From: an uncultured Alphaproteobacteria bacterium
GTDB taxonomy: Bacteria > Pseudomonadota > Alphaproteobacteria > Rhizobiales > Hyphomicrobiaceae
DNA length: 64,000 bases
Direction of reading: 5' to 3'
NCBI GenBank assembly: GCA_963741505.1
Contig: CAVUIJ010000008.1
Location: 17,114-81,113, forward strand
Shown: one piece after another, positions 1-64,000 of the stretch
Numbering within the stretch: the stretch's first letter is position 1
Layout of the letters: each line of letters starts with the position of its first letter
Notes under the pieces: model-generated
The model's input: the letters and a program-made list of their open reading frames with translations, nothing else
What the model was told of the DNA's origin: nothing
The model's database searches: none
Made by a program: the position numbers and the translations under genes

Positions 1-320
1 ACCGTCGAGAAGCCCTCGATCTCCTTCTCGAACAGCGGCTTGACGGCTTCCGGCGTCACGTCGCGGCCGGTGAAGCCGGTGCCGCCGGTGGTGATCACCA
101 CGTTGACGGTAGGGTCGGCGATCCAGCCCTGCACGCGGGCGCGGATCTCGGCCACGCTGTCCTTGACGATCGCCTTGTCGGCGAGGACGTGGCCGTCGGC
201 GGTCAGCATATCGACCAGCGTCTTGCCCGATTTGTCGTCGGTCTCGTGCCGGGTGTCCGACACCGTCAGGACGGCGATACGAACCGGAATGAACGGGCGG
301 CTCTCGTCGATGCGGGGCAT
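1..320 (-). CDS. moaB: MoaB/MogA-family molybdenum cofactor biosynthesis protein, N-terminal part (gene runs off the window start)
   Basis: My translation of the minus strand from ATG at 320-318 gives MPRIDESRPFIPVRIAVLTVSDTRHETDDKSGKTLVDML...VVITTGGTGFTGRDVTPEA, with the MoCF-biosynthesis TTGGTG signature. It is absent from the ORF track because it is truncated. Confidence 0.8.
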   Translation of the reverse strand, partial: MPRIDESRPFIPVRIAVLTVSDTRHETDDKSGKTLVDMLTADGHVLADKAIVKDSVAEIRARVQGWIADPTVNVVITTGGTGFTGRDVTPEAVKPLFEKEIEGFST

Positions 321-330
321 GGCGTGATCC

Positions 331-1254
331 TCAGGTATCGAGTGCGATCTTGACGGCGAGCAGGTCGGCCCAGGCCTGGCGCTTGGCGGCCGGCGTGCGC
401 AGCAGGTAGGCCGGGTGCAGCGTGGCCATGGTGCGGATGTGCTTGCCGCCGACCTCGATCTGGCGCCAGGAGCCGCGCAACTTCATGATGCCCTCGGGCG
501 TGTTCAACATGTGCTTCGCAGCAGCACCGCCGAGCAGCAGGATGATCCTCGGTTCGACGAGTTCGATCTGCCGCTCCAGGAACGGGCGGCAGATCAGGCC
601 CTCCTGCGGCGTCGGCGTGCGATTGCCGGGCGGGCGCCAGTACACCATGTTGGTGATGTGCACGGTCTGCTCGCTCTCGCCGATGGCGGCCAGCATGCGA
701 TCGAGCAGTTGTCCGGCCGGGCCGACGAACGGCTTGCCGGCGATGTCCTCTTCCCGGCCCGGCGCCTCGCCGATCACCATCAGGCGGGCCTTTTCGGCGC
801 CGCGGTAGAAACACAGGTTCTTGGCCGTCGCTTTCAGTGCACAGCCTTCGAATTTCTCGAGCATGCCGCGCAACTCGTCGAGTGAGCGGGCGCCGCGGGC
901 CTGGGCGCGGGCGGCAAGGGCTGCCTCGTCCGGCGGCGCGGTCGGGAAGGCGCGTGTCGGCGGTGGCGCCACGGGCGCACGCGGTGCTGGGGGCGGCGCG
1001 GCGGGTGCTCGTGGTGCCGCAGGTTCGAATGCCTGGGCAGGCTGCGGCGCGGTGGCGACCGGCTGGGAAGCGCTGGCCGGCGGCGGCGGTCCGCGCTCGG
1101 GCCGATCAGGGTATTTGAACCCCTTGCCCGGCGCAACATCGCCGCGCGCCCGCCAGTCGGTCGCGACCTCGTCGACCGCATGCGTCACGCCCATCTCGCG
1201 ATACCAGTCGAGAAGCGCCAGCAGTTCGTTGGTGGTGTAGCCGTGGTTCATCAT
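331..1254 (-). CDS. uracil-DNA glycosylase, family 4, with Pro/Ala-rich linker and N-terminal extension
   Basis: 307-aa ORF. The C-terminal half carries the family-4 UDG motifs GEAPGREEDIAGKPFVGPAGQLLDRML and HPAYLLR. Confidence 0.9.
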   Translation of the reverse strand: MMNHGYTTNELLALLDWYREMGVTHAVDEVATDWRARGDVAPGKGFKYPDRPERGPPPPASASQPVATAPQPAQAFEPAAPRAPAAPPPAPRAPVAPPPTRAFPTAPPDEAALAARAQARGARSLDELRGMLEKFEGCALKATAKNLCFYRGAEKARLMVIGEAPGREEDIAGKPFVGPAGQLLDRMLAAIGESEQTVHITNMVYWRPPGNRTPTPQEGLICRPFLERQIELVEPRIILLLGGAAAKHMLNTPEGIMKLRGSWRQIEVGGKHIRTMATLHPAYLLRTPAAKRQAWADLLAVKIALDT

Positions 1255-1282
1255 AATCAGTCTAACATAACCGGCGCGCGCA

Positions 1283-2011
1283 TCACCGCATCAGATCGGC
1301 GAGGGCGCCGGTGAGGCGCTTCGGCTCGCCCAGCTGGTAGCCGCCGATCTTCGAGGTACGCAGGCCGAGCGCCACCAGCATCTCGGCGAGTTTCACCGCC
1401 GCGCCGACGCCGTCGATCACCGGCAGCCCGTGCGCCTTCGACAGGTCGGCCGCCAATTGCGCCATGCCGGCGCAGCCGAGCACGATCGCCTCGGCGCGAT
1501 CCTCGGCGATGGCGCGACGGATCTCGGCGTCGATGCGGGCGCGCGCGTCGGAGCCCTCCTTTTCCAGCTCCAGAACGGCCACGTCGGCGGCGCGCACCCG
1601 GCCGCGGCGGTCGAAGCCGTATTTCAGCACGTTGGTCTCCAGCGCCGGGATCGACCGCGACAGGGTGGTGACGACCGTGAAGCGGTAGGCGATCAGCGTC
1701 GCCGCGTGCATGGCGGCCTCGCCGATGCCGATCACCGGTGCTCGGGCGAGCTGCCGTGCCGCGTCGAGGCCGGTATCGTCGAAGCAGGCGATGATGTGGG
1801 CGCTCGCCCCCGCCGCCTCGCCTGCCGCGATCGCCTTGAGCAGGCCGGGTAAACTCAGCGCCTCGTCGTAGTATCCCTCGATCGACACCGGCCCGGTCGG
1901 CGACGTCACCGCCTCGATCAGCGTTGTCGGCCCGGCGACGGCCTTCGCCGCCCGCGCGATGCCGTCGGTCATAGCCGCGGTCGTATTCGGATTGATGATG
2001 TGCAACTTCAT
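1283..2011 (-). CDS. Asp/Glu/hydantoin racemase family protein
   Basis: 242-aa ORF MKLHIINPNTTAAMTD...ACFDDTGL...VLGCAGM, with two conserved Cys-containing motifs typical of the family. Confidence 0.8.
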   Translation of the reverse strand: MKLHIINPNTTAAMTDGIARAAKAVAGPTTLIEAVTSPTGPVSIEGYYDEALSLPGLLKAIAAGEAAGASAHIIACFDDTGLDAARQLARAPVIGIGEAAMHAATLIAYRFTVVTTLSRSIPALETNVLKYGFDRRGRVRAADVAVLELEKEGSDARARIDAEIRRAIAEDRAEAIVLGCAGMAQLAADLSKAHGLPVIDGVGAAVKLAEMLVALGLRTSKIGGYQLGEPKRLTGALADLMR

Positions 2012-2152
2012 GAAGAACCTCGCGAAAATTGGCGGGCCAGCTGGTCGGCGGTCACCGCCGGTGGCGATCGATGTTAATCACATCGCCCGCAGCGCTGATA
2101 GCGCCGCCAGATACCCTTTTGCGCTGCACCAGAGGGTGCTACACCCCGCGCC

Positions 2153-3957
<1,805 letters not shown>

Positions 3958-3975
3958 GCGGCAGGAGATTCTTCA

Positions 3976-4207
3976 ATGGAACGTATCGCCAGGATCCATA
4001 TCGAGAAGCTACCCGAGGGCGTCTACCTCGCTACATCGGATGATGTGCCGGGTCTCGTCGCCCAGGGACGCACGATCGCTGAGACGACTTGAAATTGCCC
4101 GCGATGTTGCGAAGAAGCTGTTGGAGGCGCAAACCGCGGATAGCGGAAAGTCCAGACTCCAGACGACCGGCGATGCATTCGATTACCCGCTCATCGTTGC
4201 GACCTGA
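3976..4207 (+). pseudogene. hicB: HicB-family antitoxin, one frame break
   Basis: MERIARIHIEKLPEGVYLATSDDVPGLVAQGRTIAET / LEIARDVAKKLLEAQ... lies in two frames, with an extra A near 4087. GGAG sits upstream of the ATG. The stop overlaps the hicA start (TGATG). Confidence 0.6.
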
Positions 4208-4431
4208 TGGGACGATTGGCCGGGTTTGGCTATCGGGACATCGTGCGAAAACTGCGCGCGCTCGGCTTTTCATTTCATCGGCATGCAGCTGGTTCGCATG
4301 AGATTTGGCACAATCCGACGACCAAAGCCTTCACGACCATACCCAATCATCCAGGTGACATGCCCGAGGGCACTCTTCGCGCGATCCTCAAGCAGGCTGG
4401 TGTTGCGGTAGAAGATTTTCTCATTGCTTGA
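4207..4431 (+). CDS. hicA: HicA-family mRNA-interferase toxin (YcfA-like)
   Basis: 74-aa ORF GYRDIVRKLRALGFSFHRHAAGSHEIWHNP...IPNHPGDMPEGTLRAILKQAG is the canonical HicA pattern. Confidence 0.85.
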   Translation: MGRLAGFGYRDIVRKLRALGFSFHRHAAGSHEIWHNPTTKAFTTIPNHPGDMPEGTLRAILKQAGVAVEDFLIA

Positions 4432-4441
4432 TCGTGGTGTT

Positions 4442-4491
4442 GCGGCGCTATCAGCCGCAAGCGCAAGCTGCTCGACGAGCAGAAGCGCGGC
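4442..4491 (+). repeat. direct repeat copy 2 (dead duplicate of the lepA tail)
   Basis: 48/50 identity to 3827-3876. It reads ..[15 protein letters not shown] and then diverges from LepA. Confidence 0.85.
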
Positions 4492-4516
4492 GGATCGGCA
4501 TGTCAACTCCCCGTCC

Positions 4517-5113
4517 TCACACGAACAGCGCCATCACCGACGCCGCCAGTGCCGCGCCCATCGTCACGTTGAAAATCCGCGCGCTGCGTTCGTCGCGAAG
4601 GAAGCGCTGCACCACTGCGCCGAGGACGAGCCAGACGAGCCCGGCCGGCAATGCGGCGACAAAGAACAGGCCGCCGAACGCCACCGCTTGCGCGAGTGCA
4701 TTGCCGCCGTTGCCTGCAGATAGGTGCCAGCCGCGCTGACCGCGACCAGCCAGCCCTTCGGATTGACCCACTGGAATGCCGCCGCGCCCCAGAAGCCGAC
4801 CGGCATCGCGGCGTTCGTCGCCGATGAAGTTCCCGAAGTCGCGATTTTCCAGGCGAGCCATAACAGGAAGGCCGCGCCGCAGACGATTTAAAGCCCTGAG
4901 CAACATCGGCTGGCTGATCACCAATTGGCCGAGGCCGAGCGCGCTGCAAAACAATAGGCTGGCCATGCCGACGGCTGCACCGAGCGCACATGGCAGTCCA
5001 CGCCAGACACCTACCGCCGAACCGGTGGCCGTGATCATGGTATTGCTCGGCCCTGGCGTAATGGCAGCGACCAGCGCGAACACCAGAAATGCTATGGCCT
5101 GGTCGAAAAGCAT
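4517..5113 (-). pseudogene. LysE/RhtB-family amino-acid exporter, frame-broken
   Basis: MLFDQAIAFLVFALVAAITPGPSNT... and the C-terminus ...LAQAVAFGGLFFVAALPAGLVWL share one frame. The central PVGFWGAAAFQWVNPKGWLVAVSAAGTYLQ lies in ORF 4564-4806. Breaks are near 4810 and 4720. Confidence 0.75.
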
Positions 5114-5348
5114 GGATAGACCGCCCGAATTCGTGAGCTTGCCGCCGATCGAAGATGCAACAGATTCACGTGCCACCGCGACGGCTCAAATGCCGTGTAG
5201 GCGAGATTGTTGCTTCATCATCGGCGATCCAACGATCGGTGTGTCACAAATTTGCACAAGGACAAATCCGAAGTAGTTTGAAGGGCACGCGCGCTGATCC
5301 GACCGGGCGATGCGCGTGCTTCGGCAATTGCACAAGGAATGTGAGCCC

Positions 5349-5921
5349 ATGCCCGTCAAGTCGACCGCCACCACCTGGGGTTCCGTCACCCGCGCGCTGC
5401 ATTGGATCTCCGCGGCGGTGATCATCTTCGCGCTGACGCACGGCTACTGGATGGCGAACCTGCTGCCGCGTCAGCAGCGGCTGCCGCAGTACTGGCTGCA
5501 CGCGACGGTCCTCGTCTACTTCGCTTTGCTGCTGGCGATCCGCATTGCTTGGCGGCTCGGCGAGGCGACGCCCGAGCAACCGGCCAGCAGCACGCCGCTG
5601 GAGAAATCTGCCGCCCACATCGGCCATTTCGCGCTCTATGCTTTGACCGTTGCCGCGCTTGTCAGCGGCTACATGTGCTGGAGCGCGTTCCCGGCTCGCT
5701 TCGACGCAGCGCGAGCGAGCCAGATCAGCCTGTCGATGTTCGGCATGAATGTGCCGGCGTTGCACGACAAGGTCGATCGCGCGGTCTTCGGATTCTGGGA
5801 GGATACCCACACCTACCTGTCGTGGACGCTCGCCGCGCTGGTCGTCGTCCACATCCTCGCCGCTCTGCGCCATCATTTCGTCAAGGGCAACGACGTGATG
5901 CGGCGGATGGCACGCGGATAG
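5349..5921 (+). CDS. cytochrome b561 family protein
   Basis: MPVKSTATTWGSVTRALHWISAAVIIFAL...HILAALRHHFVKGNDVMRRM, with four TM segments and conserved His residues. Start taken at the internal ATG 5349. Confidence 0.85.
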   Translation: MPVKSTATTWGSVTRALHWISAAVIIFALTHGYWMANLLPRQQRLPQYWLHATVLVYFALLLAIRIAWRLGEATPEQPASSTPLEKSAAHIGHFALYALTVAALVSGYMCWSAFPARFDAARASQISLSMFGMNVPALHDKVDRAVFGFWEDTHTYLSWTLAALVVVHILAALRHHFVKGNDVMRRMARG

Positions 5922-6093
5922 GATGGGCCGAGCCAGCGGGTTTGTTGCAATACTTCCGACGGTCCGTTCACCGCAACGCGACAGCCAAATGGCCCGACGC
6001 CGCATTTCACTGCATTGTGACTGGTAGCCTACGGTCGCGCATGGCAACGTTGCTCGGCGACGCATACAACGACAATCATCGACCGGAGGAACC

Positions 6094-6762
6094 ATGACCA
6101 GGACAGCACGCCATACCGTCTTGACCTTGACCGCACTGACAGCCCTCGGCCTGGGCACCGCCGCCCTTGCCCAGCAGAACGCCATGAGCTTCTTCGTCAC
6201 CAGCGTCGGACCGGGCAAGGGTGCCGATCTCGGCGGCCTCGCCGGAGCGGACGCCCATTGCCAGACGCTCGCCGCTGCCGCGGGTGCCGGCTCGAAAACA
6301 TGGCGGGCGTACCTGAGCACGCAAGGCGCCGGCGCAGTCAACGCCCGCGACCGCATCGGCGCCGGCCCATGGAGCAACGCCAAGGGCGAGGTCGTTGCCA
6401 AGAGTGTCGATGATCTGCACGGCGCCAGCAACAACCTCACCAAGCAGACGGCGCTGACCGAGAAGGGCACGGTGGTGAACGGTCGTGGCGACACGCCCAA
6501 CATGCACGATGTGCTGACCGGCTCGTCGCCCGACGGCAAATCGATCGCCGGCGATGCCGACATGACCTGCAAGAACTGGACGAGCAGCACGGCCGGCGCG
6601 GCGATGGTCGGGCACTCCGACCGCACCGGGCTCGACGACAGCGCGCCGGCGAAATCGTGGAACTCGTCGCATCCCTCGCGCGGTCCGGGCGGCGGCTGCG
6701 CCCAGGACGACCTCAAGGGCACCGGCGGCGCCGGGCTCTACTACTGCTTCGCGACCAACTGA
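6094..6762 (+). CDS. secreted protein, possible endostatin/C-type-lectin-fold (DUF1554-like) domain
   Basis: Signal peptide LTALTALGLGTAALAQQ. The mature part reads FFVTS..GADAHCQTLA..KTWRAYLS...CKNWTS...GLYYCFA, with paired Cys. Confidence 0.55.
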   Translation: MTRTARHTVLTLTALTALGLGTAALAQQNAMSFFVTSVGPGKGADLGGLAGADAHCQTLAAAAGAGSKTWRAYLSTQGAGAVNARDRIGAGPWSNAKGEVVAKSVDDLHGASNNLTKQTALTEKGTVVNGRGDTPNMHDVLTGSSPDGKSIAGDADMTCKNWTSSTAGAAMVGHSDRTGLDDSAPAKSWNSSHPSRGPGGGCAQDDLKGTGGAGLYYCFATN

Positions 6763-6826
6763 CGGTCGAGTGCGCGGCGGCGGGGCAGCGGGCTGCTCCG
6801 CCGCGCGTCCTTGCCTGACGGCAATG

Positions 6827-7561
6827 TCAGGCTGCCGGCTTGAACCAGACGATGCTGGTGCGCAGGAATTCCTTGTCCGAGTACGGGCTGTCCTGGACCT
6901 CGGCGACGGCGAGGCTGTAGGGCGGCTGGTCGACGTAGACGCCAGAGCCGAGCGGGATGCGGACCGCGATGCCGTGCGCGATGTCGAGATTGGCGGCGGC
7001 GAACCTGGTCGGCAGCAACTCGGTGATGATGGCGACCTTGTAGAGCCTTGCCAGGCGCTCCAGAACAGCTGCGATCTGGGCGTTGCTCAAATGCTGCAGC
7101 ACCTGCCGGATGGTAACGACATCGCCGGCCGGCGGATCGGCGTCGACCGCATTGACCTGGACAAATCGCACGTTGCTGTTCGCATGGCGCGCGCGATTAT
7201 GCTCGATCACGCTGCGCGCAACGTCACAACCGGTGTAGTCGAGCGGCCGCTGCAGCCGCGCCAGGATGCGGCGGGAAACCTGGAAATCGCCGCAGCCGAT
7301 GTCGACCAGCGTATTGAGCTCGCGGTGGGCGTCGAGAAGCGAGACGACGAGAGCCTCGTATCGGGCCGATTTTGCCGGCAGTGAACCATCACCGGAATGG
7401 AACTGCGAGCCGTCGGGTGCGCGCCCCCATTTGCCTTCGGTGTAGATCTTGTCGAACGTCGCCTCGACGCTCAGCCCGCGCGACCATGCCTGGCGCTTGT
7501 TGAACTTGCGCGCGCGTCGCCGTTGCTGACGCCAGGCCTTGAGCGATTCGATCAATCCCAC
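6827..7561 (-). CDS. class I SAM-dependent methyltransferase
   Basis: 244-aa ORF with motif I VDIGCGDFQV. Confidence 0.7.
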   Translation of the reverse strand: MGLIESLKAWRQQRRRARKFNKRQAWSRGLSVEATFDKIYTEGKWGRAPDGSQFHSGDGSLPAKSARYEALVVSLLDAHRELNTLVDIGCGDFQVSRRILARLQRPLDYTGCDVARSVIEHNRARHANSNVRFVQVNAVDADPPAGDVVTIRQVLQHLSNAQIAAVLERLARLYKVAIITELLPTRFAAANLDIAHGIAVRIPLGSGVYVDQPPYSLAVAEVQDSPYSDKEFLRTSIVWFKPAA

Positions 7562-7594
7562 CAGAGCTCTCCCCGCCCGTTGATGCTCCGCAGG

Positions 7595-8548
7595 TCACTT
7601 GCCAAGCGCCTGCTTCTTCCACAGCTCCCACGGCCTGGCCGAGATCACTTCGTTGACCTTGTCGGCTTTGACACCCTCCTCGGGCTCGAGGTAGGTCACC
7701 GGCCCGCCGAGCCCGATCGCCTGCAATTGCAGCCGGGCATTGACCTCGAGATAGACCGCGCGGAATACGGCGAGCGGCACCGTCGGCGCCACCACCACGT
7801 TGCCGTGCCCGCGCATCAGCACCACCGATTTGTCGCCGAGCGTTTCGGCCAGCGCCTTGCCGAGCGCGCCGGAGCCGACCAGCATGTTGGTCATGCCGCC
7901 GGACTTGCGGATCTCGAATACGGGCACGCCGGCGGCAATGAACGCCGAGTTGTGGAACATCGCCTTCATCTGCACCTGGCTCGTGCCGAACGGGATCGTC
8001 GCCGGCGAGTGACTGTGCACGACTGCCTTCACGTCGGGCCGCGCGCGATAGACCTCGGCGTGGATGAAGCGTTCGAGAAACAGCGTGCGGCCATTGGCGG
8101 TGATGCCGTTACCGTCGAGGTCGTGCTCGACGATGTCATCGGCGACGACGAGCGCTGGCGCCACCGAGCGCGCCATCATGAAGCGGTTCGGGTCCTTTGG
8201 GTGACGCATGCTGACGTGGCCGAAGCCGTCGAGCACGCCCTGGGTGACGAGAATTCGCCCGGCCGCCACCAGATCGTCGATCAGCGCCGGCTCGACCGGG
8301 CCGGCTGACACAGCAGGCGGTGGCGTGGTCTGGGCGCGGGAGGTGGCAGGCGGCAACGCACCGATCGCCAGGGCGGCAACGAACCAAATGCCGACACGTG
8401 CCGATGGTCGCAATCGAGATCCAATCACAGCGTCTCCTCCCTCGCTCTTTTGCCTTCTGCCGATAGCACCACGAGCAAGGCAGGCAGCGCAAGCTTCAGT
8501 GACGCCGCCCGGCGCGATCGAGGGCGACGGCCAGCATCGTAGCATCAC
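7595..8548 (-). CDS. class II aldolase/adducin family protein (start uncertain, possibly with signal peptide)
   Basis: GFGHVSMRHP...VHSHSPATIPFG...MRGHGNVVVA are typical class-II aldolase motifs. An N-terminal hydrophobic stretch VGIWFVAALAIGALP is present. Confidence 0.75.
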   Translation of the reverse strand: MMLRCWPSPSIAPGGVTEACAACLARGAIGRRQKSEGGDAVIGSRLRPSARVGIWFVAALAIGALPPATSRAQTTPPPAVSAGPVEPALIDDLVAAGRILVTQGVLDGFGHVSMRHPKDPNRFMMARSVAPALVVADDIVEHDLDGNGITANGRTLFLERFIHAEVYRARPDVKAVVHSHSPATIPFGTSQVQMKAMFHNSAFIAAGVPVFEIRKSGGMTNMLVGSGALGKALAETLGDKSVVLMRGHGNVVVAPTVPLAVFRAVYLEVNARLQLQAIGLGGPVTYLEPEEGVKADKVNEVISARPWELWKKQALGK

Positions 8549-9509
8549 CGCCGATCCAACGGTGACCGCGACTGCATCGAGGGCATGAACTCCTTGAGCC
8601 GGTCGGGGTACGAGGCGCCGTAGATTTGCAGCCAGCCGGCACCGGCGCCGACCGGGCGCTGCTGCTGCACTCCGGCAAGCTGATCGAACAGAGCGGGATC
8701 GTTGAGCCCGCGCAGCGTCACGTCGACGAGGCGGTGCAGTGCGCCATCACCCATGGCGTACCAGTCTTCTTCCTTGAACCGGGCAAGTTCGGCCAGTACG
8801 ACGAGCGGCATCACCGCGAAGGCGTGGTAGTGGATGGCGCGAGCGCCGCGGGCGATCTCCATCGGCAAGGTGCCGTCGGCGGCGATGTCGCCGGCCGCAT
8901 CCGCCATGATGCCGCGCGCCATCTGCCAATGCCGGTCGCTGTCGGTGGCAATCGCGGTGGCGCCGACGGCGAGGCCGAGCCAATACCAGTGGTTGTTGCG
9001 CTTATGCTTGGGGTCATCGAAGAATGCGCGCGCGGCATCGGCAAAACGCATCAGCCAGGGCTCGATGACGCGGCGCTGCTCCGCGCTCGCGAATGATTTC
9101 AGCTTGATGTAGGCGAGTGCTGCGCCGGCCAGATCCCACTTGCGCTGGTATTCAGCCTGGTCCTGCGCCATGCGGCCGAGCCAGGCATCGCCGCGCGCCC
9201 AGGCTTCGAGCCAAACAAGGGCGCAGGATGCGACCTCGAGCTGGGCCGCCGGTTTCGAGCTGGCGCAGCGCCTTGTCGGCTTGTGCCGTCACTTCTTCGA
9301 GGAAATTGGTCAGCGGCGCCACGGCGGCGTCATGCAACGCCTTCTGCTTCGGCTCGATAATCGTGCCCCGGGCGTCGCCATAGAAGCGCGGGATGTCGAG
9401 GTCCTTGACCGGCGCCGGCGCCGGCGGGCAAGCGGCAGCCAGCCGTCGCGGCGAGCATCAGGGCCAGCATGGCTGAACCGGCTACTCTCGTCGTTCGACG
9501 CCGCCGCAT
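8545..9509 (-). pseudogene. alginate-lyase-family (PL5/AlgL-like) periplasmic protein, frame-broken
   Basis: The signal MRRRRTTRVAGSAMLALMLAATAGC (ORF 9330-9605), a middle part (ORF 9152-9337) and the C-terminal 208 aa with KRNNHWYWLGLAV (AlgL NNHSYW-type motif) lie in three frames. Confidence 0.55.
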
Positions 9510-9653
9510 CGCGATCTTGCCTCCGAAAATGGTCGCGGTCGCAGCATGCCCGGCCGGCGTTAATCGGCGCCTAACCGGATTGGAGCCGCTGGCGCTTGTC
9601 CGCATCCTTGCCTAATCTTGGACCTTGCGCTGCTCGAACGAAAGGTTAAGCCC

Positions 9654-10592
9654 ATGCGCCGCATTCTGTTCTCCGCTACCGTTGCCCTGTTGGCGCTGCC
9701 GGCACACGCCCAGGAAACCAAGGTCGCGATCGGCCTGTCGGGATGGACCGGCTTTGCGCCGCTGACGCTGGCCAAGGAAGCCGGCATCTTCAAGAAGAAC
9801 GGCCTCGACGTTTCCTTGAAGAAAATTCCGCAGAAGGACCGCCACCTCGCCATCGCCTCGGGCGACGTGCAGTGCGCGGCGACCACCGTCGAGACCTGGA
9901 TCGTGTGGAACGCCAGCGGCGTTGCGACGAAGCAGATCTTCCAGCTCGACAAGTCCTACGGCGCCGACGGCATGGCGGTGCGCAACGACATCACCGCGAT
10001 CAAGGACCTCAAGGGCAAGACGGTCGCCGCATCCGCGCCCGGCACCGCGCCCTACTTCACGCTGGCCTGGATGCTGAAGAAGAACGGCCTCAGTGTGAAG
10101 GACGTGACCGTCGTCAACATGGAGCCGGCCGCCGCTGCGCAGGCCTTCGTCGCCGGCCAGAACGACGCTGCCATGACCTACGAGCCGTATCTGTCGACGG
10201 TGCGCTCGGCGCCTGACAAGGGGAAGATCATCGCCACCACGCTCGACTACCCGATGATCATGGATACCTTCGGCTGCACGCCGAAGTTCCTCGCCGAAAA
10301 TCCGAAGGCGGCGAAGGCGCTGGCCGACAGCTATTTCGAGGCGGTCGAGATGATCGGCAAGGAGCCGGCCAAGTCGAACGAGATCATGGGCGCCGACGTC
10401 AAGCAGTCGGCCGAGCAGTTCGCCGCCTCCTCGAAGTACCTGCGCTGGCAGGACAAGGCGTCGAACCAGAAGTTCTTCGCCGGCGAGTTGCAGGCGTTCT
10501 CCAAGGAAGCCGGCGAGCTCTTGATGGAGATCGGCATCGTCAAGCAGATGCCCAAGATCGAGGACATCATGGATACGAGCTTTATCAAGTGA
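9654..10592 (+). CDS. ABC transporter substrate-binding protein, NitT/TauT family
   Basis: Signal MRRILFSATVALLALPAHAQ, then ETKVAIGLSGWTGFAPLTLAKEAGIFKKNGLDV, the typical NMT1/SsuA-like fold signature. Confidence 0.85.
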   Translation: MRRILFSATVALLALPAHAQETKVAIGLSGWTGFAPLTLAKEAGIFKKNGLDVSLKKIPQKDRHLAIASGDVQCAATTVETWIVWNASGVATKQIFQLDKSYGADGMAVRNDITAIKDLKGKTVAASAPGTAPYFTLAWMLKKNGLSVKDVTVVNMEPAAAAQAFVAGQNDAAMTYEPYLSTVRSAPDKGKIIATTLDYPMIMDTFGCTPKFLAENPKAAKALADSYFEAVEMIGKEPAKSNEIMGADVKQSAEQFAASSKYLRWQDKASNQKFFAGELQAFSKEAGELLMEIGIVKQMPKIEDIMDTSFIK

Positions 10593-10675
10593 GAGTGCGA
10601 GGCGGCGTCGGATCGTGAGGGTCTGATAGCGCTCTTGATGGCTCGGCCAGTAGCGCTTTTCGCGCACCCGGCGCC

Positions 10676-10816
10676 GTCATCCCGGGGCAGGCCGGGACGA
10701 TCGAAAAGAAGCCGCGAGCAGGGTGTAGCTGAGTGGACGAACTTGCCGCCACGGCCTCGCCGTCGATATTGAGCATGTTGACTTTAGTCGCGTGTCCCGG
10801 CCTTCGCCGGGGTGAC
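10676..10816. repeat. pair of REP-type palindromic units
   Basis: gtcatcccggggcaggccgggacgatc (10676-10702) and gtgtcccggccttcgccggggtgac (10792-10816). The same motif occurs at 30950-31121. Confidence 0.7.
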
Positions 10817-10863
10817 GGCGGTGGGGATGTGAGAGCGGCGCGGCGGCGGGGGACAGTTACCGA

Positions 10864-11238
10864 TCAGCGAGAACGCCAATGTTTATAGCGCCCTGGTCGA
10901 AATCGGTAACTGTCCCCGTAGTTGGCAGTGGCGCCGGTCGCGCCGCCGCCGGCGGTCTCGGCGATGATGTTGCCTAGATGATCGTGCACGAAGTGGGTGG
11001 TGAACGGCGACGGCCCGGAAGTCTGCTGGCGGAGACTAAGCTGCTCGAGCGCGTTGTAGCCATAGGCATAGGGCAGCGCACCGACAGTCGCGGTGTCGAG
11101 CCGGTTGCGCTTGTTGTAGGTATAGCTGTTGACCGCGCCGAGCTTGTTGTCGGTCAGGACGTTGCCGGCACTGTCATAAGTGATCTGCCGCACCGTCGCG
11201 GCACCCCACCGGCCGGGACGAGGCATAAATGCGATCAA
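10864..11238 (-). pseudogene. orphan Rhs/YD-repeat core fragment (truncated at both ends)
   Basis: TVRQITYDSAGNVLTDNKLGAVNSYTYNKRNRLDTATVGALPYAYGYNALEQL...GNIIAETAGGGATGAT. The ~243 nt at 10927-11169 repeat 12365-12607. Confidence 0.8.
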
Positions 11239-11259
11239 TCGGCTGCGCGTTTCGACATC

Positions 11260-11562
11260 TCAAAAACAATCTCTAAATTGTCTGATGAATTCGACTGTGG
11301 AATGAAAAAAGTTTCGTTCAGAAGCCAAGCCTAGAACTGTAATGAAATCTTGGATCTTCCACGCATCGACAAGTGAGCGAAGGGGCGAGCGAACCTCCTT
11401 CGCGCCATCGAGCACTGCTAGAAATCGAAGAACTCGTTCGAGTTTTGGATTGGATTTTTGGATTCGTATTGCAAACGACTTGCCCTCATCGAGCATGGAG
11501 GTGATCATCGGCAAGCTTTCTCGAAGATTGTCCAACGAGAATTCGTTACTAGCTGAACGCAT
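11260..11562 (-). CDS. hypothetical protein, positional candidate for the Rhs-toxin immunity protein
   Basis: 100-aa ORF in a visibly AT-richer stretch, 18 nt downstream of the Rhs C-terminal tip on the same strand. No family recognised. Confidence 0.45.
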   Translation of the reverse strand: MRSASNEFSLDNLRESLPMITSMLDEGKSFAIRIQKSNPKLERVLRFLAVLDGAKEVRSPLRSLVDAWKIQDFITVLGLASERNFFHSTVEFIRQFRDCF

Positions 11563-11580
11563 TCGCGCAACTCCTTGGAG

Positions 11581-11997
11581 TTATTCGCCAAATTTTTTCT
11601 TACATGCGTAATAGGCGCCCAAGCATATACCTCTACAGGCTAGGTCGACAGTCCAATGGGACTTACACCAAGGACTTGCTGTGCAACGTGTCATGCATTG
11701 TAATAGTCCGGATTCGCACGTCGGCAGTCTTGGCGTAGGAGGCATGGGCGACGGCTGCAGTGTGCCTGGTGTAGTTGGAGCGGGTGGCTTAGGGGGATAA
11801 ACCTGCTCGCCGGTTTGCGGATTAATAATGACCGGGCCGCTCGGCTTAGGAGCCTCAGGGGTTAGTCCCGAAGGATCTACAAGCGTTAGCGGCGCCCCAC
11901 CTGCATACCCATACACACTCGGCCCGTCCACGAACCCCAAGGGGTCGGGCTCGGGTGTACCTTCGACCCACCCGCATACCCAACACACTCGGCCCAT
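11581..11997 (-). CDS. Rhs C-terminal tip: PDPLGFVDGPSV...DPSGL junction, Pro-rich linker and a ~50-aa Cys-rich domain
   Basis: EPDPLGFVDGPSVYGYAGGAPLTLVDPSGL, then PKPSGPVIINP...PPTPRLPT, then CESGLLQCMTRCTASPWCKSHWTVDLACRGICLGAYYACKKKFGE (7 Cys). Confidence 0.65.
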   Translation of the reverse strand: MGRVCWVCGWVEGTPEPDPLGFVDGPSVYGYAGGAPLTLVDPSGLTPEAPKPSGPVIINPQTGEQVYPPKPPAPTTPGTLQPSPMPPTPRLPTCESGLLQCMTRCTASPWCKSHWTVDLACRGICLGAYYACKKKFGE

Positions 11998-12682
11998 CGA
12001 CGAAGCCGAGCGGGTCGGGCTGGGTGTAGCGGCCGAGGGTTGGATCGTAGCTCCGATGCCAGTTGTAATGCAAGCCGGTCTCGGCCTGGAACCACTGGCC
12101 GGGGAAGCGGGTGTCGAGGGCGGCCGGGCCGGTGATCGAATGCACGCCGCCCCAGGGCAGCCAGACCGCGTCCCACACGCTGGCGCGGGCCGCGTCGGTC
12201 ATCTTCACCGGGCGGTTGAGGTGATCGACGCTGACCCACCAGGTCGCCGGCGAGGCGGTGTTGACCGCATCGACCACCGCCAGCGGCCGGTCGATGGTGG
12301 TGCGTGAACCGGCAGTCGGCGCGATCTCGGTCTCCGGCAGCCAGATGTACTCGCGCACCGTGCCGGTGGCCCCGGTCGCGCCGCCGCCGGCGGTCTCGGC
12401 GATGATGTTGCCGAAGATGTCATGCACGAAGTGGGTCGTGAACGGCGACGGCCCGGCGGTCTGCTGGCGGATGACAAGCTGCTCGAGCGCGTTGTAGCCA
12501 TAGGCATAGGGCAATGCGCCGACGGTGGCGGTGTCGAGCCGGTTGCGCTTGTTGTAGGTGTAGGTGTTGACCGCGCCGAGCCGGTTGTCGGTCAGGATGT
12601 TGCCGGCGTTGTCACTGTTGGCGCTGCCGATCGACGCTCTCGTTAACGCTCGGACGATCGGAGCGCGTGTGATCTGCCGCAC
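11855..12682 (-). pseudogene. N-terminally truncated Rhs core (last ~250 aa), out of frame with its tip
   Basis: YTYNKRNRLDTATVG...REYIWLPE...WWVSVDHLNRPVKMTD...GQWFQAETGLHYNWHRSYDPTLGRYTQPDPLGFVDGPSV is the canonical Rhs core end. No N-terminal domain or upstream VgrG/PAAR is present. Confidence 0.85.
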
Positions 12683-12900
12683 CGTCGAGGCGCATTTCGC
12701 GCTTCCGGCCGGCTCCCCGCAGGGGAGTCGGAAGCGCCATCAAAATGCGTCACCGTCTGCACGCGGTTCGAGTTCATCTCCGCCGGTCGCGGGGCGGTTT
12801 TCGATTTCTCAGGTTCGCTTTTTGTTTTTGCCGATTTCGAAGCCGACCTGTAAGTTCTCAAGCTCGACAGCCCCGCCATTTCTTCATTGCGTCCCTCGCC

Positions 12901-13678
12901 ATGCCCCGCCCCCTCGAACCGGTCTCGCCTTCTCTGCGCACCTTCTACGGCATCGCGTTCTTTGCGGCGTTCGTTGTGCTGTGGAGCATCGCCACGTTCG
13001 GCGGGTTCGTATCGAAGACGTTCCTGGCCAACCCGCTGACCATGCTGGAGGAGGGCTGGCTGCTGCTGACCAAGTTCGGCTTCCTCGGCGACATCGGCAT
13101 GACGATCTGGCGGGTGCTCGGCGGCTTCGTCCTGGCCGCGATCGTCGCGGTGCCGCTCGGCATCGCCATGGGCGCCTGGAAGCCGATCGAAGCCGCGATC
13201 GAGCCGTTCGTGTCGTTCGCCCGCTACCTGCCGGCGTCGGCCTTCATCCCGCTCCTGATCCTGTGGGCCGGCATCGGCGAACTGCAGAAACTGCTCGTCA
13301 TCTTCATCGGCTCGGTATTCCAGATCATCCTGATGGTCGCAGGCAGCGTAGGCTCGACCCGGCGCGACCTGGTGGAAGCGGCCTACACCCTCGGCGCCGA
13401 CGATCGCGGCATCATCGCGCCGCGTATTGATGCCGTCGTCGGCGCCGGCGATCGCAGAAATTCTGCGGCTGGTGCTGGGCTGGGCCTGGACCTACGTCAT
13501 CGTCGCCGAGTTGATCGGCTCGTCATCCGGCATCGGCCACATGATCACCGACAGCCAAGCGCTCTTGAACACCGGGCAGATCATCTTCGGCATCATCGTC
13601 ATCGGTTTGATCGGCCTCGTCTCCGACTTCCTGTTCAAGGCGGTCAATCGCTGGCTCTACCCGTGGTCGCTGGCATGA
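12901..13678 (+). pseudogene. ABC transporter permease (NitT/TauT family), one frame break
   Basis: MPRPLEPVSP...IWRVLGGFVLAAIVAVPLGIAMG.. continues in ORF 13427-13678 (MPSSAPAIAEILRLVLGWAWTYVIVAELIG, EAA-loop region). Extra G near 13417. Confidence 0.85.
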
Positions 13679-14487
13679 CGCAGCTCAGCATCCGGCAGGT
13701 CACGCGTGTGTTTGCGCCGGCCAGGCGCGGCGGCGACCCGACGCGGGCGCTGGAGCCGACCGACCTCGACGTCGCGGCCAACGATTTCGTGACCATTCTC
13801 GGACCTTCCGGCTGCGGCAAGTCGACGTTGCTGCGCATTGTCGCCGGCCTCGACCGGCCGACGGCGGGCGAAGTCGTATTGGATGGCCGCCCGATCACCG
13901 GCCCTGGACCCGACCGCGGCATGGTATTCCAGTCCTACACGCTGTTTCCCTGGCTGACGGTCGAGGACAACATCGCGTTCGGGCTGCGCGAGAAAGGCAT
14001 GGCGTCAAGCGACACCCGCGACATCGTCGCCCGCTACATCGATCGGGTCGGCCTCAAGGGGTTCGAGCAGCATTGGCCGAAGCAGTTGTCGGGCGGCATG
14101 CAGCAGCGCACCGCGATCGCCCGCGCGCTCGCCAACGACCCCAAGATCCTGCTGCTCGACGAGCCGTTCGGCGCCCTCGACAACCAGACCCGCTCACTGA
14201 TGCAGGAGCTGTTACTCGGCATCTGGGAGCGCGAGCGCAAGACCGTGCTGTTCGTCACCCACGACATCGAGGAGGCGATATTCATGGCCTCCCGCGTGGT
14301 GGTGATGAGTGCGCGGCCAGGGCGCATCAAGTCAGAGTTCGCGGTCGACCTGCCGCATCCGCGCCCCTACACGCTGAGGACCGCGCCTTCGTTCGTCGAA
14401 CTCAAGCAGCGTCTGATTGATGAAATCCGGGTCGAGGCGCTCAAAGTCGCCGGCGCTTTCGACGGATCGGCCCCGGCGGAGCACTGA
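13675..14487 (+). CDS. ABC transporter ATP-binding protein
   Basis: Walker A GPSGCGKST, signature LSGGMQQR, Walker B LLLDEP. The ATG overlaps the permease stop (ATGA). Confidence 0.9.
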   Translation: MTQLSIRQVTRVFAPARRGGDPTRALEPTDLDVAANDFVTILGPSGCGKSTLLRIVAGLDRPTAGEVVLDGRPITGPGPDRGMVFQSYTLFPWLTVEDNIAFGLREKGMASSDTRDIVARYIDRVGLKGFEQHWPKQLSGGMQQRTAIARALANDPKILLLDEPFGALDNQTRSLMQELLLGIWERERKTVLFVTHDIEEAIFMASRVVVMSARPGRIKSEFAVDLPHPRPYTLRTAPSFVELKQRLIDEIRVEALKVAGAFDGSAPAEH

Positions 14488-14719
14488 TTTTCTTGCGTCG
14501 GAACTACGGTTCCGGTGCACAACCGTCGCAATTGCCGCCGTGCGCTCCGCCGATTTGGCTGCCGTTGCAGTCGCCGGCTGCCATGTCGATTTGGCGATGA
14601 TCGGGCGCCCGTTCGCGGTCGTCGAACTGCCGCAGGGGCGATAAAGGCCTTCTCAGCACAGCTGTTCGTCGTATATGCCTCTTACCTGTCACATGAGCGG
14701 CAATGGCGAGACGATTGCA

Positions 14720-15703
14720 ATGACCTCGATGAGCGGTAGTGGTGGGTTGGTGACGGTATTCGGCGGTTCGGGTTTCGTCGGACGCCACACGGTGCGGGCG
14801 CTGGCGAAGGCCGGTTGGCGGGTTCGCGCAGCGGTACGCCGGCCGGACCTTGCCGGCCACCTGCAACCGATGGGCGCCGTCGGCCAGATCCATGCCGTGC
14901 AAGCAAACCTTCGCTATCCCGAATCGGTCAAGGCGGCGTGCGCTGGCGCCGATGCAGTGATCAATCTCGTCGGTGTGCTCTATCCCTCCGGCAAGCAGAG
15001 CTTCAGCGCTGTGCACGTGGCCGGCGCGCGCGCCGTCGCAAAGGCCGCCCGCGAGGCCGGCGCCAAGCGACTGATCCACGTTTCGGCAATCGGTGCCGAC
15101 CGCAAGTCGGCGTCGGCCTATGCCCGCTCCAAGGCCGAAGGCGAGGCCGCAGTTCTGGAGGAATTCGCCGATGCCGTCATCGTGCGACCGTCCCTGGTGT
15201 TCGGACCTGAGGACGAGTTGTTCAATCGATTTGCGGCGATGGCGCGCATATCGCCGCTGCTGCCGCTGATCGGCGGCGGCAAGACCCGCTTCCAGCCCGT
15301 GTTCGTCGGTGATCTGGCCAACGCCGTTGCTGCGGTTGCCGCCGGCCAGGGCCGTGCCGGGCAGGTCTATGAGATCGGCGGACCCGAGATACTGTCGTTC
15401 CGTCAGATCCTCGACAGGGTGCAGGCCTGGAGCGGGCGCAGCAGGGGCTACCTGCGGCTGCCGTTCTGGCTCGCCAAACTCCAGGCCGGGCTGACGGCGC
15501 CGTTGCCGAATGCGATGCGGCCGCTCACCGTCGATCAGCTGCGGCTGCTGCAGCGCGACAATGTCGTCAGCGACGCCGCCCAGAAGGAAGGACGCACGCT
15601 CGCCGGCCTCGGCATCACCGCGCCGCACGCCGCCGCTTCGATCGTGCCTGCCTACCTCGAGCGTTTCCGCCCGCGCGGCCAGTACTCCCATTACCGTGGC
15701 TAG
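14720..15703 (+). CDS. NAD(P)H-binding complex I NDUFA9-subunit-family / SDR-type epimerase-like protein
   Basis: VTVFGGSGFVGRHTVRALAKAGWRVRA Rossmann motif, ~327 aa. Confidence 0.8.
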   Translation: MTSMSGSGGLVTVFGGSGFVGRHTVRALAKAGWRVRAAVRRPDLAGHLQPMGAVGQIHAVQANLRYPESVKAACAGADAVINLVGVLYPSGKQSFSAVHVAGARAVAKAAREAGAKRLIHVSAIGADRKSASAYARSKAEGEAAVLEEFADAVIVRPSLVFGPEDELFNRFAAMARISPLLPLIGGGKTRFQPVFVGDLANAVAAVAAGQGRAGQVYEIGGPEILSFRQILDRVQAWSGRSRGYLRLPFWLAKLQAGLTAPLPNAMRPLTVDQLRLLQRDNVVSDAAQKEGRTLAGLGITAPHAAASIVPAYLERFRPRGQYSHYRG

Positions 15704-15802
15704 CCCATAATGTCCGCTGCATGGACAGCAAGGCGCCCAGGCCTTCCGGCCTGGGCGCCCGCAAATTCGCGACGCTGTCCTCGATCCCGTCCGGCCTGAT
15801 TG

Positions 15803-16099
15803 TCAGTGCAGGCTCTGGACGTGCAGCTTGTCACCCATGGCATGGCCGATCGCCGCCTGCCGACTGTCGGTCAACGCCAACGGCGTGCCATCGGCCGCGT
15901 GCAAGGCAAACAGGCTGATGCCTTTCGGCAGGCCCTTGACCGCCGGATACATGCGGTTTGCCTCGTCGGAACTCAGCATCTTGATGTAGGCGACCTTGCC
16001 GCCACCGAGCTTGGCGAGCTCACTCGGGCTGATGCGCGGCACGATGGACCGTCTTTTGGCGCCACTCTTGGCCGCCCTGGTGCGCTTCTGCTCTACCAT
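15803..16099 (-). CDS. DUF1150 family protein
   Basis: MVEQKRTRAAKSG...ISPSELAKLGGGKVAYIK...LFALHAADGTPLALTDSRQAAIGHA. It lies directly downstream of hsp20, the usual alphaproteobacterial arrangement. Confidence 0.75.
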   Translation of the reverse strand: MVEQKRTRAAKSGAKRRSIVPRISPSELAKLGGGKVAYIKMLSSDEANRMYPAVKGLPKGISLFALHAADGTPLALTDSRQAAIGHAMGDKLHVQSLH

Positions 16100-16226
16100 G
16101 ACGGATACCTCCTCTTCAGAGTTCCAGCACGTCATGCCCCGACTGAACGATGGCCGACACTTTCGACCAAACCAAGTCGGAACCATGGTCGTTTGATTCG
16201 TTTGTCTTTACTACAGTTTTGCAAAC

Positions 16227-16664
16227 TTAGGCTTTCGGCCGACCGGCCCCGATATCTATACGCTTGCTGAGGCGTTCGGGTTCATGCCGAACCAGGTCGA
16301 TCGTCAACAGTCCGTTGTCCAAGTTTGCATGTAAAACCTCGATTCCGTCGGCCAAAACGAAGGTTTTATGGAATTGCCGTGCCGCAATGCCGCGGTACAG
16401 GTACTCGCGGGATTTGTCGTCTTGCTGGCGGCCGCGCACCATCAGTTGGCTGTCTTCTAGAGAAATTTCGAGCTGGTCGCGTGTGAAACCGGCAACTGCC
16501 ACCGTGATCCGAAGCAACTCCCGGCTTTGCGCCGTGCGCGCGATGCGTTCGATGTTGTAGGGCGGGTAGCCGTCACTGGCGCTCTTGCCGGCGCGATCAA
16601 TCATGCGTTCAATTTCTTCGAAACCCAGCATCAGTGGGCTCGAAAGCATGGATAGTCGCGTCAT
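16227..16664 (-). CDS. Hsp20/IbpA-family small heat-shock protein
   Basis: GYPPYNIERI...LRITVAVAGF...LEDSQLMVRGRQ...ANLDNGLLTIDL is an alpha-crystallin domain. Confidence 0.9.
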   Translation of the reverse strand: MTRLSMLSSPLMLGFEEIERMIDRAGKSASDGYPPYNIERIARTAQSRELLRITVAVAGFTRDQLEISLEDSQLMVRGRQQDDKSREYLYRGIAARQFHKTFVLADGIEVLHANLDNGLLTIDLVRHEPERLSKRIDIGAGRPKA

Positions 16665-16775
16665 AGCTGGCCCTTTCCGATAAGCGACCACTGCCTTTTC
16701 TTCGCTCTGCCAGCCCGTTCAGGCGCTGGCCCAGGCCTGCCCATTCCTGGCGCCGGCCTTTTCAACGTGACGGGG

Positions 16776-16803
16776 ATATGGGATGCGCGCTATCGCTTTC
16801 AAG
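16776..16803 (-). promoter_or_regulatory. putative sigma32 (RpoH)-type promoter of hsp20-DUF1150
   Basis: The minus strand reads CTTGAAA-14 nt-CCCATAT, a close match to the CTTGAAA/CCCCATNT heat-shock consensus. It sits ~105 nt upstream of the hsp20 ATG. Confidence 0.5.
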
Positions 16804-16870
16804 CCACGGGGAGTTTATATGCTCTATCTCAGCATAAATTCCCCTTCCGCCTGATCGGAAGAGCCAGCCC

Positions 16871-17602
16871 TTGTCGCCTGAGACTATGCTCATTCTCGCC
16901 GGTGCGCTGCTCGGCGGCTTCGTCAACGGCATGTCCGGCTTCGGCACCACGCTGGTGGCGCTGCCGTTCTGGGTCCATGCGGTGTCGCCGGTGATTGCCG
17001 CCCAGCTCGGCGCCGCCGGTGGCGTGATCGGCAATTTGCAGTCGCTGCGGGCAACCTGGCCGCTGGTGCGCTGGCGGGCCGTGGCGCCGTACATTTTGAC
17101 GGGCCTCGCCGGTGTCCCGATCGGCACCTACCTGTTGCCGCAGCTCGACCCGCGTTCGTTCAAGCTCGGCGTCGGCGGCATCCTGGTGCTCTTCTGCGTG
17201 TTCCAGCTCGGCAGCCGCGACCGGTTGCGATTTGCCGGCGGCGGCAGGTTCGCGGACGCTGTTGTCGGATTTCTCGGTGGATTCCTCGGCGGTCTGGCCG
17301 GCATGTCCGGCCCCTTGCCGACGATGTGGGCGTCATTGCGCGGCCTCGCCAAGGACGACAAGCGCGTGCTGTTCCAATCGTTCAACACCACCATGCTGTC
17401 GGCGATGTTGTGCTTTTCAGCGGTGCAGGGATTGCTGTCCTGGGAGTTCGGGCGAGCGCTGCTGATCTCGCTGCCATGTTCGATCGCTGGCGCCCGGCTG
17501 GGGCACTGGGTCTACACCCGCCTCGCCGCCCATCATTACGACCGTATTGTGCTCGTGCTGCTGCTGCTGTCGGGCGTCAGCCTGCTGTGGGGCAACCTGT
17601 AG
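16871..17602 (+). CDS. sulfite exporter TauE/SafE family membrane protein
   Basis: LLGGFVNGMSGFGTTLVALPFW and a repeated G-rich TM pattern. 243 aa, TTG start. Confidence 0.8.
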   Translation: MSPETMLILAGALLGGFVNGMSGFGTTLVALPFWVHAVSPVIAAQLGAAGGVIGNLQSLRATWPLVRWRAVAPYILTGLAGVPIGTYLLPQLDPRSFKLGVGGILVLFCVFQLGSRDRLRFAGGGRFADAVVGFLGGFLGGLAGMSGPLPTMWASLRGLAKDDKRVLFQSFNTTMLSAMLCFSAVQGLLSWEFGRALLISLPCSIAGARLGHWVYTRLAAHHYDRIVLVLLLLSGVSLLWGNL

Positions 17603-17668
17603 AACCCTCGTCACAATCCTGCGCTGATCGCCTGCGATAGCGGCCAGATCGAACGCCCATGAGGAACT

Positions 17669-18352
17669 TTGAATCCGATGCCCCACGTTCTGCAACGCAC
17701 CACGATGCTGTCCGCCTTGCTGCTCGCCGGCCTGCTGGCGAGCCCGGCCACTCAGGCACAGGAGAAAAAGCCCGAGAGCTTGGGGACTTCGATCCCACTC
17801 GACGAGTTGACGCCCGAGGAGAAGGCCGAGCGCGAGGCGCGCAAGGACTGCAAAGTCGCGATCTGCGCCATCTTCCACAACCGCAAGGCGCAAGGCCCGG
17901 ATGTGTCGTGCAGCGTGCTCAAGACCTGGCGCAAGGAGCAGCTCGACAAGATGGTGGCCAAGGCCAAGGTGTCGTGGCCGTGGGGCCGGGTGAAATGCGT
18001 TGCCGATGTAAAGCTGAAGCGCGCCGACCTGATCAAGGGCATGACTGAGGCGAAGTACGAGGCGCAACTCGGCAAGCACGAGGTCAAGTGCGAGGTCGAG
18101 CGCGACAAGGAGGCCAAGGCTGACATCAATTTCGACTTCTCGCCGAAGGTCACGTTCGAGAACGGCAAGGCGACGAAGGCGTACTTGAACTGGGGCAAGA
18201 TCGAAGCGCCCACTCTCGTCAAGGGCGCGATGTGGACTGCGACCGCCACCGACAACACCTTCAACGTGCTGCAGTCGACGATCGTCGAAGACATCAACGA
18301 CTTCGTCGGCAACAAGTGCATGGAAGTGAAGGCCGATTGGGCCGGGAAGTAA
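17669..18352 (+). CDS. secreted hypothetical protein (Lys/Glu-rich, 6 Cys)
   Basis: Signal MLSALLLAGLLASPATQAQ. No family recognised. Confidence 0.5.
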   Translation: MNPMPHVLQRTTMLSALLLAGLLASPATQAQEKKPESLGTSIPLDELTPEEKAEREARKDCKVAICAIFHNRKAQGPDVSCSVLKTWRKEQLDKMVAKAKVSWPWGRVKCVADVKLKRADLIKGMTEAKYEAQLGKHEVKCEVERDKEAKADINFDFSPKVTFENGKATKAYLNWGKIEAPTLVKGAMWTATATDNTFNVLQSTIVEDINDFVGNKCMEVKADWAGK

Positions 18353-18673
18353 GGCTTGTTGACCCCGAGGTCAGACTTGCGGGTCGGGTAGAGCCCCATC
18401 GCGAGACCCAATGGAGGCGCGCGCGCAGCGCCCGAAATATGTCGTGCTTCGCACAATTGTATTGTCGGGTTGCGCTGCGCTGCGCGTTGCTACCGCCGCC
18501 GGCCAGGGACGGCCAGCCGATCCGATTGGCGCGCGCCTGTGGCCGGTGCCGCTTGCCTCGAATCGGCCGCTGCGGCTAACCGGGGACTCGGCCGCATCGA
18601 CACAGCGCGGTGCGGCCGTTGCTAAGAAATTAGACTTGGCGTTGCCGGTTGCGCTGCCACAGAGGCTCCCTCG

Positions 18674-19396
18674 ATGCTTGGACTGAAGCCGGAACGCTTG
18701 GGGTTGCAGGACTTCAATTCGCAGCCGATCGCGGTGTGCGGCAAGTCATTCATCGCCGATCAGTCGGGCGCACTCTACTGGGGCGCAGAAAAGGCGCTGA
18801 TCATCGCCGATCTGCATCTCGAGAAGGGCTCGAGCTACGCCGCGCGCGGAGTAATGTTGCCGCCCTACGATACGCGGGCGACCCTGCTGCGCCTCGCCGA
18901 GACCATCGATCGCTATGAGGTCGATTGCGTGATCGCGCTCGGCGACAGCCTGCATGACAGGAGCGCGGCGGAACGCATCGCCAAGGACGACCTCGATATC
19001 CTGGGCATCATGCAGGAGGACCGGCGCTGGATCTGGGTCACCGGCAACCACGACCCCGCCGTCGACGGGGCGTTCGGCGGCGAGGTGGTCGAGGAACTGA
19101 GCCTCGAGGGACTGGCGCTGCGCCATCTGCCGCGGCCCGGCCGGGTGACGCACGAGATCGCCGGCCACATGCATCCGGCCGCCAGATTGTCGCTCTACGG
19201 CAGCAGCTTGCGCCGGCCATGCTTTGTCGGCAATGGCTTGAGGCTGGTGCTGCCGGCGTTCGGTGCCTTTGCCGGCGGCCTCAACGTGCTTGACGACGCC
19301 TTCGTGCCGCTGTTCGGCGATGATGGCCTGTCGGTGTGGATGCTGGGCCAGGAGGGCTTGTACCCGGTGGCGACGCGGCAGCTCAGGGGGGATTGA
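18674..19396 (+). CDS. pdeM: ligase-associated DNA-damage-response metallophosphoesterase PdeM
   Basis: ALYWGAEKALIIADLHLEKGSSYAARGVMLPPYDT...ALGDSLHD...WVTGNHD. Confidence 0.8.
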   Translation: MLGLKPERLGLQDFNSQPIAVCGKSFIADQSGALYWGAEKALIIADLHLEKGSSYAARGVMLPPYDTRATLLRLAETIDRYEVDCVIALGDSLHDRSAAERIAKDDLDILGIMQEDRRWIWVTGNHDPAVDGAFGGEVVEELSLEGLALRHLPRPGRVTHEIAGHMHPAARLSLYGSSLRRPCFVGNGLRLVLPAFGAFAGGLNVLDDAFVPLFGDDGLSVWMLGQEGLYPVATRQLRGD

Positions 19397-19591
19397 GGGC
19401 GGCGGATGGGTTGAATTAGGTTCGTCAGTGCGCGTAGGTTGGGTTGAGCCCCCTCGCGAAACCGAACATGCTACCAGCCATTGAAGTGCATTGCCCGAAT
19501 ACCCATGATGCCTCCTGGGGTGGGGACCTCCGCGAACAATCGAGCAACGCAGGCTTGCCTTCGCCCCCGTTCCCCGCCATATACGGGGCGG

Positions 19592-19684
19592 GGAAGTTGG
19601 CTGCGGACGTGTCTCTCGCCAACCGGGTCAGGACCGGAAGGTAGCAGCCCTAACGAGCCGGATATGGGTCGTTGGTCAGCTTCC
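19592..19684 (+). ncRNA. ffs: signal recognition particle RNA (4.5S, small bacterial type)
   Basis: Conserved domain-IV core GGGUCAGGACCGGAAGGUAGCAGCC. The 5' GGAAGUUGGCUG pairs with the 3' UGGUCAGCUUCC and a U-rich tail follows. It occupies the classic position upstream of dnaX. Confidence 0.85.
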
Positions 19685-19753
19685 TCATTTTGCTTTTCCG
19701 CCGCGCCGGCCTCGCCGCGCGTCCTGCCGCACCGCTGAGGCAGATCGAACGCA

Positions 19754-21439
19754 ATGGCGAAGAAGACATCGACCGGCTCGAACAACGGCGACACGCCAGC
19801 GGCACCAGCGGCGGCAAAGCCCTACGTCGTGCTGGCACGCAAATACCGCCCAGAGACCTTCGACGACCTGATCGGCCAGCAGGCGATGGTCAAGACGCTC
19901 GAGAACGCGTTCGCGGCCGATCGCATCGCGCAAGGCTACATGCTGACCGGGGTGCGCGGCGTCGGCAAGACCACTACGGCTCGCATTCTGGCGCGTGCGC
20001 TCAATTATTCGAAACCGGGTCTGCCCGACCGCCCGACCGTCAAGATGGACGGCTATGGTCAGCATTGCGCTGAGATCATAGCCTCGCGCCACCCGGACGT
20101 GGTCGAGATGGACGCCGCCTCGAACACCGGCGTCGACAACATGCGCGAGATCATCGAGAGCGCGCGCTACAAGCCGCTCGTCGCGCGCATCAAGGTCTTC
20201 ATCATCGACGAAGTCCATATGCTGTCGAAGGGCGCGTTCAATGCGCTGCTGAAGACGCTCGAGGAACCACCGGCGCATGTGAAGTTCATTTTCGCGACCA
20301 CCGAGATCCGCAAGGTGCCGGTGACGGTGCTGTCGCGCTGCCAGCGCTTCGACCTGCGCCGCGTCGAGGTGCCGGAATTGTCGAAGCACTTCGCCCGCAT
20401 CACCAAGGCGGAAGGCGCCACCGCCGAGCCCGAGGCGCTGAACCTCATCGCGCGCGCCGCGGAAGGCTCGGTGCGCGACGGCCTGTCGATCCTCGACCAG
20501 GCGATCGCCATGGGCTCCGGCAAGGTTACCTCCGAGTCGGTGCGGGCGATGCTCGGCCTCGCCGACCGCAGCCGCATTCTCGATCTGCTCGACGATCTGG
20601 TGTCGGGGCGCACGGCGTCGGCGCTGGAGCGGTTTGCGAGCCTGCATCTGGCGGGCGCCGAGCCGGTGCAGGTGCTGGCCGATCTCGCCGATGCGGTGCA
20701 CGTCACTACCCGCATGAAGGTGGCCGGCGACGCCGGTGCCGGCGAAGCGCTGTCGACCGACGAGAAGGCGCGGTCAGGCACGCTTGCTCAATCGCTGTCG
20801 CTTAACCTGCTCAGTCGGGTCTGGCAGATGCTGCTGAAGGGCCTCGAGGAAGCCGGCCGCGCGCCGAGCCCGCTGGCCGCGACCGAGATGGTACTGATCC
20901 GCATCTGTCATACCGCCGATCTACCAACGCCGGACGAGCTCATCCGCACCCTTGGCGGCGCTGTGCCGGTGCCGCGCGGGGCGGGGGGTGGTGCCACCGA
21001 GCGCGAGGCACCCGAGCCGCGGGCGCCGTTGAACGCAATGCCGGCCGCCGCCGATGACGGTCCGAAGTCCTTTGCCGACGTGGTTGATCTCGCCGGCGCC
21101 AGGCGCGACGCCAAGCTCAAGCTGCATCTGGAGGACCACGTCAGCCTGTTGAAGTTCGAAGCGGGGCATATCGAGGTGAGCCTGCTGCCGGGCGCGCCTG
21201 CCGGCCTCGTCGGTGAGCTTGGCGAAAAGCTCAGCAAATGGACGGGCAGGCGCTGGGTGGTCTCGATCGGCCGCGGTCACGGAGCGCCGCCGCTGGGCGA
21301 TGTCCGCCGCGCGGCGCAGGCCGCCGAGATCGAGCGCGTCAAGGCCGATCCGGCGCTGGCTGCCATTCTCGCTGCCTTCCCAGAGGCCGAGATCAAGGCA
21401 GTGCGGCCGGTCAAATCCGGATCGAAGCGTGGCGAGTGA
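19754..21439 (+). CDS. dnaX: DNA polymerase III subunits gamma/tau
   Basis: YRPETFDDLIGQ...GVRGVGKTTTARILA...IIDEVHML...SRCQRF. Confidence 0.95.
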   Translation: MAKKTSTGSNNGDTPAAPAAAKPYVVLARKYRPETFDDLIGQQAMVKTLENAFAADRIAQGYMLTGVRGVGKTTTARILARALNYSKPGLPDRPTVKMDGYGQHCAEIIASRHPDVVEMDAASNTGVDNMREIIESARYKPLVARIKVFIIDEVHMLSKGAFNALLKTLEEPPAHVKFIFATTEIRKVPVTVLSRCQRFDLRRVEVPELSKHFARITKAEGATAEPEALNLIARAAEGSVRDGLSILDQAIAMGSGKVTSESVRAMLGLADRSRILDLLDDLVSGRTASALERFASLHLAGAEPVQVLADLADAVHVTTRMKVAGDAGAGEALSTDEKARSGTLAQSLSLNLLSRVWQMLLKGLEEAGRAPSPLAATEMVLIRICHTADLPTPDELIRTLGGAVPVPRGAGGGATEREAPEPRAPLNAMPAAADDGPKSFADVVDLAGARRDAKLKLHLEDHVSLLKFEAGHIEVSLLPGAPAGLVGELGEKLSKWTGRRWVVSIGRGHGAPPLGDVRRAAQAAEIERVKADPALAAILAAFPEAEIKAVRPVKSGSKRGE

Positions 21440-21473
21440 GCTGCGCACAATCTCTTCAAGGAGGAATTGAGCC

Positions 21474-21794
21474 GTGAAAGACATCATGGGCATGATGAAG
21501 CAGCTCGGCCAGATGCAGAGCCGCATGCAGGCGATGCAGGACGAGTTGGCGCAGATCGAGATCGCCGGCCAGTCGGGCGGCGGCCTGGTCATGGTCACGC
21601 TCGACGGCAAGGCCAGCCTGAAGCGTATCAAGATCGACCCGTCGCTGATGCAGGCGGACGAGGTCGAGATCCTGGAAGATCTGATCATCGCCGCCTTCCA
21701 GGACGCCAAGGTCAAGGTCGAGGCGACGCTCGCCGAGAAGATGCAGGCGGTAACCGGCGGGCTGCCGCTGCCGCCGGGTCTGAAGCTGTTTTGA
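21474..21794 (+). CDS. ybaB: YbaB/EbfC-family nucleoid-associated protein
   Basis: [43 protein letters not shown] start. Confidence 0.9.
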
Positions 21795-21805
21795 TCCGAA
21801 GCATC

Positions 21806-21886
21806 CGTAGGGCGGATTAGCGCAGCGTAATCCGCCACTTCACCCCAGGCCGCAAATGGCGGATTGCGCGAAGTCGCTAATCCGTC
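21806..21886. repeat. two REP-type hairpins between ybaB and recR
   Basis: ggcggattagcgcagcgtaatccgcc (21811-21836) and ggcggattgcgcgaagtcgctaatccgtcc (21858-21886). Confidence 0.7.
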
Positions 21887-21911
21887 CCGCAAAATCGATG
21901 CAGTACTTCGC

Positions 21912-22529
21912 ATGAGCAAGAAGACCGCCGGGCCTGAGATCGAGCGGCTGATCCAGCTGCTGTCGCGTCTGCCGGGACTGGGCCCCCGCTCGGGCCGCAA
22001 GGCCGCGCTGGCGCTGCTGAAGCGGCGGCAGGATCTGCTGGTGCCGCTGGCTCAGGCACTCGCCATTGCCGCCGAAAAACTCGTAGAGTGCCCGACCTGC
22101 GGCAACATCGATACCGTGTCGCCCTGCACCATCTGCCAGGACCCGCGCCGCGATCCGGCGCTGATCGTGGTCGTCGAGGAGATCGGCGATCTGTGGGCGC
22201 TGGAGCGGGCCGGCGTCGTCACCGCGCGCTATCACGTGCTCGGCGGTCACCTGTCGCCGCTCGACGGCGTTGGCCCCGAGCGCCTCAACATCGCGAGCCT
22301 GCTGACGCGGGCGGCTGCCGGCGAGGTGAAGGAGGTGCTGCTCGCCCTCAACGCCACCGTCGAAGGCCAGTCGACCGCGCACTACGTCATGGAGCAGCTG
22401 GAAACTGTCGCCGGCGATCGCCCGCTGACGGTGTCGCGGCTCGCCCAGGGCGTGCCGATCGGCGGCGAACTCGATTACCTCGACGAAGGCACGCTGGCAG
22501 CGGCGATCAAGGCCCGCCGGAAAATCTGA
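21912..22529 (+). CDS. recR: recombination protein RecR
   Basis: [20 protein letters not shown], zinc finger [16 protein letters not shown], then a Toprim domain. Start taken at MSKKTAGPE. Confidence 0.9.
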
Positions 22530-22592
22530 TGCGATACTAACGGCATGATATCGGCGGCCAGGAAGCGTTGTCTGGACCGAGCGAGCGACGTT

Positions 22593-24155
22593 TCACCTGC
22601 TCACGTATCGCGGCTTTGGTGGGGTCATGACATAGATCAGATGGTGGGTGGGGCCGGTCATGCCGGCGAACGAGTGTTGGATCGTGGTCGGGATCTCCAT
22701 CGTGCCGGCATGGCTGAACTGGCGCGCGGCGGCAAGACACCATGCCTCTCCGGCGCCGCAGATCGCCAGCAACCCCTCGCGTTCGATCCGTTGCGGCGTG
22801 ACCCATGGCGCCTCTCCGGAGGAGAAATGAGTGAATTCGGCCGGGCTGTCTGGACCGTAGAACGGCTGGGCGAGCGAATACTTCTCGCTGCCGGTGACGA
22901 TGCGCACCGGCGAGCCGAACGATTGCTGCCATACGCGGGCGGCGTCCCGGGCGGCGAAAGGCGATATATCGACAGTGCCTTTGAGCTGGAAATAGAAGCA
23001 TGCATAGGCAATGGCCGGCGATACCAGCACTGCACCAACTAGAAACACGACGACGGCGCGCAGCACGCCGCGCATCGCGTCGCGCGTGATCGCCGGCTCG
23101 AGCGCCAGCATGATGACGAGCGGCAACATGTAGAAGGCGGGAATGAGGAAATTGACCGCGACCTTCACGTAGCCGGCGGCGCCGAACAGGATCGTCAGCA
23201 CGAACGGTCCGCTGGCGAGGACCATGATCCACCAGTGCTCGCGGGCGATGAGCTTGCGCCATAGTCCGCTGAGGATGGCCGGCCGCCGCCAGCGGATCGC
23301 CGCCACCAGGATGACGGCTGCGACCATGTTCATGGCGAGACTGGCGATGGCGGTGGTGACCGCCTTGTGGAAATTGTACCACCACGGCTGGCCGGTCTTG
23401 CCCAGTGCATATCTCACCGGCGGCAGATCGTTGGCGATTGCCCACCGGGCGTGCGGTATGAGCAGCAGCGCGGCGACCGCGATCGCGACGTAGGGCGCCG
23501 GCGATCTGTAGTAGCGGCGAACCTCGGGATGGAGCAGGCTCGCAACGAAACAGGTGGCCAGCAGCAGGATCGAATAGTACTTGGCAAGCAGTCCGGCGGC
23601 GGCAAGGACGCCGAAAGCAGTTCCTGCCACCACCGTTCGGGTCTCGATCGAGCGCACGAAGGCATACGCCGTCCATGGCCACAGCGACAGCAGCACGGTA
23701 TTGGCGTTGAAGTTCGACGCCATGTAATTGTAGTACGGCATGAAGGTCAGCAGCAGCACCGCAAGCAACCGCGCTTCGACCTTGAGGAACCGGCGGGCCA
23801 ACGCCCAGATGCCGGCAAAGCCGACGCCGACATTGATTGCCGACAGCAGGTAGTAGGCCCAGTCGGTCCTCGGGAAAACGTAGAACCAAATGCCGACGAT
23901 CCAGGAATAGAACGGCGGATGCTTATAGTATCCGAGCTGCCATTGCTGGCCCCAGGCATACGTCTCCAGCATGTCGTCCCACAGCGCACCGGGAGCGCGC
24001 GAAATCGCCGGCACCAGCGTCCATGCGATCGTGTGGGCGACGAGGAACAGCAGCAGCAGACGCATTTCATCCATGCCGACCAGCCGCGACAATCCTTCGC
24101 CGAGGCGGTGGCCGAGTGTCGGCCGGGCCGTGATCGAGGGTTGATTGAACGTCAT
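22593..24155 (-). CDS. glycosyltransferase family 39 (ArnT/PMT-like) membrane protein
   Basis: VAHTIAWTLVPAISRAPGALWDDMLETYAWGQQWQLGYYKHPPFYSWIVG, multi-TM. Start at ATG 24155 (MTFNQPS). Confidence 0.8.
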   Translation of the reverse strand: MTFNQPSITARPTLGHRLGEGLSRLVGMDEMRLLLLFLVAHTIAWTLVPAISRAPGALWDDMLETYAWGQQWQLGYYKHPPFYSWIVGIWFYVFPRTDWAYYLLSAINVGVGFAGIWALARRFLKVEARLLAVLLLTFMPYYNYMASNFNANTVLLSLWPWTAYAFVRSIETRTVVAGTAFGVLAAAGLLAKYYSILLLATCFVASLLHPEVRRYYRSPAPYVAIAVAALLLIPHARWAIANDLPPVRYALGKTGQPWWYNFHKAVTTAIASLAMNMVAAVILVAAIRWRRPAILSGLWRKLIAREHWWIMVLASGPFVLTILFGAAGYVKVAVNFLIPAFYMLPLVIMLALEPAITRDAMRGVLRAVVVFLVGAVLVSPAIAYACFYFQLKGTVDISPFAARDAARVWQQSFGSPVRIVTGSEKYSLAQPFYGPDSPAEFTHFSSGEAPWVTPQRIEREGLLAICGAGEAWCLAAARQFSHAGTMEIPTTIQHSFAGMTGPTHHLIYVMTPPKPRYVSR

Positions 24156-24310
24156 GTCGGCTTGGGCGGGGCCTGATTGTTTGCTGTCGGCGGCTTGGGT
24201 TGGCAGCCGATCGTGGCGTTTCTGCGCTGGCGGTGCTGCCTTCGACAACCCGCGGTAGAGCATCATTTCATTTGCTTGGGCATGCAAGCAACCTTGCTGT
24301 GCGAGCAAAG

Positions 24311-25573
24311 TTATTGGCGCAACTTCTCGATCAGTTCGGCGGTGGGGTAGCTGTCGGCCGGCAGGCCGAACTTCATCTGCGCCGCCTTGATTGCGGCCCG
24401 GGACCCAGCCCCAAGCTTGCCATCCGGCTCTCCGGCCGGGAATCCGCGCTTGTTGAGGAGCGACTGCAATTCGACAATCTGATTGTGCACCAGCGTTGGG
24501 ATCGGACCGCGGCCGCGGCTCATCGCGGGGGCGCCGCCGATGCGGGTCGCAAGATAGGCAGCGGTCACCGCGTAGTTCAGCGACTGGTTCCATTTCAGAT
24601 AGGCCTGGAAGTTGCCATAGGCCAGGAATGCCGGGCCATTACGGCCCATCGGCAAGACCAGCGAGGCGGCCGTCTGGTCGCCATCGAGCGGTTTACCTTC
24701 GGCTGCAGTGACACCCCATTTCGCCCATTGGCTGCGTGGCTGCTGGACGGCGAGATCGGCCTGATCCCAGGCGAGGCTTACCGGCACGCGCACTTCCTGC
24801 AGCCAGGGTTGGCCTCCCTCCCAGCCGAGGCTCTTGAGGAAGGCCGCCGTCGAGCCGATCACGTCGGCGGGGCTGCGCAGGAGGTTGCGCCGGCCGTCGC
24901 CATCCCAATCGACCGCGTGATTGAGATAGTGGCTGGGCAGAAATTGGGTCTGGCCGAGTTCGCCGGCCCAAGAGCCGATCATTTCGTCGGGTCGCAGATC
25001 GCCGCGCTCGACGATCTTCAGCGCCGCAAGCAGCTCGCCCCGGAACATCTCGGAACGGCGACAGTCGTAGGCGAGTGTCGCCAGCGAGCGCAGCACCGGC
25101 TTGTTGCCCATGCCGGATCCGAAATCGCTTTCCAGCGCCCAGAACGCGGTGATGACAGGGGCGGGGACCCCGAACTCCTTCTCCGCCCGTGCGAACAGCG
25201 CTTTGTGCTTGGCAATGTGCGCCAAGCCGTTCTGAATGCGATTGCGGGACGCGAGCTTGTCGGAGAAGTCGAGAAAGCTCTGGCCGAAAAACCGCTGGCC
25301 ACGATCGGTCCAGATGATGTTCTGGTCGAGCGTGAGATAGGGCGCCGCTGCCGACCAGGTGCCAGCGGAGATGCCCTGCGCCGTGGCGTCCTTCTTGAAG
25401 CCTTCGAGCCAGCGGCCGAAGTCGCCGGTGTTCCTGCAGGTTGCGGCCTGGGTTGTTGCCGTCACCTGCGGCTTCGGCTGGGCAGCGGGCGGCCGTGTCG
25501 TCTGGGCACTCGCGCTCGCGGCAATCGCCGCCGCAGCCGAGGCGGCAAGTGCTGTCAGTGCCGGTCGTCGCAT
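24311..25573 (-). CDS. lytic murein transglycosylase (MltB-like) with C-terminal peptidoglycan-binding domain
   Basis: Signal MRRPALTALAASAAAAIAASASAQ, then WALESDFG, GELGQTQFLPS, and a C-terminal LQSLLNKRGFPAGEPDGKLG. Confidence 0.85.
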   Translation of the reverse strand: MRRPALTALAASAAAAIAASASAQTTRPPAAQPKPQVTATTQAATCRNTGDFGRWLEGFKKDATAQGISAGTWSAAAPYLTLDQNIIWTDRGQRFFGQSFLDFSDKLASRNRIQNGLAHIAKHKALFARAEKEFGVPAPVITAFWALESDFGSGMGNKPVLRSLATLAYDCRRSEMFRGELLAALKIVERGDLRPDEMIGSWAGELGQTQFLPSHYLNHAVDWDGDGRRNLLRSPADVIGSTAAFLKSLGWEGGQPWLQEVRVPVSLAWDQADLAVQQPRSQWAKWGVTAAEGKPLDGDQTAASLVLPMGRNGPAFLAYGNFQAYLKWNQSLNYAVTAAYLATRIGGAPAMSRGRGPIPTLVHNQIVELQSLLNKRGFPAGEPDGKLGAGSRAAIKAAQMKFGLPADSYPTAELIEKLRQ

Positions 25574-25655
25574 CGAAGGACCTGCCGATTTTGCGGGATA
25601 CATGTTCGCGGTCAAAGAGCCAGGGCGGCCACCAAAGTCAAGCCGAAAGGATGGG

Positions 25656-26948
25656 CTAGACTACGAGTTCCACCGTGTCGGTGGCGGTGTGGCCGAATAC
25701 GCGCTTGTAGCGCTCGATGGCCGCTCGCGGCCCCACCGCCTTGTTGAGGTTGTCGGAAAGCTTGACCGCCGGCTGGCCGTTGACAGCAACAACCTTGCAG
25801 ACGATCGAGAATGGATCGAGGCCACCGTGCGGGGCAAGGCCGCGAAAATCGTTGGTCAGCAGCGTGCCCCAGCCGAAACCAGTCCGCAGCCGCCCGGCAA
25901 AGTGCCGGTGGATGCGCTCGATGCTCTCGACGTCGAGAGCATCGGAAAAGATCGCGAGTTTTGTCGCCGGGTCCTGGCCGCGTGATTGCCACCAGCGGAT
26001 CGCGGTTTCGCCGCCCTCGATCGGATCGCCGCTGTCGATGCGGATGCCGGTCCAGTTCGCGAGCCATTCCGGCGCGTGAGCAAGAAAGCCTTCGGTGCCG
26101 TAGGTATCCGGCAGGATGATGCGCAGGTTGCCTTCGTAGTCCTCCTGCCAGTCGGCCAGCACGCGATAGGGCGCCATGGCCAGCGCCGCATCGTCTTCGG
26201 CCAGCGCCGAATAGACCATCGGCAACTCGTGCGCATTGGTGCCGATCGCCTCGACCTCGCGGCGCATCGCGATCAGGCAATTGGAGGTGCCGAGGAAAGC
26301 CGGCCCAAGCCCCTCGATCATCGCCTGCACGCACCAGTCCTGCCACAGGAAGCCATGCCTGCGGCGGCTGCCGAAGTCGGCGATACGCAGGGCTTCGAGC
26401 CGGCGCAGGCGCTCGATCTTCTCCCACACCCGGGTCATCGCCCGCGCATAGAGAACCTGCAGCTCGAACTTGCCGAGGCCGCGCAGCACCGCGCGCGAGC
26501 GCAGCTCCATGATCACGGCGAGCGCCGGGATCTCCCACATCGTGGTTTCGATCCATGGCCCGTCGAACGTGAGCTCGTACTGCTCGCCGACGCGCTCGAG
26601 ATGGTAGGCGGGAAAGCGGAACCCTTCGAGCCACGTCATGAAGTCCGACGAGAACATCTGTCGCTTGCCATAGAACGTATTGCCGCGCAGCCAGGTGCTC
26701 TCGCCGCGGGTCAGGCTAAGCGAGCGGATATGATCGAGTTGCTCGCGCAGCTCGCCGATGTCGATCAGCTTGGCAATCGGCACGTCAGTGGAGCGGTTGA
26801 TGATGCCGAAGGTGACCTGAGTGTGCGGCAGGCGCCGGAAAATCGTCTGCGCCATCAGCAGCTTATAGAAATCCGTGTCGATCACAGACCGGACGATCGG
26901 ATCAATCTTCCAGGTGTGATTGTAGACGCGGGCGGCAAGGTCGGTCAC
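25656..26948 (-). CDS. pncB: nicotinate phosphoribosyltransferase
   Basis: [22 protein letters not shown]...ADFGSRRRH, 430 aa. Confidence 0.9.
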
Positions 26949-27042
26949 GGCTCACTCCAGATGGTGCCGCCGGTCGGGCTAGCCCCCGAGCCTATGTCCT
27001 CGCCGAAGTGAGGCCAAGGGGGCAATCTGCAGGTCGCGCATA

Positions 27043-27070
27043 CGAAAAGGGCCACCCTTGAGGGCGGCCC
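27043..27070 (-). terminator. rho-independent terminator (minus-strand direction)
   Basis: The minus-strand RNA GGGCCGCCC-UCAA-GGGUGGCCC is followed by UUUUCG. Read on the plus strand the stem has an A.C mismatch and no U-tail. Confidence 0.6.
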
Positions 27071-27129
27071 TTCGTGAGATCAGCGGCCGGACGTGCAGGA
27101 AGCCTGCATCAGGCTCGTCTTGCGTCGCA

Positions 27130-27210
27130 TCAGGCGGAGCGCGGAGGCGGCTCCAGCGTCGCCTTGATGAACGTGAGCCTTACCGGCGTCATCCTCATCT
27201 CACTCGACAT
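27130..27210 (-). CDS. 26-codon small ORF with a strong Shine-Dalgarno
   Basis: AAGGAGGTGATCCA-ATG, encoding MSSEMRMTPVRLTFIKATLEPPPRSA. It lies between the DUF2877 stop and the terminator at 27043-27070. Coding status unproven. Confidence 0.3.
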   Translation of the reverse strand: MSSEMRMTPVRLTFIKATLEPPPRSA

Positions 27211-27302
27211 TGGATCACCTCCTTCCAGTTGTTAATTCCTGAGTTGAAGGCTGTCATATTCGCCCGATACTGACAAGTGCTGACGCGCCACGTTGCGTGG
27301 CG

Positions 27303-28151
27303 TTACGCCGGCAGGCAGCTGGCCTCGGCTGCGATCAGCATGCCGGCCAGAATGTCGAATCCGCTGCCATGGCCGAGACTGGCGAGCGGCGTAATGACGC
27401 TGGCAGGGGCGGCGCCATCGAGCAGGCCTGCGATGGCGCGGTGGACAGCGGCATTGGCTTCGCCGTCGCAGGCGGCCTCGAGGAATGCGCAGCTGAGCGG
27501 CGAGGTGAGGGCGCGCATGCGGCTGCGTACCGCGCTGCCGAGTGCGGTCGCGGTTTCTCCTCGGTCGAGCGCATGCAGCACGATCAGCGCGCCCGACAGC
27601 ACGTCGTCGCCGCTCGGCGTCAGGCCATGGCCGAGGCCGAGAAGGGACGCGACGGCAGGTGCGCAATCGAATCCGGCGCCACCGACGGCACTGCCGAGCA
27701 GTCGCAGGCCGTGCCGGGCGCGCTCGCCAAGGGGAGTGGCGGTGGCGGCCGCGGTGGTCAGGGCATGAATGATGCTTTCGGCGGGGGCCTCGCGCAGAGC
27801 CGCCCTTTTCAAGTCCTGCAGCATCGCCAGGTGCGCCGGCTTGGTCGACCATGCCGGTGCCTGCCAGCGCCGGGCAACGTCGAGACGGATCGTCGAGGCA
27901 TCAGGGAATTCGAGATATTCGCCGCGGCTGGCCGCCGCCGAGCCGACTGCGGGAGGCTGCAGTGTACCGGCGCGCAACAGAGCGTTGAGCGGCCCATCGC
28001 CGATGCTGGCGTCGCCGATGCAGACGAAGGCATCGCCAGAGCGCAGATAGAACGAACGCTCGAAGGTTGCGGCGACGGTCCAGTCGGCATGCGCGGCGAA
28101 CAATCGCGCCGCGCGCGCACCGATCGAGATCACGGTGATCTCACGCGTCAC
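27303..28151 (-). CDS. DUF2877 domain protein (E. coli YlbF/AllH-like)
   Basis: 282-aa ORF. Its start overlaps the fdrA stop. It is the third member of the conserved DUF1116-FdrA-DUF2877 trio. Confidence 0.7.
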   Translation of the reverse strand: MTREITVISIGARAARLFAAHADWTVAATFERSFYLRSGDAFVCIGDASIGDGPLNALLRAGTLQPPAVGSAAASRGEYLEFPDASTIRLDVARRWQAPAWSTKPAHLAMLQDLKRAALREAPAESIIHALTTAAATATPLGERARHGLRLLGSAVGGAGFDCAPAVASLLGLGHGLTPSGDDVLSGALIVLHALDRGETATALGSAVRSRMRALTSPLSCAFLEAACDGEANAAVHRAIAGLLDGAAPASVITPLASLGHGSGFDILAGMLIAAEASCLPA

Positions 28152-29619
28152 GGATCATTCCCGCTGCCAACTGGGCGGCGGCTGCATTTGATGGCGCGAC
28201 GATGATGCCGACTTGTTTGAGCTTGGCGACCTGAGCGGCGCGATGCTGCGGGTCGCCATCCGTGCCGGTGACGGAGGCGATGACTCGCCGGGCCAACCCT
28301 TCGGGCGGTCGCGGAGATTTCGCGGCCAAATGTCCGGCCGGGTCCATGTGGCCGCCGAAGCCCAGCACGCAGTCGAGCAGGATCGCGGCGACAGCCGGAT
28401 CAGCGAGTGCCGCAGCCAGCGGTTCGTCGCGCACCGCCGGCTCGATCATCGGATGCGGCCGGCCGCGCGTATACTCGTCGGCGCCGAGGTCGATCATGGC
28501 GTGCGCCTTCGACAGATCGCCGAGCGCCGACGCACCCGGCACCGGTGCGTTCGAGGCGACGGCAAGGCCGTTGGCGAGCGCCACCAATTGTGCTTCGGCG
28601 GCAAGAGTGCCGCCCGCGAACAGCCCGCGAATGACGCCTTTCCGCAGAGCCTTGATCCGCTCTTCTTTGTCGGCCGGTGTGACGCCTGTCGCGAACTTGG
28701 CAGCATCCGCGAGGGTGCGTGCTGCCAGCGCATTCTTCGGCGTCGCGCGCTCGGTGTCGCCCAAAAAGCAAATCGTGAACGGCTTCGAGCTCCGCCCCAC
28801 CCGTTCGAGCACCTTCACCGCGACTTCGGCAGCCGGCGGCTTCGAGACGATAACGATGTGCTTGGTCGCCGGATCGGCATCGAGCAGGTCGATCGCCATC
28901 AATGTGGTGATGCCGCCGACCTCGGCATTGAGATCGCGGCCGCCGGTGCCGATGGCGTGCGAAATGCCGCGCCCGGCCTGCGCGATCAGGCAGCTCACCT
29001 CCTGAATGCCGGTGCCGGACGCGCCGATGATGCCGATGTCGCCGCGCGGCACCACGTTGGCGAAGGCGAGCGGTGCGCCGCCGATGATCGCGGTGCCACA
29101 GTCGGGTCCCATGACGAGACGGCCCAGGTCGCGAGCTTCGCGCTTCAACTCGACCTCGTCGGCAACCGGCACATTGTCAGAAAAGATCATCACGTCGAGG
29201 CCGGCGCGGATCGCCTTGCGGGCTTCGGCGATGGCGAAGTCGCCGGGCACCGAGATCAAGGCGAGGTTGGCGGCGGGTGTCTCAGCGAGCGCCGATCGCA
29301 ACGTGCGCGGCTGCCAGGATTGCGCAGCCCCAGCGGCGGCACGCGGACGGTCCATCAGTTGCCGCACATGGGCCATCGCCGCGTCGGCGGCGGCAGCGGT
29401 TGTCGCTCGCAGCGCGATGACGATATCGCCGGGACCGGCGCTTTCGCCCTCTGGCCCCAGCACACCTGCATCGCGCAGGATTTCGAGATTGGCCGGGGTG
29501 CCGATCATCAGGCCGGCGACGTCGACGCCGTCGAGGGCCTGGACGCTGCGCGCAATCCGCATCAGCGCGACCGAGTCCTGATAGGCGCCGCGACGCACCT
29601 CGTTGCGGATGACGCTCAT
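28141..29619 (-). CDS. fdrA: FdrA family protein (succinyl-CoA-synthetase-alpha-like fold)
   Basis: MSVIRNEVRRGAYQDSVALMRI...VPGDFAIAEARKAIRAGLDVMIFSDNV...IGIIGASGTGIQE. ATGA overlap with the DUF1116 stop. Confidence 0.85.
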   Translation of the reverse strand: MSVIRNEVRRGAYQDSVALMRIARSVQALDGVDVAGLMIGTPANLEILRDAGVLGPEGESAGPGDIVIALRATTAAAADAAMAHVRQLMDRPRAAAGAAQSWQPRTLRSALAETPAANLALISVPGDFAIAEARKAIRAGLDVMIFSDNVPVADEVELKREARDLGRLVMGPDCGTAIIGGAPLAFANVVPRGDIGIIGASGTGIQEVSCLIAQAGRGISHAIGTGGRDLNAEVGGITTLMAIDLLDADPATKHIVIVSKPPAAEVAVKVLERVGRSSKPFTICFLGDTERATPKNALAARTLADAAKFATGVTPADKEERIKALRKGVIRGLFAGGTLAAEAQLVALANGLAVASNAPVPGASALGDLSKAHAMIDLGADEYTRGRPHPMIEPAVRDEPLAAALADPAVAAILLDCVLGFGGHMDPAGHLAAKSPRPPEGLARRVIASVTGTDGDPQHRAAQVAKLKQVGIIVAPSNAAAAQLAAGMIRDA

Positions 29620-30869
29620 GCTACCCCCAGCTTGGCCGCGAACGCGACCAGCGCATCCTCGAAGCACTTCAATGGCGCCTTGACGTTGCCGGCGCCGACC
29701 TGGCCGACGCCCGGCAGGCGGTGCGCGATGCCGGTGTTGATGGTCGGCACGATGCCGGTCTCGACCACGCGGCGGATGTCGATGCCGGTCGGCACGCCGG
29801 CATAGTCCATCGCTGGAATGGTCCACTCGGGGTTCGGGCCGTGTGCAATCTCGGCCATGGCGCGGGTGAAGCGGGCGGCATCCGACGGCTGCCCGGCGCC
29901 GATGAAGCCGACGACGGCCGGCGCCGCACCCATGGCGAAACCGCCAAGCCCGATGGTCTCGACGATGGCGCTGTCGCCCATGTCCGGGTTGGCGTCGGCT
30001 TCCGAAAAGCCGGCGAAGTAGAGGCCGACCGGCATTTCGACCGGCGCCGTGAACCACTGGTCGCCGGTGCCGGACACGCGAATGCCGAAGTCGGTGCCAT
30101 TGCGGCACATGGCGGTGACGATGCTCGAATTGGCGATATCGCGGGCGGGATCGATCATCGCCTTGCCCATCGCCATCGCGACGTTGAGGAAGAACTGGTC
30201 GTTGCGGCCGATGAAGTCGAGGCAGCGGGCAAGTTCCGCCGTGTTCTTCGACGTGCGCGCCAGCGCCGGCGCCAGCAGGCGCAGCAGCAGCGACGAGCAG
30301 GCGACGTTGCGCTGGTGCATCTCGTCGCCCATGGTGAGGCCACGTGCAACCAGCGTCTTCAGCGGTACGCCGCCTGTCTCACCCACGGCACGGCCGAGGG
30401 CCGGGCCAAGGCCGTCACGCAGCCAGGCGAGGCGGGCGAGCACTTCGGCATCATTGCCGCCGAACCGCATCACCTTGCCGAGACCCTCGTTGATGGCACA
30501 ATAGGCTCTGCTGCCGAAGGCGCGGTTCTCGACCACCATCAGCGGCTGGCTGACGGTGGTCATGCCGGTCATCGGGCCGACCGCGCCGAAGTGGTGGTTG
30601 GGGTGGAACTCGAAGGCGCCGCTCGCAGCCTTGCGCTCGGCATCGGCGAGGTCCGTCGCCCAGCCTTCGAACACGGCGATGCCCTGGACCGCGCCGCGCA
30701 TCGGCCCGCACATTCGCTCCCAGCCGATCGGCGGGCCAGCGTGCAGGATCTTTTGGCCAGTCTTGAGCGCCGGGATCGCTTCGCCTGCCGGGATCACATC
30801 GACCAGCACCGGGTCGCTCGCCAGGATGCGCCGCACTGTTTCGGCGTTGGCCGTTTCGATTTGCTTCAT
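29616..30869 (-). CDS. DUF1116 domain protein (E. coli YlbE/AllG-like)
   Basis: 417-aa ORF MKQIETANAETVRRILASDPVLVDVIPAGEAIP...HAGPPIGWERMCGPMRGA. Confidence 0.8.
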   Translation of the reverse strand: MKQIETANAETVRRILASDPVLVDVIPAGEAIPALKTGQKILHAGPPIGWERMCGPMRGAVQGIAVFEGWATDLADAERKAASGAFEFHPNHHFGAVGPMTGMTTVSQPLMVVENRAFGSRAYCAINEGLGKVMRFGGNDAEVLARLAWLRDGLGPALGRAVGETGGVPLKTLVARGLTMGDEMHQRNVACSSLLLRLLAPALARTSKNTAELARCLDFIGRNDQFFLNVAMAMGKAMIDPARDIANSSIVTAMCRNGTDFGIRVSGTGDQWFTAPVEMPVGLYFAGFSEADANPDMGDSAIVETIGLGGFAMGAAPAVVGFIGAGQPSDAARFTRAMAEIAHGPNPEWTIPAMDYAGVPTGIDIRRVVETGIVPTINTGIAHRLPGVGQVGAGNVKAPLKCFEDALVAFAAKLGVA

Positions 30870-30949
30870 GGCTGCACCGATTCGCGGGCTGAGCCGATGC
30901 GCGCTGCCACGAGCTTTGCGGCAAGACTCACGCCCGCCACCCCACAGCC

Positions 30950-31121
30950 GTCATCCCGGCGGTCGTGCGAATGCGCGCGGGGCGCGACGGCCGGGACACA
31001 CGACAAACAACCGCGGGTGCGGTGCAAGTGGTTCGGAGTCGGCTGCTTCAGCATCGAATTCATTCCTCGGGCACAGGCGTTGTCGAGCCTTGTCGTGTGT
31101 CCCGGCCTTCGCCGGGATGAC
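30950..31121. repeat. REP-type palindromic units in an intergenic region
   Basis: gtcatcccggcggtcgtgcgaatgcgcgcggggcgcgacggccgggacacacgac (30950-31004) and gtcgtgtgtcccggccttcgccgggatgac (31092-31121). Same family as 10676-10816. Confidence 0.7.
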
Positions 31122-31358
31122 GGAGGAAATGCAGCTTGCGATCGACAACCATTTCGTCGCAATCTACGCGCCTTAGCTCCCAAGCTTCGACAGCAGCGCG
31201 GCAAGCTTGGCGTTGCCGCGGGCGGGCGGCTGCCATGCAACGTGGGTGACGGCGACGCCGGCCTCTCGCAGATCGGTGGCGAAGCGTTCGAGACCGATGT
31301 TGATCACGGTTGGCGGGCCGGCGAGCAGCGGCTTACCGCACGTTCTTATTGTCGTCGC

Positions 31359-32636
31359 TCACGCTTTCGCCTCCTCGTAGACCGCATAGGCGGCATCGAG
31401 TGCCTTGCCCGTGGGCGTAGCAAAGCCGTTGCGGCGCAGCACCGCCTCGAACGAGGCGAGACAGCGCAGGATGTTGGCCTTGCGGCAGACGTGGCCCATG
31501 GTGCCGATGCGCCAGATCCGGCCGTGCAGCGGCCCGAACGAGGTGCCGATCTCGATGCCGAAGTCGGCGAGCATCTCGGCCCGCACCTTCTCGCTGTCCT
31601 TGACTTGTTTCGGAATGACGACGCCAGTGACATTGGCCATGCGGTTGGCGGCGTCGCCGAACAGCGTGAGCCCCATCGCCTCGAGCCCGGCGCGAAGTGC
31701 CGCCGACGACAGGCGGTGCCGGGCGATGCCGGCTTCCAACCCTTCCTCCAGCACCACGCAGGCACACTCGCGCGCCGCGTAGACCATGCTCGCCGCCTCG
31801 GTGTGGTGGTTGAGCCGGCGCGGCGACCAGTAATCGACGAGCATGGCGAGGTCGAAATAGTTCGAGCGAATCGCCGGCCCGTTGCCCTCGACGGCGCCCG
31901 GCGCCTTGATGCCCTGCTCGACGTGGCGGCGGTGCTTCAGGATTTCCAAGACGCGGTCGTTGAAGGTGATCGGCGCGATGCCGGGCGGCCCCGACAGGCA
32001 CTTCTGCAGGCCGGCCGAGGCGATGTCGATCTGCCAGTCGTCGGTCTCGAACGGGTTGCCGGCGAGCGAGGCGGTGCAGTCGACGTAGAGGATGGCGTCG
32101 TGGCGGCGGCAGATGGCGCCGATTTCCGCCAGCGGCTGCAGCATGGTGGCCGAGGTGTCGCCCTGGCAGATCGCCACCACTTTTGGCCGATGCTTCTTGA
32201 CCAGATCCTCGATCCGGTCCGGGGTGAAGATGGTGCCCCATTCGATTTCGTCCGACACCACATCGGCGTCCAGCCGGCTGGCAATCTCGACCTTCAAGTG
32301 GCCGAAGCGGCCGAAGATCGGCACCAGCACCTTGTCACCCGGTGCCACGATCGAGGCCAGGCACGCTTCGATGCCGGCGCGCGCGGTGCCGTCGACCATG
32401 AAGGTCTGTGTATTCTTTGTTCGAAAGACGCCGCGATAGAGCGTCATCACCTGGTTCATGACGGCAGTGAACTCGGGGTCGAACTGGCCCTGGATTGGCA
32501 CCGACATGGCGCGCAAGACACGTGGATAGACATCGACCGGGCCCGGTCCCATCAGCAGACGCGGCGCCGGGTCGAGCTGGTGGAACAGCGGATCGCGCGC
32601 GGGCGGTGCCACATACTTCGCGTCATAGGCGGTCAT
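31359..32636 (-). CDS. class-V aminotransferase, alanine/serine-glyoxylate (AGXT/PucG-like) family
   Basis: LLMGPGPVDVYPRVLRAM...DGTARAGIEA...QKCLSGPPG. Start at ATG 32636 (MTAYDAKYV). Confidence 0.8.
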   Translation of the reverse strand: MTAYDAKYVAPPARDPLFHQLDPAPRLLMGPGPVDVYPRVLRAMSVPIQGQFDPEFTAVMNQVMTLYRGVFRTKNTQTFMVDGTARAGIEACLASIVAPGDKVLVPIFGRFGHLKVEIASRLDADVVSDEIEWGTIFTPDRIEDLVKKHRPKVVAICQGDTSATMLQPLAEIGAICRRHDAILYVDCTASLAGNPFETDDWQIDIASAGLQKCLSGPPGIAPITFNDRVLEILKHRRHVEQGIKAPGAVEGNGPAIRSNYFDLAMLVDYWSPRRLNHHTEAASMVYAARECACVVLEEGLEAGIARHRLSSAALRAGLEAMGLTLFGDAANRMANVTGVVIPKQVKDSEKVRAEMLADFGIEIGTSFGPLHGRIWRIGTMGHVCRKANILRCLASFEAVLRRNGFATPTGKALDAAYAVYEEAKA

Positions 32637-32819
32637 GAAGAGCCATTCCGGTGGGCAGGTGAGCCAATGGATGCTGATATGCCCCAGTGGCGGGTGCGAC
32701 CGCAACTGTGGATGCGCCGAAGCGTGCCGCAGCCGCGCCCTATTTCGCGCACAAGTTCGCCGCGAATGCGAATCATCGGCATTGATGCGGACTAGGTGTC
32801 GCAGGCGGGGAGGGGCGGC

Positions 32820-34134
32820 ATGTTCGGGTGGAGCCGTAAGAAGGATGGCTTCGAGTGGCACGAGTATGTGCGCACCACCATCAAGCTGCGTCGCGAGGAT
32901 CGCCGCGCCCGCCTGCTCGACGTCAAGGAAGTGGCCGCCGACGGCTTGAAATACGCCGGCCGTGCCAGCGTCAGCGCCGGCAGCAGCGGTGCGGTGATGG
33001 CTTGGAATGGCCTAATCTCGGCCATCCAGATGATGATCAGAGGTGCAATCGCAGGGGGAAATGCCATGGCCCGAACGGCTGAAAACAAGATCGTCCCGGC
33101 CGGACGCAGCTTCCTGACGCTGGCCGAGCCATGGTTGAAGCGGATTGGCGGCAGCCCGTTGCTGCTGCTGCTGCTGGGGTTCATCGGCCTGACCGCTTTT
33201 CATGCTGCATTTGCGCGCTCGCGCGGCGGTGGTGCGATGGCCGAGACGATCCTGATTGCGGTCGTTGGCACGCTGGCCCTGGTGGCCGCGGTCGCTCCTT
33301 GGTTCTCAGGTCATGCGCGCATGACCGCCGCGAGGTCGCTGCGCGGCGCCGGGGATGGCTTGCAGCGCTCGGTGCCCGGGCTCGCGCGGTTGAGCAAAGG
33401 CCAGCGTCGCGGCCTTGGGCTCGCGGCACTGGCGGCGCTGGTGGTGGGTGTCGGCTACATCGCGAACTCGGGCCACGCCCACGGGGCTGATCGGTCTGGG
33501 CAGCTTCAACCCGTTCGCAGCCAGGGTCATCGAAGGCCGTGCCACGGCGCTCGCTGGCGATGCGATCCGGATCGATGGCACGGCGATACGCCTGGCCGGC
33601 ATCGAGGCGCCGGAGGCCGACCAGAAGTGCACGGGCGCCAACAAGAAGAAGTGGTCGTGCGGCGAGGCGGCCCAGAGCGCGCTGCAGCGGATCATCAAGG
33701 CGAAGACCGTGCGTTGCGAGGTCTCCGGCAGCGATGCCGCCGGCCGCTCGCTCGGCACCTGTCAGACGGTCAACACCGGCAACGCGCAGGATGTCGCGGC
33801 GGCGCTGGTGAAGGAGGGCGTGGTATTCGCCGACGGCGGCTTGTTCACGGGCTATGGCGCCTTCGAGGCGGAGGCCAAGTCGAAGAAGACCGGACTATGG
33901 CGTGGCGAAGCGGAACGCCCGGCGGACTATCGCGCCAAGCTGTGGGAGGCCGCCGCCAAGGCGGCGCCGGACGGCTGCCCGATCAAGGGCCAGATCGCCG
34001 GCGATGCCAAGTCGTACGTATTGCCGTGGTCACCGGACTATGCCGGTGTCCGGGTGCGCGCCGCGCGCGGCGAGCGCTGGTTCTGCACGGAAAGTGAAGC
34101 ACAAGCGGCGGGCTGGAAGATCGCGACGAAATAG
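32820..34134 (+). pseudogene. membrane-anchored thermonuclease (SNase-like) with C-terminal sunset-type domain, one frame break
   Basis: The N-terminal TM region (ORF 32796-) joins ORF 33415-34134 at HAHG|LIGLGSFNP, with an extra G near 33485. SNase-like AIRIDGTAIRLAGIEAPE...LWRGE. C-terminus GCPIKGQIAG..KSYVLPWSPDY...RWFCTESEAQAAGWK. Confidence 0.7.
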
Positions 34135-34280
34135 CAGAACCGCCGGCGATGGCGATCAGCAAAGATAGGGCGCCGCCGCAGTACTGCGCTGCGTGCGGGG
34201 CCGCTTGACGATGGCCGCATCCTGGCGTCTCGTTCGGGCCAAATGGGCGATCGTTACGCCCCAGGCCGCCGGAGGACACC

Positions 34281-35799
34281 ATGCAAGACACGCCAGCGAA
34301 ACTCAAAGCCTTCCAGACCTTCATCGACGGCAAATGGTGCAATGCCGCCTCGGGCAAGACCTTCAAGACCTACGACCCCTATACCGGCGAGGCTTGGGCC
34401 GAGATCCCCGAGTGCGACGCGAGCGACGTCGACAAGGCGTGCAACGCGGCCGCGAAAGCGTTCGAGAGCGGACCGTGGCCGGGGATGACGCAGACCGCAC
34501 GCGGCGCGCTGTTGCGCAAGATCGCGGGCCTCATCGAGCAGCACGGCGACTATCTGGCGCAGATCGAGGTGCGCGACAACGGCAAGTTGATCTCGGAAAT
34601 GCAGGCGCAGCTGCGCTACATGCCGCAGTGGTACTACTACTACGCCGGCCTCGCCGATAAGATCCAAGGCGCGGTGGTGCCGGTCGATAAGCCTGACCAC
34701 TTCGCCTACATCCTGCGCGAGCCGGTCGGCGTCTGCGCCATGGTGATCCCGTGGAACTCGCCGCTGCTGCTGGTCGCCTGGAAGCTGGCGCCGGCGCTGG
34801 CCACCGGCTGTACGGCGGTGATCAAGCCGTCGGAATACACCTCCGCCTCGCTGCTCGAGTTCATGCGGCTCGTCATCGAGCCCGCCGGGGTTCCGGCCGG
34901 TGTCGTCAACGTGGTGACGGGCTACGGCGCCGCCGCTGGCGAGCCGCTGGTGACGCATCCGAAGGTCGCCAAGGTCGCCTTCACTGGCGGCTCGGTGACC
35001 GGCGCCCGTGTTGCGTCGCTGGCCGGCCAAACCTTCAAGAAGGTGTCGCTGGAACTCGGCGGCAAGTCGCCCAACATCGTGTTCGACGATTGCGTGATCG
35101 ACGATGCGGTCAACGGCGCGATCTCCGGCATTTTCGCCGCCACCGGCCAGACCTGCGTCGCCGGCTCCCGGCTGCTGGTGCAGGAAAGCATCCACGACAA
35201 GTTCGTCGACAAGCTGCTCGGCGTCGCCAAGACGGCGAAACTCGGCAACCCGCAAAGCTTCGAGACCCAGGTCGGCCCGGTGACGACACCGCCGCAATAC
35301 CAGAAAATCCTGGGCTACATCGACATCGCCAAGGGCGAAGGCGCCCATGTGCGTTCTGGGCGGCGGGCCGGCGACCGCGGCCGAAGGCGGCGGCAAGTAC
35401 TTCGTCAAGCCGACCATCTTCACCGGCGTCAACAACCGGATGCGCATCGCCCAGGAGGAAGTGTTCGGGCCGGTGCTGTCGGTGATCAAGTTCAAGGACG
35501 AGGCCGACGCGGTTCAGATCGCCAACGACGTGATCTACGGCTTGGGCTCGGGCATCTGGACGCAATCGGTCAACCGGGCGCTGACAATGGCCAAGAAGAT
35601 CCGCGCCGGCACCGTATGGGTCAATACCTACCGTGCGGTCAGCTTCACGATGCCGTTCGGCGGCTACAAGTCATCCGGTCTCGGTCGCGAGAACGGCATG
35701 GATGCGATCAACGAGTACCTGCACACCAAGAGCGTGTGGGTTAACACCGCGACCGGCGGCGGTGGCAATCCGTTCGTGATGAAGACCTCGGCTTCTTGA
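34281..35799 (+). pseudogene. NAD(P)-dependent aldehyde dehydrogenase, one frame break
   Basis: VIPWNSPLL, FTGGSVTG, LELGGKSPNIVF and catalytic ATGQTCVAGSRL. The C-terminus EEVFGPVLSVIKF...YGLGSGIWT lies in ORF 35347-35799. Break near 35345. Confidence 0.85.
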
Positions 35800-35910
35800 G
35801 TGGTCGCAGGCGACTCCCCTCCGGGGAGCCGGCCGCCTGCGACGGGGAACGGAGTCCCGCGCTTGCCGGCCGGCGCGCGGAACGCGTGTCGGCATGCGCA
35901 AAACGAAATG

Positions 35911-35936
35911 CCCGCAGCCGGGGGGAGGCTGCGGGC
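35911..35936 (-). terminator. rho-independent terminator (minus-strand direction), ~220 nt beyond the protease stop
   Basis: The minus-strand RNA CCCGCAGCC-UCCCCCC-GGCUGCGGG is followed by CAUUUCGUUUUG. Confidence 0.5.
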
Positions 35937-36156
35937 GGGATGTAGCGCCACGAGGGGGGATCTTCGGGACAGCGCTACTTTATATAAAGTACATCCGTCG
36001 GGGTTGCATTGCAACAAAAATGGAATAGCTGATATTCAATATTGTCAAACCAGAGATAACTGCATGCAGTTACAGCAAATATCGACCGCGAACTCACTAT
36101 AGTTGTCGTGTCTTTTGGCGCTTTAGACTTCAGATGTTTGCGCATTTTTGATCGGA

Positions 36157-37185
36157 TCAGGACCGCTCGCGCTCTTCGGGCGCGATCACGCATTCGAGCT
36201 TTGCCTCGCCTCTCAGCAGGGTGGTCGTCACCTGACGCCCGATTACCCCATGATCGAGCAGGCGCGACATATCGTCGACACCGGTCACCGGCATGCCGTC
36301 GAGTGCCAGAATTATGTCACCCGCCTTGAGACCACCACGGTCGGCTGGACTACCGGTCTGCAGCTCGCGGATGCGCACCGCGCTCGACTGGCTCACGCCG
36401 CCGCGATCGGCAAGTCGTCGCGGCAACGGGATTTGCTCGGCGACGATGCCGATGCGGGCGCGGCGGACCCGGCCATGACTGAGGACCTGGGTCAATACGT
36501 GCAATGCGGTGTTGGCTGCGACCGAGAAGCAAATGCCCTGGGCGCCGGCGATCATGGCCGTATTGATGCCGATCACCGCCGCCGCCGAGCTCACCAGCGG
36601 GCCGCCGGAGTTGCCGGGGTTCAACGCCGCGTCGGTCTGGATCACATCGCCGATCAGCCGGCCGTTCTGGGCCCGCAAGGAACGGCCGACGGCGCTGACG
36701 ATGCCGGCGGTGACGGTCGACTCGAAGCCCAGCGGATTGCCGATCGCGATCGCAATCTGGCCGGGGCGGACGGTCTTCGAATTGGCGAGCTGCGCCACCG
36801 GCAGGGTTTCGTGCGTCTCGCCGCGCAACACCGCAAGATCGCTGTCGGCGTCGCGGCCAAGGACCCGCGCCTTGAAGCGGCGGCCATCGCCGAGGCTAAG
36901 CTCGATTTCGCTGGCGCCGTCGATGACATGATTGTTGGTGAGCACGATGCCGTCCGGTGAAACGATCACCCCGCTGCCCGAGCCCTGAGCCATGCGTCCG
37001 CGATGTTGCGCGCGCACCTGCACGTGCACGACCGACGGCGAAACCGCCTCGACCACGGCGACGACCGCCGCCGAATAGGCGTCGAGCAGATCGCTGTCGG
37101 CCGGCGGCACTGCCACGCGCGGCGCAACTTGCGACGGGTCGCTTGAACCGTGCAGCCACTTCGGTCGAAAGAGCATGACGCCCAT
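36157..37185 (-). CDS. S1C (HtrA/DegP-like) trypsin-type serine protease with C-terminal PDZ domain
   Basis: Triad contexts TNNHVI, DSDLAVL and GNSGGPL. PDZ region GSPADRGGLKAGDIILALDG. Start at 37185 or 37176. Confidence 0.85.
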   Translation of the reverse strand: MGVMLFRPKWLHGSSDPSQVAPRVAVPPADSDLLDAYSAAVVAVVEAVSPSVVHVQVRAQHRGRMAQGSGSGVIVSPDGIVLTNNHVIDGASEIELSLGDGRRFKARVLGRDADSDLAVLRGETHETLPVAQLANSKTVRPGQIAIAIGNPLGFESTVTAGIVSAVGRSLRAQNGRLIGDVIQTDAALNPGNSGGPLVSSAAAVIGINTAMIAGAQGICFSVAANTALHVLTQVLSHGRVRRARIGIVAEQIPLPRRLADRGGVSQSSAVRIRELQTGSPADRGGLKAGDIILALDGMPVTGVDDMSRLLDHGVIGRQVTTTLLRGEAKLECVIAPEERERS

Positions 37186-37312
37186 TTCGTTGACTCCTGA
37201 ACTCCCTGTCGGCGGCAGATGGTGTCGCGGCGCGTGGTTGACCAGGGTGGCAATGCGATGCCAAACCGGGCTGCCGCCACTATCGCCATCACAGTTTCGA
37301 GATCGACGCATC

Positions 37313-38371
37313 ATGAGCACCGACGACGTCATCATCGGCCGCGCCGGTCGCGCCGGCCGTATCACCATGAACCGGCCAGCCGCGCTCAATGCCCTGACTA
37401 CGCCCATGGTCGGCCTGATCACGACGGCGCTCGAAGCGTGGCGCAGCGAACCGGCGGTCGAACTGGTCATCCTCGACGGCAATGGCGGGCGCGCACTGTG
37501 CGCCGGCGGCGACGTGATGTCGTTATACAATAGCCGGGCCGAGGGTTCCGGTTTTGCGCGCACATTCTGGTCCACCGAATACCGGCTCGACGCCATGATC
37601 GGGCGCTACCCGAAGCCGTTCGTTGCGCTGATGGACGGCATCGTGATGGGCGGTGGCATCGGCTTGTCGGCTCACGCCTCGCATCGCATCGTTACCGAGC
37701 GCTCGATGCTCGCCATGCCGGAAACGGGCATCGGCCTGGTCCCGGACGTCGGCGGCACCTGGCTGCTGTCGCATGCGCCGGGCGAAGTCGGCACTTATCT
37801 GGCGCTGACAGGCGCGCGGATGTCAGGCGCGGACGCCATTTTCGCCGGCTTCGCCGACACCTTCGTCGAATTGGGTCGTCTGCCCGCCCTCGTCGAAGCC
37901 TTGCAATCGGCGCCGGTTGTGGATGTCGCCGCGACGGTCGCCTCGTTTGCCGGCGCCGCCCCGCCGAGCGATCTGGCCGTCCGCTCGGCCGAGATCGACG
38001 TCATATTTTCCTTCACGCGGCTGGAGGCGATCCAAGCGGCGTTGTCGCAATCGGCAAGCCCGTGGACGGCGAGGACGCTTGCCGACCTCAGTCATAAGTC
38101 GCCGAAGGCGATGAAGGTCGCCCTGGCGGCGCTGCGGCAAGCGCGCCAGCTGCCTTCGCTCGAGGCCGCACTCGACATCGAGTTCCGCATCGTCACCCGG
38201 CTGTTCGAGGATGGCGAGTTCATCGAAGGCGTGCGCGCGCTGCTGGTCGACAAGGACAGGAAGCCGAAGTGGCGACCAGCGACAGTGCCCGAGGTGAGCG
38301 ATGCCGAGGTCGCGCAGTTGATGGCGCCGCTGCCGCCGGGGCTGGAGTTGGGGCTGGCAGCAGGGTCCTGA
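37313..38371 (+). CDS. enoyl-CoA hydratase/isomerase family, 3-hydroxyisobutyryl-CoA-hydrolase-like
   Basis: ITMNRPAALNALT...ALCAGGDV...MDGIVMGGGIGLS plus the long C-terminal extension typical of HIBCH. Confidence 0.8.
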   Translation: MSTDDVIIGRAGRAGRITMNRPAALNALTTPMVGLITTALEAWRSEPAVELVILDGNGGRALCAGGDVMSLYNSRAEGSGFARTFWSTEYRLDAMIGRYPKPFVALMDGIVMGGGIGLSAHASHRIVTERSMLAMPETGIGLVPDVGGTWLLSHAPGEVGTYLALTGARMSGADAIFAGFADTFVELGRLPALVEALQSAPVVDVAATVASFAGAAPPSDLAVRSAEIDVIFSFTRLEAIQAALSQSASPWTARTLADLSHKSPKAMKVALAALRQARQLPSLEAALDIEFRIVTRLFEDGEFIEGVRALLVDKDRKPKWRPATVPEVSDAEVAQLMAPLPPGLELGLAAGS

Positions 38372-38459
38372 AAGCTCCACCGGGCCAATCCACCCTCGCA
38401 CGATTGCCAATCACTACTACCTCAAGGTGGGCGCGAAACGAGCGCCACCGCGACTGACG

Positions 38460-39707
38460 TCATGCAGCGTTCTCGCGCCTGATGGCCGGCCGATCCAGTT
38501 CTGCCAGCCGCCGTTCTTCCGCCAACATGTAATCGCGCGTGAGCGGCAGGGCGCGTTGCTGTCTTATCAATTGGATCTGGAACACCATCAGACCCTGGTA
38601 ACGGAAGGCGGATTCAGAAGCTGCCAGATAGAATTCCCACATGCGGCAGAAACGGTCGCCGAGCAGGTCCGCAGCCTTGAGCCGGTTGGCATGGAAGCGG
38701 ACACGCCAATGCCGCAGGGTCTCCGCGTAGTGCAGCCTCAATATTTCGATGTCGCTGATGACAAGGCCTGACCGCTCGATGGCCGGCAGCACTTCGCTCA
38801 GCGCCGGAATGTAGCCGCCTGGGAAGATATACTTGGCGATGAAGGGATTGGTCACGGTCGGCACGTCGGAGCGGCCGATCGAATGGACCAATGCCACTCC
38901 ATCGTCGGCGAGCAGCGCTGCAATCTTGTCGAAATAGGCCTGATAGTGGTTGACGCCGACGTGCTCGAACATGCCGACCGATACGATCCGATCGAAGCGG
39001 CCTTCGACATGGCGGTAATCCTGCAACTCGAAACGGACGGCGCGCCGCAACGCGGATTGCTCAGCCCGCGCGCGCGCCACCTGCAGTTGCTCTACGGACA
39101 GCGTTATGCCCGTAACCTCGACCTGGGCGACCGAGGCCAGATAGAGCCCAAGTCCGCCCCAGCCGGAGCCGATGTCGAGAACCCGATGGCCCTTCTTCAG
39201 TGCCAGTTTCGCCGCAATATGACGTTTCTTGGCCAGCTGCGCCTCCTCCAGATCGCTGGTGTCGTGGAAGTAGGCGCAGGAGTACTGCCGGTCAGCGTCG
39301 AGAAACAGATCGTAGATGGCGCCGCTGATATCATAGTGATGGGCCACATTGGAGCGCGCCCGCGGTGCCGGGTTGTACTGCTGCATGCGCTTTGACAGGC
39401 GCCTGGCGCTGTCAAGCGCACACATCCAGCGCGGGAAGGGTTTGCGCTCCGCATTGCTCAGCATGATCTCGAGGAAATCGTAGATCGTGCCTGCCTCGAC
39501 CACGAATCGGCCCTGCGTGTAGGCTTCACCCAGTGCCAGTTGCGGATTGAATGCGAGGCTTCGCTCCAGGCGGCGATCCGAGAGGCGAATGACGACCGCA
39601 GTCCCCGTCCGGTCGCCGAAAGCGTGATGATTTCCATCACTGTCGATCACCTCGAGATCACCGGTCGCGACGGTGCGGTCGAAGATAAGCTTGAGCGGAG
39701 CAAACAT
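38460..39707 (-). CDS. cfa: cyclopropane-fatty-acyl-phospholipid synthase family methyltransferase
   Basis: HYDISGAIYDLFLD...VLDIGSGWGGLGLYLA...FPGGYIPAL...WRVRF. Confidence 0.85.
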   Translation of the reverse strand: MFAPLKLIFDRTVATGDLEVIDSDGNHHAFGDRTGTAVVIRLSDRRLERSLAFNPQLALGEAYTQGRFVVEAGTIYDFLEIMLSNAERKPFPRWMCALDSARRLSKRMQQYNPAPRARSNVAHHYDISGAIYDLFLDADRQYSCAYFHDTSDLEEAQLAKKRHIAAKLALKKGHRVLDIGSGWGGLGLYLASVAQVEVTGITLSVEQLQVARARAEQSALRRAVRFELQDYRHVEGRFDRIVSVGMFEHVGVNHYQAYFDKIAALLADDGVALVHSIGRSDVPTVTNPFIAKYIFPGGYIPALSEVLPAIERSGLVISDIEILRLHYAETLRHWRVRFHANRLKAADLLGDRFCRMWEFYLAASESAFRYQGLMVFQIQLIRQQRALPLTRDYMLAEERRLAELDRPAIRRENAA

Positions 39708-39918
39708 TGGAGACCAAGCCTCCTGTATTCATACCTAGCCGCACACAGCGCGGCCGACTGATCCCGCATGTAGCGGGTCAGACTATTGTGATGCTGCCAG
39801 CGGCGAATTGACCCACCGCAATGTCGCACGGCCGACGGCGGTTCAATTGTAGAACAATATAATGGGCATCGCCGGTGGGAGCGGGAATACGCTGCACTCA
39901 CTGCTCCGAGGCTGCGCC

Positions 39919-41586
39919 ATGCATGACCGTTTTGCCACTCACGACGTCACAAACCAAAGTCCGCCCTTCGAGAACGTAAACCTGTTCACTTGCGATCGCG
40001 CACTTGGCGAGGCGGTCGTTCGAGAGGGCGGCGACAAGGGTATCGGCGGGCTTGAACGGCTCGGCGGCATATGCGGCAGTGCGGCGTCCTTCGAGCATGG
40101 GCGGTTGGCGAACGAGTTCACACCACGCCTCAGGCCGTTCGATGCCAAGGGCCGCCGGCTCGATATGGTCGAGTTCCATCCATCATATCATGCGTGCATG
40201 GAGATGAGCATCGGGCAGGGCCTGCATTGCTCGGCCTGGGACCATCTCGCTACGGCCGATGCCAAGCCGATCGCTGGCGCCAACGTCGTGCGCTCGGCGG
40301 GAAGCTACATGGCGATCCAGATGGAAGCGGGCCATCAATGCCCGATTACGATGACGAATGCGGCGGTTCCAACCCTCTTGCTCGAACCGTCACTTGCCAA
40401 GACGTGGATCCCGAAAATCCTCTCGCGGGATTACGACCCCGGTTTCAAGCCGGCAGCTGCCAAGCGCGGCGTGACGATCGGCATGGGGATGACAGAGAAG
40501 CAGGGCGGCACCGACGTGCGCGCCAATACGACGACCGCGACGCCAAGCGGTTCTGGCGGATCGGGGGCCGAGTATCTCGTCACCGGCCATAAGTGGTTCA
40601 TGTCGGCGCCGATGTGCGACGCATTCCTGGTGCTGGCCTACGCTCCCGGTGGGCTGTCGTGCTTCCTGATGCCACGCATCCTGCCGGATGGCCGGGTCAA
40701 CAATCTCCGGTTCCAGCGGCTGAAGGACAAGCTCGGCAATCGATCGAACGCGTCGGCCGAGGTCGAGTTTCAATCCGCTCATGCCTGGCTGATTGGTGAG
40801 GAAGGGCGCGGCGTCGTGGCCATCATTGAAATGGTGACATGTACACGCCTCGACTGTGCCGTCGGCTCGGCCGGCTTGATGCGCTTGGCGGTGGCCAATG
40901 CGGTGCATCACTGCCGTCACCGCTTGGTCTTTCAGAAGGCACTGATCGACCAGCCGCTGATGACCCAGGTGCTGGCCGATCTGGCGTTGGACGTGGAGGC
41001 GGCAACCGCCCTGTGCTTTCGGCTTGCTCGCAGTTTCGACGAGGCGGCCGATGCGCGCGCGGCAGCTTGGCGTCGGGTGATGACGCCGGTCACCAAGTAC
41101 TGGGTATGCAAGACGGGGCCGGCACTGGCCTACGAGGCGATGGAATGCCTGGGCGGCAACGGCTACGTCGAGGAAGGCATTGCGGCACGGATCTATCGCG
41201 AGTTGCCGGTCAACGCGATCTGGGAGGGGTCGGGCAATGTAATGGTGCTTGACGTGTTGCGCGTAATCCAGAGAGATCGGCACGCTTTCGAGAGCGTCAT
41301 GTCGGATCTCGAGGTCATGGCCAGCGCCGACCCGCAGCTCAAGGCGCAATTTGCGCGCGTGCACGCGCTGCTCCAGGAGCCGGAGCCGCTGGAGCGGCGG
41401 GGACGGGAGCTAGTGGAGGCGCTGGCGCTGCTGGCAGCGGGCGCGATATTGCGCAAGCATGCGCCGGCAGTGGTGGCAGACGCATTTTTGGCCACGCGGA
41501 TCGGCGGAACTGCAAGGCAGACCTACGGGCAGGGTCTCGACAGGGCCGATACGCGCGCGATCGTTGCGCGGGTCTTGCCGGCATAG
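39919..41586 (+). CDS. acyl-CoA dehydrogenase, AidB-like
   Basis: MTEKQGGTDVRANTT, GHKWFMSAP, YEAMECLGGNGYVEE. Start at MHDRFATHDV. Confidence 0.85.
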   Translation: MHDRFATHDVTNQSPPFENVNLFTCDRALGEAVVREGGDKGIGGLERLGGICGSAASFEHGRLANEFTPRLRPFDAKGRRLDMVEFHPSYHACMEMSIGQGLHCSAWDHLATADAKPIAGANVVRSAGSYMAIQMEAGHQCPITMTNAAVPTLLLEPSLAKTWIPKILSRDYDPGFKPAAAKRGVTIGMGMTEKQGGTDVRANTTTATPSGSGGSGAEYLVTGHKWFMSAPMCDAFLVLAYAPGGLSCFLMPRILPDGRVNNLRFQRLKDKLGNRSNASAEVEFQSAHAWLIGEEGRGVVAIIEMVTCTRLDCAVGSAGLMRLAVANAVHHCRHRLVFQKALIDQPLMTQVLADLALDVEAATALCFRLARSFDEAADARAAAWRRVMTPVTKYWVCKTGPALAYEAMECLGGNGYVEEGIAARIYRELPVNAIWEGSGNVMVLDVLRVIQRDRHAFESVMSDLEVMASADPQLKAQFARVHALLQEPEPLERRGRELVEALALLAAGAILRKHAPAVVADAFLATRIGGTARQTYGQGLDRADTRAIVARVLPA

Positions 41587-42308
41587 CGCGGGCGGTGTTG
41601 AGCGGTTCCGCCACCGCCTGCCCCGAAAGTCGCCCACAAAGGCGCTAGGCGCAACATCACGCAAAAGTACCGCGATTTGCGTCTCTGTTCGATAGTGTCG
41701 CGATTTCAATGAGTCGACTTCGATGTTCGGATCGGAGCAGCTCACTGGTGCGCTCCTTGATCGCCTCGTCGAGGACGTTCACAATGCCAGGCGTCGACAC
41801 TGCGCGCTCGGCTACAAGAGCCTTGTCGACTTCGAAGTGGACCACGCTCGGCCAAAGACCAATTGAAGGGCTTCCCACATGTCCACCTGCAAGGGTGCAC
41901 TGCAAGCTGGGGGCAACTTTGCGTGCCGATTGACAGCGAGAGACACGCGAAGGCCGCACGACGATCAGCCGATGCTTGGTCGGGACCTGCTCGAGCCGTT
42001 CGCAGCGTCCTCGCCGACGATGTGCAGGGCGGTGCCGTCGCACGGATAGACCAGCTCTTCGGCTCGGCGACGATCTCCTCGCACGGGGCAGCCAAGAGTG
42101 GCTCCCCAGCATCAGACGTGATCTTACCGCTTCGGATGCCGCAACAACTCGGCGCCGCTTCTACGGTTTCACGTACAATAGAATCACGATTATACTGCGC
42201 CAGCATCTTGGACTTCCTATGCCTCAACTCACGTTGTTCCGGCAAAAGATGTTTGTTGTCCCGGACCCGACGTCCTCAGATGCCGCGTGAAAGGCGGGTT
42301 AGCGATCC

Positions 42309-43013
42309 ATGAGACAGATGATGGAACCGTCGGCTTCGTCGAATGGCTCGCCGCGCAGGGCGCGACGGTTGTGGTGGGTCTTCCGCGGCGCGTTGTTGGT
42401 GGTGGTGGCGTGCGTGGTTGTTTCGGGCTGGGGAGACGTCAACCTGAGCGCGCAGACGCCGCGGCGTGGCGACGTCTCCGGCGAAAGCGTTCCCTTCGCC
42501 CCGCCGCGACCGCCGAAGCCAAAGAGGGATCTCATTCACGCGCAAGACGGCCGCTTCTGGCGCCGGTTGGTCAACGATGGCCTGCATGACAGGGCCAATC
42601 CGTCTGTCGGCAAGCTGCGCGAGCCGGCGCGGGCCCTTTCCAAACTTCCGGGCAAGTCGGAGGAGATCGGCAACAATGTCGACTGGGTGGCCGCTCTGCG
42701 CCAGGGCCTAATCGCGCCGAAAGACCGTCTGAGGCCGGGCGCGGCTCCTGAACGTCTCAGTACTGACATCATCATGCCGCGCACGGCAGCGATGCCGATG
42801 GTGCGCTTTCCCCACCGCGCGCACACGGAGTGGCTCGACTGTTCGAACTGCCATGACGACCCCTTCGTCAAGAAGGCGCGCGCCAACCGCTTCAACATGG
42901 AGGACATCCTCGCGGGCGAGTATTGCGGCCGTTGCCATGGCGCAGTAGCGTTCCCGCCGACCGACTGCTTGCGCTGTCACAGCGTGGAGCGAGGTTTAGG
43001 GGTGGCAAACTGA
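42309..43013 (+). CDS. membrane-anchored c7-like trihaem cytochrome c
   Basis: TM LWWVFRGALLVVVACVVVSGW, linker with VDWVAALRQGLIAP, then FPHRAHTEWLDCSNCH...YCGRCHGAVAFPPTDCLRCH (3 CXXCH). Confidence 0.8.
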   Translation: MRQMMEPSASSNGSPRRARRLWWVFRGALLVVVACVVVSGWGDVNLSAQTPRRGDVSGESVPFAPPRPPKPKRDLIHAQDGRFWRRLVNDGLHDRANPSVGKLREPARALSKLPGKSEEIGNNVDWVAALRQGLIAPKDRLRPGAAPERLSTDIIMPRTAAMPMVRFPHRAHTEWLDCSNCHDDPFVKKARANRFNMEDILAGEYCGRCHGAVAFPPTDCLRCHSVERGLGVAN

Positions 43014-43387
43014 TGAAACGGGTGCTTTTCGCTGCCGCCGCTCTGGCCGTGATTTCGGTGGTTGCGGCGCACGCCGAGTACGGCGACGTGGTGCTGAATG
43101 ACCGCTCGGAGACCGGCGGCATACGGCCGGTCATTTTCCCGCACTGGGTCCATCGCACGGTCTACAAGTGCCAAGTCTGCCATGTGGAACTTGGCTTCAA
43201 GATGAAGGTCGGCGGCAACCGCATCACCATGGGTGACGTTTATTCCGGCCGCTATTGCGGCGAGTGTCATGACGGGAAGACGACCTGGGGGATCGAGGAC
43301 AATTGCGGGCGCTGCCATTCGGGCCGCAAGGGCACGCCGACAGGCGTTCACGGCCGTCACCGCACCACGGGGCCAGGATTTCGGTGA
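43013..43387 (+). CDS. small periplasmic c7-like trihaem cytochrome c
   Basis: Signal MKRVLFAAAALAVISVVAAHA, then FPHWVHRTVYKCQVCH...YCGECHDG...NCGRCH. The start overlaps the upstream stop (TGATG). Confidence 0.8.
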   Translation: MKRVLFAAAALAVISVVAAHAEYGDVVLNDRSETGGIRPVIFPHWVHRTVYKCQVCHVELGFKMKVGGNRITMGDVYSGRYCGECHDGKTTWGIEDNCGRCHSGRKGTPTGVHGRHRTTGPGFR

Positions 43388-43395
43388 TATTGCGT

Positions 43396-45000
43396 ATGCG
43401 TCTATCGCGGGGCCTCGCCAACGCGGCGCGTCATGGCCGGGCGGCTCCGTCTATACTCTTGCTCGCCTTGCTTCTCTCTATGGCGTGGCCGGGTTTGCCG
43501 AAGGCGCAATCGGCTGAAGAGGGACGTGCCATCTACGAGCGGCGCTGTAGCGTCTGCCATGGTGATCGGGGCAACGGGGCATACTGGGCGAGCGACAGCC
43601 TCGTCCCGCCGCCGCGCGACTTCACACGCACCGACCCGGAAGCGCTGAGCCGCGTGGTCATGATCGACGCCGTCGCCCATGGGCGCGAAGGGACCGCGAT
43701 GACGGCCTGGCGCGGCCGGTTGTCGCCTTTGCAGATCGACGCCGTGGTCGATTTCATCCGGGCGGAATTCATGTCCCGCCACGGCGAGGTCGCGGCAAAG
43801 AGCCCATCTGGCGTTCCCTTTCCCGGCGGGCTGAAGGGTGATGCGGCCAAGGGGAGCGTCTTCTTTCACGCCAATTGCGCCGAGTGCCATGGTCATTCGG
43901 GCGACGGGCGCGGACGGCGTGCGGAGATGAATGTCAAGAAGCCGCTCGATTTCACCTCGCCCCAGACGAGACGCGCGTTCGATCGGGCGAGATTGTTCGT
44001 GTCGATCTCCGCCGGCGTGCCGGGGACTACGATGCCCGCCTGGTCGAAAGTGCTGAGCAACCAGCAGATTGCCGATGTGGCGGAGTATGCGTACCGCGTG
44101 TTCATTGCGGGCGATAGCGCGGCGAAAGCCCACGCCGCGTCGAGCGACGAGGCTCCGGACGCCGGCAGGCGGATCTATCTTCAGCACTGCTCCTACTGCC
44201 ATGGCCAAAAGGGCGATGGCCGCACCGCCGCGGCGCAAGTGCTCGCCCCCAAGCCGAGAGACTTCACCGGCCTGCCGCGGCTCAGCGTCGATGAAGTCAC
44301 CGCCGCGGTCCGCAAAGGGCGCGACGGCACAGCCATGCCTTCCTTCGCCAAGGTCCTCTCCAATGCGCAGGTCAAGGCGGTGGCCGAGTATGTGGCGCTG
44401 AGCCTCGCAGCGCGCAAAGGCGAGGACGAGCGCTATCACACCGCCAAGAACGGTTGGCCGGACCATGATGCCCGCTACGGCCCGGCCATTCCCTTCGCGT
44501 TGGGCGAACAGGCCGTCAATGCGCCGCTCTCGACCTTGTCTCCGGCGCAGCGCGCAGGGTTGGAACTCTTCAAGGGCGCCTGCGTCTCCTGCCATTTCGG
44601 AAGGCGTGACACGCGATTGGGGACGCCAATCGCGGACACGAGCCACAAGGACACGGGCCACAAGCCGGCGGACTATGAGATGGGTGTGCATGACAAGGTG
44701 CCAGAAATCGCCGATCTGACGCCGACCGAAGCGGAGGGTCGTCGGCTGTATCAGGCGGCATGCGCGCAGTGCCACGCTGCGGATGGCACCGGCGCGAACT
44801 GGATCGGACGCTTCCTCAAGCCCTCGCCGACCGACTTCAACACACCTAGTTACCGAGCGCTTCTGTCGTCCGACGGGTTTGTCATGCGGACGTTGCGCGC
44901 GCCTGACGGCACCTCCATGCCATCGTTCGAAAATGTACTGAGCCGCGAGCAGGTCGAGGCGATCGCGGCGTATGTGCGCCGCGCATTTCAGACGCCGTAG
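43396..45000 (+). CDS. five-haem cytochrome c built from tandem class-I (cbb3/FixP-type) domains
   Basis: CSVCH, CAECH, CSYCH, CVSCH and CAQCH, each in a G..(I/L)Y...C..CHG context with a downstream GT(A/S)MP(A/S)(W/F). A GTG at 43384 overlapping the upstream TGA is an alternative start. Confidence 0.8.
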   Translation: MRLSRGLANAARHGRAAPSILLLALLLSMAWPGLPKAQSAEEGRAIYERRCSVCHGDRGNGAYWASDSLVPPPRDFTRTDPEALSRVVMIDAVAHGREGTAMTAWRGRLSPLQIDAVVDFIRAEFMSRHGEVAAKSPSGVPFPGGLKGDAAKGSVFFHANCAECHGHSGDGRGRRAEMNVKKPLDFTSPQTRRAFDRARLFVSISAGVPGTTMPAWSKVLSNQQIADVAEYAYRVFIAGDSAAKAHAASSDEAPDAGRRIYLQHCSYCHGQKGDGRTAAAQVLAPKPRDFTGLPRLSVDEVTAAVRKGRDGTAMPSFAKVLSNAQVKAVAEYVALSLAARKGEDERYHTAKNGWPDHDARYGPAIPFALGEQAVNAPLSTLSPAQRAGLELFKGACVSCHFGRRDTRLGTPIADTSHKDTGHKPADYEMGVHDKVPEIADLTPTEAEGRRLYQAACAQCHAADGTGANWIGRFLKPSPTDFNTPSYRALLSSDGFVMRTLRAPDGTSMPSFENVLSREQVEAIAAYVRRAFQTP

Positions 45001-45207
45001 GCGTGTTGCGCGTCCGCGATCAGCGCCAGGGTGAATTGCCAGCGAATAGAATCGCGGTGGGCGCACGATGGGAAGCGAATGCGAAGGCGGCGGCCTTGCG
45101 CAGGTGCCGGCGCAACAGAACGAGCGCAAAAACAACCCCAGAGCGCCGCGACGGTCCACGCCGGGCACAAGCCCACTCCGCCGCTTTGGACCAACTCGGA
45201 AGCACCC

Positions 45208-45876
45208 TCAGTTTTCTGCCTGGCGTCTTGGCCCGTTGTGACAACGGAAACACTGATCAGGAGGGAACGCTACCGTGCCGTGGCAGACACCGCAGGCTTT
45301 GCCTTGGAAGATCTCGCTCATGCGGATCACGTTCGCGCCCGCCTTGTCCTTGAACAAATCGTTGTGGCAATTCGAGCAGGCGAGCCACTCCGTATGAACT
45401 GCGTGGGAAAATGTCACGGTGGGCATGCTGCCAGTGTTGCGAAGTATCGTTTCGCTCTTGAGCAGCTTCATCTTGCTCACCTTGTCGGCCTCGGCGCGTG
45501 GCTCAATCACGCCGTTCTTCAGCGCCGCCACCCAATCGACGAAATTGCCGGCCCCGGCGCGCGGCAGGCTGCGCATCGCCTCCACCGGCGGCTGTAGCCT
45601 TTTGACCGCGTCGCTCTGCGGATCGTGATGGCCGTCTCCCTGCAGTGTACGCCACGGGTTCTTCATGTCGATCGGCCCGCCGTCGCGCTCCCAGTAGGAG
45701 GTGGCGCGCCTGCGGGCATCAGCCAGCGGCTCGAAGCCGCCGGCGGGCGCCGGATTACGTACAGCCTCCTGAGCAAGCGCGATTTTCTCGGAGCCGAACA
45801 GACAGGCGAGTGCCGCTAGGCAGACGCCTGCGGCAAGCAAGGGCGAAGCCCTCTTCAAGATCGGCATCGATCGCAT
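45208..45876 (-). CDS. membrane-anchored c7-like trihaem cytochrome c (paralogue of 42309-43013)
   Basis: VDWVAALKNGVIEP; FSHAVHTEWLACSNCH...ACGVCHGTVAFPPDQCFRCH. Confidence 0.8.
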   Translation of the reverse strand: MRSMPILKRASPLLAAGVCLAALACLFGSEKIALAQEAVRNPAPAGGFEPLADARRRATSYWERDGGPIDMKNPWRTLQGDGHHDPQSDAVKRLQPPVEAMRSLPRAGAGNFVDWVAALKNGVIEPRAEADKVSKMKLLKSETILRNTGSMPTVTFSHAVHTEWLACSNCHNDLFKDKAGANVIRMSEIFQGKACGVCHGTVAFPPDQCFRCHNGPRRQAEN

Positions 45877-46060
45877 CAAGACATCGCCTTGCGGAATCAG
45901 GGCCTTGACCGTAACGCGACGCATACCAATCCACAATATACCAATTGGACCGCTCGGGTAAGGGGAGCAACCAAAATAGTGGTGCATTTGCCGCGAGAGC
46001 TGGACGAGGTATACTTTGTTCTAGGTCATATCAGTTGAAGCTGAAGTATTTGGCGCACTC

Positions 46061-46258
46061 CTAGCACGCGGAGGCAGGCGGCGATGGCGCCCCACAATGC
46101 AGTGATAATCCGTCTGGCTGCGTTGCGCAGAGCGCCTTCGGCTTGGCTAAAGTCCTTTCGATCGAATTGAAGTCTGGGCTAAGCGCCCGTGCATTGCGCA
46201 ACCAGCGGCTGTGTTGACAGGAGTAGTTGTGAGAACTCGTCCACAAGTGAATTCCCAC
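46061..46258 (-). mobile_element. IS630-family transposase C-terminal remnant
   Basis: ..LSPDFNSIERTLAKPKALCATQ.. matches the conserved IS630/Tc1 tail YSPDLNPIE..F(A/S)KLKALLR. It has no intact DDE region and sits in a low-GC patch. Confidence 0.55.
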
Positions 46259-46413
46259 GCGCGGCTCAGAATCGGATGAGGGCGCTATACTACCGTCGGC
46301 GCTGGCCGTTCATCTCGGGAGTGTGGCAACGCAGATACTGAGCTGTAGTCGCACTATGTTAGAGAGTGTTAAGATGATTCTATGCCGCGCGGACTAGGAA
46401 CGAAGGATTGAGA

Positions 46414-47598
46414 ATGGCGGGTATGCCGCTCACATTTCTGAAATCCAAGTTTTTTCGTGGCGCGGCTGCTGCAGCGATCGCGCTGGCGTTGTTGAGCGCA
46501 TGCACAAGGCTGGAGTTGGAGCCGGCCGCGCCGGGCGGGCCGCTGGAGCGCGCCGAGTCGGCCAAGCCCTTGGTCTACCCGCCGGCGCCGGCCGCTGTGC
46601 GCTTCATTCACGAGGCGACGATTCTGAGCAGCGCCGATGTGATTCCCGAGACCAACGCCGACCGCGTTCGGCTGTTCGCCACGGGCTTTGGCCGCACGGC
46701 CGAGGCGTTCGGAAAGCCGTTCGGGCTGGTCGCCCGCCACGGCCGGCTCTATGTGAGCGACACGGTGCGGCGGCTTGTTCATGTGCTCGACCGGGCGAAC
46801 GGCGAATATCGCCAGATCGGGACTCAGGAGCCCGGCCGCCTCACCAAGCCCTTGGGGCTGGCCGTCGACGACGGCGGGAGGTTGTATGTCAGTGACGTGA
46901 CCACCCGGCGGATACTGATCTATGACGCTGGCGGCGCATTTGTCGCAGCGGTTGGCGGGCCCAAAGATCTGACGCGCCCGTCTTCGGTCACCGTCTCGCC
47001 GGATGGCTCGCGGATCTACGTGCTGGACACCGGCGGCGTCGACAATAATCAACATCGCATCGTGGTATTCGACGCTGCGGGTCGGCGCGTGAACGTGATC
47101 GGTAAGCGCGGCGGGGGCGCGGGGGAATTCAACCTGCCGCTGGCTATCGAGCGCGCGCCCGACGGCGGGCTGTATGTCGTCGATACTGGCAATTTCAGAG
47201 TGCAAAAGCTGAGTGCCGATGGCGCGCCTTTGTCGGGTTTCGGCAAGCCGGGCCGTTATCCCGGACAGTTCGGGCACCCCAAGGATCTCGCGCTCGACGC
47301 CGACGGAAACATCTATGTCACCGACGCCAGCTTCGGCGTGTTCCAGATATTCAACTCGTCCGGTCGCATCCTGCTTTCGATCGGCGAGCGCAACGAGCAA
47401 GGCGGGCGCGGGCGGTTCCTGCTGCCTGCGGGCATTGACGTCGACGTTGATGGGCGTGTTTATGTTGCCGATCAGTACTTTAGGAAGATCGAGGTATTTC
47501 GACCCGCCTCGCTCCCAGCGTCGACCCCTCCGGGGGGACGGGTGGCGGCGATGCGCGCGGGAATTGCCGAGAAATCAGTCACGTTCCAGCCAAAATGA
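46414..47598 (+). CDS. NHL-repeat six-bladed beta-propeller lipoprotein
   Basis: Lipobox ALLSAC. Repeated (K)P.G(L/V)A(V/L)D..G.(L/I)YV(S/V/T)D modules, e.g. GRLYVSDT, GRLYVSDV, SRIYVLDT, GGLYVVDT, GNIYVTDA, GRVYVADQ. Confidence 0.85.
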   Translation: MAGMPLTFLKSKFFRGAAAAAIALALLSACTRLELEPAAPGGPLERAESAKPLVYPPAPAAVRFIHEATILSSADVIPETNADRVRLFATGFGRTAEAFGKPFGLVARHGRLYVSDTVRRLVHVLDRANGEYRQIGTQEPGRLTKPLGLAVDDGGRLYVSDVTTRRILIYDAGGAFVAAVGGPKDLTRPSSVTVSPDGSRIYVLDTGGVDNNQHRIVVFDAAGRRVNVIGKRGGGAGEFNLPLAIERAPDGGLYVVDTGNFRVQKLSADGAPLSGFGKPGRYPGQFGHPKDLALDADGNIYVTDASFGVFQIFNSSGRILLSIGERNEQGGRGRFLLPAGIDVDVDGRVYVADQYFRKIEVFRPASLPASTPPGGRVAAMRAGIAEKSVTFQPK

Positions 47599-47614
47599 GG
47601 GAGGCGGGTCGGCG

Positions 47615-48388
47615 ATGCGAGTGGAAAGAAGGGCGCGTTTGACGCGATCCGGCGCGGTCGTGGGCCTACTGCTTGTCGCTGCCGTCGCTTGGTCCGATCT
47701 CGCAGGGGCTCAGAGCGGCATCCGGGGCTCCAAGCACGACCTCGGCAATGGCCAGAACGACAATTACGAGGTCTGCGTCTACTGCCATACGCCCCATGGC
47801 GCCAACAGGGAAGTCGACGCGCCGCTGTGGAACAAGCCGGGCGGCGTGCAGGCATATCGCACTTATGACAGCGCCACGATTGACGGCAAGATCTTGCCCG
47901 TCGGATCGGTTTCCACCGCCTGCCTGTCGTGTCATGACGGCACTCAGGCGATGGACACGGTGATAAATGCGCCGGGCAGCGGCCTCGGTAGAGGCCGCAT
48001 CGGCTCGGGCGTCGGCGCGCTCAGCCCGAACGTCATCGCCAATCTCGGCGTCGATCTGCGCAACGACCATCCGGTGGGCGTGCAGTATGGCGGTTTCGAC
48101 CCAGGCCGCGGCCAGATCGATCCGGACTTCGTCAACAGAGCTACCGGCCTGCAATCCGCGCTTATGCTCGGGCGCATGCGTTGGTGGGTCGACACGGAAC
48201 GCGTCCCGAACGGGAATCGGGACAAGACCGACATGATCCTCTACACACGCAGCGTCGATGGCGTCGACCAACCGTTCGTGGAATGCGCCACCTGCCACGA
48301 TCCGCATCGCGGCTCGGGCACCAATCCGGCGTTCATGCGGCTCACCAACAAGGGCAGTAATCTGTGTCTGTCCTGCCATATCAAGTGA
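47615..48388 (+). CDS. periplasmic tetrahaem cytochrome c (SKHDL...CxxCHTPH type)
   Basis: Signal then GSKHDLGNG..YEVCVYCHTPH, CLSCHDG, NDHPVGVQY, VECATCHDPH, LCLSCH (4 CXXCH). Confidence 0.85.
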   Translation: MRVERRARLTRSGAVVGLLLVAAVAWSDLAGAQSGIRGSKHDLGNGQNDNYEVCVYCHTPHGANREVDAPLWNKPGGVQAYRTYDSATIDGKILPVGSVSTACLSCHDGTQAMDTVINAPGSGLGRGRIGSGVGALSPNVIANLGVDLRNDHPVGVQYGGFDPGRGQIDPDFVNRATGLQSALMLGRMRWWVDTERVPNGNRDKTDMILYTRSVDGVDQPFVECATCHDPHRGSGTNPAFMRLTNKGSNLCLSCHIK

Positions 48389-49386
48389 GTGCGAGGCCGA
48401 GGCGCACGCATGTATTGAAGACGGCCTGGTGCGGCGTCCTGGCCCTGGCTGCGGCTCTGACCGCGGTGCCTGCGCTCGCCACCGAGCAGCAGAAATTGGT
48501 GATCGCACGCGTTAACGACCAGCCAGTCACCGGCGGGGACTTCGCGCCGTATCTGCGCGCCTACTTGCGCTCCAAGCTCTATCACTCGGGCTCACCCGAG
48601 CGCACACGCGCGCTCGCCGAGGAGGCCATCGACGCTTTCCTGATCGATCGGGTGCTGACTGAGCAGGCCGCCGCGCAAGGGCTGAAAATCGGCGAGGCCG
48701 AGGTCGAAAAGCGCCTTGCGGACATCAAGACCCGGTTCGGCGACCGGCCCGAGTGGCCCGAAATCGCATCACGCCTGCCGAAGCTGCGCGAGGAGATCGA
48801 GACGGATTTGCGGATCGAGGCCCTCAAGCGCGAAATAAGCCGCGCCGATCCGCCGACCGAGGCGGAGATCCGCGCATTCTACGAGAGCCAACCCGAGCTG
48901 TTCACCCGCCCGGCGGCCTATCGGCTCAAGCTGCTGCTGATTGCCGTGGAGCCGGGAGCGAGCGCAGAAGCCTGGCGCGCCGCCGAGGTACAGGCACAGG
49001 AATATGCGCGTAGGGTCGCGGCAGGCGAGGACTTCGCCGCGCTTGCGCGCGCTACTTCGAAGCACAGCTTGGCCGAACTGGGCGGCGCGACCGGCCTCGT
49101 CCATGAGGGCCAGTTGGGCGAGGCGGCCGAGGCCGCGCTGCGCCCCGCCAAACCCGGAGAGGTGGCCGGACCCGTCCGTCTGCTGGAGGGCGTCGCCCTT
49201 TTTGCTGTCGAGGAAAAACGTCTTCCGACACTCATGCCGTTGCCCGAGGTAAAAGAACGCGCCTCGATATTGATGGAACGCGATCGAGCGAAAAAGCAGT
49301 GGAATAGCTTCGTAGAAACAATAAGAGGGAAATTCTCCATCGATAGGTCTGCATTTGCGGAGTTTCTCGCAGGCGCCCTCAGGTAA
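48385..49386 (+). CDS. SurA/PpiC-type peptidyl-prolyl isomerase / periplasmic chaperone
   Basis: Signal AWCGVLALAAALTAVPALA, a SurA-N-like helical region, and a rotamase-like block LLLIAVEPGASAEAW..A..YARRVAAGEDFAALA. The GTG start overlaps the upstream TGA. Confidence 0.65.
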   Translation: MSARPRRTHVLKTAWCGVLALAAALTAVPALATEQQKLVIARVNDQPVTGGDFAPYLRAYLRSKLYHSGSPERTRALAEEAIDAFLIDRVLTEQAAAQGLKIGEAEVEKRLADIKTRFGDRPEWPEIASRLPKLREEIETDLRIEALKREISRADPPTEAEIRAFYESQPELFTRPAAYRLKLLLIAVEPGASAEAWRAAEVQAQEYARRVAAGEDFAALARATSKHSLAELGGATGLVHEGQLGEAAEAALRPAKPGEVAGPVRLLEGVALFAVEEKRLPTLMPLPEVKERASILMERDRAKKQWNSFVETIRGKFSIDRSAFAEFLAGALR

Positions 49387-49481
49387 GCACTAGGCAGACT
49401 GGCGATGCTTAGCGGCAGGCTCTCGGAAGGGCGGATACGAAGAAGCAGACAGTCCGGCTGCGGGCGTATTATCGTAGCGCG

Positions 49482-49779
49482 ATGCGTTGCGTCGTGTGCC
49501 CGAACCAGTCGATCGACGATTCCAGTGCGCCGCTGGCGAAAGATCTGCGTGTCTTGATTCGCGACCGGCTGACGGCCGGAGCAGAGCGACACGCAAGCCC
49601 ACGCGTTCATCGTCGCGCGATACGGAAACTTTGTATTGTTGAAGCCGCCGGTTCCAATGAACACTCTGTTTCTCCGGTTCGCTCCAGCGCTTCTCGCTGC
49701 GGGTGTGCTATTTGGACTGTTGCGCTTCCTGCGCCACCAGCAATCATTCTTGCCCGGCGCATCCGGGATTCGGCCCTGA
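49482..49779 (+). pseudogene. ccmH: CcmH/CycL-like cytochrome c maturation thiol-oxidoreductase, frame-broken, no signal peptide found
   Basis: [32 protein letters not shown] (LRCxxC motif) continues after an extra base near 49581 as [47 protein letters not shown]. Confidence 0.7.
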
Positions 49780-49852
49780 CGAGTGCTGCCGAAGAATTGA
49801 CCGCGGAAGAAAACGAGCGCCAGCGGGAGATCTTGGAGAAAGGCATTTAGTC

Positions 49853-51196
49853 ATGAACCTGTGGATCATCCTGACGGCAATAACGACCGTTGTCGCGGTG
49901 TGGGCGGTAATCCCGTTCCTGCGTCGTGCCGACGCGGCTGAACCTTCGAACGAGCTCGCGAAGAGTTCCGCCGTTTATCGCGATCGACTGCGCCAGATCG
50001 ATGCTGAATTGAAGGCCGGTGTCATCAACGAAGCAGACGTGCAGGCCACAAGAGTTGAGACGGCTGGTCGCCTCGTTCTCGCCGAACGCGAAGAACAGGC
50101 AAAGGCCGGACCGGCGCAAATGGGCAATCGCAGTTTTGCAGCCATCGCCATTGTCGGCGTAGTCGCCGTGAGCTCCGCCATTCTCTATGCCAAGATCAAC
50201 CAGCCCAGCCGCATTCCAACTGCACGGAACGCTGACGATGTGCTCGCTGGCAACAGGGGAGCACTGCCCGCTCGTCACCCTGTGATCTCGGGTAACGCCG
50301 CGCGCACGCAGCCATCGGGCGCCGCGGACGCGCAAGGTGGCGGCCTTCCGACCATCGAGGGAATGATCGAGAGACTGGCGCAGCGCCTCAAGGCCAATCC
50401 GGAAGACGCGAATGGCTGGCGCACACTCGCCTGGTCGTATGGGGCGCAAGGGCGGTTCAAGGAGGCGGCATCGGCCTACGATGAGGCTATCAAGCGTCAG
50501 CCCGAAAATGGCGACCTGTATGGTGCCCGCGGTGAGCTTCTGGTGCGTGTCGGCAATGGCATCGTTTCTCTCGAGGCCGCCAATTTGTTCGAGGAGGCAC
50601 TCAAGCGCGACAAGGAGAACCCGCGCGCCCGTTTCTTCCTGGGGCTCAGGAAGGAACAAGCCGGCGATCGCGTGGCTGCACTCGATGATTGGATCGCAAT
50701 CCTCCGGCGCGCGTCACCGAGCGAGCCCTGGGTCCGCGATCTCAGGGAGCGTGTCGAACAAACGGCCGCGGAGATCAAAGTCGATCTGACCGGCCGGCTG
50801 CCGGCTGAGTGGCCGGCGGCGCAGATCGGAGGCGTCGGAGCGGGCATTCCGGGAGTGCTCCAAGAGGAGAAAAGGTCCGGATCACAACCGGGGGCACCAG
50901 CGGGCGCGAACATCTCCGGCTCGAAAGCTCCCACGGCGGCGGACGGCCAGCGCATGGCAGCCGCGAGCCCCGAGGACCAAATGATCCGCAACATGGTTGA
51001 CGGCTTGGCTGCCCGCCTCGAAAAGCAGCCGCGCGATTTCGAAGGTTGGTCCCGCCTTATCCGCTCACGCACGGTTCTGGGCGAGATGGACAAGGCCAAG
51101 ACCGCACTGGCCAAGGCCCGTGAGGTTTTCGCAGATACGCCCGAGGCGCTTGGCGTGATCAGCGCAACGGCACGCGAAATCGGGCTCGAACCTTAG
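49853..51196 (+). CDS. ccmI: CcmI/CycH-like c-type cytochrome biogenesis protein (TM + TPR)
   Basis: MNLWIILTAITTVVAVWAVIPFLRR, a second TM FAAIAIVGVVAVSSAILY, and TPR-like ANGWRTLAWSYGAQGRFKEAASAYDEAIK. Confidence 0.75.
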   Translation: MNLWIILTAITTVVAVWAVIPFLRRADAAEPSNELAKSSAVYRDRLRQIDAELKAGVINEADVQATRVETAGRLVLAEREEQAKAGPAQMGNRSFAAIAIVGVVAVSSAILYAKINQPSRIPTARNADDVLAGNRGALPARHPVISGNAARTQPSGAADAQGGGLPTIEGMIERLAQRLKANPEDANGWRTLAWSYGAQGRFKEAASAYDEAIKRQPENGDLYGARGELLVRVGNGIVSLEAANLFEEALKRDKENPRARFFLGLRKEQAGDRVAALDDWIAILRRASPSEPWVRDLRERVEQTAAEIKVDLTGRLPAEWPAAQIGGVGAGIPGVLQEEKRSGSQPGAPAGANISGSKAPTAADGQRMAAASPEDQMIRNMVDGLAARLEKQPRDFEGWSRLIRSRTVLGEMDKAKTALAKAREVFADTPEALGVISATAREIGLEP

Positions 51197-51465
51197 CCGG
51201 CACGCGAGGCGCCGACACAATCTTGGATTGCGGGAACCGACCGCGCATATCCCGCGACATGATCGAGGTGTCGCGTGAAATCTTAAGAATCAGTTAACGC
51301 TTTTTCGACTGGTCTTGCCGCCATCTGACCAAGCGGGTGACTAGGGTTGCGGCCAAACCACACTCGCGGTCAGCGTTCTATCGGTAGTCTTTTTCTGGTT
51401 GGTCGGGCCACGAATTGGGGGCATCTTGCGTGGAATCGCACGCTAAGTTCGTTTAGGGGGCGGAG

Positions 51466-53316
51466 ATGCTTCGGAGGGGGTGCGTTGGAGGGGGCTTAGT
51501 GAGCGCGCTGCTGCTCACTTGCTGCGCCCTCGATGCACAAGCACAGCCTCCGGTCGAAGTTTCCGGCGAATTGGAAGCCTCGGTGACGTCGCGCAAGCTG
51601 CCCAGCGACGACAAGCACGAGGTCATTTCTCAGGTGCTTGGCAACACCCATATCTCGACCTATCTGTGGCAGCCCTGGATTGCCACGGTGACCGCCGATC
51701 TCCACGCGGCGTTCGAGACCAGTTCCAGCGGAAGCTTCGGCGACGCGACCAGCGTAGCAGGCGATGTTACGCTCTCGGCGCTGCCCTCATCGCGCTATCC
51801 ATTCCAACTTTTTTTCTCTGCGAGCGACAATCGTTTCGACGGCGAATACGCGTTGGACTATACGCGGATGCGAGCGGGGATGTCGGGCCGGGCGGCGCTC
51901 ACCGACAAATCCAGTCTCGACTATCTTGTCAGTTACGACCAGTTGGACCGGGCTAAGTTCGGCGACGTAACCGCGCTGCGCGCAGAAACGACATTTCGCC
52001 ACAGTTTCAGCGTCGGCCAGTTGCCGCTGAACATCACCGACGTCGGCATGTCGTTCAACTACTACAACACGGATTTCAAGAGCGGATTGTCACGGGATCC
52101 GGGCAATTCGAGCGAGTCCGTGGCAGGTACCTTCTTTTATCGCGCGGTGCCGACGGAAAGGATCAATCATGATTTCAGCGCGACCCTGATTTCCGACAAG
52201 TCAATCTACAAGCAGGATCGCTTTGATCGTCTGCTGGCACAAACGGTAGGCACGGCTCAGTGGCGCTCTCCCTCGAACGACTTCACTACCACTAGCGCCG
52301 TGCGCCTGATGTTCCAACAGGTCGACCATCGCTTCGCTCAGGATAAGAAGACGGATACCGATAGCGCCGTAGTGGCCGCGAGTGCGGGCGCAAGCTGGCG
52401 TGCAAACGACCGTCTCACCATGAGCCTCGGCGCGCGCGCCAATTTCGAGCGCATCGAGACCATCGCCGATGAACAGAACATTGTGCAACCCGAGGTGGGC
52501 CGGTCCAATTACGCAGGCGGCATTCTAAGCTCGATCGACTACCGTTCGCTCGCCTATCAGATGGGCGGTTTCAACTGGCACTGGGACGCGCGCGCGGTCG
52601 GGGATCTTTCCTACACCACGAACCGTTACGAAACGAAGCTCTACGAGAGGATTTACGGCCCGCGCAGTGATGCCGCGGTCAGCATCGGCCACTCGTTCGA
52701 TCGGATGATGCGGGTGCCCTGGATCGACAGGGTCAATTTCACTTTTCTTCAGGAAACTGGATTTGCTCACTACGGCTATAATGGAGAGTTCAACCCTTTC
52801 GTCACGCACAGCTCGTCATTCACAAAGGCTTTCTCGGATGAGAATGGAGCGAGTTACTTCCGCCTCTATCTGCGCGACACTCATCGTTTTGGCGACCAGA
52901 CGGACGAATACCAGACCGCACATGCCGATTTCACGCGGCAGATTCCGCTCAGCGGCAACCAGAGCCTTCACGGAAGTGTGGGCATTCAAGTGGTTCGTCA
53001 GCGTACTCAGGGAAGAGAAGATTTCTACGTCTTTTCTCCTGCTGACCTGGAATACGAGTACCGTAACCTGTTCGGTGTCAATGGTTTGAGTTTCACGTCT
53101 ACCGTGCGGATAAATGGGATCGGGCTGAATGATCCAGCGCACGACTGGAGCGACCAGCTGAGCCCGAACCTGTTCCGCAACGATTGGCGCAACCGGGTGC
53201 AGTATCGTGTTGGTGCGCTCTGGCTGTCGCTCGAAGGCACGCTGTTCCAGGTCGATGGAGAGCTGGGGTACTACGCGAGGTTTGCGGGGCGTCGCAGCTT
53301 CGACTTCGTGGACTAG
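51466..53316 (+). CDS. outer-membrane beta-barrel protein candidate (616 aa), no family recognised
   Basis: Signal ..LLLTCCALDAQAQ. Long runs of alternating hydrophobic/polar residues with aromatic girdles (e.g. LDYLVSYDQL, ETTFRHSFSV, GMSFNYYNTDF, RVQYRVGALWLSLEGTLFQV). It is lower in GC than its neighbours. Confidence 0.55.
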   Translation: MLRRGCVGGGLVSALLLTCCALDAQAQPPVEVSGELEASVTSRKLPSDDKHEVISQVLGNTHISTYLWQPWIATVTADLHAAFETSSSGSFGDATSVAGDVTLSALPSSRYPFQLFFSASDNRFDGEYALDYTRMRAGMSGRAALTDKSSLDYLVSYDQLDRAKFGDVTALRAETTFRHSFSVGQLPLNITDVGMSFNYYNTDFKSGLSRDPGNSSESVAGTFFYRAVPTERINHDFSATLISDKSIYKQDRFDRLLAQTVGTAQWRSPSNDFTTTSAVRLMFQQVDHRFAQDKKTDTDSAVVAASAGASWRANDRLTMSLGARANFERIETIADEQNIVQPEVGRSNYAGGILSSIDYRSLAYQMGGFNWHWDARAVGDLSYTTNRYETKLYERIYGPRSDAAVSIGHSFDRMMRVPWIDRVNFTFLQETGFAHYGYNGEFNPFVTHSSSFTKAFSDENGASYFRLYLRDTHRFGDQTDEYQTAHADFTRQIPLSGNQSLHGSVGIQVVRQRTQGREDFYVFSPADLEYEYRNLFGVNGLSFTSTVRINGIGLNDPAHDWSDQLSPNLFRNDWRNRVQYRVGALWLSLEGTLFQVDGELGYYARFAGRRSFDFVD

Positions 53317-53394
53317 GTGCCGTAGAGCACCATTGTTGCGTACAATACCAAGCCTCGTTGGCGCCAGCGGGGTCTCTCGGAGGCCCACTCCCAG

Positions 53395-53960
53395 GCACAT
53401 GCGGGGACGAAGAGAATTGCCGCGCGCTCGTCGTCGTGTGGCGCCGGCCGATAGGCTTCGTGTGCTCGAGCTGCGGGGAAGCCGACCACTCCATCGGCCA
53501 AGTTGCGCGACTTCGAGATGACGTCGGTCAGAGGACGCTCTATCAGTGCAATGTCTGGCGCCGGTAGGCGTTGCCAATGGGCGGCACAATCTCCAACTCG
53601 ACCGAGCTGTCTGTCACGACGTCGTTCAGTGTCTTGCACCTCATTGCGCGGTCAAAGCGACGTGTCTCCTCGATCGAACTCGGCCGCGGCCCGGCACGGC
53701 GCAGACGGTGGCCTGGAAGATCAAGACCAAGCTCGCCGTGGTGATGCGCAACGGCTGCCTGCGGTGAGCACCGCCTTGTCGGATTGCCTTGGATCGCTGA
53801 GGCTCCCGCTGCACGTAGCTCGAGATGGGCGGGAATGTGACCACGATGGCGGATTTGGACAAAAGAGGCTCGAAGCGGCGGCACAAGCGATCAAGTCGTT
53901 CTCGCAAAACGGCTTTCTCTCAGCCGGCGCCCCGACGCTCCTCGCATGCGGGAGAAATTC
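53395..53960 (+). mobile_element. IS1595-family (ISXO2-like) transposase remnant with multiple frame breaks
   Basis: Zinc-ribbon N-terminus DEENCRALVVVWRRPIGFVCSSCGEA...YQC, then ..SVLHLIARSKRRVSSIEL.. and ..TVAWKIKTKLAVVM.. in other frames. This matches the RWP.GF.CP.CG / YQC / KTAW...K order. Confidence 0.5.
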
Positions 53961-53963
53961 AGC

Positions 53964-54340
53964 CTAGACCGACCTTCTCGCAGGGGTGGGGATCGTCATC
54001 GCACGAGCGTCAGTCGATCCGCGTCGTGCGACTGCACGCGAGGCGTGACGAGCGCGCCGAAAAGCGTAGCCCCCGCATACGGTTGAGGCGCGCGACATGC
54101 TGGAAGCATGCGTCCCGCATGACGCGGGCGGCCACGGGCGTGCGACCCGAAGGGCGGGGCAAATTCGTTTGACAGGGTGCGTCGCGACGTCCGGCCCGGA
54201 TGGGCCAAAGCCGGCAATGCCGGCTCGCGCGCCTTCGGCGCAGGGTGACCATAGATCGGCTATGCTCTGCGCGCCGCTCCTGCCCTGTCAAACGAATTTG
54301 CCGCCGTGCCGACCCCGCCCCTGTGAGAAGGTCGGTCTAG
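53964..54340. mobile_element. MITE-like element: nested inverted repeats
   Basis: Outer IR ctagaccgaccttctcgcaggggtgggg (53964-53991) versus the reverse complement of 54313-54340 (26/28). Inner perfect 20-bp IR ggcaaattcgtttgacaggg (54158-54177) versus 54283-54302. Confidence 0.6.
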
Positions 54341-54924
54341 TTCTTCTCGGCCCTGGCCTTGATCCAAATCTCTGCGCGTCGCTTGGCCTCGGCGATCTGA
54401 TCTGGGGGCATGGACTCGGCTACGATGTCGCGGGCGTTGACCGCCAGCGAGCCCCAATAATGCACGGCGATCTCGTACCATTTGTAGGCTTCGAAAGGAT
54501 CACGTTTGACGCCATGGCCGAAGGCGAAGGAATCCGCCACCTGCAACTGCGCGCCGACATCGCCGGCATCGGCGGCCTTTATGCTCCAAAGAAACGACTT
54601 GGCGAAGTCCTGCTCGACGCCGTGGCCCTCGCGATACATTCGCGCGAGTTCGACGTACGCCTTCTCGAAACCCGCCTCGCCCGAGTTGATCATCAACTCC
54701 TCCGCGGCGGTTTTGCTCGGCGGCTGGACCATCTTGTTCAAATACATGACGCCCAGAACGTACTGCGCCTTCGCATCGCCGCCCTTTGCCAGCGGCAAGA
54801 GCACCTGCGCTGCGGCGTCGAACTCCGCGCGTTCGAACAGCTCTACCCCTTTGTCAAGTTGCGCCCTCGCCGCGCCGGCGAGCATGAATGCGATCGCGAC
54901 GATAAGGGCGAAGCAACGTTTCAT
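54337..54924 (-). CDS. secreted Sel1-repeat (SLR/TPR-like) protein
   Basis: Signal MKRCFALIVAIAFMLAGAARA. Repeats: GDAKAQYVLGVMY, AYVELARMYREGHGVEQDFAKS, GDVGAQLQVADSFAFGHGVKRDPFEAYKWY. Confidence 0.8.
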   Translation of the reverse strand: MKRCFALIVAIAFMLAGAARAQLDKGVELFERAEFDAAAQVLLPLAKGGDAKAQYVLGVMYLNKMVQPPSKTAAEELMINSGEAGFEKAYVELARMYREGHGVEQDFAKSFLWSIKAADAGDVGAQLQVADSFAFGHGVKRDPFEAYKWYEIAVHYWGSLAVNARDIVAESMPPDQIAEAKRRAEIWIKARAEKN

Positions 54925-56072
54925 TTCTCACCCCCTTGTTTGCCATTGAGCGCCGCCTCGATCCCGCGCGGATACCATGTCGCTCCCCCGTAGCCGCCGA
55001 CCCATGCGGATCCCTCCCCAATTGCGATGGCGAACACGCTTGAGACGTTCGGTCCTGATGCATCTACCAGCTTATGGAACGTTCCGCCATCGAACGACGC
55101 AAGCCCCCGATTAGTTCCGATCCAGATCCGACCTCCGCTGATCGCCAGCTCGAATACGTGATTGCCGGGCAAACCGTCCGCCATGGTGAAGCTGCGCCAC
55201 ATCGCGCCGTCAAAACGGCTCAGTCCCGCGCCCCAGGTGCCGGCCCAGACCACGCCCTCGGCGTCGACGGCCAGCGAGACTACGTAGTTGGGATTGTAGG
55301 CCGGCCCGGCGCGCTCCAACCCCTGCTCCTGACGCTGACGCTGGTGGTGGCGCGAGGTCGCCGAGGCCGCCCTGCGCTCCTGATCTTCTCCGGCCACCCG
55401 CTCCCACGGCGCGCCGAGGCCATCGGCATGATTCCAACTTGTCCAGGCGCCGCCCCGGTATCGGGTGAGCCCGCCCTCGGTCGCCAGCCAGACCGCTCCG
55501 TCCGGAGCGGAGGCAAGGCCGTAGACCCAGTCGTTGGCCAGACCGCCCTTGGTGCTGGCAACGGTATGCAGCCGCCATGCGGACGGATCCCCCAACGCGC
55601 CGCCGATCACCTGATTGACGCCGGACCACGTGGCGATCCAAATGTCGCCGCGCACATCGCGCATCACGTCATAGACGAAGCTGTCTCCCAGCCCGTCGGG
55701 GATGTTGTAGTGCGTCCACCCCTGCGTCACCGGGTCCAGGATCGACAGGCCGCCGCCGTACGTGCCGACCCAGATCCGCCCGTCAAGCTTGCCCACATAA
55801 AAGACGCCGTTGGAGAGAAGACCGCTCTTGTTGTCGTAGACGCGCTTCTCTCCGGAGAGATTGTCGAAGCGGATCAGGCCGTCGGAAGTGCCGAGCCAAG
55901 TCAGCTTGCCATCCATGAGCACGTGTTTGACGTTGGCGGAGCCGAAATCGAAGCTGATTGACGAGCGCAGTTCGCCCACCCTCTCTTTCTCCGGCGGCGT
56001 GGCCGCCGCAGTGATCGCGCCGAAGCAAAGGGCAAAGAGGCCAGCGACGCAGTAGGTCGCGCGCGGCCTCAT
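54921..56072 (-). CDS. secreted beta-propeller with two-component-regulator-propeller (Reg_prop) repeats
   Basis: Signal MRPRATYCVAGLFALCFGAITAAA. Repeats of type DGL.(S/N)..V..(V/L)..D..G.(I/V)W(I/V/A)GT..G(L/V)..(F/Y)D. ATGA overlaps at both ends. Confidence 0.75.
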   Translation of the reverse strand: MRPRATYCVAGLFALCFGAITAAATPPEKERVGELRSSISFDFGSANVKHVLMDGKLTWLGTSDGLIRFDNLSGEKRVYDNKSGLLSNGVFYVGKLDGRIWVGTYGGGLSILDPVTQGWTHYNIPDGLGDSFVYDVMRDVRGDIWIATWSGVNQVIGGALGDPSAWRLHTVASTKGGLANDWVYGLASAPDGAVWLATEGGLTRYRGGAWTSWNHADGLGAPWERVAGEDQERRAASATSRHHQRQRQEQGLERAGPAYNPNYVVSLAVDAEGVVWAGTWGAGLSRFDGAMWRSFTMADGLPGNHVFELAISGGRIWIGTNRGLASFDGGTFHKLVDASGPNVSSVFAIAIGEGSAWVGGYGGATWYPRGIEAALNGKQGGEK

Positions 56073-57152
56073 GGGGACGCCTTCGGCGCGATGAGCCGCA
56101 CAACGCCGCCTTTCACCCCGGCGAACACATCGCCGCCGCTGGCAACAGTAAGCGCATAGACATGAGCGGGCGAACGACCGAGATCGTGGCTGGTCCAACG
56201 CGTCCCGTCGAAGCTGGAGACACCCTTGTTGGTGCCGAACCACATGACGCCTTTCTCATCCTGGGCGAGACTGTAGACGATGTCACCTGCCAGCCCGTCT
56301 CGACTGGTATAGTTGGTCCAGATACCCTCTCGCGACAGTAGTGCCGCGCCGCCGCCCCAAAGCCCGAACCAAACGCCCTTGCCCGTCCGGTCGACATGCA
56401 CAGCGAACACGTAGTTCTCATTATAGCTGCTGCCGCCTTCTTTGCCGACGTCGAGGTCATGGCGCGATTTGCGTGCCCAGTCCGGTGTTGGTGCTGGCGG
56501 CTGCGCCCGCGAGATTTGGCGCGCCGAGCCCTTCTGTATGGGTCCAGCTTCGCCACTTTGAGCCGTCGAACATGGAGACGCCGCCCTCGGTGCCGAACCA
56601 GACGCGGCCCTCGGCGTCGATATCGACACCATAGACCCAGTGATTGATCAACTCGTCATGATAGGTGGTAAAGGTGTCGGTCTTCGGGTCGTAGAGATTG
56701 GCGCCGTCCCAGGTGCCGATCCAGACCCGCTGCCGGTCGTCGAAAGCAAAGGCGTAGACCCAATAATCCGCCAGCCCGTGCATGGGAAAGAAGGTGCGCC
56801 ACTTGCCATTCTGCAGCCGCGACGCGCCGCCGGCGTTGGTACCGAACCAGACCGCATTGTCCGGCGCCAGGCCGATGGCGAAGACGTACTCGTTCGCCAA
56901 CCCATCCTTGCGCGTGAAGCGATTGCGCGGATCCATGCTGGTGAGGTCGATCTCCAGCACGCCGTTGGAGGCGCCGACCCAGAGGGAGCGCTGCTTGGCG
57001 TCCACCGCCAGCGAGCGGACATAGCTCTGGTCGCCCAAGCCGTAGAACTCGACCTTGCGGCCGGCGGCCGAGGCCGGCGCGGTTGCCACAATGCAGGCGG
57101 CCAGCAGACAAGTGACACTAACGCCGCAACGATCGAACATAGGCCAAAACAT
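56069..57152 (-). pseudogene. second Reg_prop beta-propeller (paralogue), one frame break
   Basis: ORF 56457-57185 (..DGLANEYVFAIGLAPDNAVWFGTNAGGASRL..) continues in ORF 56069-56632 (..NYVFAVHVDRTGKGVWFGLWGGG..). Break near 56470. Confidence 0.7.
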
Positions 57153-57426
57153 CGAGCAGCTCCCTCCCACGGAGCACCACTTCAAAACCCGGCATCAGGC
57201 CCCTGCCGTATCGCAAGCTGCGCACGAGCGACTGCTCGGGCGCCATCAGCCCGTCGCCTCTGGAGAAATCGGGCGTTCCCGGCATCTGCGGAACGCCGTT
57301 GTTGCCATGACAACGCGCGCAGTGCTCCGCGTAAATCTTACGTCCCTTGAAGTAATCGCCAGCGTGCGCCGGCGCGGCCGAGAAGACAGCGGTCAAAGCG
57401 AGGGCTATAGGCGTGACGCGTTTCAT
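57118..57426 (-). CDS. monohaem class-I cytochrome c
   Basis: Signal MKRVTPIALALTAVFSAAPAHA. GRKIYAEHCARCHGNNG...GLMPGF (Met ligand context). Confidence 0.85.
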   Translation of the reverse strand: MKRVTPIALALTAVFSAAPAHAGDYFKGRKIYAEHCARCHGNNGVPQMPGTPDFSRGDGLMAPEQSLVRSLRYGRGLMPGFEVVLRGRELLDVLAYVRSLRR

Positions 57427-58463
57427 TTCGGCTCCGTTTTCTGACGACCCGCGGTCAGGATCTCCGATACCGTCCGCTCCGCAGCGTCAGCGGGCCATTC
57501 GCGGGCGCCGATGACGCGAGCCAGAACCGCGCCGCTCGAATCCAGGAACAGCGTCTGCGGGTAGGATTCCACCTGGAAGCGCTCGCGCGCAAAGGCACCC
57601 TTGCCGTCCCAGAAATTGCCGAATGATACCCCCGTATCGCGGATGAACTCTCGCGCGAAATCGCGATCCTTGTCAATATTGAGGCCGACAAGACGATAGC
57701 GCTTCGGATCGAGGGCGGCGGCGAAGGCTTGCAGGCTCGGCATTTCTGCGCGGCAGGGACCGCACCAGGAAGCCCAGAAATTCACGATAGAGATCATCCC
57801 TTCGGGAGGGGTCAGCGCATCGGGCGTCTCGGCGATGGCGGGCAGCGGCGCCGGCGCGGGCATGGCGCTCTTCGCCGTGGCAGCTGCGGCATGAGCCTTC
57901 GCAGCCCCGCCGCCTAGCTGCGGTGACTGAGGTTTCGCCGTGGCGGCCGCGGCATGGGCCTTCGCGGCATCGTCACCTTGCTGCGGCACCTCGCCCTTGT
58001 CGGCGGCCTCCCATTCCCATAGCGCCGAAAGCGCCTTGCGCCGGAAAGGATCGTCCTTGGCGGCGAGATGGACGAAGGTCCGCATGGCGCCCATCGCGCC
58101 TTTGCGATCGCCTGCGGCCTCGAGCGCCGCGCCAAGCCCGTAATAGGCGTTGATCTGTCGGGGATTGATGGTCAGCGCGCGGTCGAATGCGCTCGCCGCC
58201 TCGCTGGCGCGCTCCATCGCCAGATAGGCGAAGCCCAGATTGGCATGCGCCTCGGCGACGTGGGGATTGATGGCGCGGGCCTGGTCGAAGGCTGCCACCG
58301 CCGCTTGGGCGTCGCCGAGGCGCATCGCCTCTATCCCGCGAGTGAAGGCCTGACCAAAAGGAGTTGCGCTATTTGACGCGACCTGCTGCGGCGCGGTCCT
58401 GATCTCGGGGCCGCTGCCTGGCAGGATCTCCAGGATCAGGCCAACCACCAGGATGACCACCAT
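57423..58463 (-). CDS. TPR-domain / TlpA-ResA-like thioredoxin fusion (thiol:disulfide oxidoreductase)
   Basis: N-terminal TM, TPR repeats (AEAHANLGFAYLAMERASEAASAFDRALTINP), an Ala-rich tandem linker, and thioredoxin VNFWASWCGPCRAEMP. Confidence 0.8.
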   Translation of the reverse strand: MVVILVVGLILEILPGSGPEIRTAPQQVASNSATPFGQAFTRGIEAMRLGDAQAAVAAFDQARAINPHVAEAHANLGFAYLAMERASEAASAFDRALTINPRQINAYYGLGAALEAAGDRKGAMGAMRTFVHLAAKDDPFRRKALSALWEWEAADKGEVPQQGDDAAKAHAAAATAKPQSPQLGGGAAKAHAAAATAKSAMPAPAPLPAIAETPDALTPPEGMISIVNFWASWCGPCRAEMPSLQAFAAALDPKRYRLVGLNIDKDRDFAREFIRDTGVSFGNFWDGKGAFARERFQVESYPQTLFLDSSGAVLARVIGAREWPADAAERTVSEILTAGRQKTEPK

Positions 58464-58526
58464 GACTCGACGCAGCCGCCAGCAGGTGCGAGCGGCGGTG
58501 GCGCCGAACTGCGCCCTGTAGCCCCA

Positions 58527-59364
58527 TCAAACCGCTCCCTTATGTGGCGAGGTCGAGATGAACGGCACTCCGAAAAACGTGTAAAACGCCACGCAGAAGA
58601 TTAGAAGACTGAAGATCGCGCCCAACATCGGCCGCGCCGTGCTGCGCGGGCGCAGATGCAGAAACAGCAGCGTCGCGGTCCAGTTCACGAAGGCCCAGCT
58701 TTCCAGCTGATCCCAGGCCCAGTAGCGCTGCCAGGCGTTCTGCGCCCAGGCGGCACCGGCGACCAGCATCAGGCTCTGGAACACCACGGCGATCAGCAAC
58801 AGGCGATAGATATCGGTCTCCAGCGAAGCGGAGTCGGGCAGGCTGGAGAAGCGCATGCCTGAGCGTCTGGCGGCAGAGCAGCACCAGACCCAGTCCGGCG
58901 GCAGGAGTAGCCAGCCCGAGGAAGAACTTGCCGAACGTCACATGGATCGGCAGCCAGATCGTCGCGTAGGTCACGGGCGCCAATGTGTTCTTCACGGGCG
59001 TGAGCCACATCCAGACGGTCAGCACCGCCAGCAGCGGCAGCGTGCAGGCCAGCGCAGGCCGCAGGCGCGGCAGGCTGAGGAACACCACCAAGACAGCCAG
59101 ATGCAGGCTCCAGACATTGCTCGAGAGAACCTCGAACATATCCACATAGGGCCCGTGGCCGAGCCGGATCCACCTATAGGCAATGGCGACCGTGTGAAAC
59201 GTCAGGCCTGCCGCTAGGAGGCCGAAGGTCGCCTGCTGGCGCCCCGTGCGAAATGCGGTCGAGACTATGGAATGCGCCGTCGCCGCCAGGTAGAGCACGA
59301 CGGCGATCCCCAGCATCTGCGCCTCGAACGCAGCTCCGCTTTGCGCAACGACGTCAGGTCCCAT
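58527..59364 (-). pseudogene. ccsA: System II cytochrome c synthase subunit CcsA, one frame break
   Basis: The N-terminal TM part (ORF 58540-59364) joins ORF 58527-58856, which carries the WWD motif GAAWAQNAWQRYWAWDQLESWAF. Break near 58858. Confidence 0.8.
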
Positions 59365-60356
59365 GCTCTGCCTCCGGCACCGGCATTCGGGAGCCGATTG
59401 AAGAACACGGACAGCACGTGGGCCAGCAGCGCAACGCAGGCCATGATGCCGGTCGCGGCGATCCAGTGGTTCAAGGACTGGCCGACAATGGTGTAGCCCA
59501 TCCAGCTGCGCAGCCCGTCATAGCGAAGCTGGGCCGAACCTAGCGCGACGACTTCGCCGACCTGCAATTCGTGGCGCTTTTCGCCGTCGATCAGTACCAG
59601 GCGGCTGTTGACCGGTTTGGAGAATTTCCACGCTTTGTCCTTCTCGAACACCGGTTCGGGCATGTGGAGCCATACCTTCAACGGCTTGGTCGCGCCCGGC
59701 GGGGTCCAGGCAAGGCCCTGCTGGTTGTCGTTGATCGGGTAGGACGGCAAGTGAATCGCCCCGGTCTGCGCCGCGCCGGAGGCGCTCACATAGGTCAGAA
59801 TCGGCGCGAAGCCCTTGTTGTGGGTCGTGTAGAAGCGATAGTCGCCGAAGATCAGCGGCGTGTCATCGCCGACCCGCACCTCGCGCCATGTGCCATCCTG
59901 CTGGGCGATGCGGATCAGGCTCTCCGTCTCGCGCCGTTTCATGCCGGGTGCGTAGGTGATCTCGAATGGGCCCTGCAGGAACTTGACCTCGTTCAGGCGC
60001 AACTGATGCAGCAGCCCGGCCTCCGCCGTCACTGTCGCAGCATCAAACATCGAGCCCTCGGTGACTTCGACGCGACCCGACATCGAGTTCAGCCGATCAA
60101 GGCCGATCACCACGATCAAAGCGACCAACGCCGCGTGCAGGGCGAAGAGCATCGGCAGGCTCTTCAGCCGCGCACTGGTGGCCAGCGCCGCCAGAAGATT
60201 GGCCAGCATCAGCACGAGAGGGAGCACCATCCAGTCGGAGGTCCGGATCGGAAAATAGATACCCGCAATGGCAATGACGCCGCACAGTGCGATCAACGCG
60301 GCAGTTGTCTCTGCCGAGCCGAGGCGGCGGAGCGTGCTTCGGAACGTCTCTTTCAA
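59265..60356 (-). CDS. ccsB: System II cytochrome c biogenesis protein CcsB/ResB-like (exact 3' end uncertain)
   Basis: N-terminal TMs (AALIALCGVIAIAGIYF, MVLPLVLMLANLLAAL, MLFALHAALVALIVVIGL), a large soluble loop and a C-terminal TM HWIAATGIMACVALLAHVL. The last ~100 nt overlap ccsA. Confidence 0.7.
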   Translation of the reverse strand: MKETFRSTLRRLGSAETTAALIALCGVIAIAGIYFPIRTSDWMVLPLVLMLANLLAALATSARLKSLPMLFALHAALVALIVVIGLDRLNSMSGRVEVTEGSMFDAATVTAEAGLLHQLRLNEVKFLQGPFEITYAPGMKRRETESLIRIAQQDGTWREVRVGDDTPLIFGDYRFYTTHNKGFAPILTYVSASGAAQTGAIHLPSYPINDNQQGLAWTPPGATKPLKVWLHMPEPVFEKDKAWKFSKPVNSRLVLIDGEKRHELQVGEVVALGSAQLRYDGLRSWMGYTIVGQSLNHWIAATGIMACVALLAHVLSVFFNRLPNAGAGGRAWDLTSLRKAELRSRRRCWGSPSCSTWRRRRIP

Positions 60357-60366
60357 GGCGCGGTCC

Positions 60367-62845
60367 TCATGGCGGGTTCGCGCAGTTTTCGGAGCTATCC
60401 TTCATCCAGTTCTTGCCGGTCTCGCCATTACCGGGTGGGCCAACGGAGCCGCAATTCTTGTCTTCCCAATTGCCGCTCTGGGCAAATGACACGACCTTCA
60501 GCACCGAGCCGAGATAATATGGTCCGTTGGTATAGGGCGCGGTGGTGTTGTTGCGCACCTGCGTGCCAGGTGGCAGGCCTCCCTCCGGACCCACATCGTT
60601 CAGGTTCACGAGGAACGCCTTGTTCTTCCAGCCGTGGGGCACGGCAACGTGGCACCAGGTGCACTGCATGCGACCGATCTTGTCGGCATGGAAGGCGTGC
60701 AAGTTCTTCTTGCTGCCGCTGCTCTTGTCCGAGAAGCCGCTCCTGAAGTCCTCGCCCGCCTTCGTCGCATAGCGCTCGTAGACGTGGCACTTGAAGCAGA
60801 TGTCGTTTTCGGTGCCGGGCGCGCCAGTCCGTGCGGTGAGGCCGCCTTTCAGAATGAAGTTGTTGTTGGAGCCGTGCGGACCCCAGGAGCGGCCGTTCTC
60901 GCCGCCCTGCGGAACGATGGTGCCGGGCGCGGTCTCCGAACCGTGGCAGTCCGAGCAATACATGGTCTGCACGCCGATCTGGTCCGGCTGGTTCCAGGGC
61001 GGCAGCCAGAGGTTCGGATTGACGGGGTCGCCGGGGCCGCCGCGGATCGCGAGCGTGCGCCCGGTCGCCTCCATCACTGGATGCCAGGATCGGTGTTCGG
61101 AAACCGTAACGCTGCCGCCGGAGACGCCCGAGCCGCTGATGACCTTCGTCGGCTCGCCCCGGTCGGCGAGCGGCGCCTGGAACTCCATGGCTTGGTCGGT
61201 GTAGCGCCGCACAGCATTGGTTCCCGGCGGCGTGCCGCCCCGGCTCTGGCCCAGTTCAGGTGGCCGGATGTAGCCGTAGGTGGAGTGGCATTTCAGGCAG
61301 ACCTGATACTCGCGCGTGACCCAGGGCGCGGAGGCTGCGGTGGAGCCGCCCACCGGCGGGTTGCCACGCTTGACATTGAAGACCACAGGCGGGCTCAGGA
61401 ATTGGGGCGAGCCGTAGACCGGCTCGACGCCCCAGCTTCCGCGTAACACACCCGAGGCGATGTTGGTCTGCGGCACGCCCGGGCTACGGTCGCGCGTGCC
61501 CACCAAGTCGGGAACCGTAGGCGGAGCGTTGAAGATCCGGTTGCGGATCACGCGATGCGGATTATGGCAATCCGTGCACTCCACGTGGCGGTTGCGATCA
61601 TTGCCCCGGCCCAGCAATTTCCGGCTTTCGATATGGTCCTTGCCAGCTTGCGGCTCAGAGCCGGTGCCGATGTCATGCACTTCCGGTCGTTCATCGATCG
61701 GCATGCGCCGCAGGCTCTGGAAGTCCCGCTTGATGTCCGGAACGCTCGAGCCCGGCGATCCCTGGCCGTTCAGCACGTGTTCGGTCGAGGAATGGCATTG
61801 GTAGCAGCCTTCCTCCATGGCCGACTGGCCGCCCTGCTTGGGCGTCGTGACGCTGTCGGTGGCCTCGCGCAACAGCCGCCGGGAACCCTGGACGGTATGT
61901 GTGTCATGGCAGTTCAGGCAGCCGGCGCGCCAGACCGGCATTCCGACCGGAAACTCCCGCAGATTGGCGGCGTTGGCGGAGTAGGTCTCGTTGGCGACCA
62001 AGTTGTTCGCGTGCGCGGAGTCGACCCAGCCTTCCTTGTCGTGGCAGCCGAGGCAAAGCTGGTCACGCTTCTTGTCGAAGAACGGACCGGCAGCCGGCGT
62101 TTCCTGGAAGCGGTTCAGACGCAGGAACTTGATGTTTTCGGGGCCCGTGTCACGGATATGCGGATCGTGACACGAGGTGCATTCCAGCTTGTTGTCCGTC
62201 AGCGGCAAGCGCCGGATGGAGACCGGGCTTGTGCGAGCCCAAGTCTGGCGTGGACGACGGGCGGCGCAGCTCGCCGTCATCGTTCGCCAGCCGGTCGTCA
62301 TAGGTGAATGAGATCGGATGATCGTTAGTCAGATCGGTTCCCAACCGCCGCGTGAAGCCGGTCGAGGCGCCCTCGCCTTCGGGCATCGTTCCGTCCGGCG
62401 CGGTTCTGGAGAGCTTGATGTCCAGGTTCTGGCGCCCCTGGAGCACCAGGATTGAACCGAGCGCGACCGTGCCGTCATGGCACGAGAGGCAGAGCCTGGA
62501 GGAGCCGCCAGGCTGACCTGACCCGGCGGACTCGAACCAGCGCTTGCCCGCGTCGAACGAGGACGACGTGTAGGGCCTGTAGATCGCTCCGGAAAGGCGC
62601 CGGTTCCAGAGCGGCGGCGGCGCCGCTTCGTTAGCGGCGTGCGGCGTGTGGCAGAACACGCAGATCTGGTCTTGCTTGGAGCGCACTTGGCCCGGCCCGG
62701 TGACCGAGAGATTGTGCTTGGTGTTGGCGATGTCCGAAAGACGCTCGGCCAAGGCAGCCCCGAGCAGCGGCGCACAGATGCAGAGTGCGCCGAGCAAGAC
62801 GACCTGAATGCCTTTCAGGGCTCGGAGCAGGAAGCGCGCCGGCAT
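60367..62845 (-). pseudogene. ~826-aa undecahaem cytochrome c (tetrahaem SKHNL module plus a 7-haem extension), one frame break
   Basis: It starts MPARFLLRALKGIQVVLLGAL.. with TKHNLS..ICVFCHTPH, CLSCHDG and NDHPISFTY (ORF 62150-). It continues in ORF 60367-62301 with CTSCH, CLGCH, CLNCH, CYQCH, CTDCH, CLKCH, CSDCH, CFKCH and CTWCH. Break between about 62220 and 62290. Confidence 0.8.
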
Positions 62846-62847
62846 GC

Positions 62848-63949
62848 CTACCCCTCGGAAACTTTGGTAAGTTCTTTGAAGACAACCACTCGTGCCATTG
62901 AACATGTCGGCGACATATACATTCTGTTTGCCGTCTGTCCAAACCCCCGCGGGCAAGTGGAACGGGCCAACTTCGCCGCGGCCCTCGATCGGCAACAGCA
63001 ACTGGCCCTTCGCGTCGAAGACCAGCAGATGGTCGTGTCGCAATTCGACAACGTAGATGCGCCCGTCGCCGCCGACCGCGACGCCCTTGGGCCGCGTGAA
63101 CTGACCGACATAGAGGCCAGCCTTGCCGAAGGTCGTGGGAGCCGCTCCGTTCCCATCGAAGGACTGAACGCGGAAGTTCAGCGTGTCGCTGACGAACAGC
63201 CTTCCGTTGGCGAAGCTGAGATAGGTCGGCGCATTGAAGCGGCCCAGCGCATCGCCCGGCCCGCCGATGGTCGCTAGCAACTCGCCGGATGCGCTGAACT
63301 TCTTGACCACATGCTGGGCCGAATCGGCCACGAAGATTGCGCCGCTGCTCGGATCACGCGCCAGCCCTGTCGGCCGGGTGACAGCGCCGATACCGAAGTC
63401 CCCGCGCGGCTTGCCGTCCTTGCCGAGGCGCACCACCTTGGCGAGTTCGGAATCCGAAACCAGGTAACCGCCCTGGCCGTCTTCGACGACAGCGATCGGC
63501 GATTTGAAGCCGCGGTTATCGCCGGACTGGTCCCAGATCGAGAACGCTTTGTTGGCGAAATCGAAACGGACCAACGCCTTCAGGCCGGCGTCCACCACCA
63601 GCACCGAGCCATCCTCTAGCGTCAGCCCCGACGTCGGCCGCTTCAACTCCTTGTACCTTTGCTCGCCGGTCGCGATGCCCGCGATCGACCGAGCCACGTC
63701 AGTCAGAATGTTGCCGGCGGAACTCTTGCCGGAGACCGTCTGCTCGCCCACCAGCACCGCGCTCAGCCTATAGCGCGCCTTCTCCGGCGGAGCGGGCCAC
63801 TCCAGATTCTTGCTCTGTTCGCTGTCCGCACTCTGTCCGGGCTTCGACAGGCCCGAATTCTCCAGTGAAGTGCATGTAGCAAGCGTCGATAGGCTGACTA
63901 CGGCCCCTCCGACACGAACCAGACGCCACCTCCAATTGAGTCTGCTCAA
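62848..63949 (-). pseudogene. NHL-repeat beta-propeller lipoprotein (paralogue of 46414-47598), frame break 45 nt before its stop
   Basis: Lipobox LSTLATC. Repeats GSVLVVDA, GGYLVSDS, GAIFVADS, GRLFVSDT, GRIYVVEL, QNVYVADM. The natural end ..FNG|RVVVFKELTKVSEG* lies in ORF 62848-63156. An extra A near 62893 fuses it in silico to the cytochrome. Confidence 0.8.
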
Positions 63950-64000
63950 CGGCCTACTCCATTACCATTACGCCGGCACTGCGAAGCGCCTTGACAAGAT

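Follow-up and report, generated by a model that had tools for sequence, protein, structure and literature searches.

An alphaproteobacterial gene island that probably encodes a Uet-type extracellular electron-transfer module related to OmcE cytochrome-nanowire clusters

The 64-kb window, by which we mean the whole stretch of DNA that was analysed, contains a 21.6-kb island (42309-63949) of cytochrome, propeller, barrel and haem-attachment genes. An earlier note on this DNA had counted seven c-type cytochromes with 30 CXXCH motifs, and a count for each open reading frame gives the same result (3+3+5+3+4+1+(2+9)); every one of these cytochromes carries a signal peptide, as judged from the sequence. 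Scans of the island ORFs with Pfam and NCBIfam profiles also upheld the rest of the reported gene content, namely two NHL lipoproteins, each encoded directly 5' of a cytochrome gene (uetA and uetJ), a PpiC/SurA chaperone, two Reg_prop propellers, a Sel1 protein and haem-attachment genes. The overlapping junctions are all as claimed, with TGATG at 43011, GTGA at 43384 and 48385, and ATGA at 54921, 56069 and 57423. The patch just before the island (41587-42308), described as lower in GC, is indeed lower, at 60.0% versus 65.0% in the upstream 42 kb, but the drop is modest; the island as a whole has 63.5% GC.

The island begins on the plus strand with two genes for c7-type trihaem cytochromes. The first product (42309..43013, three CXXCH, Cytochrome_C7 E=3e-11) has an N-terminal hydrophobic anchor or signal and is a UetE paralogue; it scores 61 bits against NCBIfam TIGR04257 (cut-off 40) and is 68-72% identical to its orthologues in the related loci L003 and L007. 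The second (43013..43387, three CXXCH, E=4e-17) is a small secreted UetD paralogue that also exceeds the TIGR04257 cut-off, at 75.8 bits, and its start overlaps the upstream stop within the TGATG. These are followed by a five-haem class I c-type cytochrome (43396..45000, plus strand, five CXXCH) with tandem domains resembling CcoP, subunit III of cbb3 oxidases (four Cytochrome_CBB3 stretches, E=1e-55); it is 72-77% identical in L002, L003 and L007, and the GTG at 43384 may be its start. A third c7-type trihaem cytochrome, UetG-like, lies on the minus strand (45208..45876, three CXXCH, E=5e-12), with its start probably at M38 of a 259-aa ORF (45208-45987), to judge from the sequence, and is 39-40% identical to the product of the c7 gene found 5' of the NHL genes in gammaproteobacterial loci L011-L013. 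The remaining class I protein is a monohaem cytochrome c (57118..57426, minus strand, one CXXCH, Cytochrome_CBB3 E=9e-11).

The centre of the island is a plus-strand group built around uetA. An NHL beta-propeller lipoprotein (46408..47598, lipobox LLSAC, NHL E=9e-26), encoded directly 5' of uetA, shares 29% identity across 329 aa (E=4e-34) with the NHL lipoprotein whose gene precedes omcE in G. sulfurreducens. UetA itself (47615..48388) is a secreted tetrahaem cytochrome with a Paired_CXXCH_1 match and full-length PDB matches to 9yuq, the OmcE bundle of D. soudanensis (E=3e-27), and to 7tfs, the OmcE filament of G. sulfurreducens (E=5e-23). According to Petersen et al., the conserved haem ligands of OmcE are the four CXXCH motifs plus four other histidines. 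All eight haem-ligand histidines are present in UetA, and its four CXXCH motifs together with H41, H61, H152 and H231, which amount to eight Cys and eight His, are invariant over 62 homologues that include Geobacter OmcE. By its sequence, UetA is an OmcE-family protein. The AlphaFold2 model of UetA is poor (pLDDT 52) and does not confirm the OmcE fold. A conserved insertion of about 35 residues, missing from Geobacter OmcE, could alter or block polymerisation. The next gene, which comes after uetA in all related loci, encodes UetB (48364..49386), a prolyl isomerase of the PpiC type that is periplasmic and has an N-terminal domain resembling SurA (Rotamase_2 E=9e-15; SurA_N_3 E=1.5e-6).

The 616-aa signal-peptide protein that had been put forward as a beta-barrel candidate is UetC (51466..53316, plus strand), and structure prediction agrees with that proposal. 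Its AlphaFold2 model (pLDDT 77) has about 28 long antiparallel strands, and Foldseek matched the model exclusively to large outer-membrane barrels (TonB-dependent receptors, MtrB, LptD and ushers), with the best TM-score, 0.45, for MtrB (6r2q_B). UetC is thus a predicted 28-strand outer-membrane barrel, and the published UetC prediction (Eddie et al. 2022) also has 28 strands. Profile scans gave no Pfam or NCBIfam family match for the protein. The UetC family comprises 566 representatives at E<=1e-3, and its members adjoin uetA, uetB and c7 genes in related MAG loci; no sequence homology was detected between the family and the 752-aa protein encoded beside Geobacter omcE.

Genes for both System I and System II cytochrome c maturation are found in the island. 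Between uetB and uetC lie a ccmH remnant in two frames (49434..49776, plus strand; one frame matches CcmH profile positions 21-71, the other 69-122), which has no signal peptide, and a gene for a CcmI/CycH-type TPR protein of System I (49850..51196, plus strand, TPR_CcmH_CycH E=1e-19). At the position of the remnant, L002 and L003 encode CcmF, (CcmG), CcmH and CcmI, whereas ccmF and ccmG are missing from the window. The System II genes are on the minus strand and consist of ccsA, for a haem lyase subunit (58527..59364, Cytochrom_C_asm E=3e-15 in the C-terminal frame, ORF 58527-58937), and a gene for a short, divergent ResB/CcsB-like protein (59265..60356, ResB E=8e-7). The latter protein is 77-79% identical in most alphaproteobacterial loci, 70% in L010, 37-38% in gammaproteobacterial L011 and L013 and 32% in L014, and its gene is always directly 3' of uetJ. 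Also on this strand is a gene for a TPR plus thioredoxin-fold protein resembling ResA/TlpA thiol reductases (57423..58463, TPR_2 E=1e-12, AhpC-TSA E=8e-12); its NCBIfam matches to TlpA, ResA and DsbE all fall under cut-off, and it is the counterpart of the TPR 'NrfG' gene that follows ccsAB in the uet cluster. The same strand encodes secreted Reg_prop beta-propeller protein 1, with a signal peptide (56069..57152, Reg_prop E=6e-9 in the C-terminal piece), secreted Reg_prop beta-propeller protein 2 (54921..56075, E=2e-16; 78% identity in L003 and 51% in gammaproteobacterial L014) and a secreted Sel1-repeat protein (54337..54924, E=5e-16), whose L003 orthologue is 75% identical and likewise follows two Reg_prop genes.

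The far end of the island carries the second NHL-cytochrome pair, again on the minus strand. A UetI-like NHL beta-propeller lipoprotein (62848..63949, lipobox LATC, NHL E=6e-14 in the 5' part of ORF 62150-63949) is 72-78% identical in alphaproteobacterial and 44-47% in gammaproteobacterial loci, and its gene is always directly 5' of uetJ. UetJ (60367..62845) is a secreted undecahaem cytochrome with a Paired_CXXCH_1 match (ORF 60367-62301). The cytochrome had been described as having 11 haems in 826 aa; the 11 CXXCH motifs stand, but they appear in one protein only after removal of one extra T at 62207/62208, which gives 825 aa from a start at 62845. Intact orthologues with 11 CXXCH motifs are present in L007-L011 and L013. 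The first 270 or so residues of UetJ form a complete OmcE-like tetrahaem module, which pairs with OmcE motif by motif in an alignment; the C-terminal extension after it carries the other seven haems. In the L007 orthologue, the N-terminus matches PDB entries 7tfs (E=9e-20) and 9yuq (E=1e-19), and no PDB relative was found for the remaining 570 or so residues. We found no mention of the OmcE-like module of UetJ in the literature searched.

This combination of genes matches, gene by gene, clusters that have already been described. The uet cluster of Eddie et al. (2022) consists of uetA-J, ccsBA and a TPR protein, and it shares with the island, in the same local order, the tetrahaem UetA, the PPIase UetB, the 28-strand UetC, the c7 proteins UetD, UetE and UetG, the NHL proteins UetH and UetI, the undecahaem UetJ, ccsAB and the TPR protein; the cupredoxin UetF is absent from the window. 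The 'secondary cytochrome cluster' of the cathode-oxidising Ca. Tenderia electrophaga has, like the island, a thioredoxin, a CcoP-like cytochrome, a pentahaem, two trihaems, an NHL protein and adjacent ccm System I genes, while the Sel1 protein of the island is not listed for it. We infer that two Tenderiales proteins with periplasmic sensor-type domains correspond to the two Reg_prop proteins. The mapping to Ca. Tenderia was made by gene order, domain content and gammaproteobacterial MAG proxies, and gammaproteobacterial MAG loci with the published uet order match the island in content and local order. The omcE locus of G. sulfurreducens likewise contains a c7 cytochrome, resB, ccsB, multihaem cytochromes, an NHL lipoprotein, OmcE and a large barrel-sized protein. 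Overall, the gene set is conserved in five Hyphomicrobiaceae/alphaproteobacterial and four gammaproteobacterial MAG loci on eight distinct contigs; the five alphaproteobacterial loci, two of them on one contig, keep the whole set in rearranged order. The island therefore probably represents the Uet module for extracellular electron transfer in an alphaproteobacterial, Hyphomicrobiaceae-like copy, and that module would itself be a proteobacterial form of the OmcE-type cytochrome-nanowire cluster.

What is known of the Uet system comes solely from comparative genomics and from expression data. In Ca. Tenderia on a cathode, the uet trihaem genes rank with the most strongly expressed of all genes; on an inactive sulfide chimney, one of the most abundant proteins was a homologous gammaproteobacterial tetrahaem. 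The uet cluster has also been reported in Gallionella. The proposal in the earlier note of an envelope-spanning redox chain, made of a barrel with periplasmic and extracellular multihaem cytochromes, matches the published account of homologous clusters (Eddie et al. 2022), and its suggestion that class I c-type domains link the chain to respiration agrees with the same study. A working model can be drawn as follows. Haem would be attached to the cytochromes by the System II proteins that the island itself encodes (CcsB/ResB plus CcsA), with help from the TPR-thioredoxin thiol reductase. In the periplasm, UetB and the NHL lipoprotein would take charge of UetA, which would then either cross UetC or be attached to it; on the outside, UetA subunits would link into a polymer through His-haem ligation between neighbours, like the subunits of the OmcE filaments whose structures are solved. 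UetJ, with its own NHL partner, would join the same assembly, either as a wire inside the barrel or at one of the two filament ends. Transfer of electrons through the periplasm would fall to the three c7 trihaems, and the class I cytochromes with five haems and with one haem would link these to the bc1/ACIII and cbb3-type section of the respiratory chain.

The earlier note had presented the island as a candidate undescribed conduit, with a part list that none of the MtrCAB, PioAB/MtoAB and Geobacter Pcc/Ext conduits uses. The barrel is without a Pfam or NCBIfam family, Uet lacks biochemical characterisation, and no report of it in Alphaproteobacteria was found in the literature searched, but a new kind of conduit is now highly improbable: the claim fails because the gene set had already received its name and description in 2022 and turned up once more in 2023, a prior description that the earlier note had itself listed as refuting it, and the uet, Tenderiales secondary and omcE loci share the parts. 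Moreover, the family of the key cytochrome has two solved filament structures. Decay of the window copy into a non-functional island is also improbable, if less so. Five genes are frameshifted within 21.6 kb (uetJ, the UetI-like NHL gene, ccsA, the first Reg_prop gene and the ccmH remnant), four of them in an inverted second half of the cluster, and an IS1595-type transposase zinc-ribbon remnant (53403..53552, plus strand, Zn_ribbon_IS1595 E=1.2e-5) sits at the inversion breakpoint; in L007 the genes after the barrel are co-directional with it, unlike in the window. The IS1595 remnant, which had been noted before, is marginally over its cut-off (25.6 bits against 25.4), whereas the IS630 remnant noted with it was absent from every ORF tested. 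Each of the four lesions examined is a single inserted base in a gene intact in relatives: besides the T in uetJ, an extra A at 62893 replaces the last 14 residues of the NHL protein and fuses it in frame to uetJ, and 1-nt insertions lie near 58861-58866 in ccsA and near 56472 in the Reg_prop gene, where intact orthologues (L007 and L008, and L003, respectively) align over two window frames. Outside the island, lepA, an aldehyde dehydrogenase gene and an ABC transporter gene are also split or fused, so assembly error is most likely the cause of the frameshifts, rather than gene decay. Their density (five in 21.6 kb versus at least three in 42 kb) is not convincingly different, the nanopore-style MAG L002/L006 has similar splits at other sites, and the uet genes show a strong GC3 coding signal in the correct frames, with no premature stops or large deletions found. 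The window copy may nevertheless be impaired, given the absence of UetF, the truncated ccmH with ccmF and ccmG deleted, the inversion beside the IS remnant and the five frameshifts.

A filament-free porin-cytochrome conduit of the classical kind, as depicted by Eddie et al., is a more serious alternative, if still doubtful; here UetJ (or UetA) would be threaded in UetC as MtrA is in MtrB, with the other cytochrome on the surface. This arrangement partly overlaps the nanowire-type explanation. The top TM-score of the barrel, the insertion in UetA and the wide occurrence of OmcE-similar tetrahaem proteins, not all of which need polymerise, fit such a conduit; the complete set of OmcE haem ligands in UetA argues for a filament, as does the neighbourhood of uetA, since nanowire-type OmcE homologues, including those of Pseudomonadota, are recognised by a nearby large barrel and beta-propeller lipoprotein (Petersen et al.). 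In addition, the island contains no MtrA/DmsE-family decahaem (27-35 bits against an NCBIfam cut-off of 192) and no MtrB_PioB Pfam match. For the nanowire-type module, analogy with Tenderiales and Gallionella makes uptake from solid donors (Fe(II) minerals, sulfides, cathodes or partner cells) somewhat likelier than outward flow. Outward flow to insoluble respiratory acceptors (Fe(III)/Mn(IV) oxides, electrodes or partner cells), as with OmcE in Geobacter, is less likely: the experimentally studied OmcE filaments all come from metal- and electrode-reducing Desulfuromonadia, and multihaem conduits such as Mtr/Mto may be reversible, but the Uet bearers in the literature are all aerobic or microaerobic lithotrophs (cathode-oxidising Tenderiales and Fe-oxidising Gallionella), and class I CcoP-like c-type cytochromes such as those of the island are typically found where aerobic chains reach high potential.

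The genes of the island (42309-63949) correspond to those of two clusters already in the literature. The first, uetABCDEFGHIJ, was defined in Ca. Tenderia electrophaga, a cathode oxidiser (Eddie et al. 2022, mSphere 7:e0022322; bioRxiv 10.1101/2022.05.06.490989), and its products are a tetrahaem cytochrome (UetA), a peptidyl-prolyl isomerase (UetB), a beta-barrel with 28 predicted strands (UetC), three c7 trihaem cytochromes (UetD, UetE and UetG), a cupredoxin (UetF), two NHL propellers (UetH and UetI) and an undecahaem cytochrome (UetJ), after which come ccsAB and the gene for a TPR protein (nrfG). The second is a nearby 'secondary cluster' of the Tenderiales, which holds ccm System I, a thioredoxin, two proteins with periplasmic sensor-type domains, a CcoP-like cytochrome, a pentahaem cytochrome, two trihaem cytochromes and an NHL protein (Eddie et al. 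2022). Uet genes are also present in Gallionella (Hoover et al. 2023, PMC10734462), and a homologous tetrahaem cytochrome ranked among the most abundant proteins on an inactive sulfide chimney. The earlier note took the island for a candidate undescribed system, a claim that is not supported, since the uet and secondary clusters together cover most of its part list (Eddie et al. 2022); given this match in contents, the window is taken to hold both modules.

On the forward strand, the island begins with two c7-type trihaem cytochromes (42309-43013 and 43013-43387; Pfam and NCBIfam) and a five-haem class I cytochrome with CcoP-like domains (43396-45000; Pfam), and a third c7-type trihaem cytochrome lies on the reverse strand (45208-45876; Pfam). 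The three Cytochrome_C7 proteins carry 3 CXXCH each and are paralogues, and both of those put through the NCBIfam scan exceeded the TIGR04257 cut-off. Again on the forward strand come an NHL lipoprotein (46408-47598; Pfam), the 257-aa tetrahaem UetA (47615-48388; Pfam and CXXCH count), the PpiC/SurA-like isomerase UetB (48364-49386; Pfam), CcmI (49850-51196; Pfam) and the 616-aa predicted beta-barrel UetC (51466-53316), recognised by AlphaFold2, its ORF having no Pfam or NCBIfam family match. The remainder, on the reverse strand at 54.3-63.9 kb and assigned by Pfam and NCBIfam, comprises a Sel1 protein, two Reg_prop propellers, a monohaem class I cytochrome, a TPR-thioredoxin protein, CcsA, ResB and the large multihaem cytochrome UetJ (60367-62845). 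A second NHL lipoprotein (62848-63949, reverse strand; Pfam) precedes uetJ as the first precedes uetA, and tblastn mapping places the uetA-side protein nearer to the UetI type than to the UetH type. Signal peptides and lipoboxes were identified on island proteins. The tally of 30 CXXCH motifs in seven c-type cytochromes was reproduced from the ORF listing and motif count as 3+3+5+3+4+1+(2+9), and every overlapping start/stop junction quoted in the earlier note was found.

The likeness to Uet extends from the tetrahaem, isomerase and 28-strand barrel through three c7 trihaems and two NHL propellers to the undecahaem, after which the System II genes ccsB and ccsA and the TPR protein follow directly; the presence of a ccsBA pair is itself unusual for an alphaproteobacterium. 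The likeness to the secondary cluster lies in a thioredoxin, two propeller/sensor-domain proteins, a CcoP-like multihaem cytochrome, further trihaems, an NHL protein and the adjacent ccm System I. There are differences as well. The host is alphaproteobacterial (Hyphomicrobiaceae-like), a class for which no report of Uet was found in the searchable literature, and its two modules are joined and permuted, with the second half inverted. One NHL gene precedes uetA, as in Geobacter, rather than standing in tandem before uetJ, and the TPR protein carries a fused thioredoxin domain. No gene for the cupredoxin UetF was found within the window, and no batABD genes were seen.

These differences can be followed in related genomes. 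Clustered at 50%, the UetC barrel family comprises 566 representatives, and a 58-sequence barrel alignment (A2) was too divergent for a locus scan, so that a 15-sequence alignment was used as the query against species-representative genomes. The scan returned nine loci on eight contigs, five from Hyphomicrobiaceae or other alphaproteobacterial MAGs and four (L011-L014) from gammaproteobacterial ones, and the check for co-occurrence proposed in the earlier note was borne out, the gene set recurring at all of these MAG loci. Among named relatives, the closest to UetA is a protein of a Hyphomicrobiaceae MAG, at 89% identity. The gammaproteobacterial/Chromatiales loci L011-L014, used as a proxy for the Ca. 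Tenderia proteins, show 21-50% identity to the window per protein. By tblastn, L011-L013 have the published order: uetA, uetB, uetC, c7, c7, UetF-like, c7, NHL, NHL, uetJ, resB, ccsA. In the alphaproteobacterial loci, module 1 reads c7, c7, five-haem cytochrome, c7, NHL, uetA, uetB, and module 2 begins with uetC, c7, c7, two helical UetF-like genes, NHL and uetJ and ends with resB, ccsA, TPR-thioredoxin, monohaem c, two Reg_prop genes and Sel1. The modules stand in the order 1-2 in the alphaproteobacterial locus L007 and 2-1 in L008 and L003. The genes uetA, uetB and uetC are contiguous in L007 and L011-L014; in the window they keep the published order, with a ccmH remnant and ccmI between uetB and uetC. 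Beyond the barrel, module 2 of the window is inverted, and an IS1595 remnant sits at the breakpoint. Synteny with the relatives leads us to expect the two UetF-like genes and the UetE/UetD pair just past base 64000, and the direct UetD/UetE orthologues, which follow the barrel in the relatives, probably lie beyond the window end. At the UetF position the alphaproteobacterial relatives carry, instead, two secreted proteins that are helical throughout and paralogous to the C-terminal part of UetF (e.g. L007 13559-14476 and 14463-15395). The gammaproteobacterial UetF-like protein (L013 13073-14404) has a helical C-terminal domain and an N-terminus that looks cupredoxin-like by eye (YACRNHKYMGG), with no Pfam match. 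As judged from gene content and order, with Ca. Tenderia compared through the proxy loci, the island is an alphaproteobacterial, rearranged Uet/OmcE cluster that lacks UetF within the window.

The assignment to OmcE comes from UetA. This protein matches the OmcE filament of D. soudanensis (PDB 9yuq) over its full length with E=2.9e-27 and that of G. sulfurreducens (PDB 7tfs) over residues 11-257 with E=4.8e-23. Across 62 aligned homologues, Geobacter OmcE among them, its four CXXCH motifs (C54/C57/H58, C103/C106/H107, C224/C227/H228 and C251/C254/H255) and another four histidines (H41, H61, H152 and H231) show no variation, and this set is identical to the conserved haem ligands of OmcE, i.e. 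four CXXCH and four His (Petersen et al. 2025, bioRxiv 10.1101/2025.10.22.684050). On this sequence evidence, UetA is an OmcE-family protein. An insertion of about 35 residues (RWWVDT...KTDMILYTR; residues ~172-220, window 48130-48270) is conserved in Alpha- and Gammaproteobacteria and missing from Geobacter OmcE. An AlphaFold2 model of UetA made without haems from the 62-sequence alignment reached a pLDDT of 52, with the insertion as its sole confidently modelled beta-sheet part and with Foldseek matches at the level of noise, and for these reasons it is not counted as evidence.

The surroundings of uetA agree with this assignment. Petersen et al. (2025, bioRxiv 10.1101/2025.10.22.684050) described minimal omcE clusters of two multihaem cytochromes, two beta-propeller lipoproteins, OmcE and a large barrel, beside resB/ccsB, and found nanowire-type OmcE homologues with such clusters in Pseudomonadota as well; in the window, a propeller lipoprotein lies directly upstream of uetA and the 28-strand barrel 3 kb downstream. 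The G. sulfurreducens locus (GSU0612-0619 region) runs c7 cytochrome, ResB, CcsB, two multihaem cytochromes, NHL lipoprotein, OmcE, a 752-aa protein and glycosyltransferases. The island shares with this and the Desulfuromonas soudanensis cluster the full-length UetA homologue with the same CXXCH and distal His, the NHL lipoprotein directly upstream (homologous to that of Geobacter, E=4e-34), a nearby large barrel, a PpcA-like c7 trihaem and resB/ccsB. It departs from them in the insertion in UetA, in an isomerase between cytochrome and barrel, in the presence of class I c-type cytochromes and in the lack of a glycosylation gene block. Its partner multihaem is an 11-haem fusion with an OmcE module, whereas Geobacter has 370-aa and 330-aa cytochromes, to which the window protein is similar at the haem-motif level only. 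The barrels differ too: the 752-aa Geobacter protein occupies the large-barrel slot of Petersen et al. with no Pfam match, and the 616-aa UetC gave an hhalign probability below 1% against it and no match by phmmer or by hmmsearch with a 153-sequence profile, in a comparison whose sensitivity was limited by a Geobacter side of one sequence. Homology of the two was rejected on these negative results. Neither of the two Uet papers mentions OmcE, and the OmcE paper does not mention Uet.

The beta-barrel candidate of the earlier note fared well. Its AlphaFold2 model (pLDDT 77) has 28 long antiparallel strands, and Foldseek matched it to large outer-membrane barrels alone (TonB-dependent receptors, MtrB, LptD and ushers). 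The highest TM-score, 0.45, was with MtrB, a generic structural similarity that, with the encoding of a large outer-membrane barrel together with multihaem cytochromes, makes up the likeness to MtrCAB, MtoAB and PioAB. Those systems have 26 strands to the 28 predicted here, and the island adds c7 trihaems, NHL propellers and an isomerase. Membership in the MtrCAB or PCC type was rejected: the barrel has no match to the MtrB_PioB family of Pfam, and the island has no MtrA/DmsE-family decahaem, the DmsE-family scores being 27-35 bits against a cut-off of 192. A looser parallel is the osc (omcS-companion) cluster of G. sulfurreducens, for which papers citing Shen et al. (2025, Cell Chem Biol 32:239) describe a prolyl-isomerase chaperone (OscH), channel-like OscEFG and a beta-propeller (OscD). 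By these descriptions of function, a nanowire cytochrome is there too encoded with a prolyl isomerase, a channel and a beta-propeller, but it is of the OmcS type (6 haems) and that of the island is of the OmcE type (4 haems).

UetJ provides a second connection to OmcE. With the extra T at 62207/8 removed, uetJ of the window encodes 825 aa with 11 CXXCH, the number found in all intact orthologues, and the genes for ResB, CcsA and the TPR-thioredoxin protein come after it. Eddie et al. (2022, mSphere 7:e0022322) reported no recognisable domain in UetJ. Its N-terminal ~270 residues nevertheless form a complete OmcE-like module, the N-terminus of the L007 orthologue matching 7tfs with E=9e-20 and 9yuq with E=1e-19; the other ~570 residues of that orthologue have no PDB relative. 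The alignment with OmcE retains KH(D/N)L, CxxCHTPH, PLWN, CLSCHDG, NDHP, ECxSCHxxH and LCLxCHxK; all eight haem-ligand histidines are present, that of the N-terminal KH(D/N)L included, and the insertion of UetA is missing. It is conceivable, if in our judgement rather doubtful, that UetJ is a chimeric nanowire subunit whose OmcE module docks on a UetA filament and whose seven-haem extension forms the base or tip. In OmcE, one haem requires a His from another subunit (Petersen et al. 2025, bioRxiv 10.1101/2025.10.22.684050), and docking would use the same inter-subunit His-haem bond. As a base, the extension would run inside the 28-strand barrel of UetC and reach the c7 cytochromes of the periplasm; alternatively, it would sit at the filament tip. 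The omcE operons encode no candidate initiator, anchor or cap (Petersen et al. 2025, bioRxiv 10.1101/2025.10.22.684050). If the proposal were true, UetJ would be the first dedicated element of this sort found for any cytochrome nanowire, its gene lying in the subunit's own cluster, and aerobic lithotrophic Proteobacteria (Tenderiales, Gallionella and Hyphomicrobiaceae) would take up electrons by OmcE-type nanowires instead of disposing of them.

The proposed working of the whole is as follows. System II (CcsBA plus the TPR-thioredoxin protein) would mature the island cytochromes, and UetB and the NHL lipoproteins would help folding and export. UetA would be exported through UetC, or mounted on it, and would polymerise in the manner of OmcE, with UetJ part of the assembly either within the barrel or at the filament end. 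The c7 trihaems would carry electrons across the periplasm, and the class I cytochromes would link the c7 chain to the respiratory chain. The earlier reading of the island as an electron conduit stands as reasonable, and its description as an undescribed system does not, given the match to the Uet and OmcE clusters. A rival model has the same barrel and cytochromes acting as a porin-cytochrome conduit without polymerisation, which is how the Uet literature pictures the system; on the side of the filament model is the OmcE-type ligand set of UetA. Another rival has electrons flowing outward. By analogy, uptake is slightly favoured over this direction, because all the Uet hosts discussed oxidise cathodes or Fe(II) as lithotrophs.

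A third rival, that the island is a decayed copy, draws on its broken reading frames, which were mapped by GC3 frame plot, by protein-to-DNA alignment to intact orthologues and by DNA alignments. Single inserted bases were located at 62893, where the NHL gene is fused in frame with the large cytochrome, at 62207/62208 within uetJ, at ~58.86 kb in ccsA and at ~56.47 kb in the first Reg_prop gene; the ccmH remnant between uetB and ccmI (49434-49776) is truncated, without a signal peptide and in two frames, with the shift at ~49.58 kb. Housekeeping genes are frameshifted likewise, however. The lepA gene (2153-3957, forward) is split, with the GTP_EFTU domain in 2153-2737 and the other four domains in a different frame at 2632-3957. 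An aldehyde dehydrogenase (34281-35799, forward) occupies two frames, with Aldedh positions 1-340 in 34281-35744 and 334-461 in 35284-35799, and a 580-aa ORF (12745-14487, forward) combines an ABC ATPase domain with half of a BPD_transp_1 permease domain, probably by a frameshift fusion of two genes. In the MAG represented by L002 and L006, gene splits fall at sites other than those of the window. For these reasons the frameshifts are read as assembly errors and pseudogenisation of the island is judged unlikely; the lepA split points to errors throughout the window. The uetJ gene is also broken at another site in L002/L006 (~17.8 kb) and apparently in L014 (17524-19962), and its repeated interruption across assemblies is probably technical in origin. 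A programmed frameshift was rejected, as the break sites vary between assemblies and the ORF is continuous in seven relatives. In Ca. Tenderia electrophaga, uetJ is a pseudogene in the NCBI annotation yet highly expressed (Eddie et al. 2022, mSphere 7:e0022322).

The Uet module, earlier discussed for cathode-oxidising Tenderiales and Fe-oxidising Gallionella, is now placed in Alphaproteobacteria, in Hyphomicrobiaceae-like MAGs. The OmcE-family UetA and the OmcE-like module of UetJ also tie together two literatures, that of the Uet 'porin-cytochrome' model in electroautotrophy and that of the Geobacter OmcE nanowire structures. Should UetA polymerise, conductive filaments of cytochromes would extend beyond anaerobic metal reducers and could serve electron uptake from minerals or electrodes, and UetJ would be a concrete, testable candidate for the base or tip of the filament, which is still missing. 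For annotation, uet/OmcE-type names would be preferable to 'cytochrome c3 family protein' or 'hypothetical protein'.

The IS1595 remnant reported earlier is present as a zinc ribbon (53403-53552) directly after the barrel gene; it was the only transposase domain in the 20 intergenic ORFs/frames searched, and the IS630 remnant reported with it was not found there. A blastn search of 53317-54336 and 41587-42308 against plasmids gave no matches. The GC content is 63.5% in the island and 65.0% in the flank, a gap too uninformative to support horizontal transfer, which was set aside on this ground. In the 0.7 kb upstream of the island (41587-42308) the GC content is 60%, with neither a clear coding signal nor a family match, and one frame (41696-41863) resembles an IstB-like C-terminus (IstB_IS21) at a non-significant E=0.039. 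In relatives L002 and L003, the position equivalent to 49387-49850 holds ccmF, (ccmG) and ccmH, and L007 is without any ccm genes. At 5310-5921 on the forward strand, 36 kb ahead of the island, is a gene for a cytochrome b561 (Ni_hydr_CYTB).

Follow-up and report, generated by a model that had tools for sequence, protein, structure and literature searches.

A predicted, rearranged uet cluster with two ancient NHL lipoprotein-cytochrome gene pairs of OmcE kinship

The window analysed here is a stretch of 64,000 nt from a genome that probably belongs to an alphaproteobacterium of the family Hyphomicrobiaceae. Two genes for c7-type trihaem cytochromes, counterparts of the periplasmic UetD/E/G type, were located on the plus strand at about 42318-43010 and 43013-43381. 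Each encodes three CXXCH motifs, and they are 72% and 79% identical to the Cytochrome_C7 genes (234 aa and 124 aa) of L086, a relative in which the locus is intact. The next plus-strand gene (43303..45000) encodes a class I multi-domain cytochrome c with four Cytochrome_CBB3/Cytochrom_C domains (PF13442, 4 stretches, E 1.5e-55), whose homolog adjoins the NHL_A-uetA pair in most of 80 loci. A further c7-type trihaem domain protein is encoded on the minus strand at 45208..45987 (PF14522, E 4.6e-12; TIGR04257 nanowire_3heme, E 3.4e-18, over the cutoff).

The first gene pair lies on the plus strand. NHL_A (also NHL1 below), an NHL-repeat beta-propeller lipoprotein, is encoded at 46414..47598 (PF01436, E 8.7e-26, 4 stretches), and UetA, a secreted tetrahaem cytochrome of 257 aa with four CXXCH motifs assigned to the OmcE family, at 47615..48388. 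The order given in the initial annotation was confirmed: the NHL stop codon occupies 47596-47598 and is separated by 16 bases from the start at 47615. UetB, a SurA-like PpiC-type peptidyl-prolyl isomerase, is encoded at 48364..49386 (+; PF13145, E 8.6e-15, PF00639, SurA_N_3), and its homolog follows uetA in nearly all loci. A CcmI/CycH-like TPR protein, a cytochrome c maturation accessory, is encoded at 49850..51196 (+; TIGR03142 CcmI, E 2.9e-18, over the cutoff; PF23914 TPR_CcmH_CycH, E 8.3e-20); its gene stands between uetB and uetC in the window only and is missing from that place in the other loci. The gene at 51466..53316 (+) encodes a putative outer-membrane beta-barrel of 616 aa, identified by homology as the UetC counterpart. 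It had no match in Pfam or NCBIfam, and it aligned over the full length with a 617-aa gene of L086 (60% identity) and, in over 26 loci, with the gene that follows uetB (20-28% identity).

The remaining genes are on the minus strand and are mostly colinear with L086. They encode a Sel1-repeat protein (54337-54924), two Reg_prop-type propeller proteins (54921-56243 and 56069-57185, the latter with a +1 insertion at 56472), a monohaem cytochrome c with one CXXCH (57118-57426, Cytochrome_CBB3 in L086) and a ResA/CcmG-like TPR-thioredoxin protein (57423-58463, TPR and AhpC-TSA/Redoxin in L086; a +1 insertion at 58467 lies shortly before the start of this ORF as listed). In many loci the accessory block of Sel1 and two Reg_prop genes is found together with uet genes. 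System II cytochrome c maturation is represented by ccsA (58527-59364, Cytochrom_C_asm in L086; +1 insertion at 58861), of which the WWD-like motif falls in the second frame, and by ccsB/resB (59265-60356; PF05140 ResB, E 8.4e-7, colinear with the L086 ResB gene; +1 insertion at 59396). The second gene pair consists of uetJ, for an undecahaem cytochrome (60367..62845; +1 insertion at 62208), and the gene for NHL_I (NHL2), the UetI counterpart and likewise an NHL-repeat propeller lipoprotein (62848..63949; PF01436, E 6.4e-14; +1 insertion at 62893). NHL_I is 72% identical to an L086 NHL gene that also ends 2 nt before uetJ.

As written in the window, neither gene of the second pair is one ORF. 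The frame changes at about 62893 in the NHL2 gene and at about 62208 in the undecahaem gene; the uncorrected sequence gives a 599-aa readthrough ORF that joins NHL2 to haems 1-2, and the other nine haems are encoded by another ORF, of 613/644 aa. The initial annotation described uninterrupted genes and had read through both frameshifts. Its placement of the NHL2 stop TAG 2 nt before the ATG at 62845 holds only after the shift of frame at about 62893, and not in the sequence as written. Compared with L086, both breaks are isolated +1 insertions, and the region from 54 to 64 kb contains six of these but neither deletions nor in-frame stop codons. Relatives at 83-93% identity carry intact UetJ proteins of 824-827 aa. 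Because similar breaks occur window-wide, splitting the lepA and aldehyde dehydrogenase genes as well, and because the genes are intact in close relatives, we read the frameshifts as +1 insertion errors of assembly and not as gene decay.

Gene decay would mean that the second module is made up of decaying pseudogenes, as are ccsA, ccsB and the propeller genes beside it, and that the first module alone is functional. Six frame-breaking indels do fall in 54.3-64 kb while the genes at 43-53 kb are intact, and the public record has just the 613-aa truncated product. However, six isolated +1 insertions are a signature of error rather than of mutational decay, the same type of break in lepA and the aldehyde dehydrogenase gene lies elsewhere in the window, and the reconstructed UetJ, apart from the indels, still has every one of its 11 haem motifs and follows intact relatives colinearly (83% identity). 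Decay of the second module is thus very unlikely.

With one frame correction at 62208, UetJ comprises 825 aa and 11 CXXCH motifs, and aligns colinearly with the intact 827-aa protein P0516 at 83% identity, interrupted by one gap of two residues. Each of the 11 motifs is invariant across 53 homologs. The cysteines noticed earlier in the UetJ tail proved to be conserved in the same 53 sequences, C799 being invariant and C822 present in at least 90%. UetA aligned over its entire length with residues 21-270 of the reconstructed UetJ (BLASTP, 33% identity, E 1e-25), and all four alignment blocks quoted in the initial annotation were recovered. Seven CXXCH motifs were located in the last ~555 aa, in agreement with the proposed extension of about 560 aa. 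By this homology UetJ is a UetA/OmcE-type tetrahaem head (residues ~21-270) followed by a 7-haem extension, as had been suggested for the large cytochrome.

The gene content identifies the region. The uet (undecahaem electron transfer) cluster was first named in Ca. Tenderia electrophaga as uetABCDEFGHIJ-ccsAB (Eddie et al., bioRxiv 10.1101/2022.05.06.490989), and it is known from Gallionella (PMC10734462) and from Leptothrix (PMC13386937) too. The gene set of the window agrees with the uetA-J/ccsAB description in that preprint. Gene-for-gene homologs were found in the Ca. Tenderia loci L039 and L042, with identities of 42-43% for UetA and 53-55% for UetJ, the latter referring to the comparison with the uetJ position of L039, and the gene order was found again in about 80 genomes. 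Because gene set, Ca. Tenderia homologs and recurrent order agree, the window from 42.3 to 64 kb is assigned to the uet clusters, as a rearranged example of a kind already described, with a predicted role as an electron conduit across the outer membrane. The literature searched contained no experimentally shown function for any Uet protein. The colinear order from uetA to uetJ and then ccsAB is broken in the window with gene content preserved: the uetI-uetJ-ccsB-ccsA block runs on the strand opposite to uetA-C, the order breaking at 53.3-54.3 kb, and the three c7-type genes lie outside the position that they have in Ca. Tenderia, between uetC and uetH. Neither the UetF cupredoxin nor UetH was seen inside the window; their expected place lies beyond position 64000, and L086 has two Pfam-less 300-aa genes at that place instead. 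The initial annotation had recognised the two modules but had missed the uet identity, the relationship to OmcE and the frameshifts.

The relationship to OmcE was found by profile comparison. A profile of UetA homologs matched the OmcE filament structure 7TFS with E 1.2e-31 and the entry 9YUQ with E 7.8e-33, the UetJ head matched 7TFS with E 3.2e-19, and tblastn searches reached omcE loci with E 1e-14 to 1e-27. As shown in an alignment of 80 UetA- and OmcE-type sequences, 8 Cys and 8 His are invariant, including the distal H41, H61, H152 and H231, and these 16 haem-binding residues are conserved in the UetA, UetJ-head and OmcE groups. On these similarities, the OmcE nanowire family includes both UetA and the UetJ head. 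Geobacter-type omcE loci also contain an NHL/DUF5128 lipoprotein gene directly upstream of omcE (8/8), with a lipobox by inspection in all five GSU0617-type proteins examined. The NHL proteins of these loci align over the full length with NHL1 and NHL2 (25-31% identity, E 1e-26 to 1e-40). Neither the pairing of NHL genes with omcE nor the OmcE kinship of UetA and the UetJ head was found in the literature searched, and the examined part of the bioRxiv text links UetA neither with the UetJ head nor with OmcE.

The two NHL proteins of the window are 31% identical to each other (E 3e-39). NHL1 matches the DUF5128 '6-bladed beta-propeller' family (E 9.5e-12) besides PF01436 NHL. Its lipobox is canonical (LLSAC), and that of NHL2 (LATC) is atypical at position -1; a crude lipobox screen of three NHL clades was positive in 32/52, 29/42 and 7/15 members. 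The 30 columns conserved across the three clades contain no His and no Cys, and the NHL proteins were read as non-catalytic for this reason. Weak, sub-threshold matches from the NHL searches fell in the SGL and ScyF families.

Gene neighbourhoods were compared outside this genome, where the suggested pairing of NHL and cytochrome genes might have been lost. It was retained: in 41/41 loci uetJ is directly preceded by an NHL2-type gene, in 56/98 evaluable cases uetA is directly preceded by an NHL1-type gene, and the omcE loci show the arrangement described above. The spacing between uetI and uetJ is ~0 nt in 40/41 loci, and that between the NHL_A gene and uetA is usually ~240 nt. The pairing, called fixed in the initial annotation, is not strictly so. 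Ca. Tenderia and roughly one in four of the other uet loci have no NHL gene before uetA; among 58 loci, 13 are without NHL_A and 2 have only NHL_I, and additional uetA paralogs without an NHL gene of their own exist.

The cytochrome modules divide cleanly into 103 UetA-type and 34 UetJ-type sequences, and the NHL clades follow the cytochrome partners: in 80 genomes, 53/53 members of one clade are upstream of uetA, 42/43 of another are upstream of uetJ, and 15/15 of a third are UetH-type. NHL_A belongs to the first of these clades, whose members from other genomes directly precede uetA. The UetH-type clade is divergent, and no cytochrome directly follows its members. The three partner lineages are about equidistant in both families (1.46/1.50/1.51 for the NHL proteins and 1.28/1.39/1.47 for the cytochromes). 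In a crude neighbour-joining test bootstrap support for the exact NHL_A and NHL_I bipartitions was nil, because a few sequences wandered. Two similar two-gene modules within 18 kb on opposite strands might suggest that the module was copied recently in this genome, and that one of the copies was then fused or extended. However, identity between the paralogs is only 31-33%, orthologs of each in other Hyphomicrobiaceae MAGs reach 72-89%, and both lineages occur in most of the 80 genomes and in several classes. The phylogeny already refutes such an event, which we reject as having next to no probability. The two NHL-cytochrome gene pairs are instead true and ancient paralogs common to many genomes. 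The module is therefore duplicated in the sense of ancient paralogy, and not as a duplication that took place in this genome.

A physical complex between each NHL protein and its cytochrome, in which the initial annotation suggested a docking or substrate-binding role for the propeller, is plausible; AlphaFold2 monomer models were of low confidence and unusable (pLDDT 53 and 43). Each NHL lipoprotein may be a non-catalytic, outer-membrane-anchored partner dedicated to its own OmcE-fold module; its task would be to hold, chaperone or anchor this module while the latter is exported and assembled. The place of each NHL gene beside its own cytochrome gene makes the lipoprotein a testable candidate for an assembly or anchoring factor. 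OmcE subunits polymerise by giving a His to a haem of the subunit next to them (PMC9473688). Because of this inter-subunit bond and the conservation of all eight His in UetA and the UetJ head, UetA may polymerise, or dock onto the UetJ head. The 7-haem stalk of UetJ would then provide the link with the c7 cytochromes of the periplasm and with the UetC barrel. The reading that joins a rearranged uet cluster, two ancient NHL-cytochrome modules and NHL proteins as dedicated partners of OmcE-fold modules seems to us moderately probable. The more detailed proposal is unlikely as it stands and is offered tentatively: GSU0617, NHL_A and UetI would be dedicated assembly or anchoring factors, and UetJ a base whose OmcE-like head docks to or nucleates a UetA polymer through the inter-subunit His-haem bond. 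If it were true, iron- or electrode-oxidising uet Proteobacteria would make nanowires of the OmcE kind that have their root in an outer-membrane barrel.

The NHL proteins could also act elsewhere in the process: they might promote adhesion to minerals or electrodes, stabilise the outer-membrane complex with the barrel in a general way, or be enzymes, their adjacency to cytochrome genes being due to operon inheritance. Loci with uetA and no upstream NHL gene (Ca. Tenderia; 13/58 loci without NHL_A) fit such a role, as does the UetH clade with its lack of a following cytochrome. The literature proposes general functions only, namely adhesion for Gmet_0556 and OMC complex stabilisation in Desulfovibrio ferrophilus, and NHL/SGL-type propellers include enzymes; the SGL and ScyF matches noted above were weak and sub-threshold. 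However, the NHL clades track the cytochrome gene that follows them in Alpha-, Beta- and Gammaproteobacteria, Magnetococcales and Nitrospirae-labelled MAGs, and the pairing is preserved at the Geobacter omcE locus though the remainder of that locus differs. The uetI stop and the uetJ start are essentially fused in 40/41 loci, and no conserved His or Cys suggests a metal or catalytic centre. We regard a role apart from the cytochromes as possible but somewhat unlikely, and prefer the dedicated partnership. Co-translation is not general in these pairs, because the uetA spacing is usually ~240 nt, the NHL-omcE gap at the Geobacter locus is 577 nt, and a transcript of its own, apart from gsu0615-0617, was predicted for omcE (PMC1829397).

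The MtrCAB, PioAB and MtoAB systems share with the uet cluster the logic of a large outer-membrane barrel and multihaem cytochromes that move electrons across the outer membrane. The cytochromes scored far below the curated cutoffs of the MtrA/DmsE and MtrC/OmcA families (27.5 and 35.3 bits against 192.2 for the DmsE/MtrA decahaem model TIGR03508; 19.3 and 14.8 bits against 209.3 for the OmcA/MtrC model TIGR03507), and the NCBIfam library in which UetC had no match contains the MtrB/PioB model. NHL propeller genes are found within the extracellular-cytochrome clusters of D. ferrophilus IS5 (PMC5815863) and Dethiobacter alkaliphilus (PMC10376724), where a protein-protein interaction or stabilising role was proposed. 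These reports describe no one-to-one pairing of an NHL protein with a given cytochrome fold, and the likeness noted here is one of gene context. The hexahaem nanowire OmcS of G. sulfurreducens is a precedent for an OmcE-type four-haem core extended by more haems in one chain, by two in OmcS and by seven in UetJ, though profile searches found no sequence similarity between the two.

The Ca. Tenderia cluster shares with the window the tetrahaem UetA, the PPIase UetB, the large barrel-type UetC and c7 trihaem cytochromes, as well as an NHL protein gene directly 5' of undecahaem uetJ, with ccsA and ccsB adjoining. It has no NHL gene before uetA, whereas the window has one, as do 45/58 other loci. 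The window differs further in the inverted uetI-uetJ-ccs block, in the CcmI-like gene inserted between uetB and uetC, and in its alphaproteobacterial host.

The G. sulfurreducens omcE locus comprises ppcA, resB, ccsA, GSU0615, GSU0616, the NHL gene GSU0617, omcE and the gene of a ~750-aa protein. It differs from the uet cluster in that glycosyltransferase genes follow omcE and do not follow uetA, and that it has no PPIase gene and no 11-haem fusion protein; UetC showed no detectable homology to the ~750-aa protein (hhalign probability 9%). OmcE forms filaments, whereas UetA and UetJ are known here as sequences. Four distal His and the four CXXCH motifs are common to all three cytochromes, and UetA and the UetJ head are 32-35% identical to OmcE (7TFS). 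The two loci are also alike in the homologous NHL lipoprotein gene directly 5' of the cytochrome gene, in the nearby c7 cytochrome, resB and ccsA genes, and in a downstream gene whose large product carries a signal peptide and has no Pfam match.

In the accessible part of the preprint on Ca. Tenderia electrophaga (bioRxiv 10.1101/2022.05.06.490989), the uet cluster encodes the tetrahaem UetA, the PPIase UetB, the barrel UetC, the c7 trihaem cytochromes UetD, UetE and UetG, the cupredoxin UetF, the NHL proteins UetH and UetI, the undecahaem UetJ, and CcsA and CcsB, and is proposed as an extracellular electron uptake conduit. The cluster is known too from Gallionella (PMC10734462) and Leptothrix (PMC13386937); no experimentally shown role for any Uet protein was found in the literature searched. 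The window contained three c7-type genes and a gene for a class I multi-domain cytochrome at 42.3-46 kb. NHL_A, UetA, a SurA-like PPIase, a CcmI-like TPR protein and a 616-aa, Pfam-less counterpart of UetC were encoded on the plus strand at 46.4-53.3 kb. Sel1 and Reg_prop proteins, a monohaem cytochrome, a TPR-thioredoxin, CcsA, CcsB, UetJ and the UetI counterpart were encoded on the minus strand at 54.3-63.9 kb.

NHL_A (NHL1) is an NHL-repeat protein of 396 aa with the lipobox LLSAC (ATG at 46414, stop at 47598, plus strand). The ORF list and translations placed 16 intervening bases between this gene and uetA (47615-48388, plus strand), whose 257-aa product carries a signal peptide and four CXXCH motifs. 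Apart from the four histidines of these motifs, UetA contains just four others, H41, H61, H152 and H231, which makes eight in all; H41 is part of the SKHDL motif spotted in the initial annotation. Two frame corrections, at approximately 62893 and 62208, were required to restore the second module. A 599-aa open frame on the minus strand joined the NHL protein starting at 63949 (NHL2, the UetI counterpart, also termed NHL_I) to haem sites 1 and 2 of the large cytochrome, and the other nine sites lay in a different frame (60367-62301, minus strand). After correction, the TAG of the NHL gene lay 2 nt ahead of the ATG at 62845 and one 11-haem protein resulted. This corrected UetJ comprised 825 aa with 11 CXXCH motifs and was 83% identical over its whole length to an intact homolog of 827 aa, the alignment having one 2-residue gap. 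In BLASTP comparisons the tetrahaem protein matched residues 21-270 of the large protein (33% identity, E 1e-25), and NHL1 matched NHL2 (31% identity, E 3e-39). The four alignment blocks by which the initial annotation had related the two cytochromes are all real, and its picture of a duplicated module of NHL lipoprotein and multihaem cytochrome was right at the protein level; the two frameshifts had been missed.

The breaks could reflect assembly error, gene decay or programmed frameshifting. The last was considered for uetJ because, according to the accessible text of the Tenderia preprint, NCBI had called the Tenderia uetJ a pseudogene (bioRxiv 10.1101/2022.05.06.490989). As reference we took locus L086, the closest intact relative, a colinear region of a Hyphomicrobiaceae MAG whose UetJ is 83% identical, and aligned the window to it. 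Six isolated, uncompensated +1 insertions were found in the window, all in minus-strand genes: NHL_I (62893), uetJ (62208), ccsB (59396), ccsA (58861), the TPR-thioredoxin gene (58467) and a propeller gene (56472). The same alignment revealed no deletions or in-frame stops among the six breaks. Both parts of uetJ shared one frame in 33/33 other loci and the window break was one of many +1 insertions; on these grounds a programmed frameshift was rejected. Relatives 83-93% identical encode intact UetJ of 824-827 aa, and the public record of the window's contig holds just a 613-aa UetJ fragment. A search of a representative library of 1.84 billion proteins with the 599-aa readthrough ORF discerned no NHL-cytochrome fusions; the top matches were giant multi-NHL proteins and single-domain orthologs. 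The simplest reading is that the second-module breaks are insertion errors of the assembly, neither gene decay nor programmed frameshifting. Two genes elsewhere in the window were also split into two overlapping frames: lepA (2102-3957), where the break falls at position 124 of the 188 in the GTP_EFTU domain profile, and an aldehyde dehydrogenase gene (34209-35799), with the Aldedh profile divided into 1-340 and 334-461. These splits indicate that indel errors are window-wide and extend beyond the cytochrome cluster. The broken genes in the window should be annotated as assembly errors, not as pseudogenes.

The pairing of NHL and cytochrome genes was followed in a locus scan with one genome per species, which gave 80 loci from Alpha-, Beta- and Gammaproteobacteria, Magnetococcales and one Nitrospirae-labelled MAG. 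Two of the loci were from Ca. Tenderia, and the cultured Aromatoleum toluolicum T and Noviherbaspirillum sp. ST 5-3 were included. Known homologs number more than 2,000 for UetJ and more than 6,000 for UetA, with thousands of cognate NHL-cytochrome pairs among them. An NHL2-type gene was located directly upstream of the uetJ head on the same strand in 41/41 cases, with an estimated spacing of ~0 nt in 40 of them. An NHL1-type gene was directly upstream of 56 of the 98 evaluable uetA-type genes, usually at ~240 nt, compared with which the 16-nt gap in the window is unusual. Synteny outside this genome therefore favours the pairing that the initial annotation had proposed. The uetA-type genes lacking an upstream NHL1-type gene were extra uetA paralogs or belonged to NHL_A-less loci such as Ca. 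Tenderia. Many of the surveyed loci carried a second uetA-type tetrahaem gene (L003, L004 and L010, and L013, L036, L052, L060, L061, L064, L065, L073 and L074), which either follows uetA in tandem or immediately precedes NHL_A (uetA', NHL_A, uetA) and has no NHL gene of its own. NHL content across 58 loci was A+H+I in 31, A+I in 14, H+I in 11 and I only in 2. The idea that UetH substitutes for a missing NHL_A was rejected, as these 58 loci showed no clean complementarity.

Neighbour joining divided the cytochrome modules cleanly between 103 UetA-type and 34 UetJ-type sequences. NHL proteins formed three clades matching gene context, with 53/53 members upstream of uetA, 42/43 upstream of uetJ and 15/15 of UetH type. 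Under strict bootstrap the NHL_A and NHL_I bipartitions were recovered in 0/30, with a few sequences wandering, and the omcE-linked clade in 30/30; since the former value was nil, the clade claim is based on clade purity and median distances and not on bootstrap. The duplication of the NHL-cytochrome module is ancient, and the cluster contains two paralogous modules, each an NHL protein plus an OmcE fold.

A profile of UetA homologs was searched against all PDB sequences. It matched 7TFS, the tetrahaem OmcE filament of G. sulfurreducens (E 1.2e-31), and 9YUQ (E 7.8e-33), and the UetJ head matched the same entries at E 3e-19 and 1e-18, respectively. No PDB entry matched the UetA profile better than 9YUQ, which contains 16 chains under the name 'putative multiheme cytochrome c' (chain N, 218 aa) and may be a second solved OmcE-type filament. 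Eight His and eight Cys residues were conserved across UetA-type, UetJ-head and OmcE-type sequences. In OmcE filaments one haem receives its histidine ligand from the neighbouring subunit (PMC9473688).

The same pairing of an NHL protein with an OmcE-type cytochrome is present at the omcE locus. We compared the locus of G. sulfurreducens with seven further loci encoding proteins 45-98% identical to OmcE. The gene order was resB, ccsA, two multihaem cytochrome genes, an NHL/DUF5128 gene and omcE, and this core was kept wherever the contig was long enough; the contig of L084, one of these loci, begins at the NHL gene. Loci fetched with a wider flank had a ppcA-like c7 gene ahead of resB. A lipobox was found in the omcE-linked NHL product in the five loci examined. 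Along its entire length this product could be aligned with both NHL1 and NHL2 (25-31% identity, E 1e-26 to 1e-40). The omcE-linked NHL proteins share the motif W/Y-P-x-x-P-E-x-x-R just past the lipobox. Median NHL distances were 1.46 between uetA-linked and uetJ-linked, 1.50 between uetA-linked and omcE-linked, and 1.51 between uetJ-linked and omcE-linked sequences; the corresponding cytochrome distances were 1.28, 1.39 and 1.47. The three partner lineages are thus about equidistant in both families, as would be expected if the two partners had diverged together as one unit. Neither a UetA-OmcE relation nor an NHL neighbour of omcE was found in the literature searched, which excluded the OmcE structure paper. 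Downstream of omcE lies a gene for a Pfam-less signal-peptide protein of ~740-750 aa, directly after omcE in six loci and separated from it by one or two genes in L087 and L088; a profile-profile comparison detected no homology between this ~750-aa protein and the UetC family (probability 9%). Some loci contain a second NHL/DUF5128 gene downstream of omcE (L087, 5850-8537; L088, 5925-7010), which in L087 comes after a Pfam-less gene of 521 aa.

In UetA and OmcE the C terminus comes two or three residues past the fourth CXXCH; at this point the UetJ chain runs on with an invariant K-x-G-W-x-x-S-x-H segment. H278 of UetJ, located after haem 4, is also invariant and is a candidate to take the place of the inter-subunit histidine in the fused protein. 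Across 53 full-length UetJ homologs the 11 CXXCH motifs and 14 further histidines were invariant, a set sufficient to give each haem bis-His ligation. C799 and C822 in the tail were likewise conserved among these homologs, which suggests a disulfide. The extension had no PDB relative by sequence, and its similarity to the GSU0615-type cytochrome encoded at the omcE locus was weak (E ~1e-4). AlphaFold2 monomer models of the intact UetJ homolog P0242 (53-sequence alignment, mean pLDDT 42.7) and of UetA (80-sequence alignment, mean pLDDT 53.2) are too poor for fold searches. On sequence grounds, UetJ can be read as a seven-haem stalk that carries an OmcE-like head.

The NHL lipoproteins would be directed to the outer membrane, because a lipobox is present and no Asp follows the Cys. 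No His or Cys is conserved in them that would point to a catalytic role. Each would most likely be a specific partner of its own OmcE-fold module, either anchoring it or chaperoning its polymerisation surface. It is possible that UetA polymerises or docks onto the UetJ head, since both retain the full OmcE ligand set, and the seven-haem stalk would link to the barrel and the c7 cytochromes. Interaction or polymerisation of UetA and UetJ was already suggested by the Tenderiales authors, as the accessible text of their preprint states (bioRxiv 10.1101/2022.05.06.490989), and the homology with OmcE offers a structural rationale for it. These relations connect the Uet system of Proteobacteria that oxidise metals or electrodes with the OmcE nanowire of Geobacter, whose structure is solved, and bear on the export, nucleation and anchoring of extracellular cytochrome wires. 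Each lineage of OmcE-type module retains its own adjacent propeller lipoprotein, and the pairing opens concrete experiments in tractable organisms, namely G. sulfurreducens and cultured uet-bearing strains such as A. toluolicum T, Noviherbaspirillum sp. ST 5-3 and Ideonella sp. A 288.

The region is a Uet-type system, a rearranged new example of a described kind. The host is probably a member of Hyphomicrobiaceae, because the UetA proteins of the nearest relatives are 86-89% identical to that of the window. The usual order in the loci was class I cytochrome (minus strand), NHL_A, uetA, uetB, uetC, c7 genes, (uetH), uetI, uetJ, ccsB and ccsA. In the window, however, the uetI-uetJ-ccs block is inverted and a CcmI-like gene is inserted. 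This CcmI/CycH-like TPR gene (49850-51196), of a type accessory to cytochrome c maturation by System I, separates uetB from uetC; in other loci uetC comes directly after uetB. The window cluster combines it with ccsA and ccsB of System II. The junction of uetC with the inverted Sel1...uetI block (53317-54336) is probably a rearrangement breakpoint, and no remnants of c7 genes were found in it. The same stretch is ~1 kb without a convincing ORF, and the GC content of 52-54 kb (0.589) is the window minimum. An accessory block (54337-58463) encodes a monohaem cytochrome c, two Reg_prop-type propellers, a Sel1-repeat protein and often a TPR-thioredoxin; it falls outside the named uetA-J set and accompanies uet genes in many genomes (L007, L020, L021, L024, L053, L055, L057, L059, L062 and L086). 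In L086 two Pfam-less signal-peptide proteins of ~300 aa, coiled-coil-like and rich in Ala, Glu and Lys, are encoded between the c7 genes and uetI (7052-8880). Their position corresponds to that of UetF, UetG and UetH in Tenderia, and the window ends before the corresponding part.

The general idea of NHL propellers accompanying outer-membrane cytochromes has been published before (PMC5815863, PMC10376724 and the accessible part of bioRxiv 10.1101/2022.05.06.490989). The present analysis contributes a one-to-one, co-diverging pairing of NHL proteins with the OmcE-type module, OmcE itself included, and the proposed head-and-stalk organisation of UetJ.

Follow-up and report, generated by a model that had tools for sequence, protein, structure and literature searches.

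The analysed window, a 64-kb stretch of alphaproteobacterial DNA, carries a gene cluster for multihaem cytochromes, a predicted porin, beta-propeller proteins and cytochrome c maturation factors. Its forward strand encodes a trihaem cytochrome c7 resembling UetD/E/G (42309..43013; PF14522, three CXXCH motifs, 89% identity to positions 19-399 of the related locus L004), a second small c7-type cytochrome with uncertain boundaries (43067..43351; 54% identity in tblastn with the L004 c7 protein) and a pentahaem protein with four class I cytochrome c domains, whose start is uncertain (43303..45000; four PF13442 matches, five CXXCH). Another trihaem cytochrome c7 lies on the reverse strand (45208..45987; PF14522, three CXXCH). 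These are followed, again on the forward strand, by an NHL-repeat beta-propeller similar to UetH/I (46408..47598; PF01436, 89 bits), a UetA-like tetrahaem cytochrome in the position of UetA in the published order (47615..48388; PF09699, four CXXCH) and a UetB-like peptidyl-prolyl isomerase of the PpiC/SurA type (48364..49386; PF13145, PF00639). Beyond the System I genes described below lies a predicted outer-membrane protein of 616 aa, a UetC-like porin by its position (51466..53316, forward), which has no Pfam match and shows 69-74% identity to the gene following PpiC/CcmI in L001 and L002.

The window has the cluster's distal half in inverted orientation, read from the reverse strand, with a 377-nt element bearing 28-nt inverted repeats at its ends (53964..54340) sitting at the inversion junction. 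In its own direction of reading, this block comprises a UetI-like NHL-repeat protein (62848..63949; PF01436, frameshift near 62893, a separate 373-aa ORF in L002), a UetJ-like undecahaem cytochrome split by a frameshift near 62200 (60367..62845; 2 + 9 CXXCH here, 11 in single ORFs of L002, L011 and L012), ccsB, ccsA, a TPR-thioredoxin gene, a monohaem class I cytochrome c (57118..57426; PF13442, one CXXCH), two Reg_prop beta-propellers and a Sel1-repeat protein (54337..54924; PF08238), whose operon-end position is kept in L001-L003, L011 and L012. One propeller is a single gene split by an assembly frameshift near 56470 (56072..57185; a single 369-aa ORF in L002), and the other probably has its true start near 56072 (54921..56243; PF07494, 82% identity to L002). 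The order NHL-undecahaem-CcsB-CcsA-TPR/thioredoxin-cytochrome c-propeller-propeller-Sel1 is conserved in L001, L002 and L003 at 70-88% amino acid identity, and the same order is found in L011 and L012, with CcsA identities of 56% and 48%.

Concerning the kind of cluster, the undecahaem electron transfer (Uet) porin-cytochrome cluster was described as uetABCDEFGHIJ-ccsAB-nrfG-batABD in 'Ca. Tenderia electrophaga' and other Tenderiales as well as in some Gallionella (bioRxiv 10.1101/2022.05.06.490989; PMC10734462), with the order tetrahaem, PPIase, beta-barrel, c7, c7, ..., NHL, NHL, undecahaem, CcsA/CcsB and TPR protein (bioRxiv 10.1101/2022.05.06.490989). Compared with this order, the window together with L004, L011 and L012 presents the tetrahaem cytochrome, PPIase, beta-barrel, c7 cytochromes, NHL protein, undecahaem cytochrome, CcsAB and TPR protein. 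What had been called an island thus appears to be a member of this cluster kind, the likeness to the Tenderia proteins being judged from published gene order and domains rather than from direct protein alignment.

The System II genes belong to the inverted block. The ccsA gene (58527..59364, reverse; frameshift near 58860) encodes, once repaired, a synthase subunit with a WWD domain that passes PF01578 (52 bits, cutoff 29.9) and scores 91 bits with TIGR03144, below the equivalog cutoff of 187.6, as compared with only 19 bits for the CcmC model. Aligned to Helicobacter hepaticus CcsBA (7S9Y), it keeps P-His1, the WWD motif, TM-His2 and P-His2, whose counterparts there (H761, the WWD motif, H858 and H897) are found in 95% or more of 121 family members. 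In this lineage the motif reads WDQ, whereas 117 of the 121 have WDP; the Gln is probably tolerated, since H. hepaticus carries Ser at this site. The WWD protein is therefore a CcsA-type synthase with putative activity, clearly closer to CcsA than to CcmC, and not the CcmF/CcmC paralogue that would have undone the original prediction. Its partner is a compact ccsB/resB of ~333 aa (59354..60356, reverse; C-terminal frameshift near 59400), with an 11-nt overlap between its stop and the start of ccsA. The predicted ResB-like nature of this protein is corroborated by a narrow pass of PF05140 (28.6 bits, cutoff 24.6), by the transmembrane His74, invariant in 43 family sequences, and by an AlphaFold model (AF2, pLDDT 91) whose sole significant fold matches in the PDB are CcsBA 7S9Y and 7S9Z. 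CcsA and CcsB form a divergent System II subfamily of predicted function.

The third member, a TPR protein with a thioredoxin fold of the TlpA/ResA/CcmG-like type (57423..58463, reverse), has the WCGPC motif as predicted and qualifies as a periplasmic CXXC thioredoxin, passing the Redoxin (PF08534), AhpC-TSA (PF00578) and TPR families; its best NCBIfam match, TlpA (74 bits), lies under the cutoff, as do the ResA and DsbE models. The description of System II as complete holds for CcsB, CcsA and the CXXC thioredoxin, but no CcdA/DsbD was found among the ~45 window ORFs scanned. The CcsB-CcsA-thioredoxin genes stand directly 3' of the undecahaem gene in each of the five alphaproteobacterial relatives examined, with CcsA identity ranging from 81% to 48%, and a betaproteobacterial MAG (L013) has them within its equivalent cluster, in which no undecahaem gene was identified and none is obvious beside CcsB. 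In these six loci the trio was never seen away from the cytochrome cluster, so they give no sign of CcsBA being inherited independently of it, which would have counted against the original prediction. The three genes may be regarded as core, co-transcribed parts of the cluster.

It should be noted that the window is prone to indel errors: two frame changes interrupt LepA and one an aldehyde dehydrogenase, five frame changes separate the window from an Illumina MAG over ~9.6 kb, and a further one near the CcsB C-terminus was deduced from sequence in the third reading frame, with homologues bearing it out. In independent assemblies, CcsA is uninterrupted at 278 aa (P0123, 99% identity), and so is CcsB at ~333-338 aa. 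Hence, the frameshifts in CcsA and CcsB are assembly errors, and both genes look broken because the assembly is rich in them.

The damage to the System I genes is of another kind. Between the isomerase and the porin, blastn aligns window positions 49252-49407 with L004 6434-6588 and 49485-49897 with L004 9560-9972, leaving a scar of 77 nt (49408..49484) in place of ~2.97 kb that holds ccmF and the ccmH 5' end in L004. CcmF queries from L005 and L008 gave no tblastn match anywhere in the window, and searches with CcmF, CcmG, CcmC and CcmH yielded nothing beyond the ccmH remnant and the thioredoxin domain. What is left of ccmH (49482..49850, forward) lacks its first ~50 codons (residues 1-56 in L005 numbering, signal/anchor region included) and reaches 101 bits with PF03918 only after repair of two frame changes. 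L006, an independent JGI contig that is 99% identical, lacks the extra G near 49581, which is thus a window error or strain-specific. The 1-nt loss near 49765, which creates a premature TGA, is common to both. The CXXC motif, RCVVC in the window, is RYVVC in L006 (Cys to Tyr), and the remnant shows an omega of 0.30 versus 0.14-0.17 in intact copies. CcmH is therefore a true pseudogene, as the original prediction had suspected from its missing signal peptide, although the loss is larger than was thought, extending to all of ccmF. The adjacent ccmI (49853..51196, forward) is an intact ORF of 447 aa with the two transmembrane segments and TPR domain expected of it (TIGR03142, 66 bits, cutoff 29; PF23914, 72 bits, cutoff 42), and is also intact in L006 and L007. 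Its omega of 0.25-0.28 is level with that of other cluster genes (0.18-0.27), so ccmI is under purifying selection, a signal that could partly predate the deletions. Only one component of the CcmFHI haem lyase is hence intact in the window. All five predicted maturation genes are there, at the coordinates given, and match their families, but ccsA and ccsB are frameshifted by assembly error and ccmH is a pseudogene.

The relatives place these remnants in a graded context. After PpiC, L016 has CcmF-G-H-I, L005 and L004 have CcmF-H-I, the window and L006 have truncated ccmH with ccmI, L007 has ~95 nt of ccmH with ccmI, and L002 and L011 have no ccm genes. Since the L007 breakpoints differ from those of the window, ccmF/ccmH has been deleted at least twice independently; L006 and L007 also argue against misassembly. 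Where intact, these genes lie between the isomerase (uetB-like) and porin (uetC-like) genes, which are adjacent in the outgroups L011, L013 and Tenderia, so they look like an inserted extra copy. The CcmF of the cluster is 71-74% identical to that of ccmFGHI operons without Uet neighbours (L008, L009), and the L004/L005-type CcmF/H show 61-74% identity to ordinary alphaproteobacterial CcmF/H. CcmH and CcmI are consequently leftovers of a ccmF(G)HI operon after a ~3-kb deletion, and not, as proposed, a private accessory pair recruited by the cluster.

As to mobility, the window has no tRNA genes, no integrase or other mobility genes were seen among the ORFs scanned, the GC content of the cluster is slightly below that of its flanks, and the cluster is common to a clade of Hyphomicrobiaceae-like MAGs at 48-80% identity. 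The suggested foreign origin, in the sense of a recent one, finds no direct support here.

Taken together, we consider it about 75% probable that this porin-multihaem-cytochrome cluster is of the Uet/Occ type in an alphaproteobacterial (Hyphomicrobiaceae-like) form, that it has a dedicated System II, and that an inserted System I operon is decaying within it, the figure covering the three points jointly. CcsB-CcsA and the membrane-anchored TPR-thioredoxin would most likely export haem, keep apocytochrome CXXCH thiols in the reduced state and attach the haem, providing a dedicated high-capacity maturation line for ~30 haem sites. That CcsBA matures the cytochromes of this cluster is the most likely reading of their co-location. 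In this clade an alphaproteobacterial haem-lyase operon of the ordinary kind, ccmF(G)HI, would have lodged between the uetB-like and uetC-like genes and then decayed, ccmG being lost first and ccmF with most of ccmH next, through at least two independent deletions, to reach the state of the window, with ccmF gone, ccmH a pseudogene and ccmI the sole intact survivor. CcmI has probably retained a function, as a TPR chaperone for apocytochromes.

The same decay could also be read as a system replacement in progress, in which the lodged ccmF(G)HI was the only housekeeping lyase and was made redundant by the System II of the cluster, ccmH and ccmI being its last relics. The graded series from FGHI through FHI, 'H I and I to none would suit this idea, as would the two independent deletions, the ordinary type of the lost genes with the F-G-H-I order of Uet-free operons (L008), the lack of any further ccm gene in the 64-kb window in tblastn with CcmF/G/C/H queries, and the known generalist character of CcsBA synthases (PMC10663686). 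We nevertheless regard it as rather unlikely. Total loss of System I hardly explains why ccmI is intact and constrained in three lineages without ccmFH; ccmABCDE and a second ccmF could sit elsewhere, the view covering 64 kb of this genome and ~20 kb per relative; and the position of ccmFGHI between genes that are adjacent in the outgroups looks like the insertion of an extra copy.

NrfEFG is a dedicated System I lyase for the CXXCK haem of NrfA. A further reading, which follows the original prediction, takes CcmH and CcmI by analogy with NrfF/NrfG as working System I accessories, recruited alongside System II for special haem sites of the multihaem clients. In its favour, L004 and L005 have the F-H-I order also seen in nrfEFG, the NrfF model gives a score for CcmH and that of NrfG a weak one for CcmI, and CcmI is intact and constrained. 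This is nonetheless very improbable: the intact relatives pass the general CcmF/NrfE model but fail the NrfE- and NrfF-specific ones (655 versus 927 and 94 versus 159 bits), the CcmF partner is absent from the window, and a working CcmH is ruled out by the pseudogene evidence, namely the missing N-terminal ~50 residues, the frameshift common to two assemblies and the Cys to Tyr change in L006. The clients had been described as unusual, but the tri-, tetra-, penta- and undecahaem proteins carry ordinary CXXCH motifs at all of their haem sites, with no CXXCK or other non-standard motif in any client cytochrome of the cluster; hence, nothing in their sequences demands a special synthase. Finally, that all damage to ccmH, ccsA and ccsB is sequencing noise and all five genes are functional is scarcely credible in spite of the indel-prone window and the first ccmH frameshift being absent from L006, as ~3 kb of missing sequence is a deletion and not an indel error, L006 shares the second frameshift and the premature stop exactly, and in L007 the same genes were lost by another deletion.

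Among known systems, NrfEFG resembles L004 and L005 in placing a CcmF-CcmH-CcmI-type trio beside presumed multihaem clients, and differs in its specific models and CXXCK site, the trio of the window being reduced to a pseudogene and CcmI. The ccmA-I operons that travel with mtrCAB (PMC8805035) likewise link maturation genes physically to an extracellular-electron-transfer module, and some of those genomes hold both systems; there, however, a complete System I is linked and System II lies elsewhere, whereas in the present case the module itself contains System II, and System I is reduced to fragments. Canonical System II (CcsBA/ResBC with ResA/CcsX and CcdA; 7S9Y) shares with the window the WWD motif, both periplasmic His and the transmembrane His of CcsA, the invariant transmembrane His of CcsB, the CcsBA fold and an adjacent CXXC thioredoxin. 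The present CcsB is much smaller, with a reduced periplasmic domain, CcsA has 268-278 aa and half of the equivalog cutoff score, the cluster showed no CcdA, and the pair invariably sits within a single cytochrome operon instead of forming a housekeeping locus.

The occ cluster (occA-S) of 'Ca. Dechloromonas occultata' (bioRxiv 10.1101/695007), a member of the Rhodocyclales, is also rich in cytochromes, with an extracellular undecahaem (OccP), 6-NHL-repeat proteins and a PPIase, although the main text of that paper makes no mention of ccs or ResB genes, and its proposed electron flow, Mn(III) reduction, differs from the electron uptake proposed for Uet. The compact CcsB family does reach the Rhodocyclales, through L013, an Aromatoleum sp. 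MAG whose cluster matches.

The closest counterpart is the Tenderiales uet cluster, which has the same gene order, a System II in a proteobacterial class that normally uses System I, and System I genes near, as a 10-gene operon; maturation of the Uet cytochromes by CcsAB was already proposed by its authors (bioRxiv 10.1101/2022.05.06.490989), so the dedicated System II predicted here agrees with a published inference. The window, by contrast, comes from an alphaproteobacterial host (Hyphomicrobiaceae-like MAGs). It showed no cupredoxin UetF, its TPR protein carries a fused thioredoxin domain, and a cytochrome c, two Reg_prop propellers and Sel1 close the operon in place of BatABD; the distal half of its cluster is inverted, and a decaying ccmF(G)HI operon has been inserted into the cluster. 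The cluster kind itself was thus already known; what is new is a probable alphaproteobacterial member of it, and the point worth noting is the repeated loss of CcmFH with CcmI kept.

The gene layout of the cluster was derived from a GC3-guided ORF map together with family scans, and the five maturation genes named in the original prediction (CcmH, CcmI, CcsA, CcsB and a TPR-thioredoxin) are all present at the locus. The plus strand carries c7 trihaem cytochromes, a pentahaem class I cytochrome, an NHL propeller, a tetrahaem cytochrome, a PpiC/SurA isomerase (48364-49386), a CcmH-like stretch (49482-49850), CcmI (49853-51196) and, after CcmI, a 616-aa outer-membrane-type protein without Pfam match, referred to here as the porin. 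The minus strand hosts Sel1, two Reg_prop propellers, a monohaem cytochrome c, the TPR-thioredoxin with its WCGPC motif (57423-58463), CcsA (58527-59364), CcsB (59354-60356), an 11-haem cytochrome and a second NHL protein.

When CcsB was used as query against reference genomes, the scan yielded three Hyphomicrobiaceae or alphaproteobacterial MAGs, all of them harboring the block NHL-undecahaem-CcsB-CcsA-TPR/thioredoxin-cyt c-propeller-propeller-Sel1 at 70-88% identity, and a CcsA homologue search revealed a wider clade at 42-60% identity. Two long contigs of this wider clade (L011 and L012) preserve this gene order across the complete operon, isomerase through Sel1, and CcsB-CcsA also lies inside the equivalent cluster of a betaproteobacterial MAG (L013, Aromatoleum sp.). 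The P-His1, the WWD motif, TM-His2 and P-His2 of CcsA align to Helicobacter hepaticus CcsBA, and His74 of CcsB is invariant. CcsB has no match in the PDB by sequence; the relation came from a fold search, in which its AlphaFold model (pLDDT 91) gave CcsBA structures 7S9Y and 7S9Z as the sole significant matches. CcsA scores 91 bits against TIGR03144, whose cutoff is 187.6, hence the pair is compact and divergent. In the window's lineage the Pro of the WWD motif is replaced by Gln (WDQ, 58620-58640), whereas WDP is found in 117 of 121 relatives (~97%) and H. hepaticus has Ser at this position; the change is real, since it also occurs in P0123, a CcsA from an independent assembly. This compact pair of CcsB (~333 aa) and CcsA (~270 aa) is newly defined and occurs only inside such clusters in every locus examined, so that a System II synthase dedicated to its clients becomes an idea open to direct test. 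Judged from gene content and order, System II is an integral and probably dedicated maturation module of the undecahaem electron transfer (Uet) type cluster. The prediction of an island with both System I and System II genes holds, but has to be corrected: System II belongs to the cluster itself, and of System I only remnants are left (ccmF gone, ccmH a pseudogene, ccmI intact). It should be noted that the cluster of L013 ends (16450-17994) with CcmC, a possible CcmD and a CcmG-like thioredoxin.

Reading frames in this assembly have to be interpreted with care. Two frame changes are needed in CcmH and one in CcsA, and the CcsB ORF overruns 100 nt into ccsA. The housekeeping gene lepA (1990-3957) needs two as well, an aldehyde dehydrogenase (34281-35800) one, and the 54.3-64 kb block five when compared to an Illumina MAG (L002), with the CcsB C-terminus as a sixth. 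Hence, frameshifts by themselves are no proof of decay in the window, and at an indel error rate of roughly one per 1-2 kb any pseudogene candidate needs outside confirmation. P0123 is an intact CcsA of 278 aa, 99% identical to that of the window, and CcsB relatives from independent assemblies (89-93% identity) have 333-338 aa and the C-terminus ...PVPEAEHGA, an ending that is recovered from the window's third reading frame. Decay of these two genes was thus dropped as an explanation of their frameshifts, given the intact orthologues at 93-99% identity and the equally frameshifted lepA, and both are intact genes in the window's lineage. Several seeming pseudogenes in the window are assembly indel errors, and real decay is told from such noise only through independent assemblies.

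The System I lyase side presents a different picture. The genes that follow the isomerase in relatives were found by a CcmI search and subsequent context look-ups: CcmF-CcmG-CcmH-CcmI in L016, CcmF-CcmH-CcmI in L005 and L004, and directly the porin gene in L002 and L011. At the DNA level, window 49252-49407 aligns with L004 6434-6588 and window 49485-49897 with L004 9560-9972, so that ~2.97 kb are missing from the window. This stretch corresponds to ccmF together with the ~50 codons at the ccmH 5' end; 77 unrelated bases stand in its place, and no CcmF-like sequence was found across the whole 64-kb window. Outside confirmation comes from L006, a contig produced independently by JGI that matches the window at 99% identity over 1743 nt. 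An extra G near 49581 in the window's ccmH is absent from it, whereas both carry the 1-nt loss further on, with its premature TGA and a C-terminus read out of frame; the L006 CcmH also has Tyr for the first Cys of the CXXC motif. The omega of the CcmH remnant is 0.30 versus 0.14-0.17 among intact CcmH genes. From these data ccmF is deleted and the window's ccmH is a true pseudogene, and the suspicion that CcmH may be defunct is borne out by the 5' deletion and the shared lesions. Neither the PpiC-porin gap of L002 nor the region upstream in L003 gave any significant CcmH/CcmI remnant. Separately, the match between L006 and the window stops at the ccmI stop codon (region of L006 1743-1974), with substitutions concentrated in the last ~80 nt of ccmI; this may mark a recombination boundary or mean that another neighbour follows ccmI in the L006 strain.

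A second deletion is seen in L007 (1-260), whose CcmI is 77% identical to that of the window. It lacks ccmF and ccmH with other breakpoints: all that is left of ccmH is ~95 nt from its 3' end, preceded by a match to L004 6756-6797 and followed by an intact ccmI and the porin gene. Left-hand sequence kept in L007 is lost in the window and right-hand sequence kept in the window is lost in L007, hence the two deletions are independent. CcmI is intact in the window, L006 and L007, with omega values of 0.25 (window-L006, 13 substitutions) and 0.28 (window-L007), in the same range as CcmI in lineages still having CcmFH (0.22-0.25) and other cluster genes (0.18-0.27). CcmH and CcmI, proposed as System I accessories of the island, are instead relics of a repeatedly lost ccmF(G)HI operon, of which CcmI alone is kept.

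The client cytochromes, proposed to be unusual, show nothing special at their haem sites: every haem motif in them is plain CXXCH, none being CX3CH, CX4CH or CXXCK. An NrfEFG-like dedicated lyase was rejected: the relatives' intact CcmF and CcmH pass the general CcmF/NrfE model and fail the NrfE- and NrfF-specific ones, there is no CXXCK site, and both proteins share 61-74% identity with their counterparts in ccmFGHI operons that have no Uet neighbours. It is conceivable, though unlikely (we would assign it a probability of about 15%), that this Hyphomicrobiaceae-like lineage is caught in the middle of a swap, in which a System II that came along with the Uet cluster, or sits inside it, has become the working one, deletions in parallel lineages are removing the native System I lyase bit by bit, and the CcmI chaperone is kept and re-used by System II. 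The System I evidence covers 64 kb of the window's genome, and System II there is compatible with addition and replacement alike. The parallel CcmF/CcmH deletions with CcmI kept are a natural experiment that bears on a possible role of CcmI apart from the CcmFH lyase, and on how bacteria change cytochrome c maturation systems.

Concerning the origin of the cluster, a recent foreign source found no direct backing: the window has no tRNA gene, the scanned ORFs include no integrase, and GC is just mildly reduced. The only mobility-type signal in the cluster is a 377-nt element (53964-54340) whose ends are inverted repeats of 28 nt (93% complementary); nested within them is a perfect inverted repeat of 20 nt (54158-54177/54283-54302). 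The element abuts the Sel1 stop codon and lies at the junction of an inversion: the block from Sel1 to NHL (53317-64000) is inverted relative to the porin gene as compared to L004, L011 and L012, and the distal half as compared to all relatives. Positions 53317-54336 have no counterpart in any fetched locus. Judging by the relatives, where they lie between porin and NHL, two c7 and two unknown genes must be located beyond the window's end. In L011 (3540-5448) and L004 (15254-16880), genes for two conserved proteins of ~230-320 aa separate the c7 pair from the NHL gene; those of L011 have no Pfam match, and the two proteins are uncharacterised core cluster components.

As for known systems, the PCC3 of Gallionellaceae was set aside as the closest one, as the literature pointed to Uet. 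In 'Ca. Tenderia electrophaga' the uet cluster comprises UetA (tetrahaem), UetB (PPIase), UetC (beta-barrel), UetD/E/G (c7), UetH/I (NHL) and UetJ (undecahaem), followed by CcsA, CcsB and a TPR/NrfG-like protein; the authors of that study considered the type II system, additional to type I, unusual for Gammaproteobacteria, and proposed that it matures the Uet cytochromes (bioRxiv 10.1101/2022.05.06.490989). The window cluster matches it by order and domains. In the window the thioredoxin is joined in one protein to a TPR domain that weakly matches the CcmH/CycH TPR family, whereas Tenderia and L013 have a TPR-only protein at the equivalent position. System I pieces adjoining such clusters are a recurring pattern. 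In Tenderia a ten-gene type I operon lies just downstream of uet (bioRxiv 10.1101/2022.05.06.490989). Linked ccm operons and mtrCAB are documented as well (PMC8805035). Uet has been reported in some Gallionella (PMC10734462), and a related occ cluster with an undecahaem in 'Ca. Dechloromonas occultata' (bioRxiv 10.1101/695007). A full-text search for UetJ in Alphaproteobacteria had a single match, the Gallionellaceae paper, and this contains no description of Uet from that class. System II within a Uet-type cluster is thus a known arrangement, now seen in alphaproteobacteria, which broadens the distribution of the Uet/Occ cluster for extracellular electron transfer, System II synthase included, beyond gamma- and betaproteobacteria to this class.
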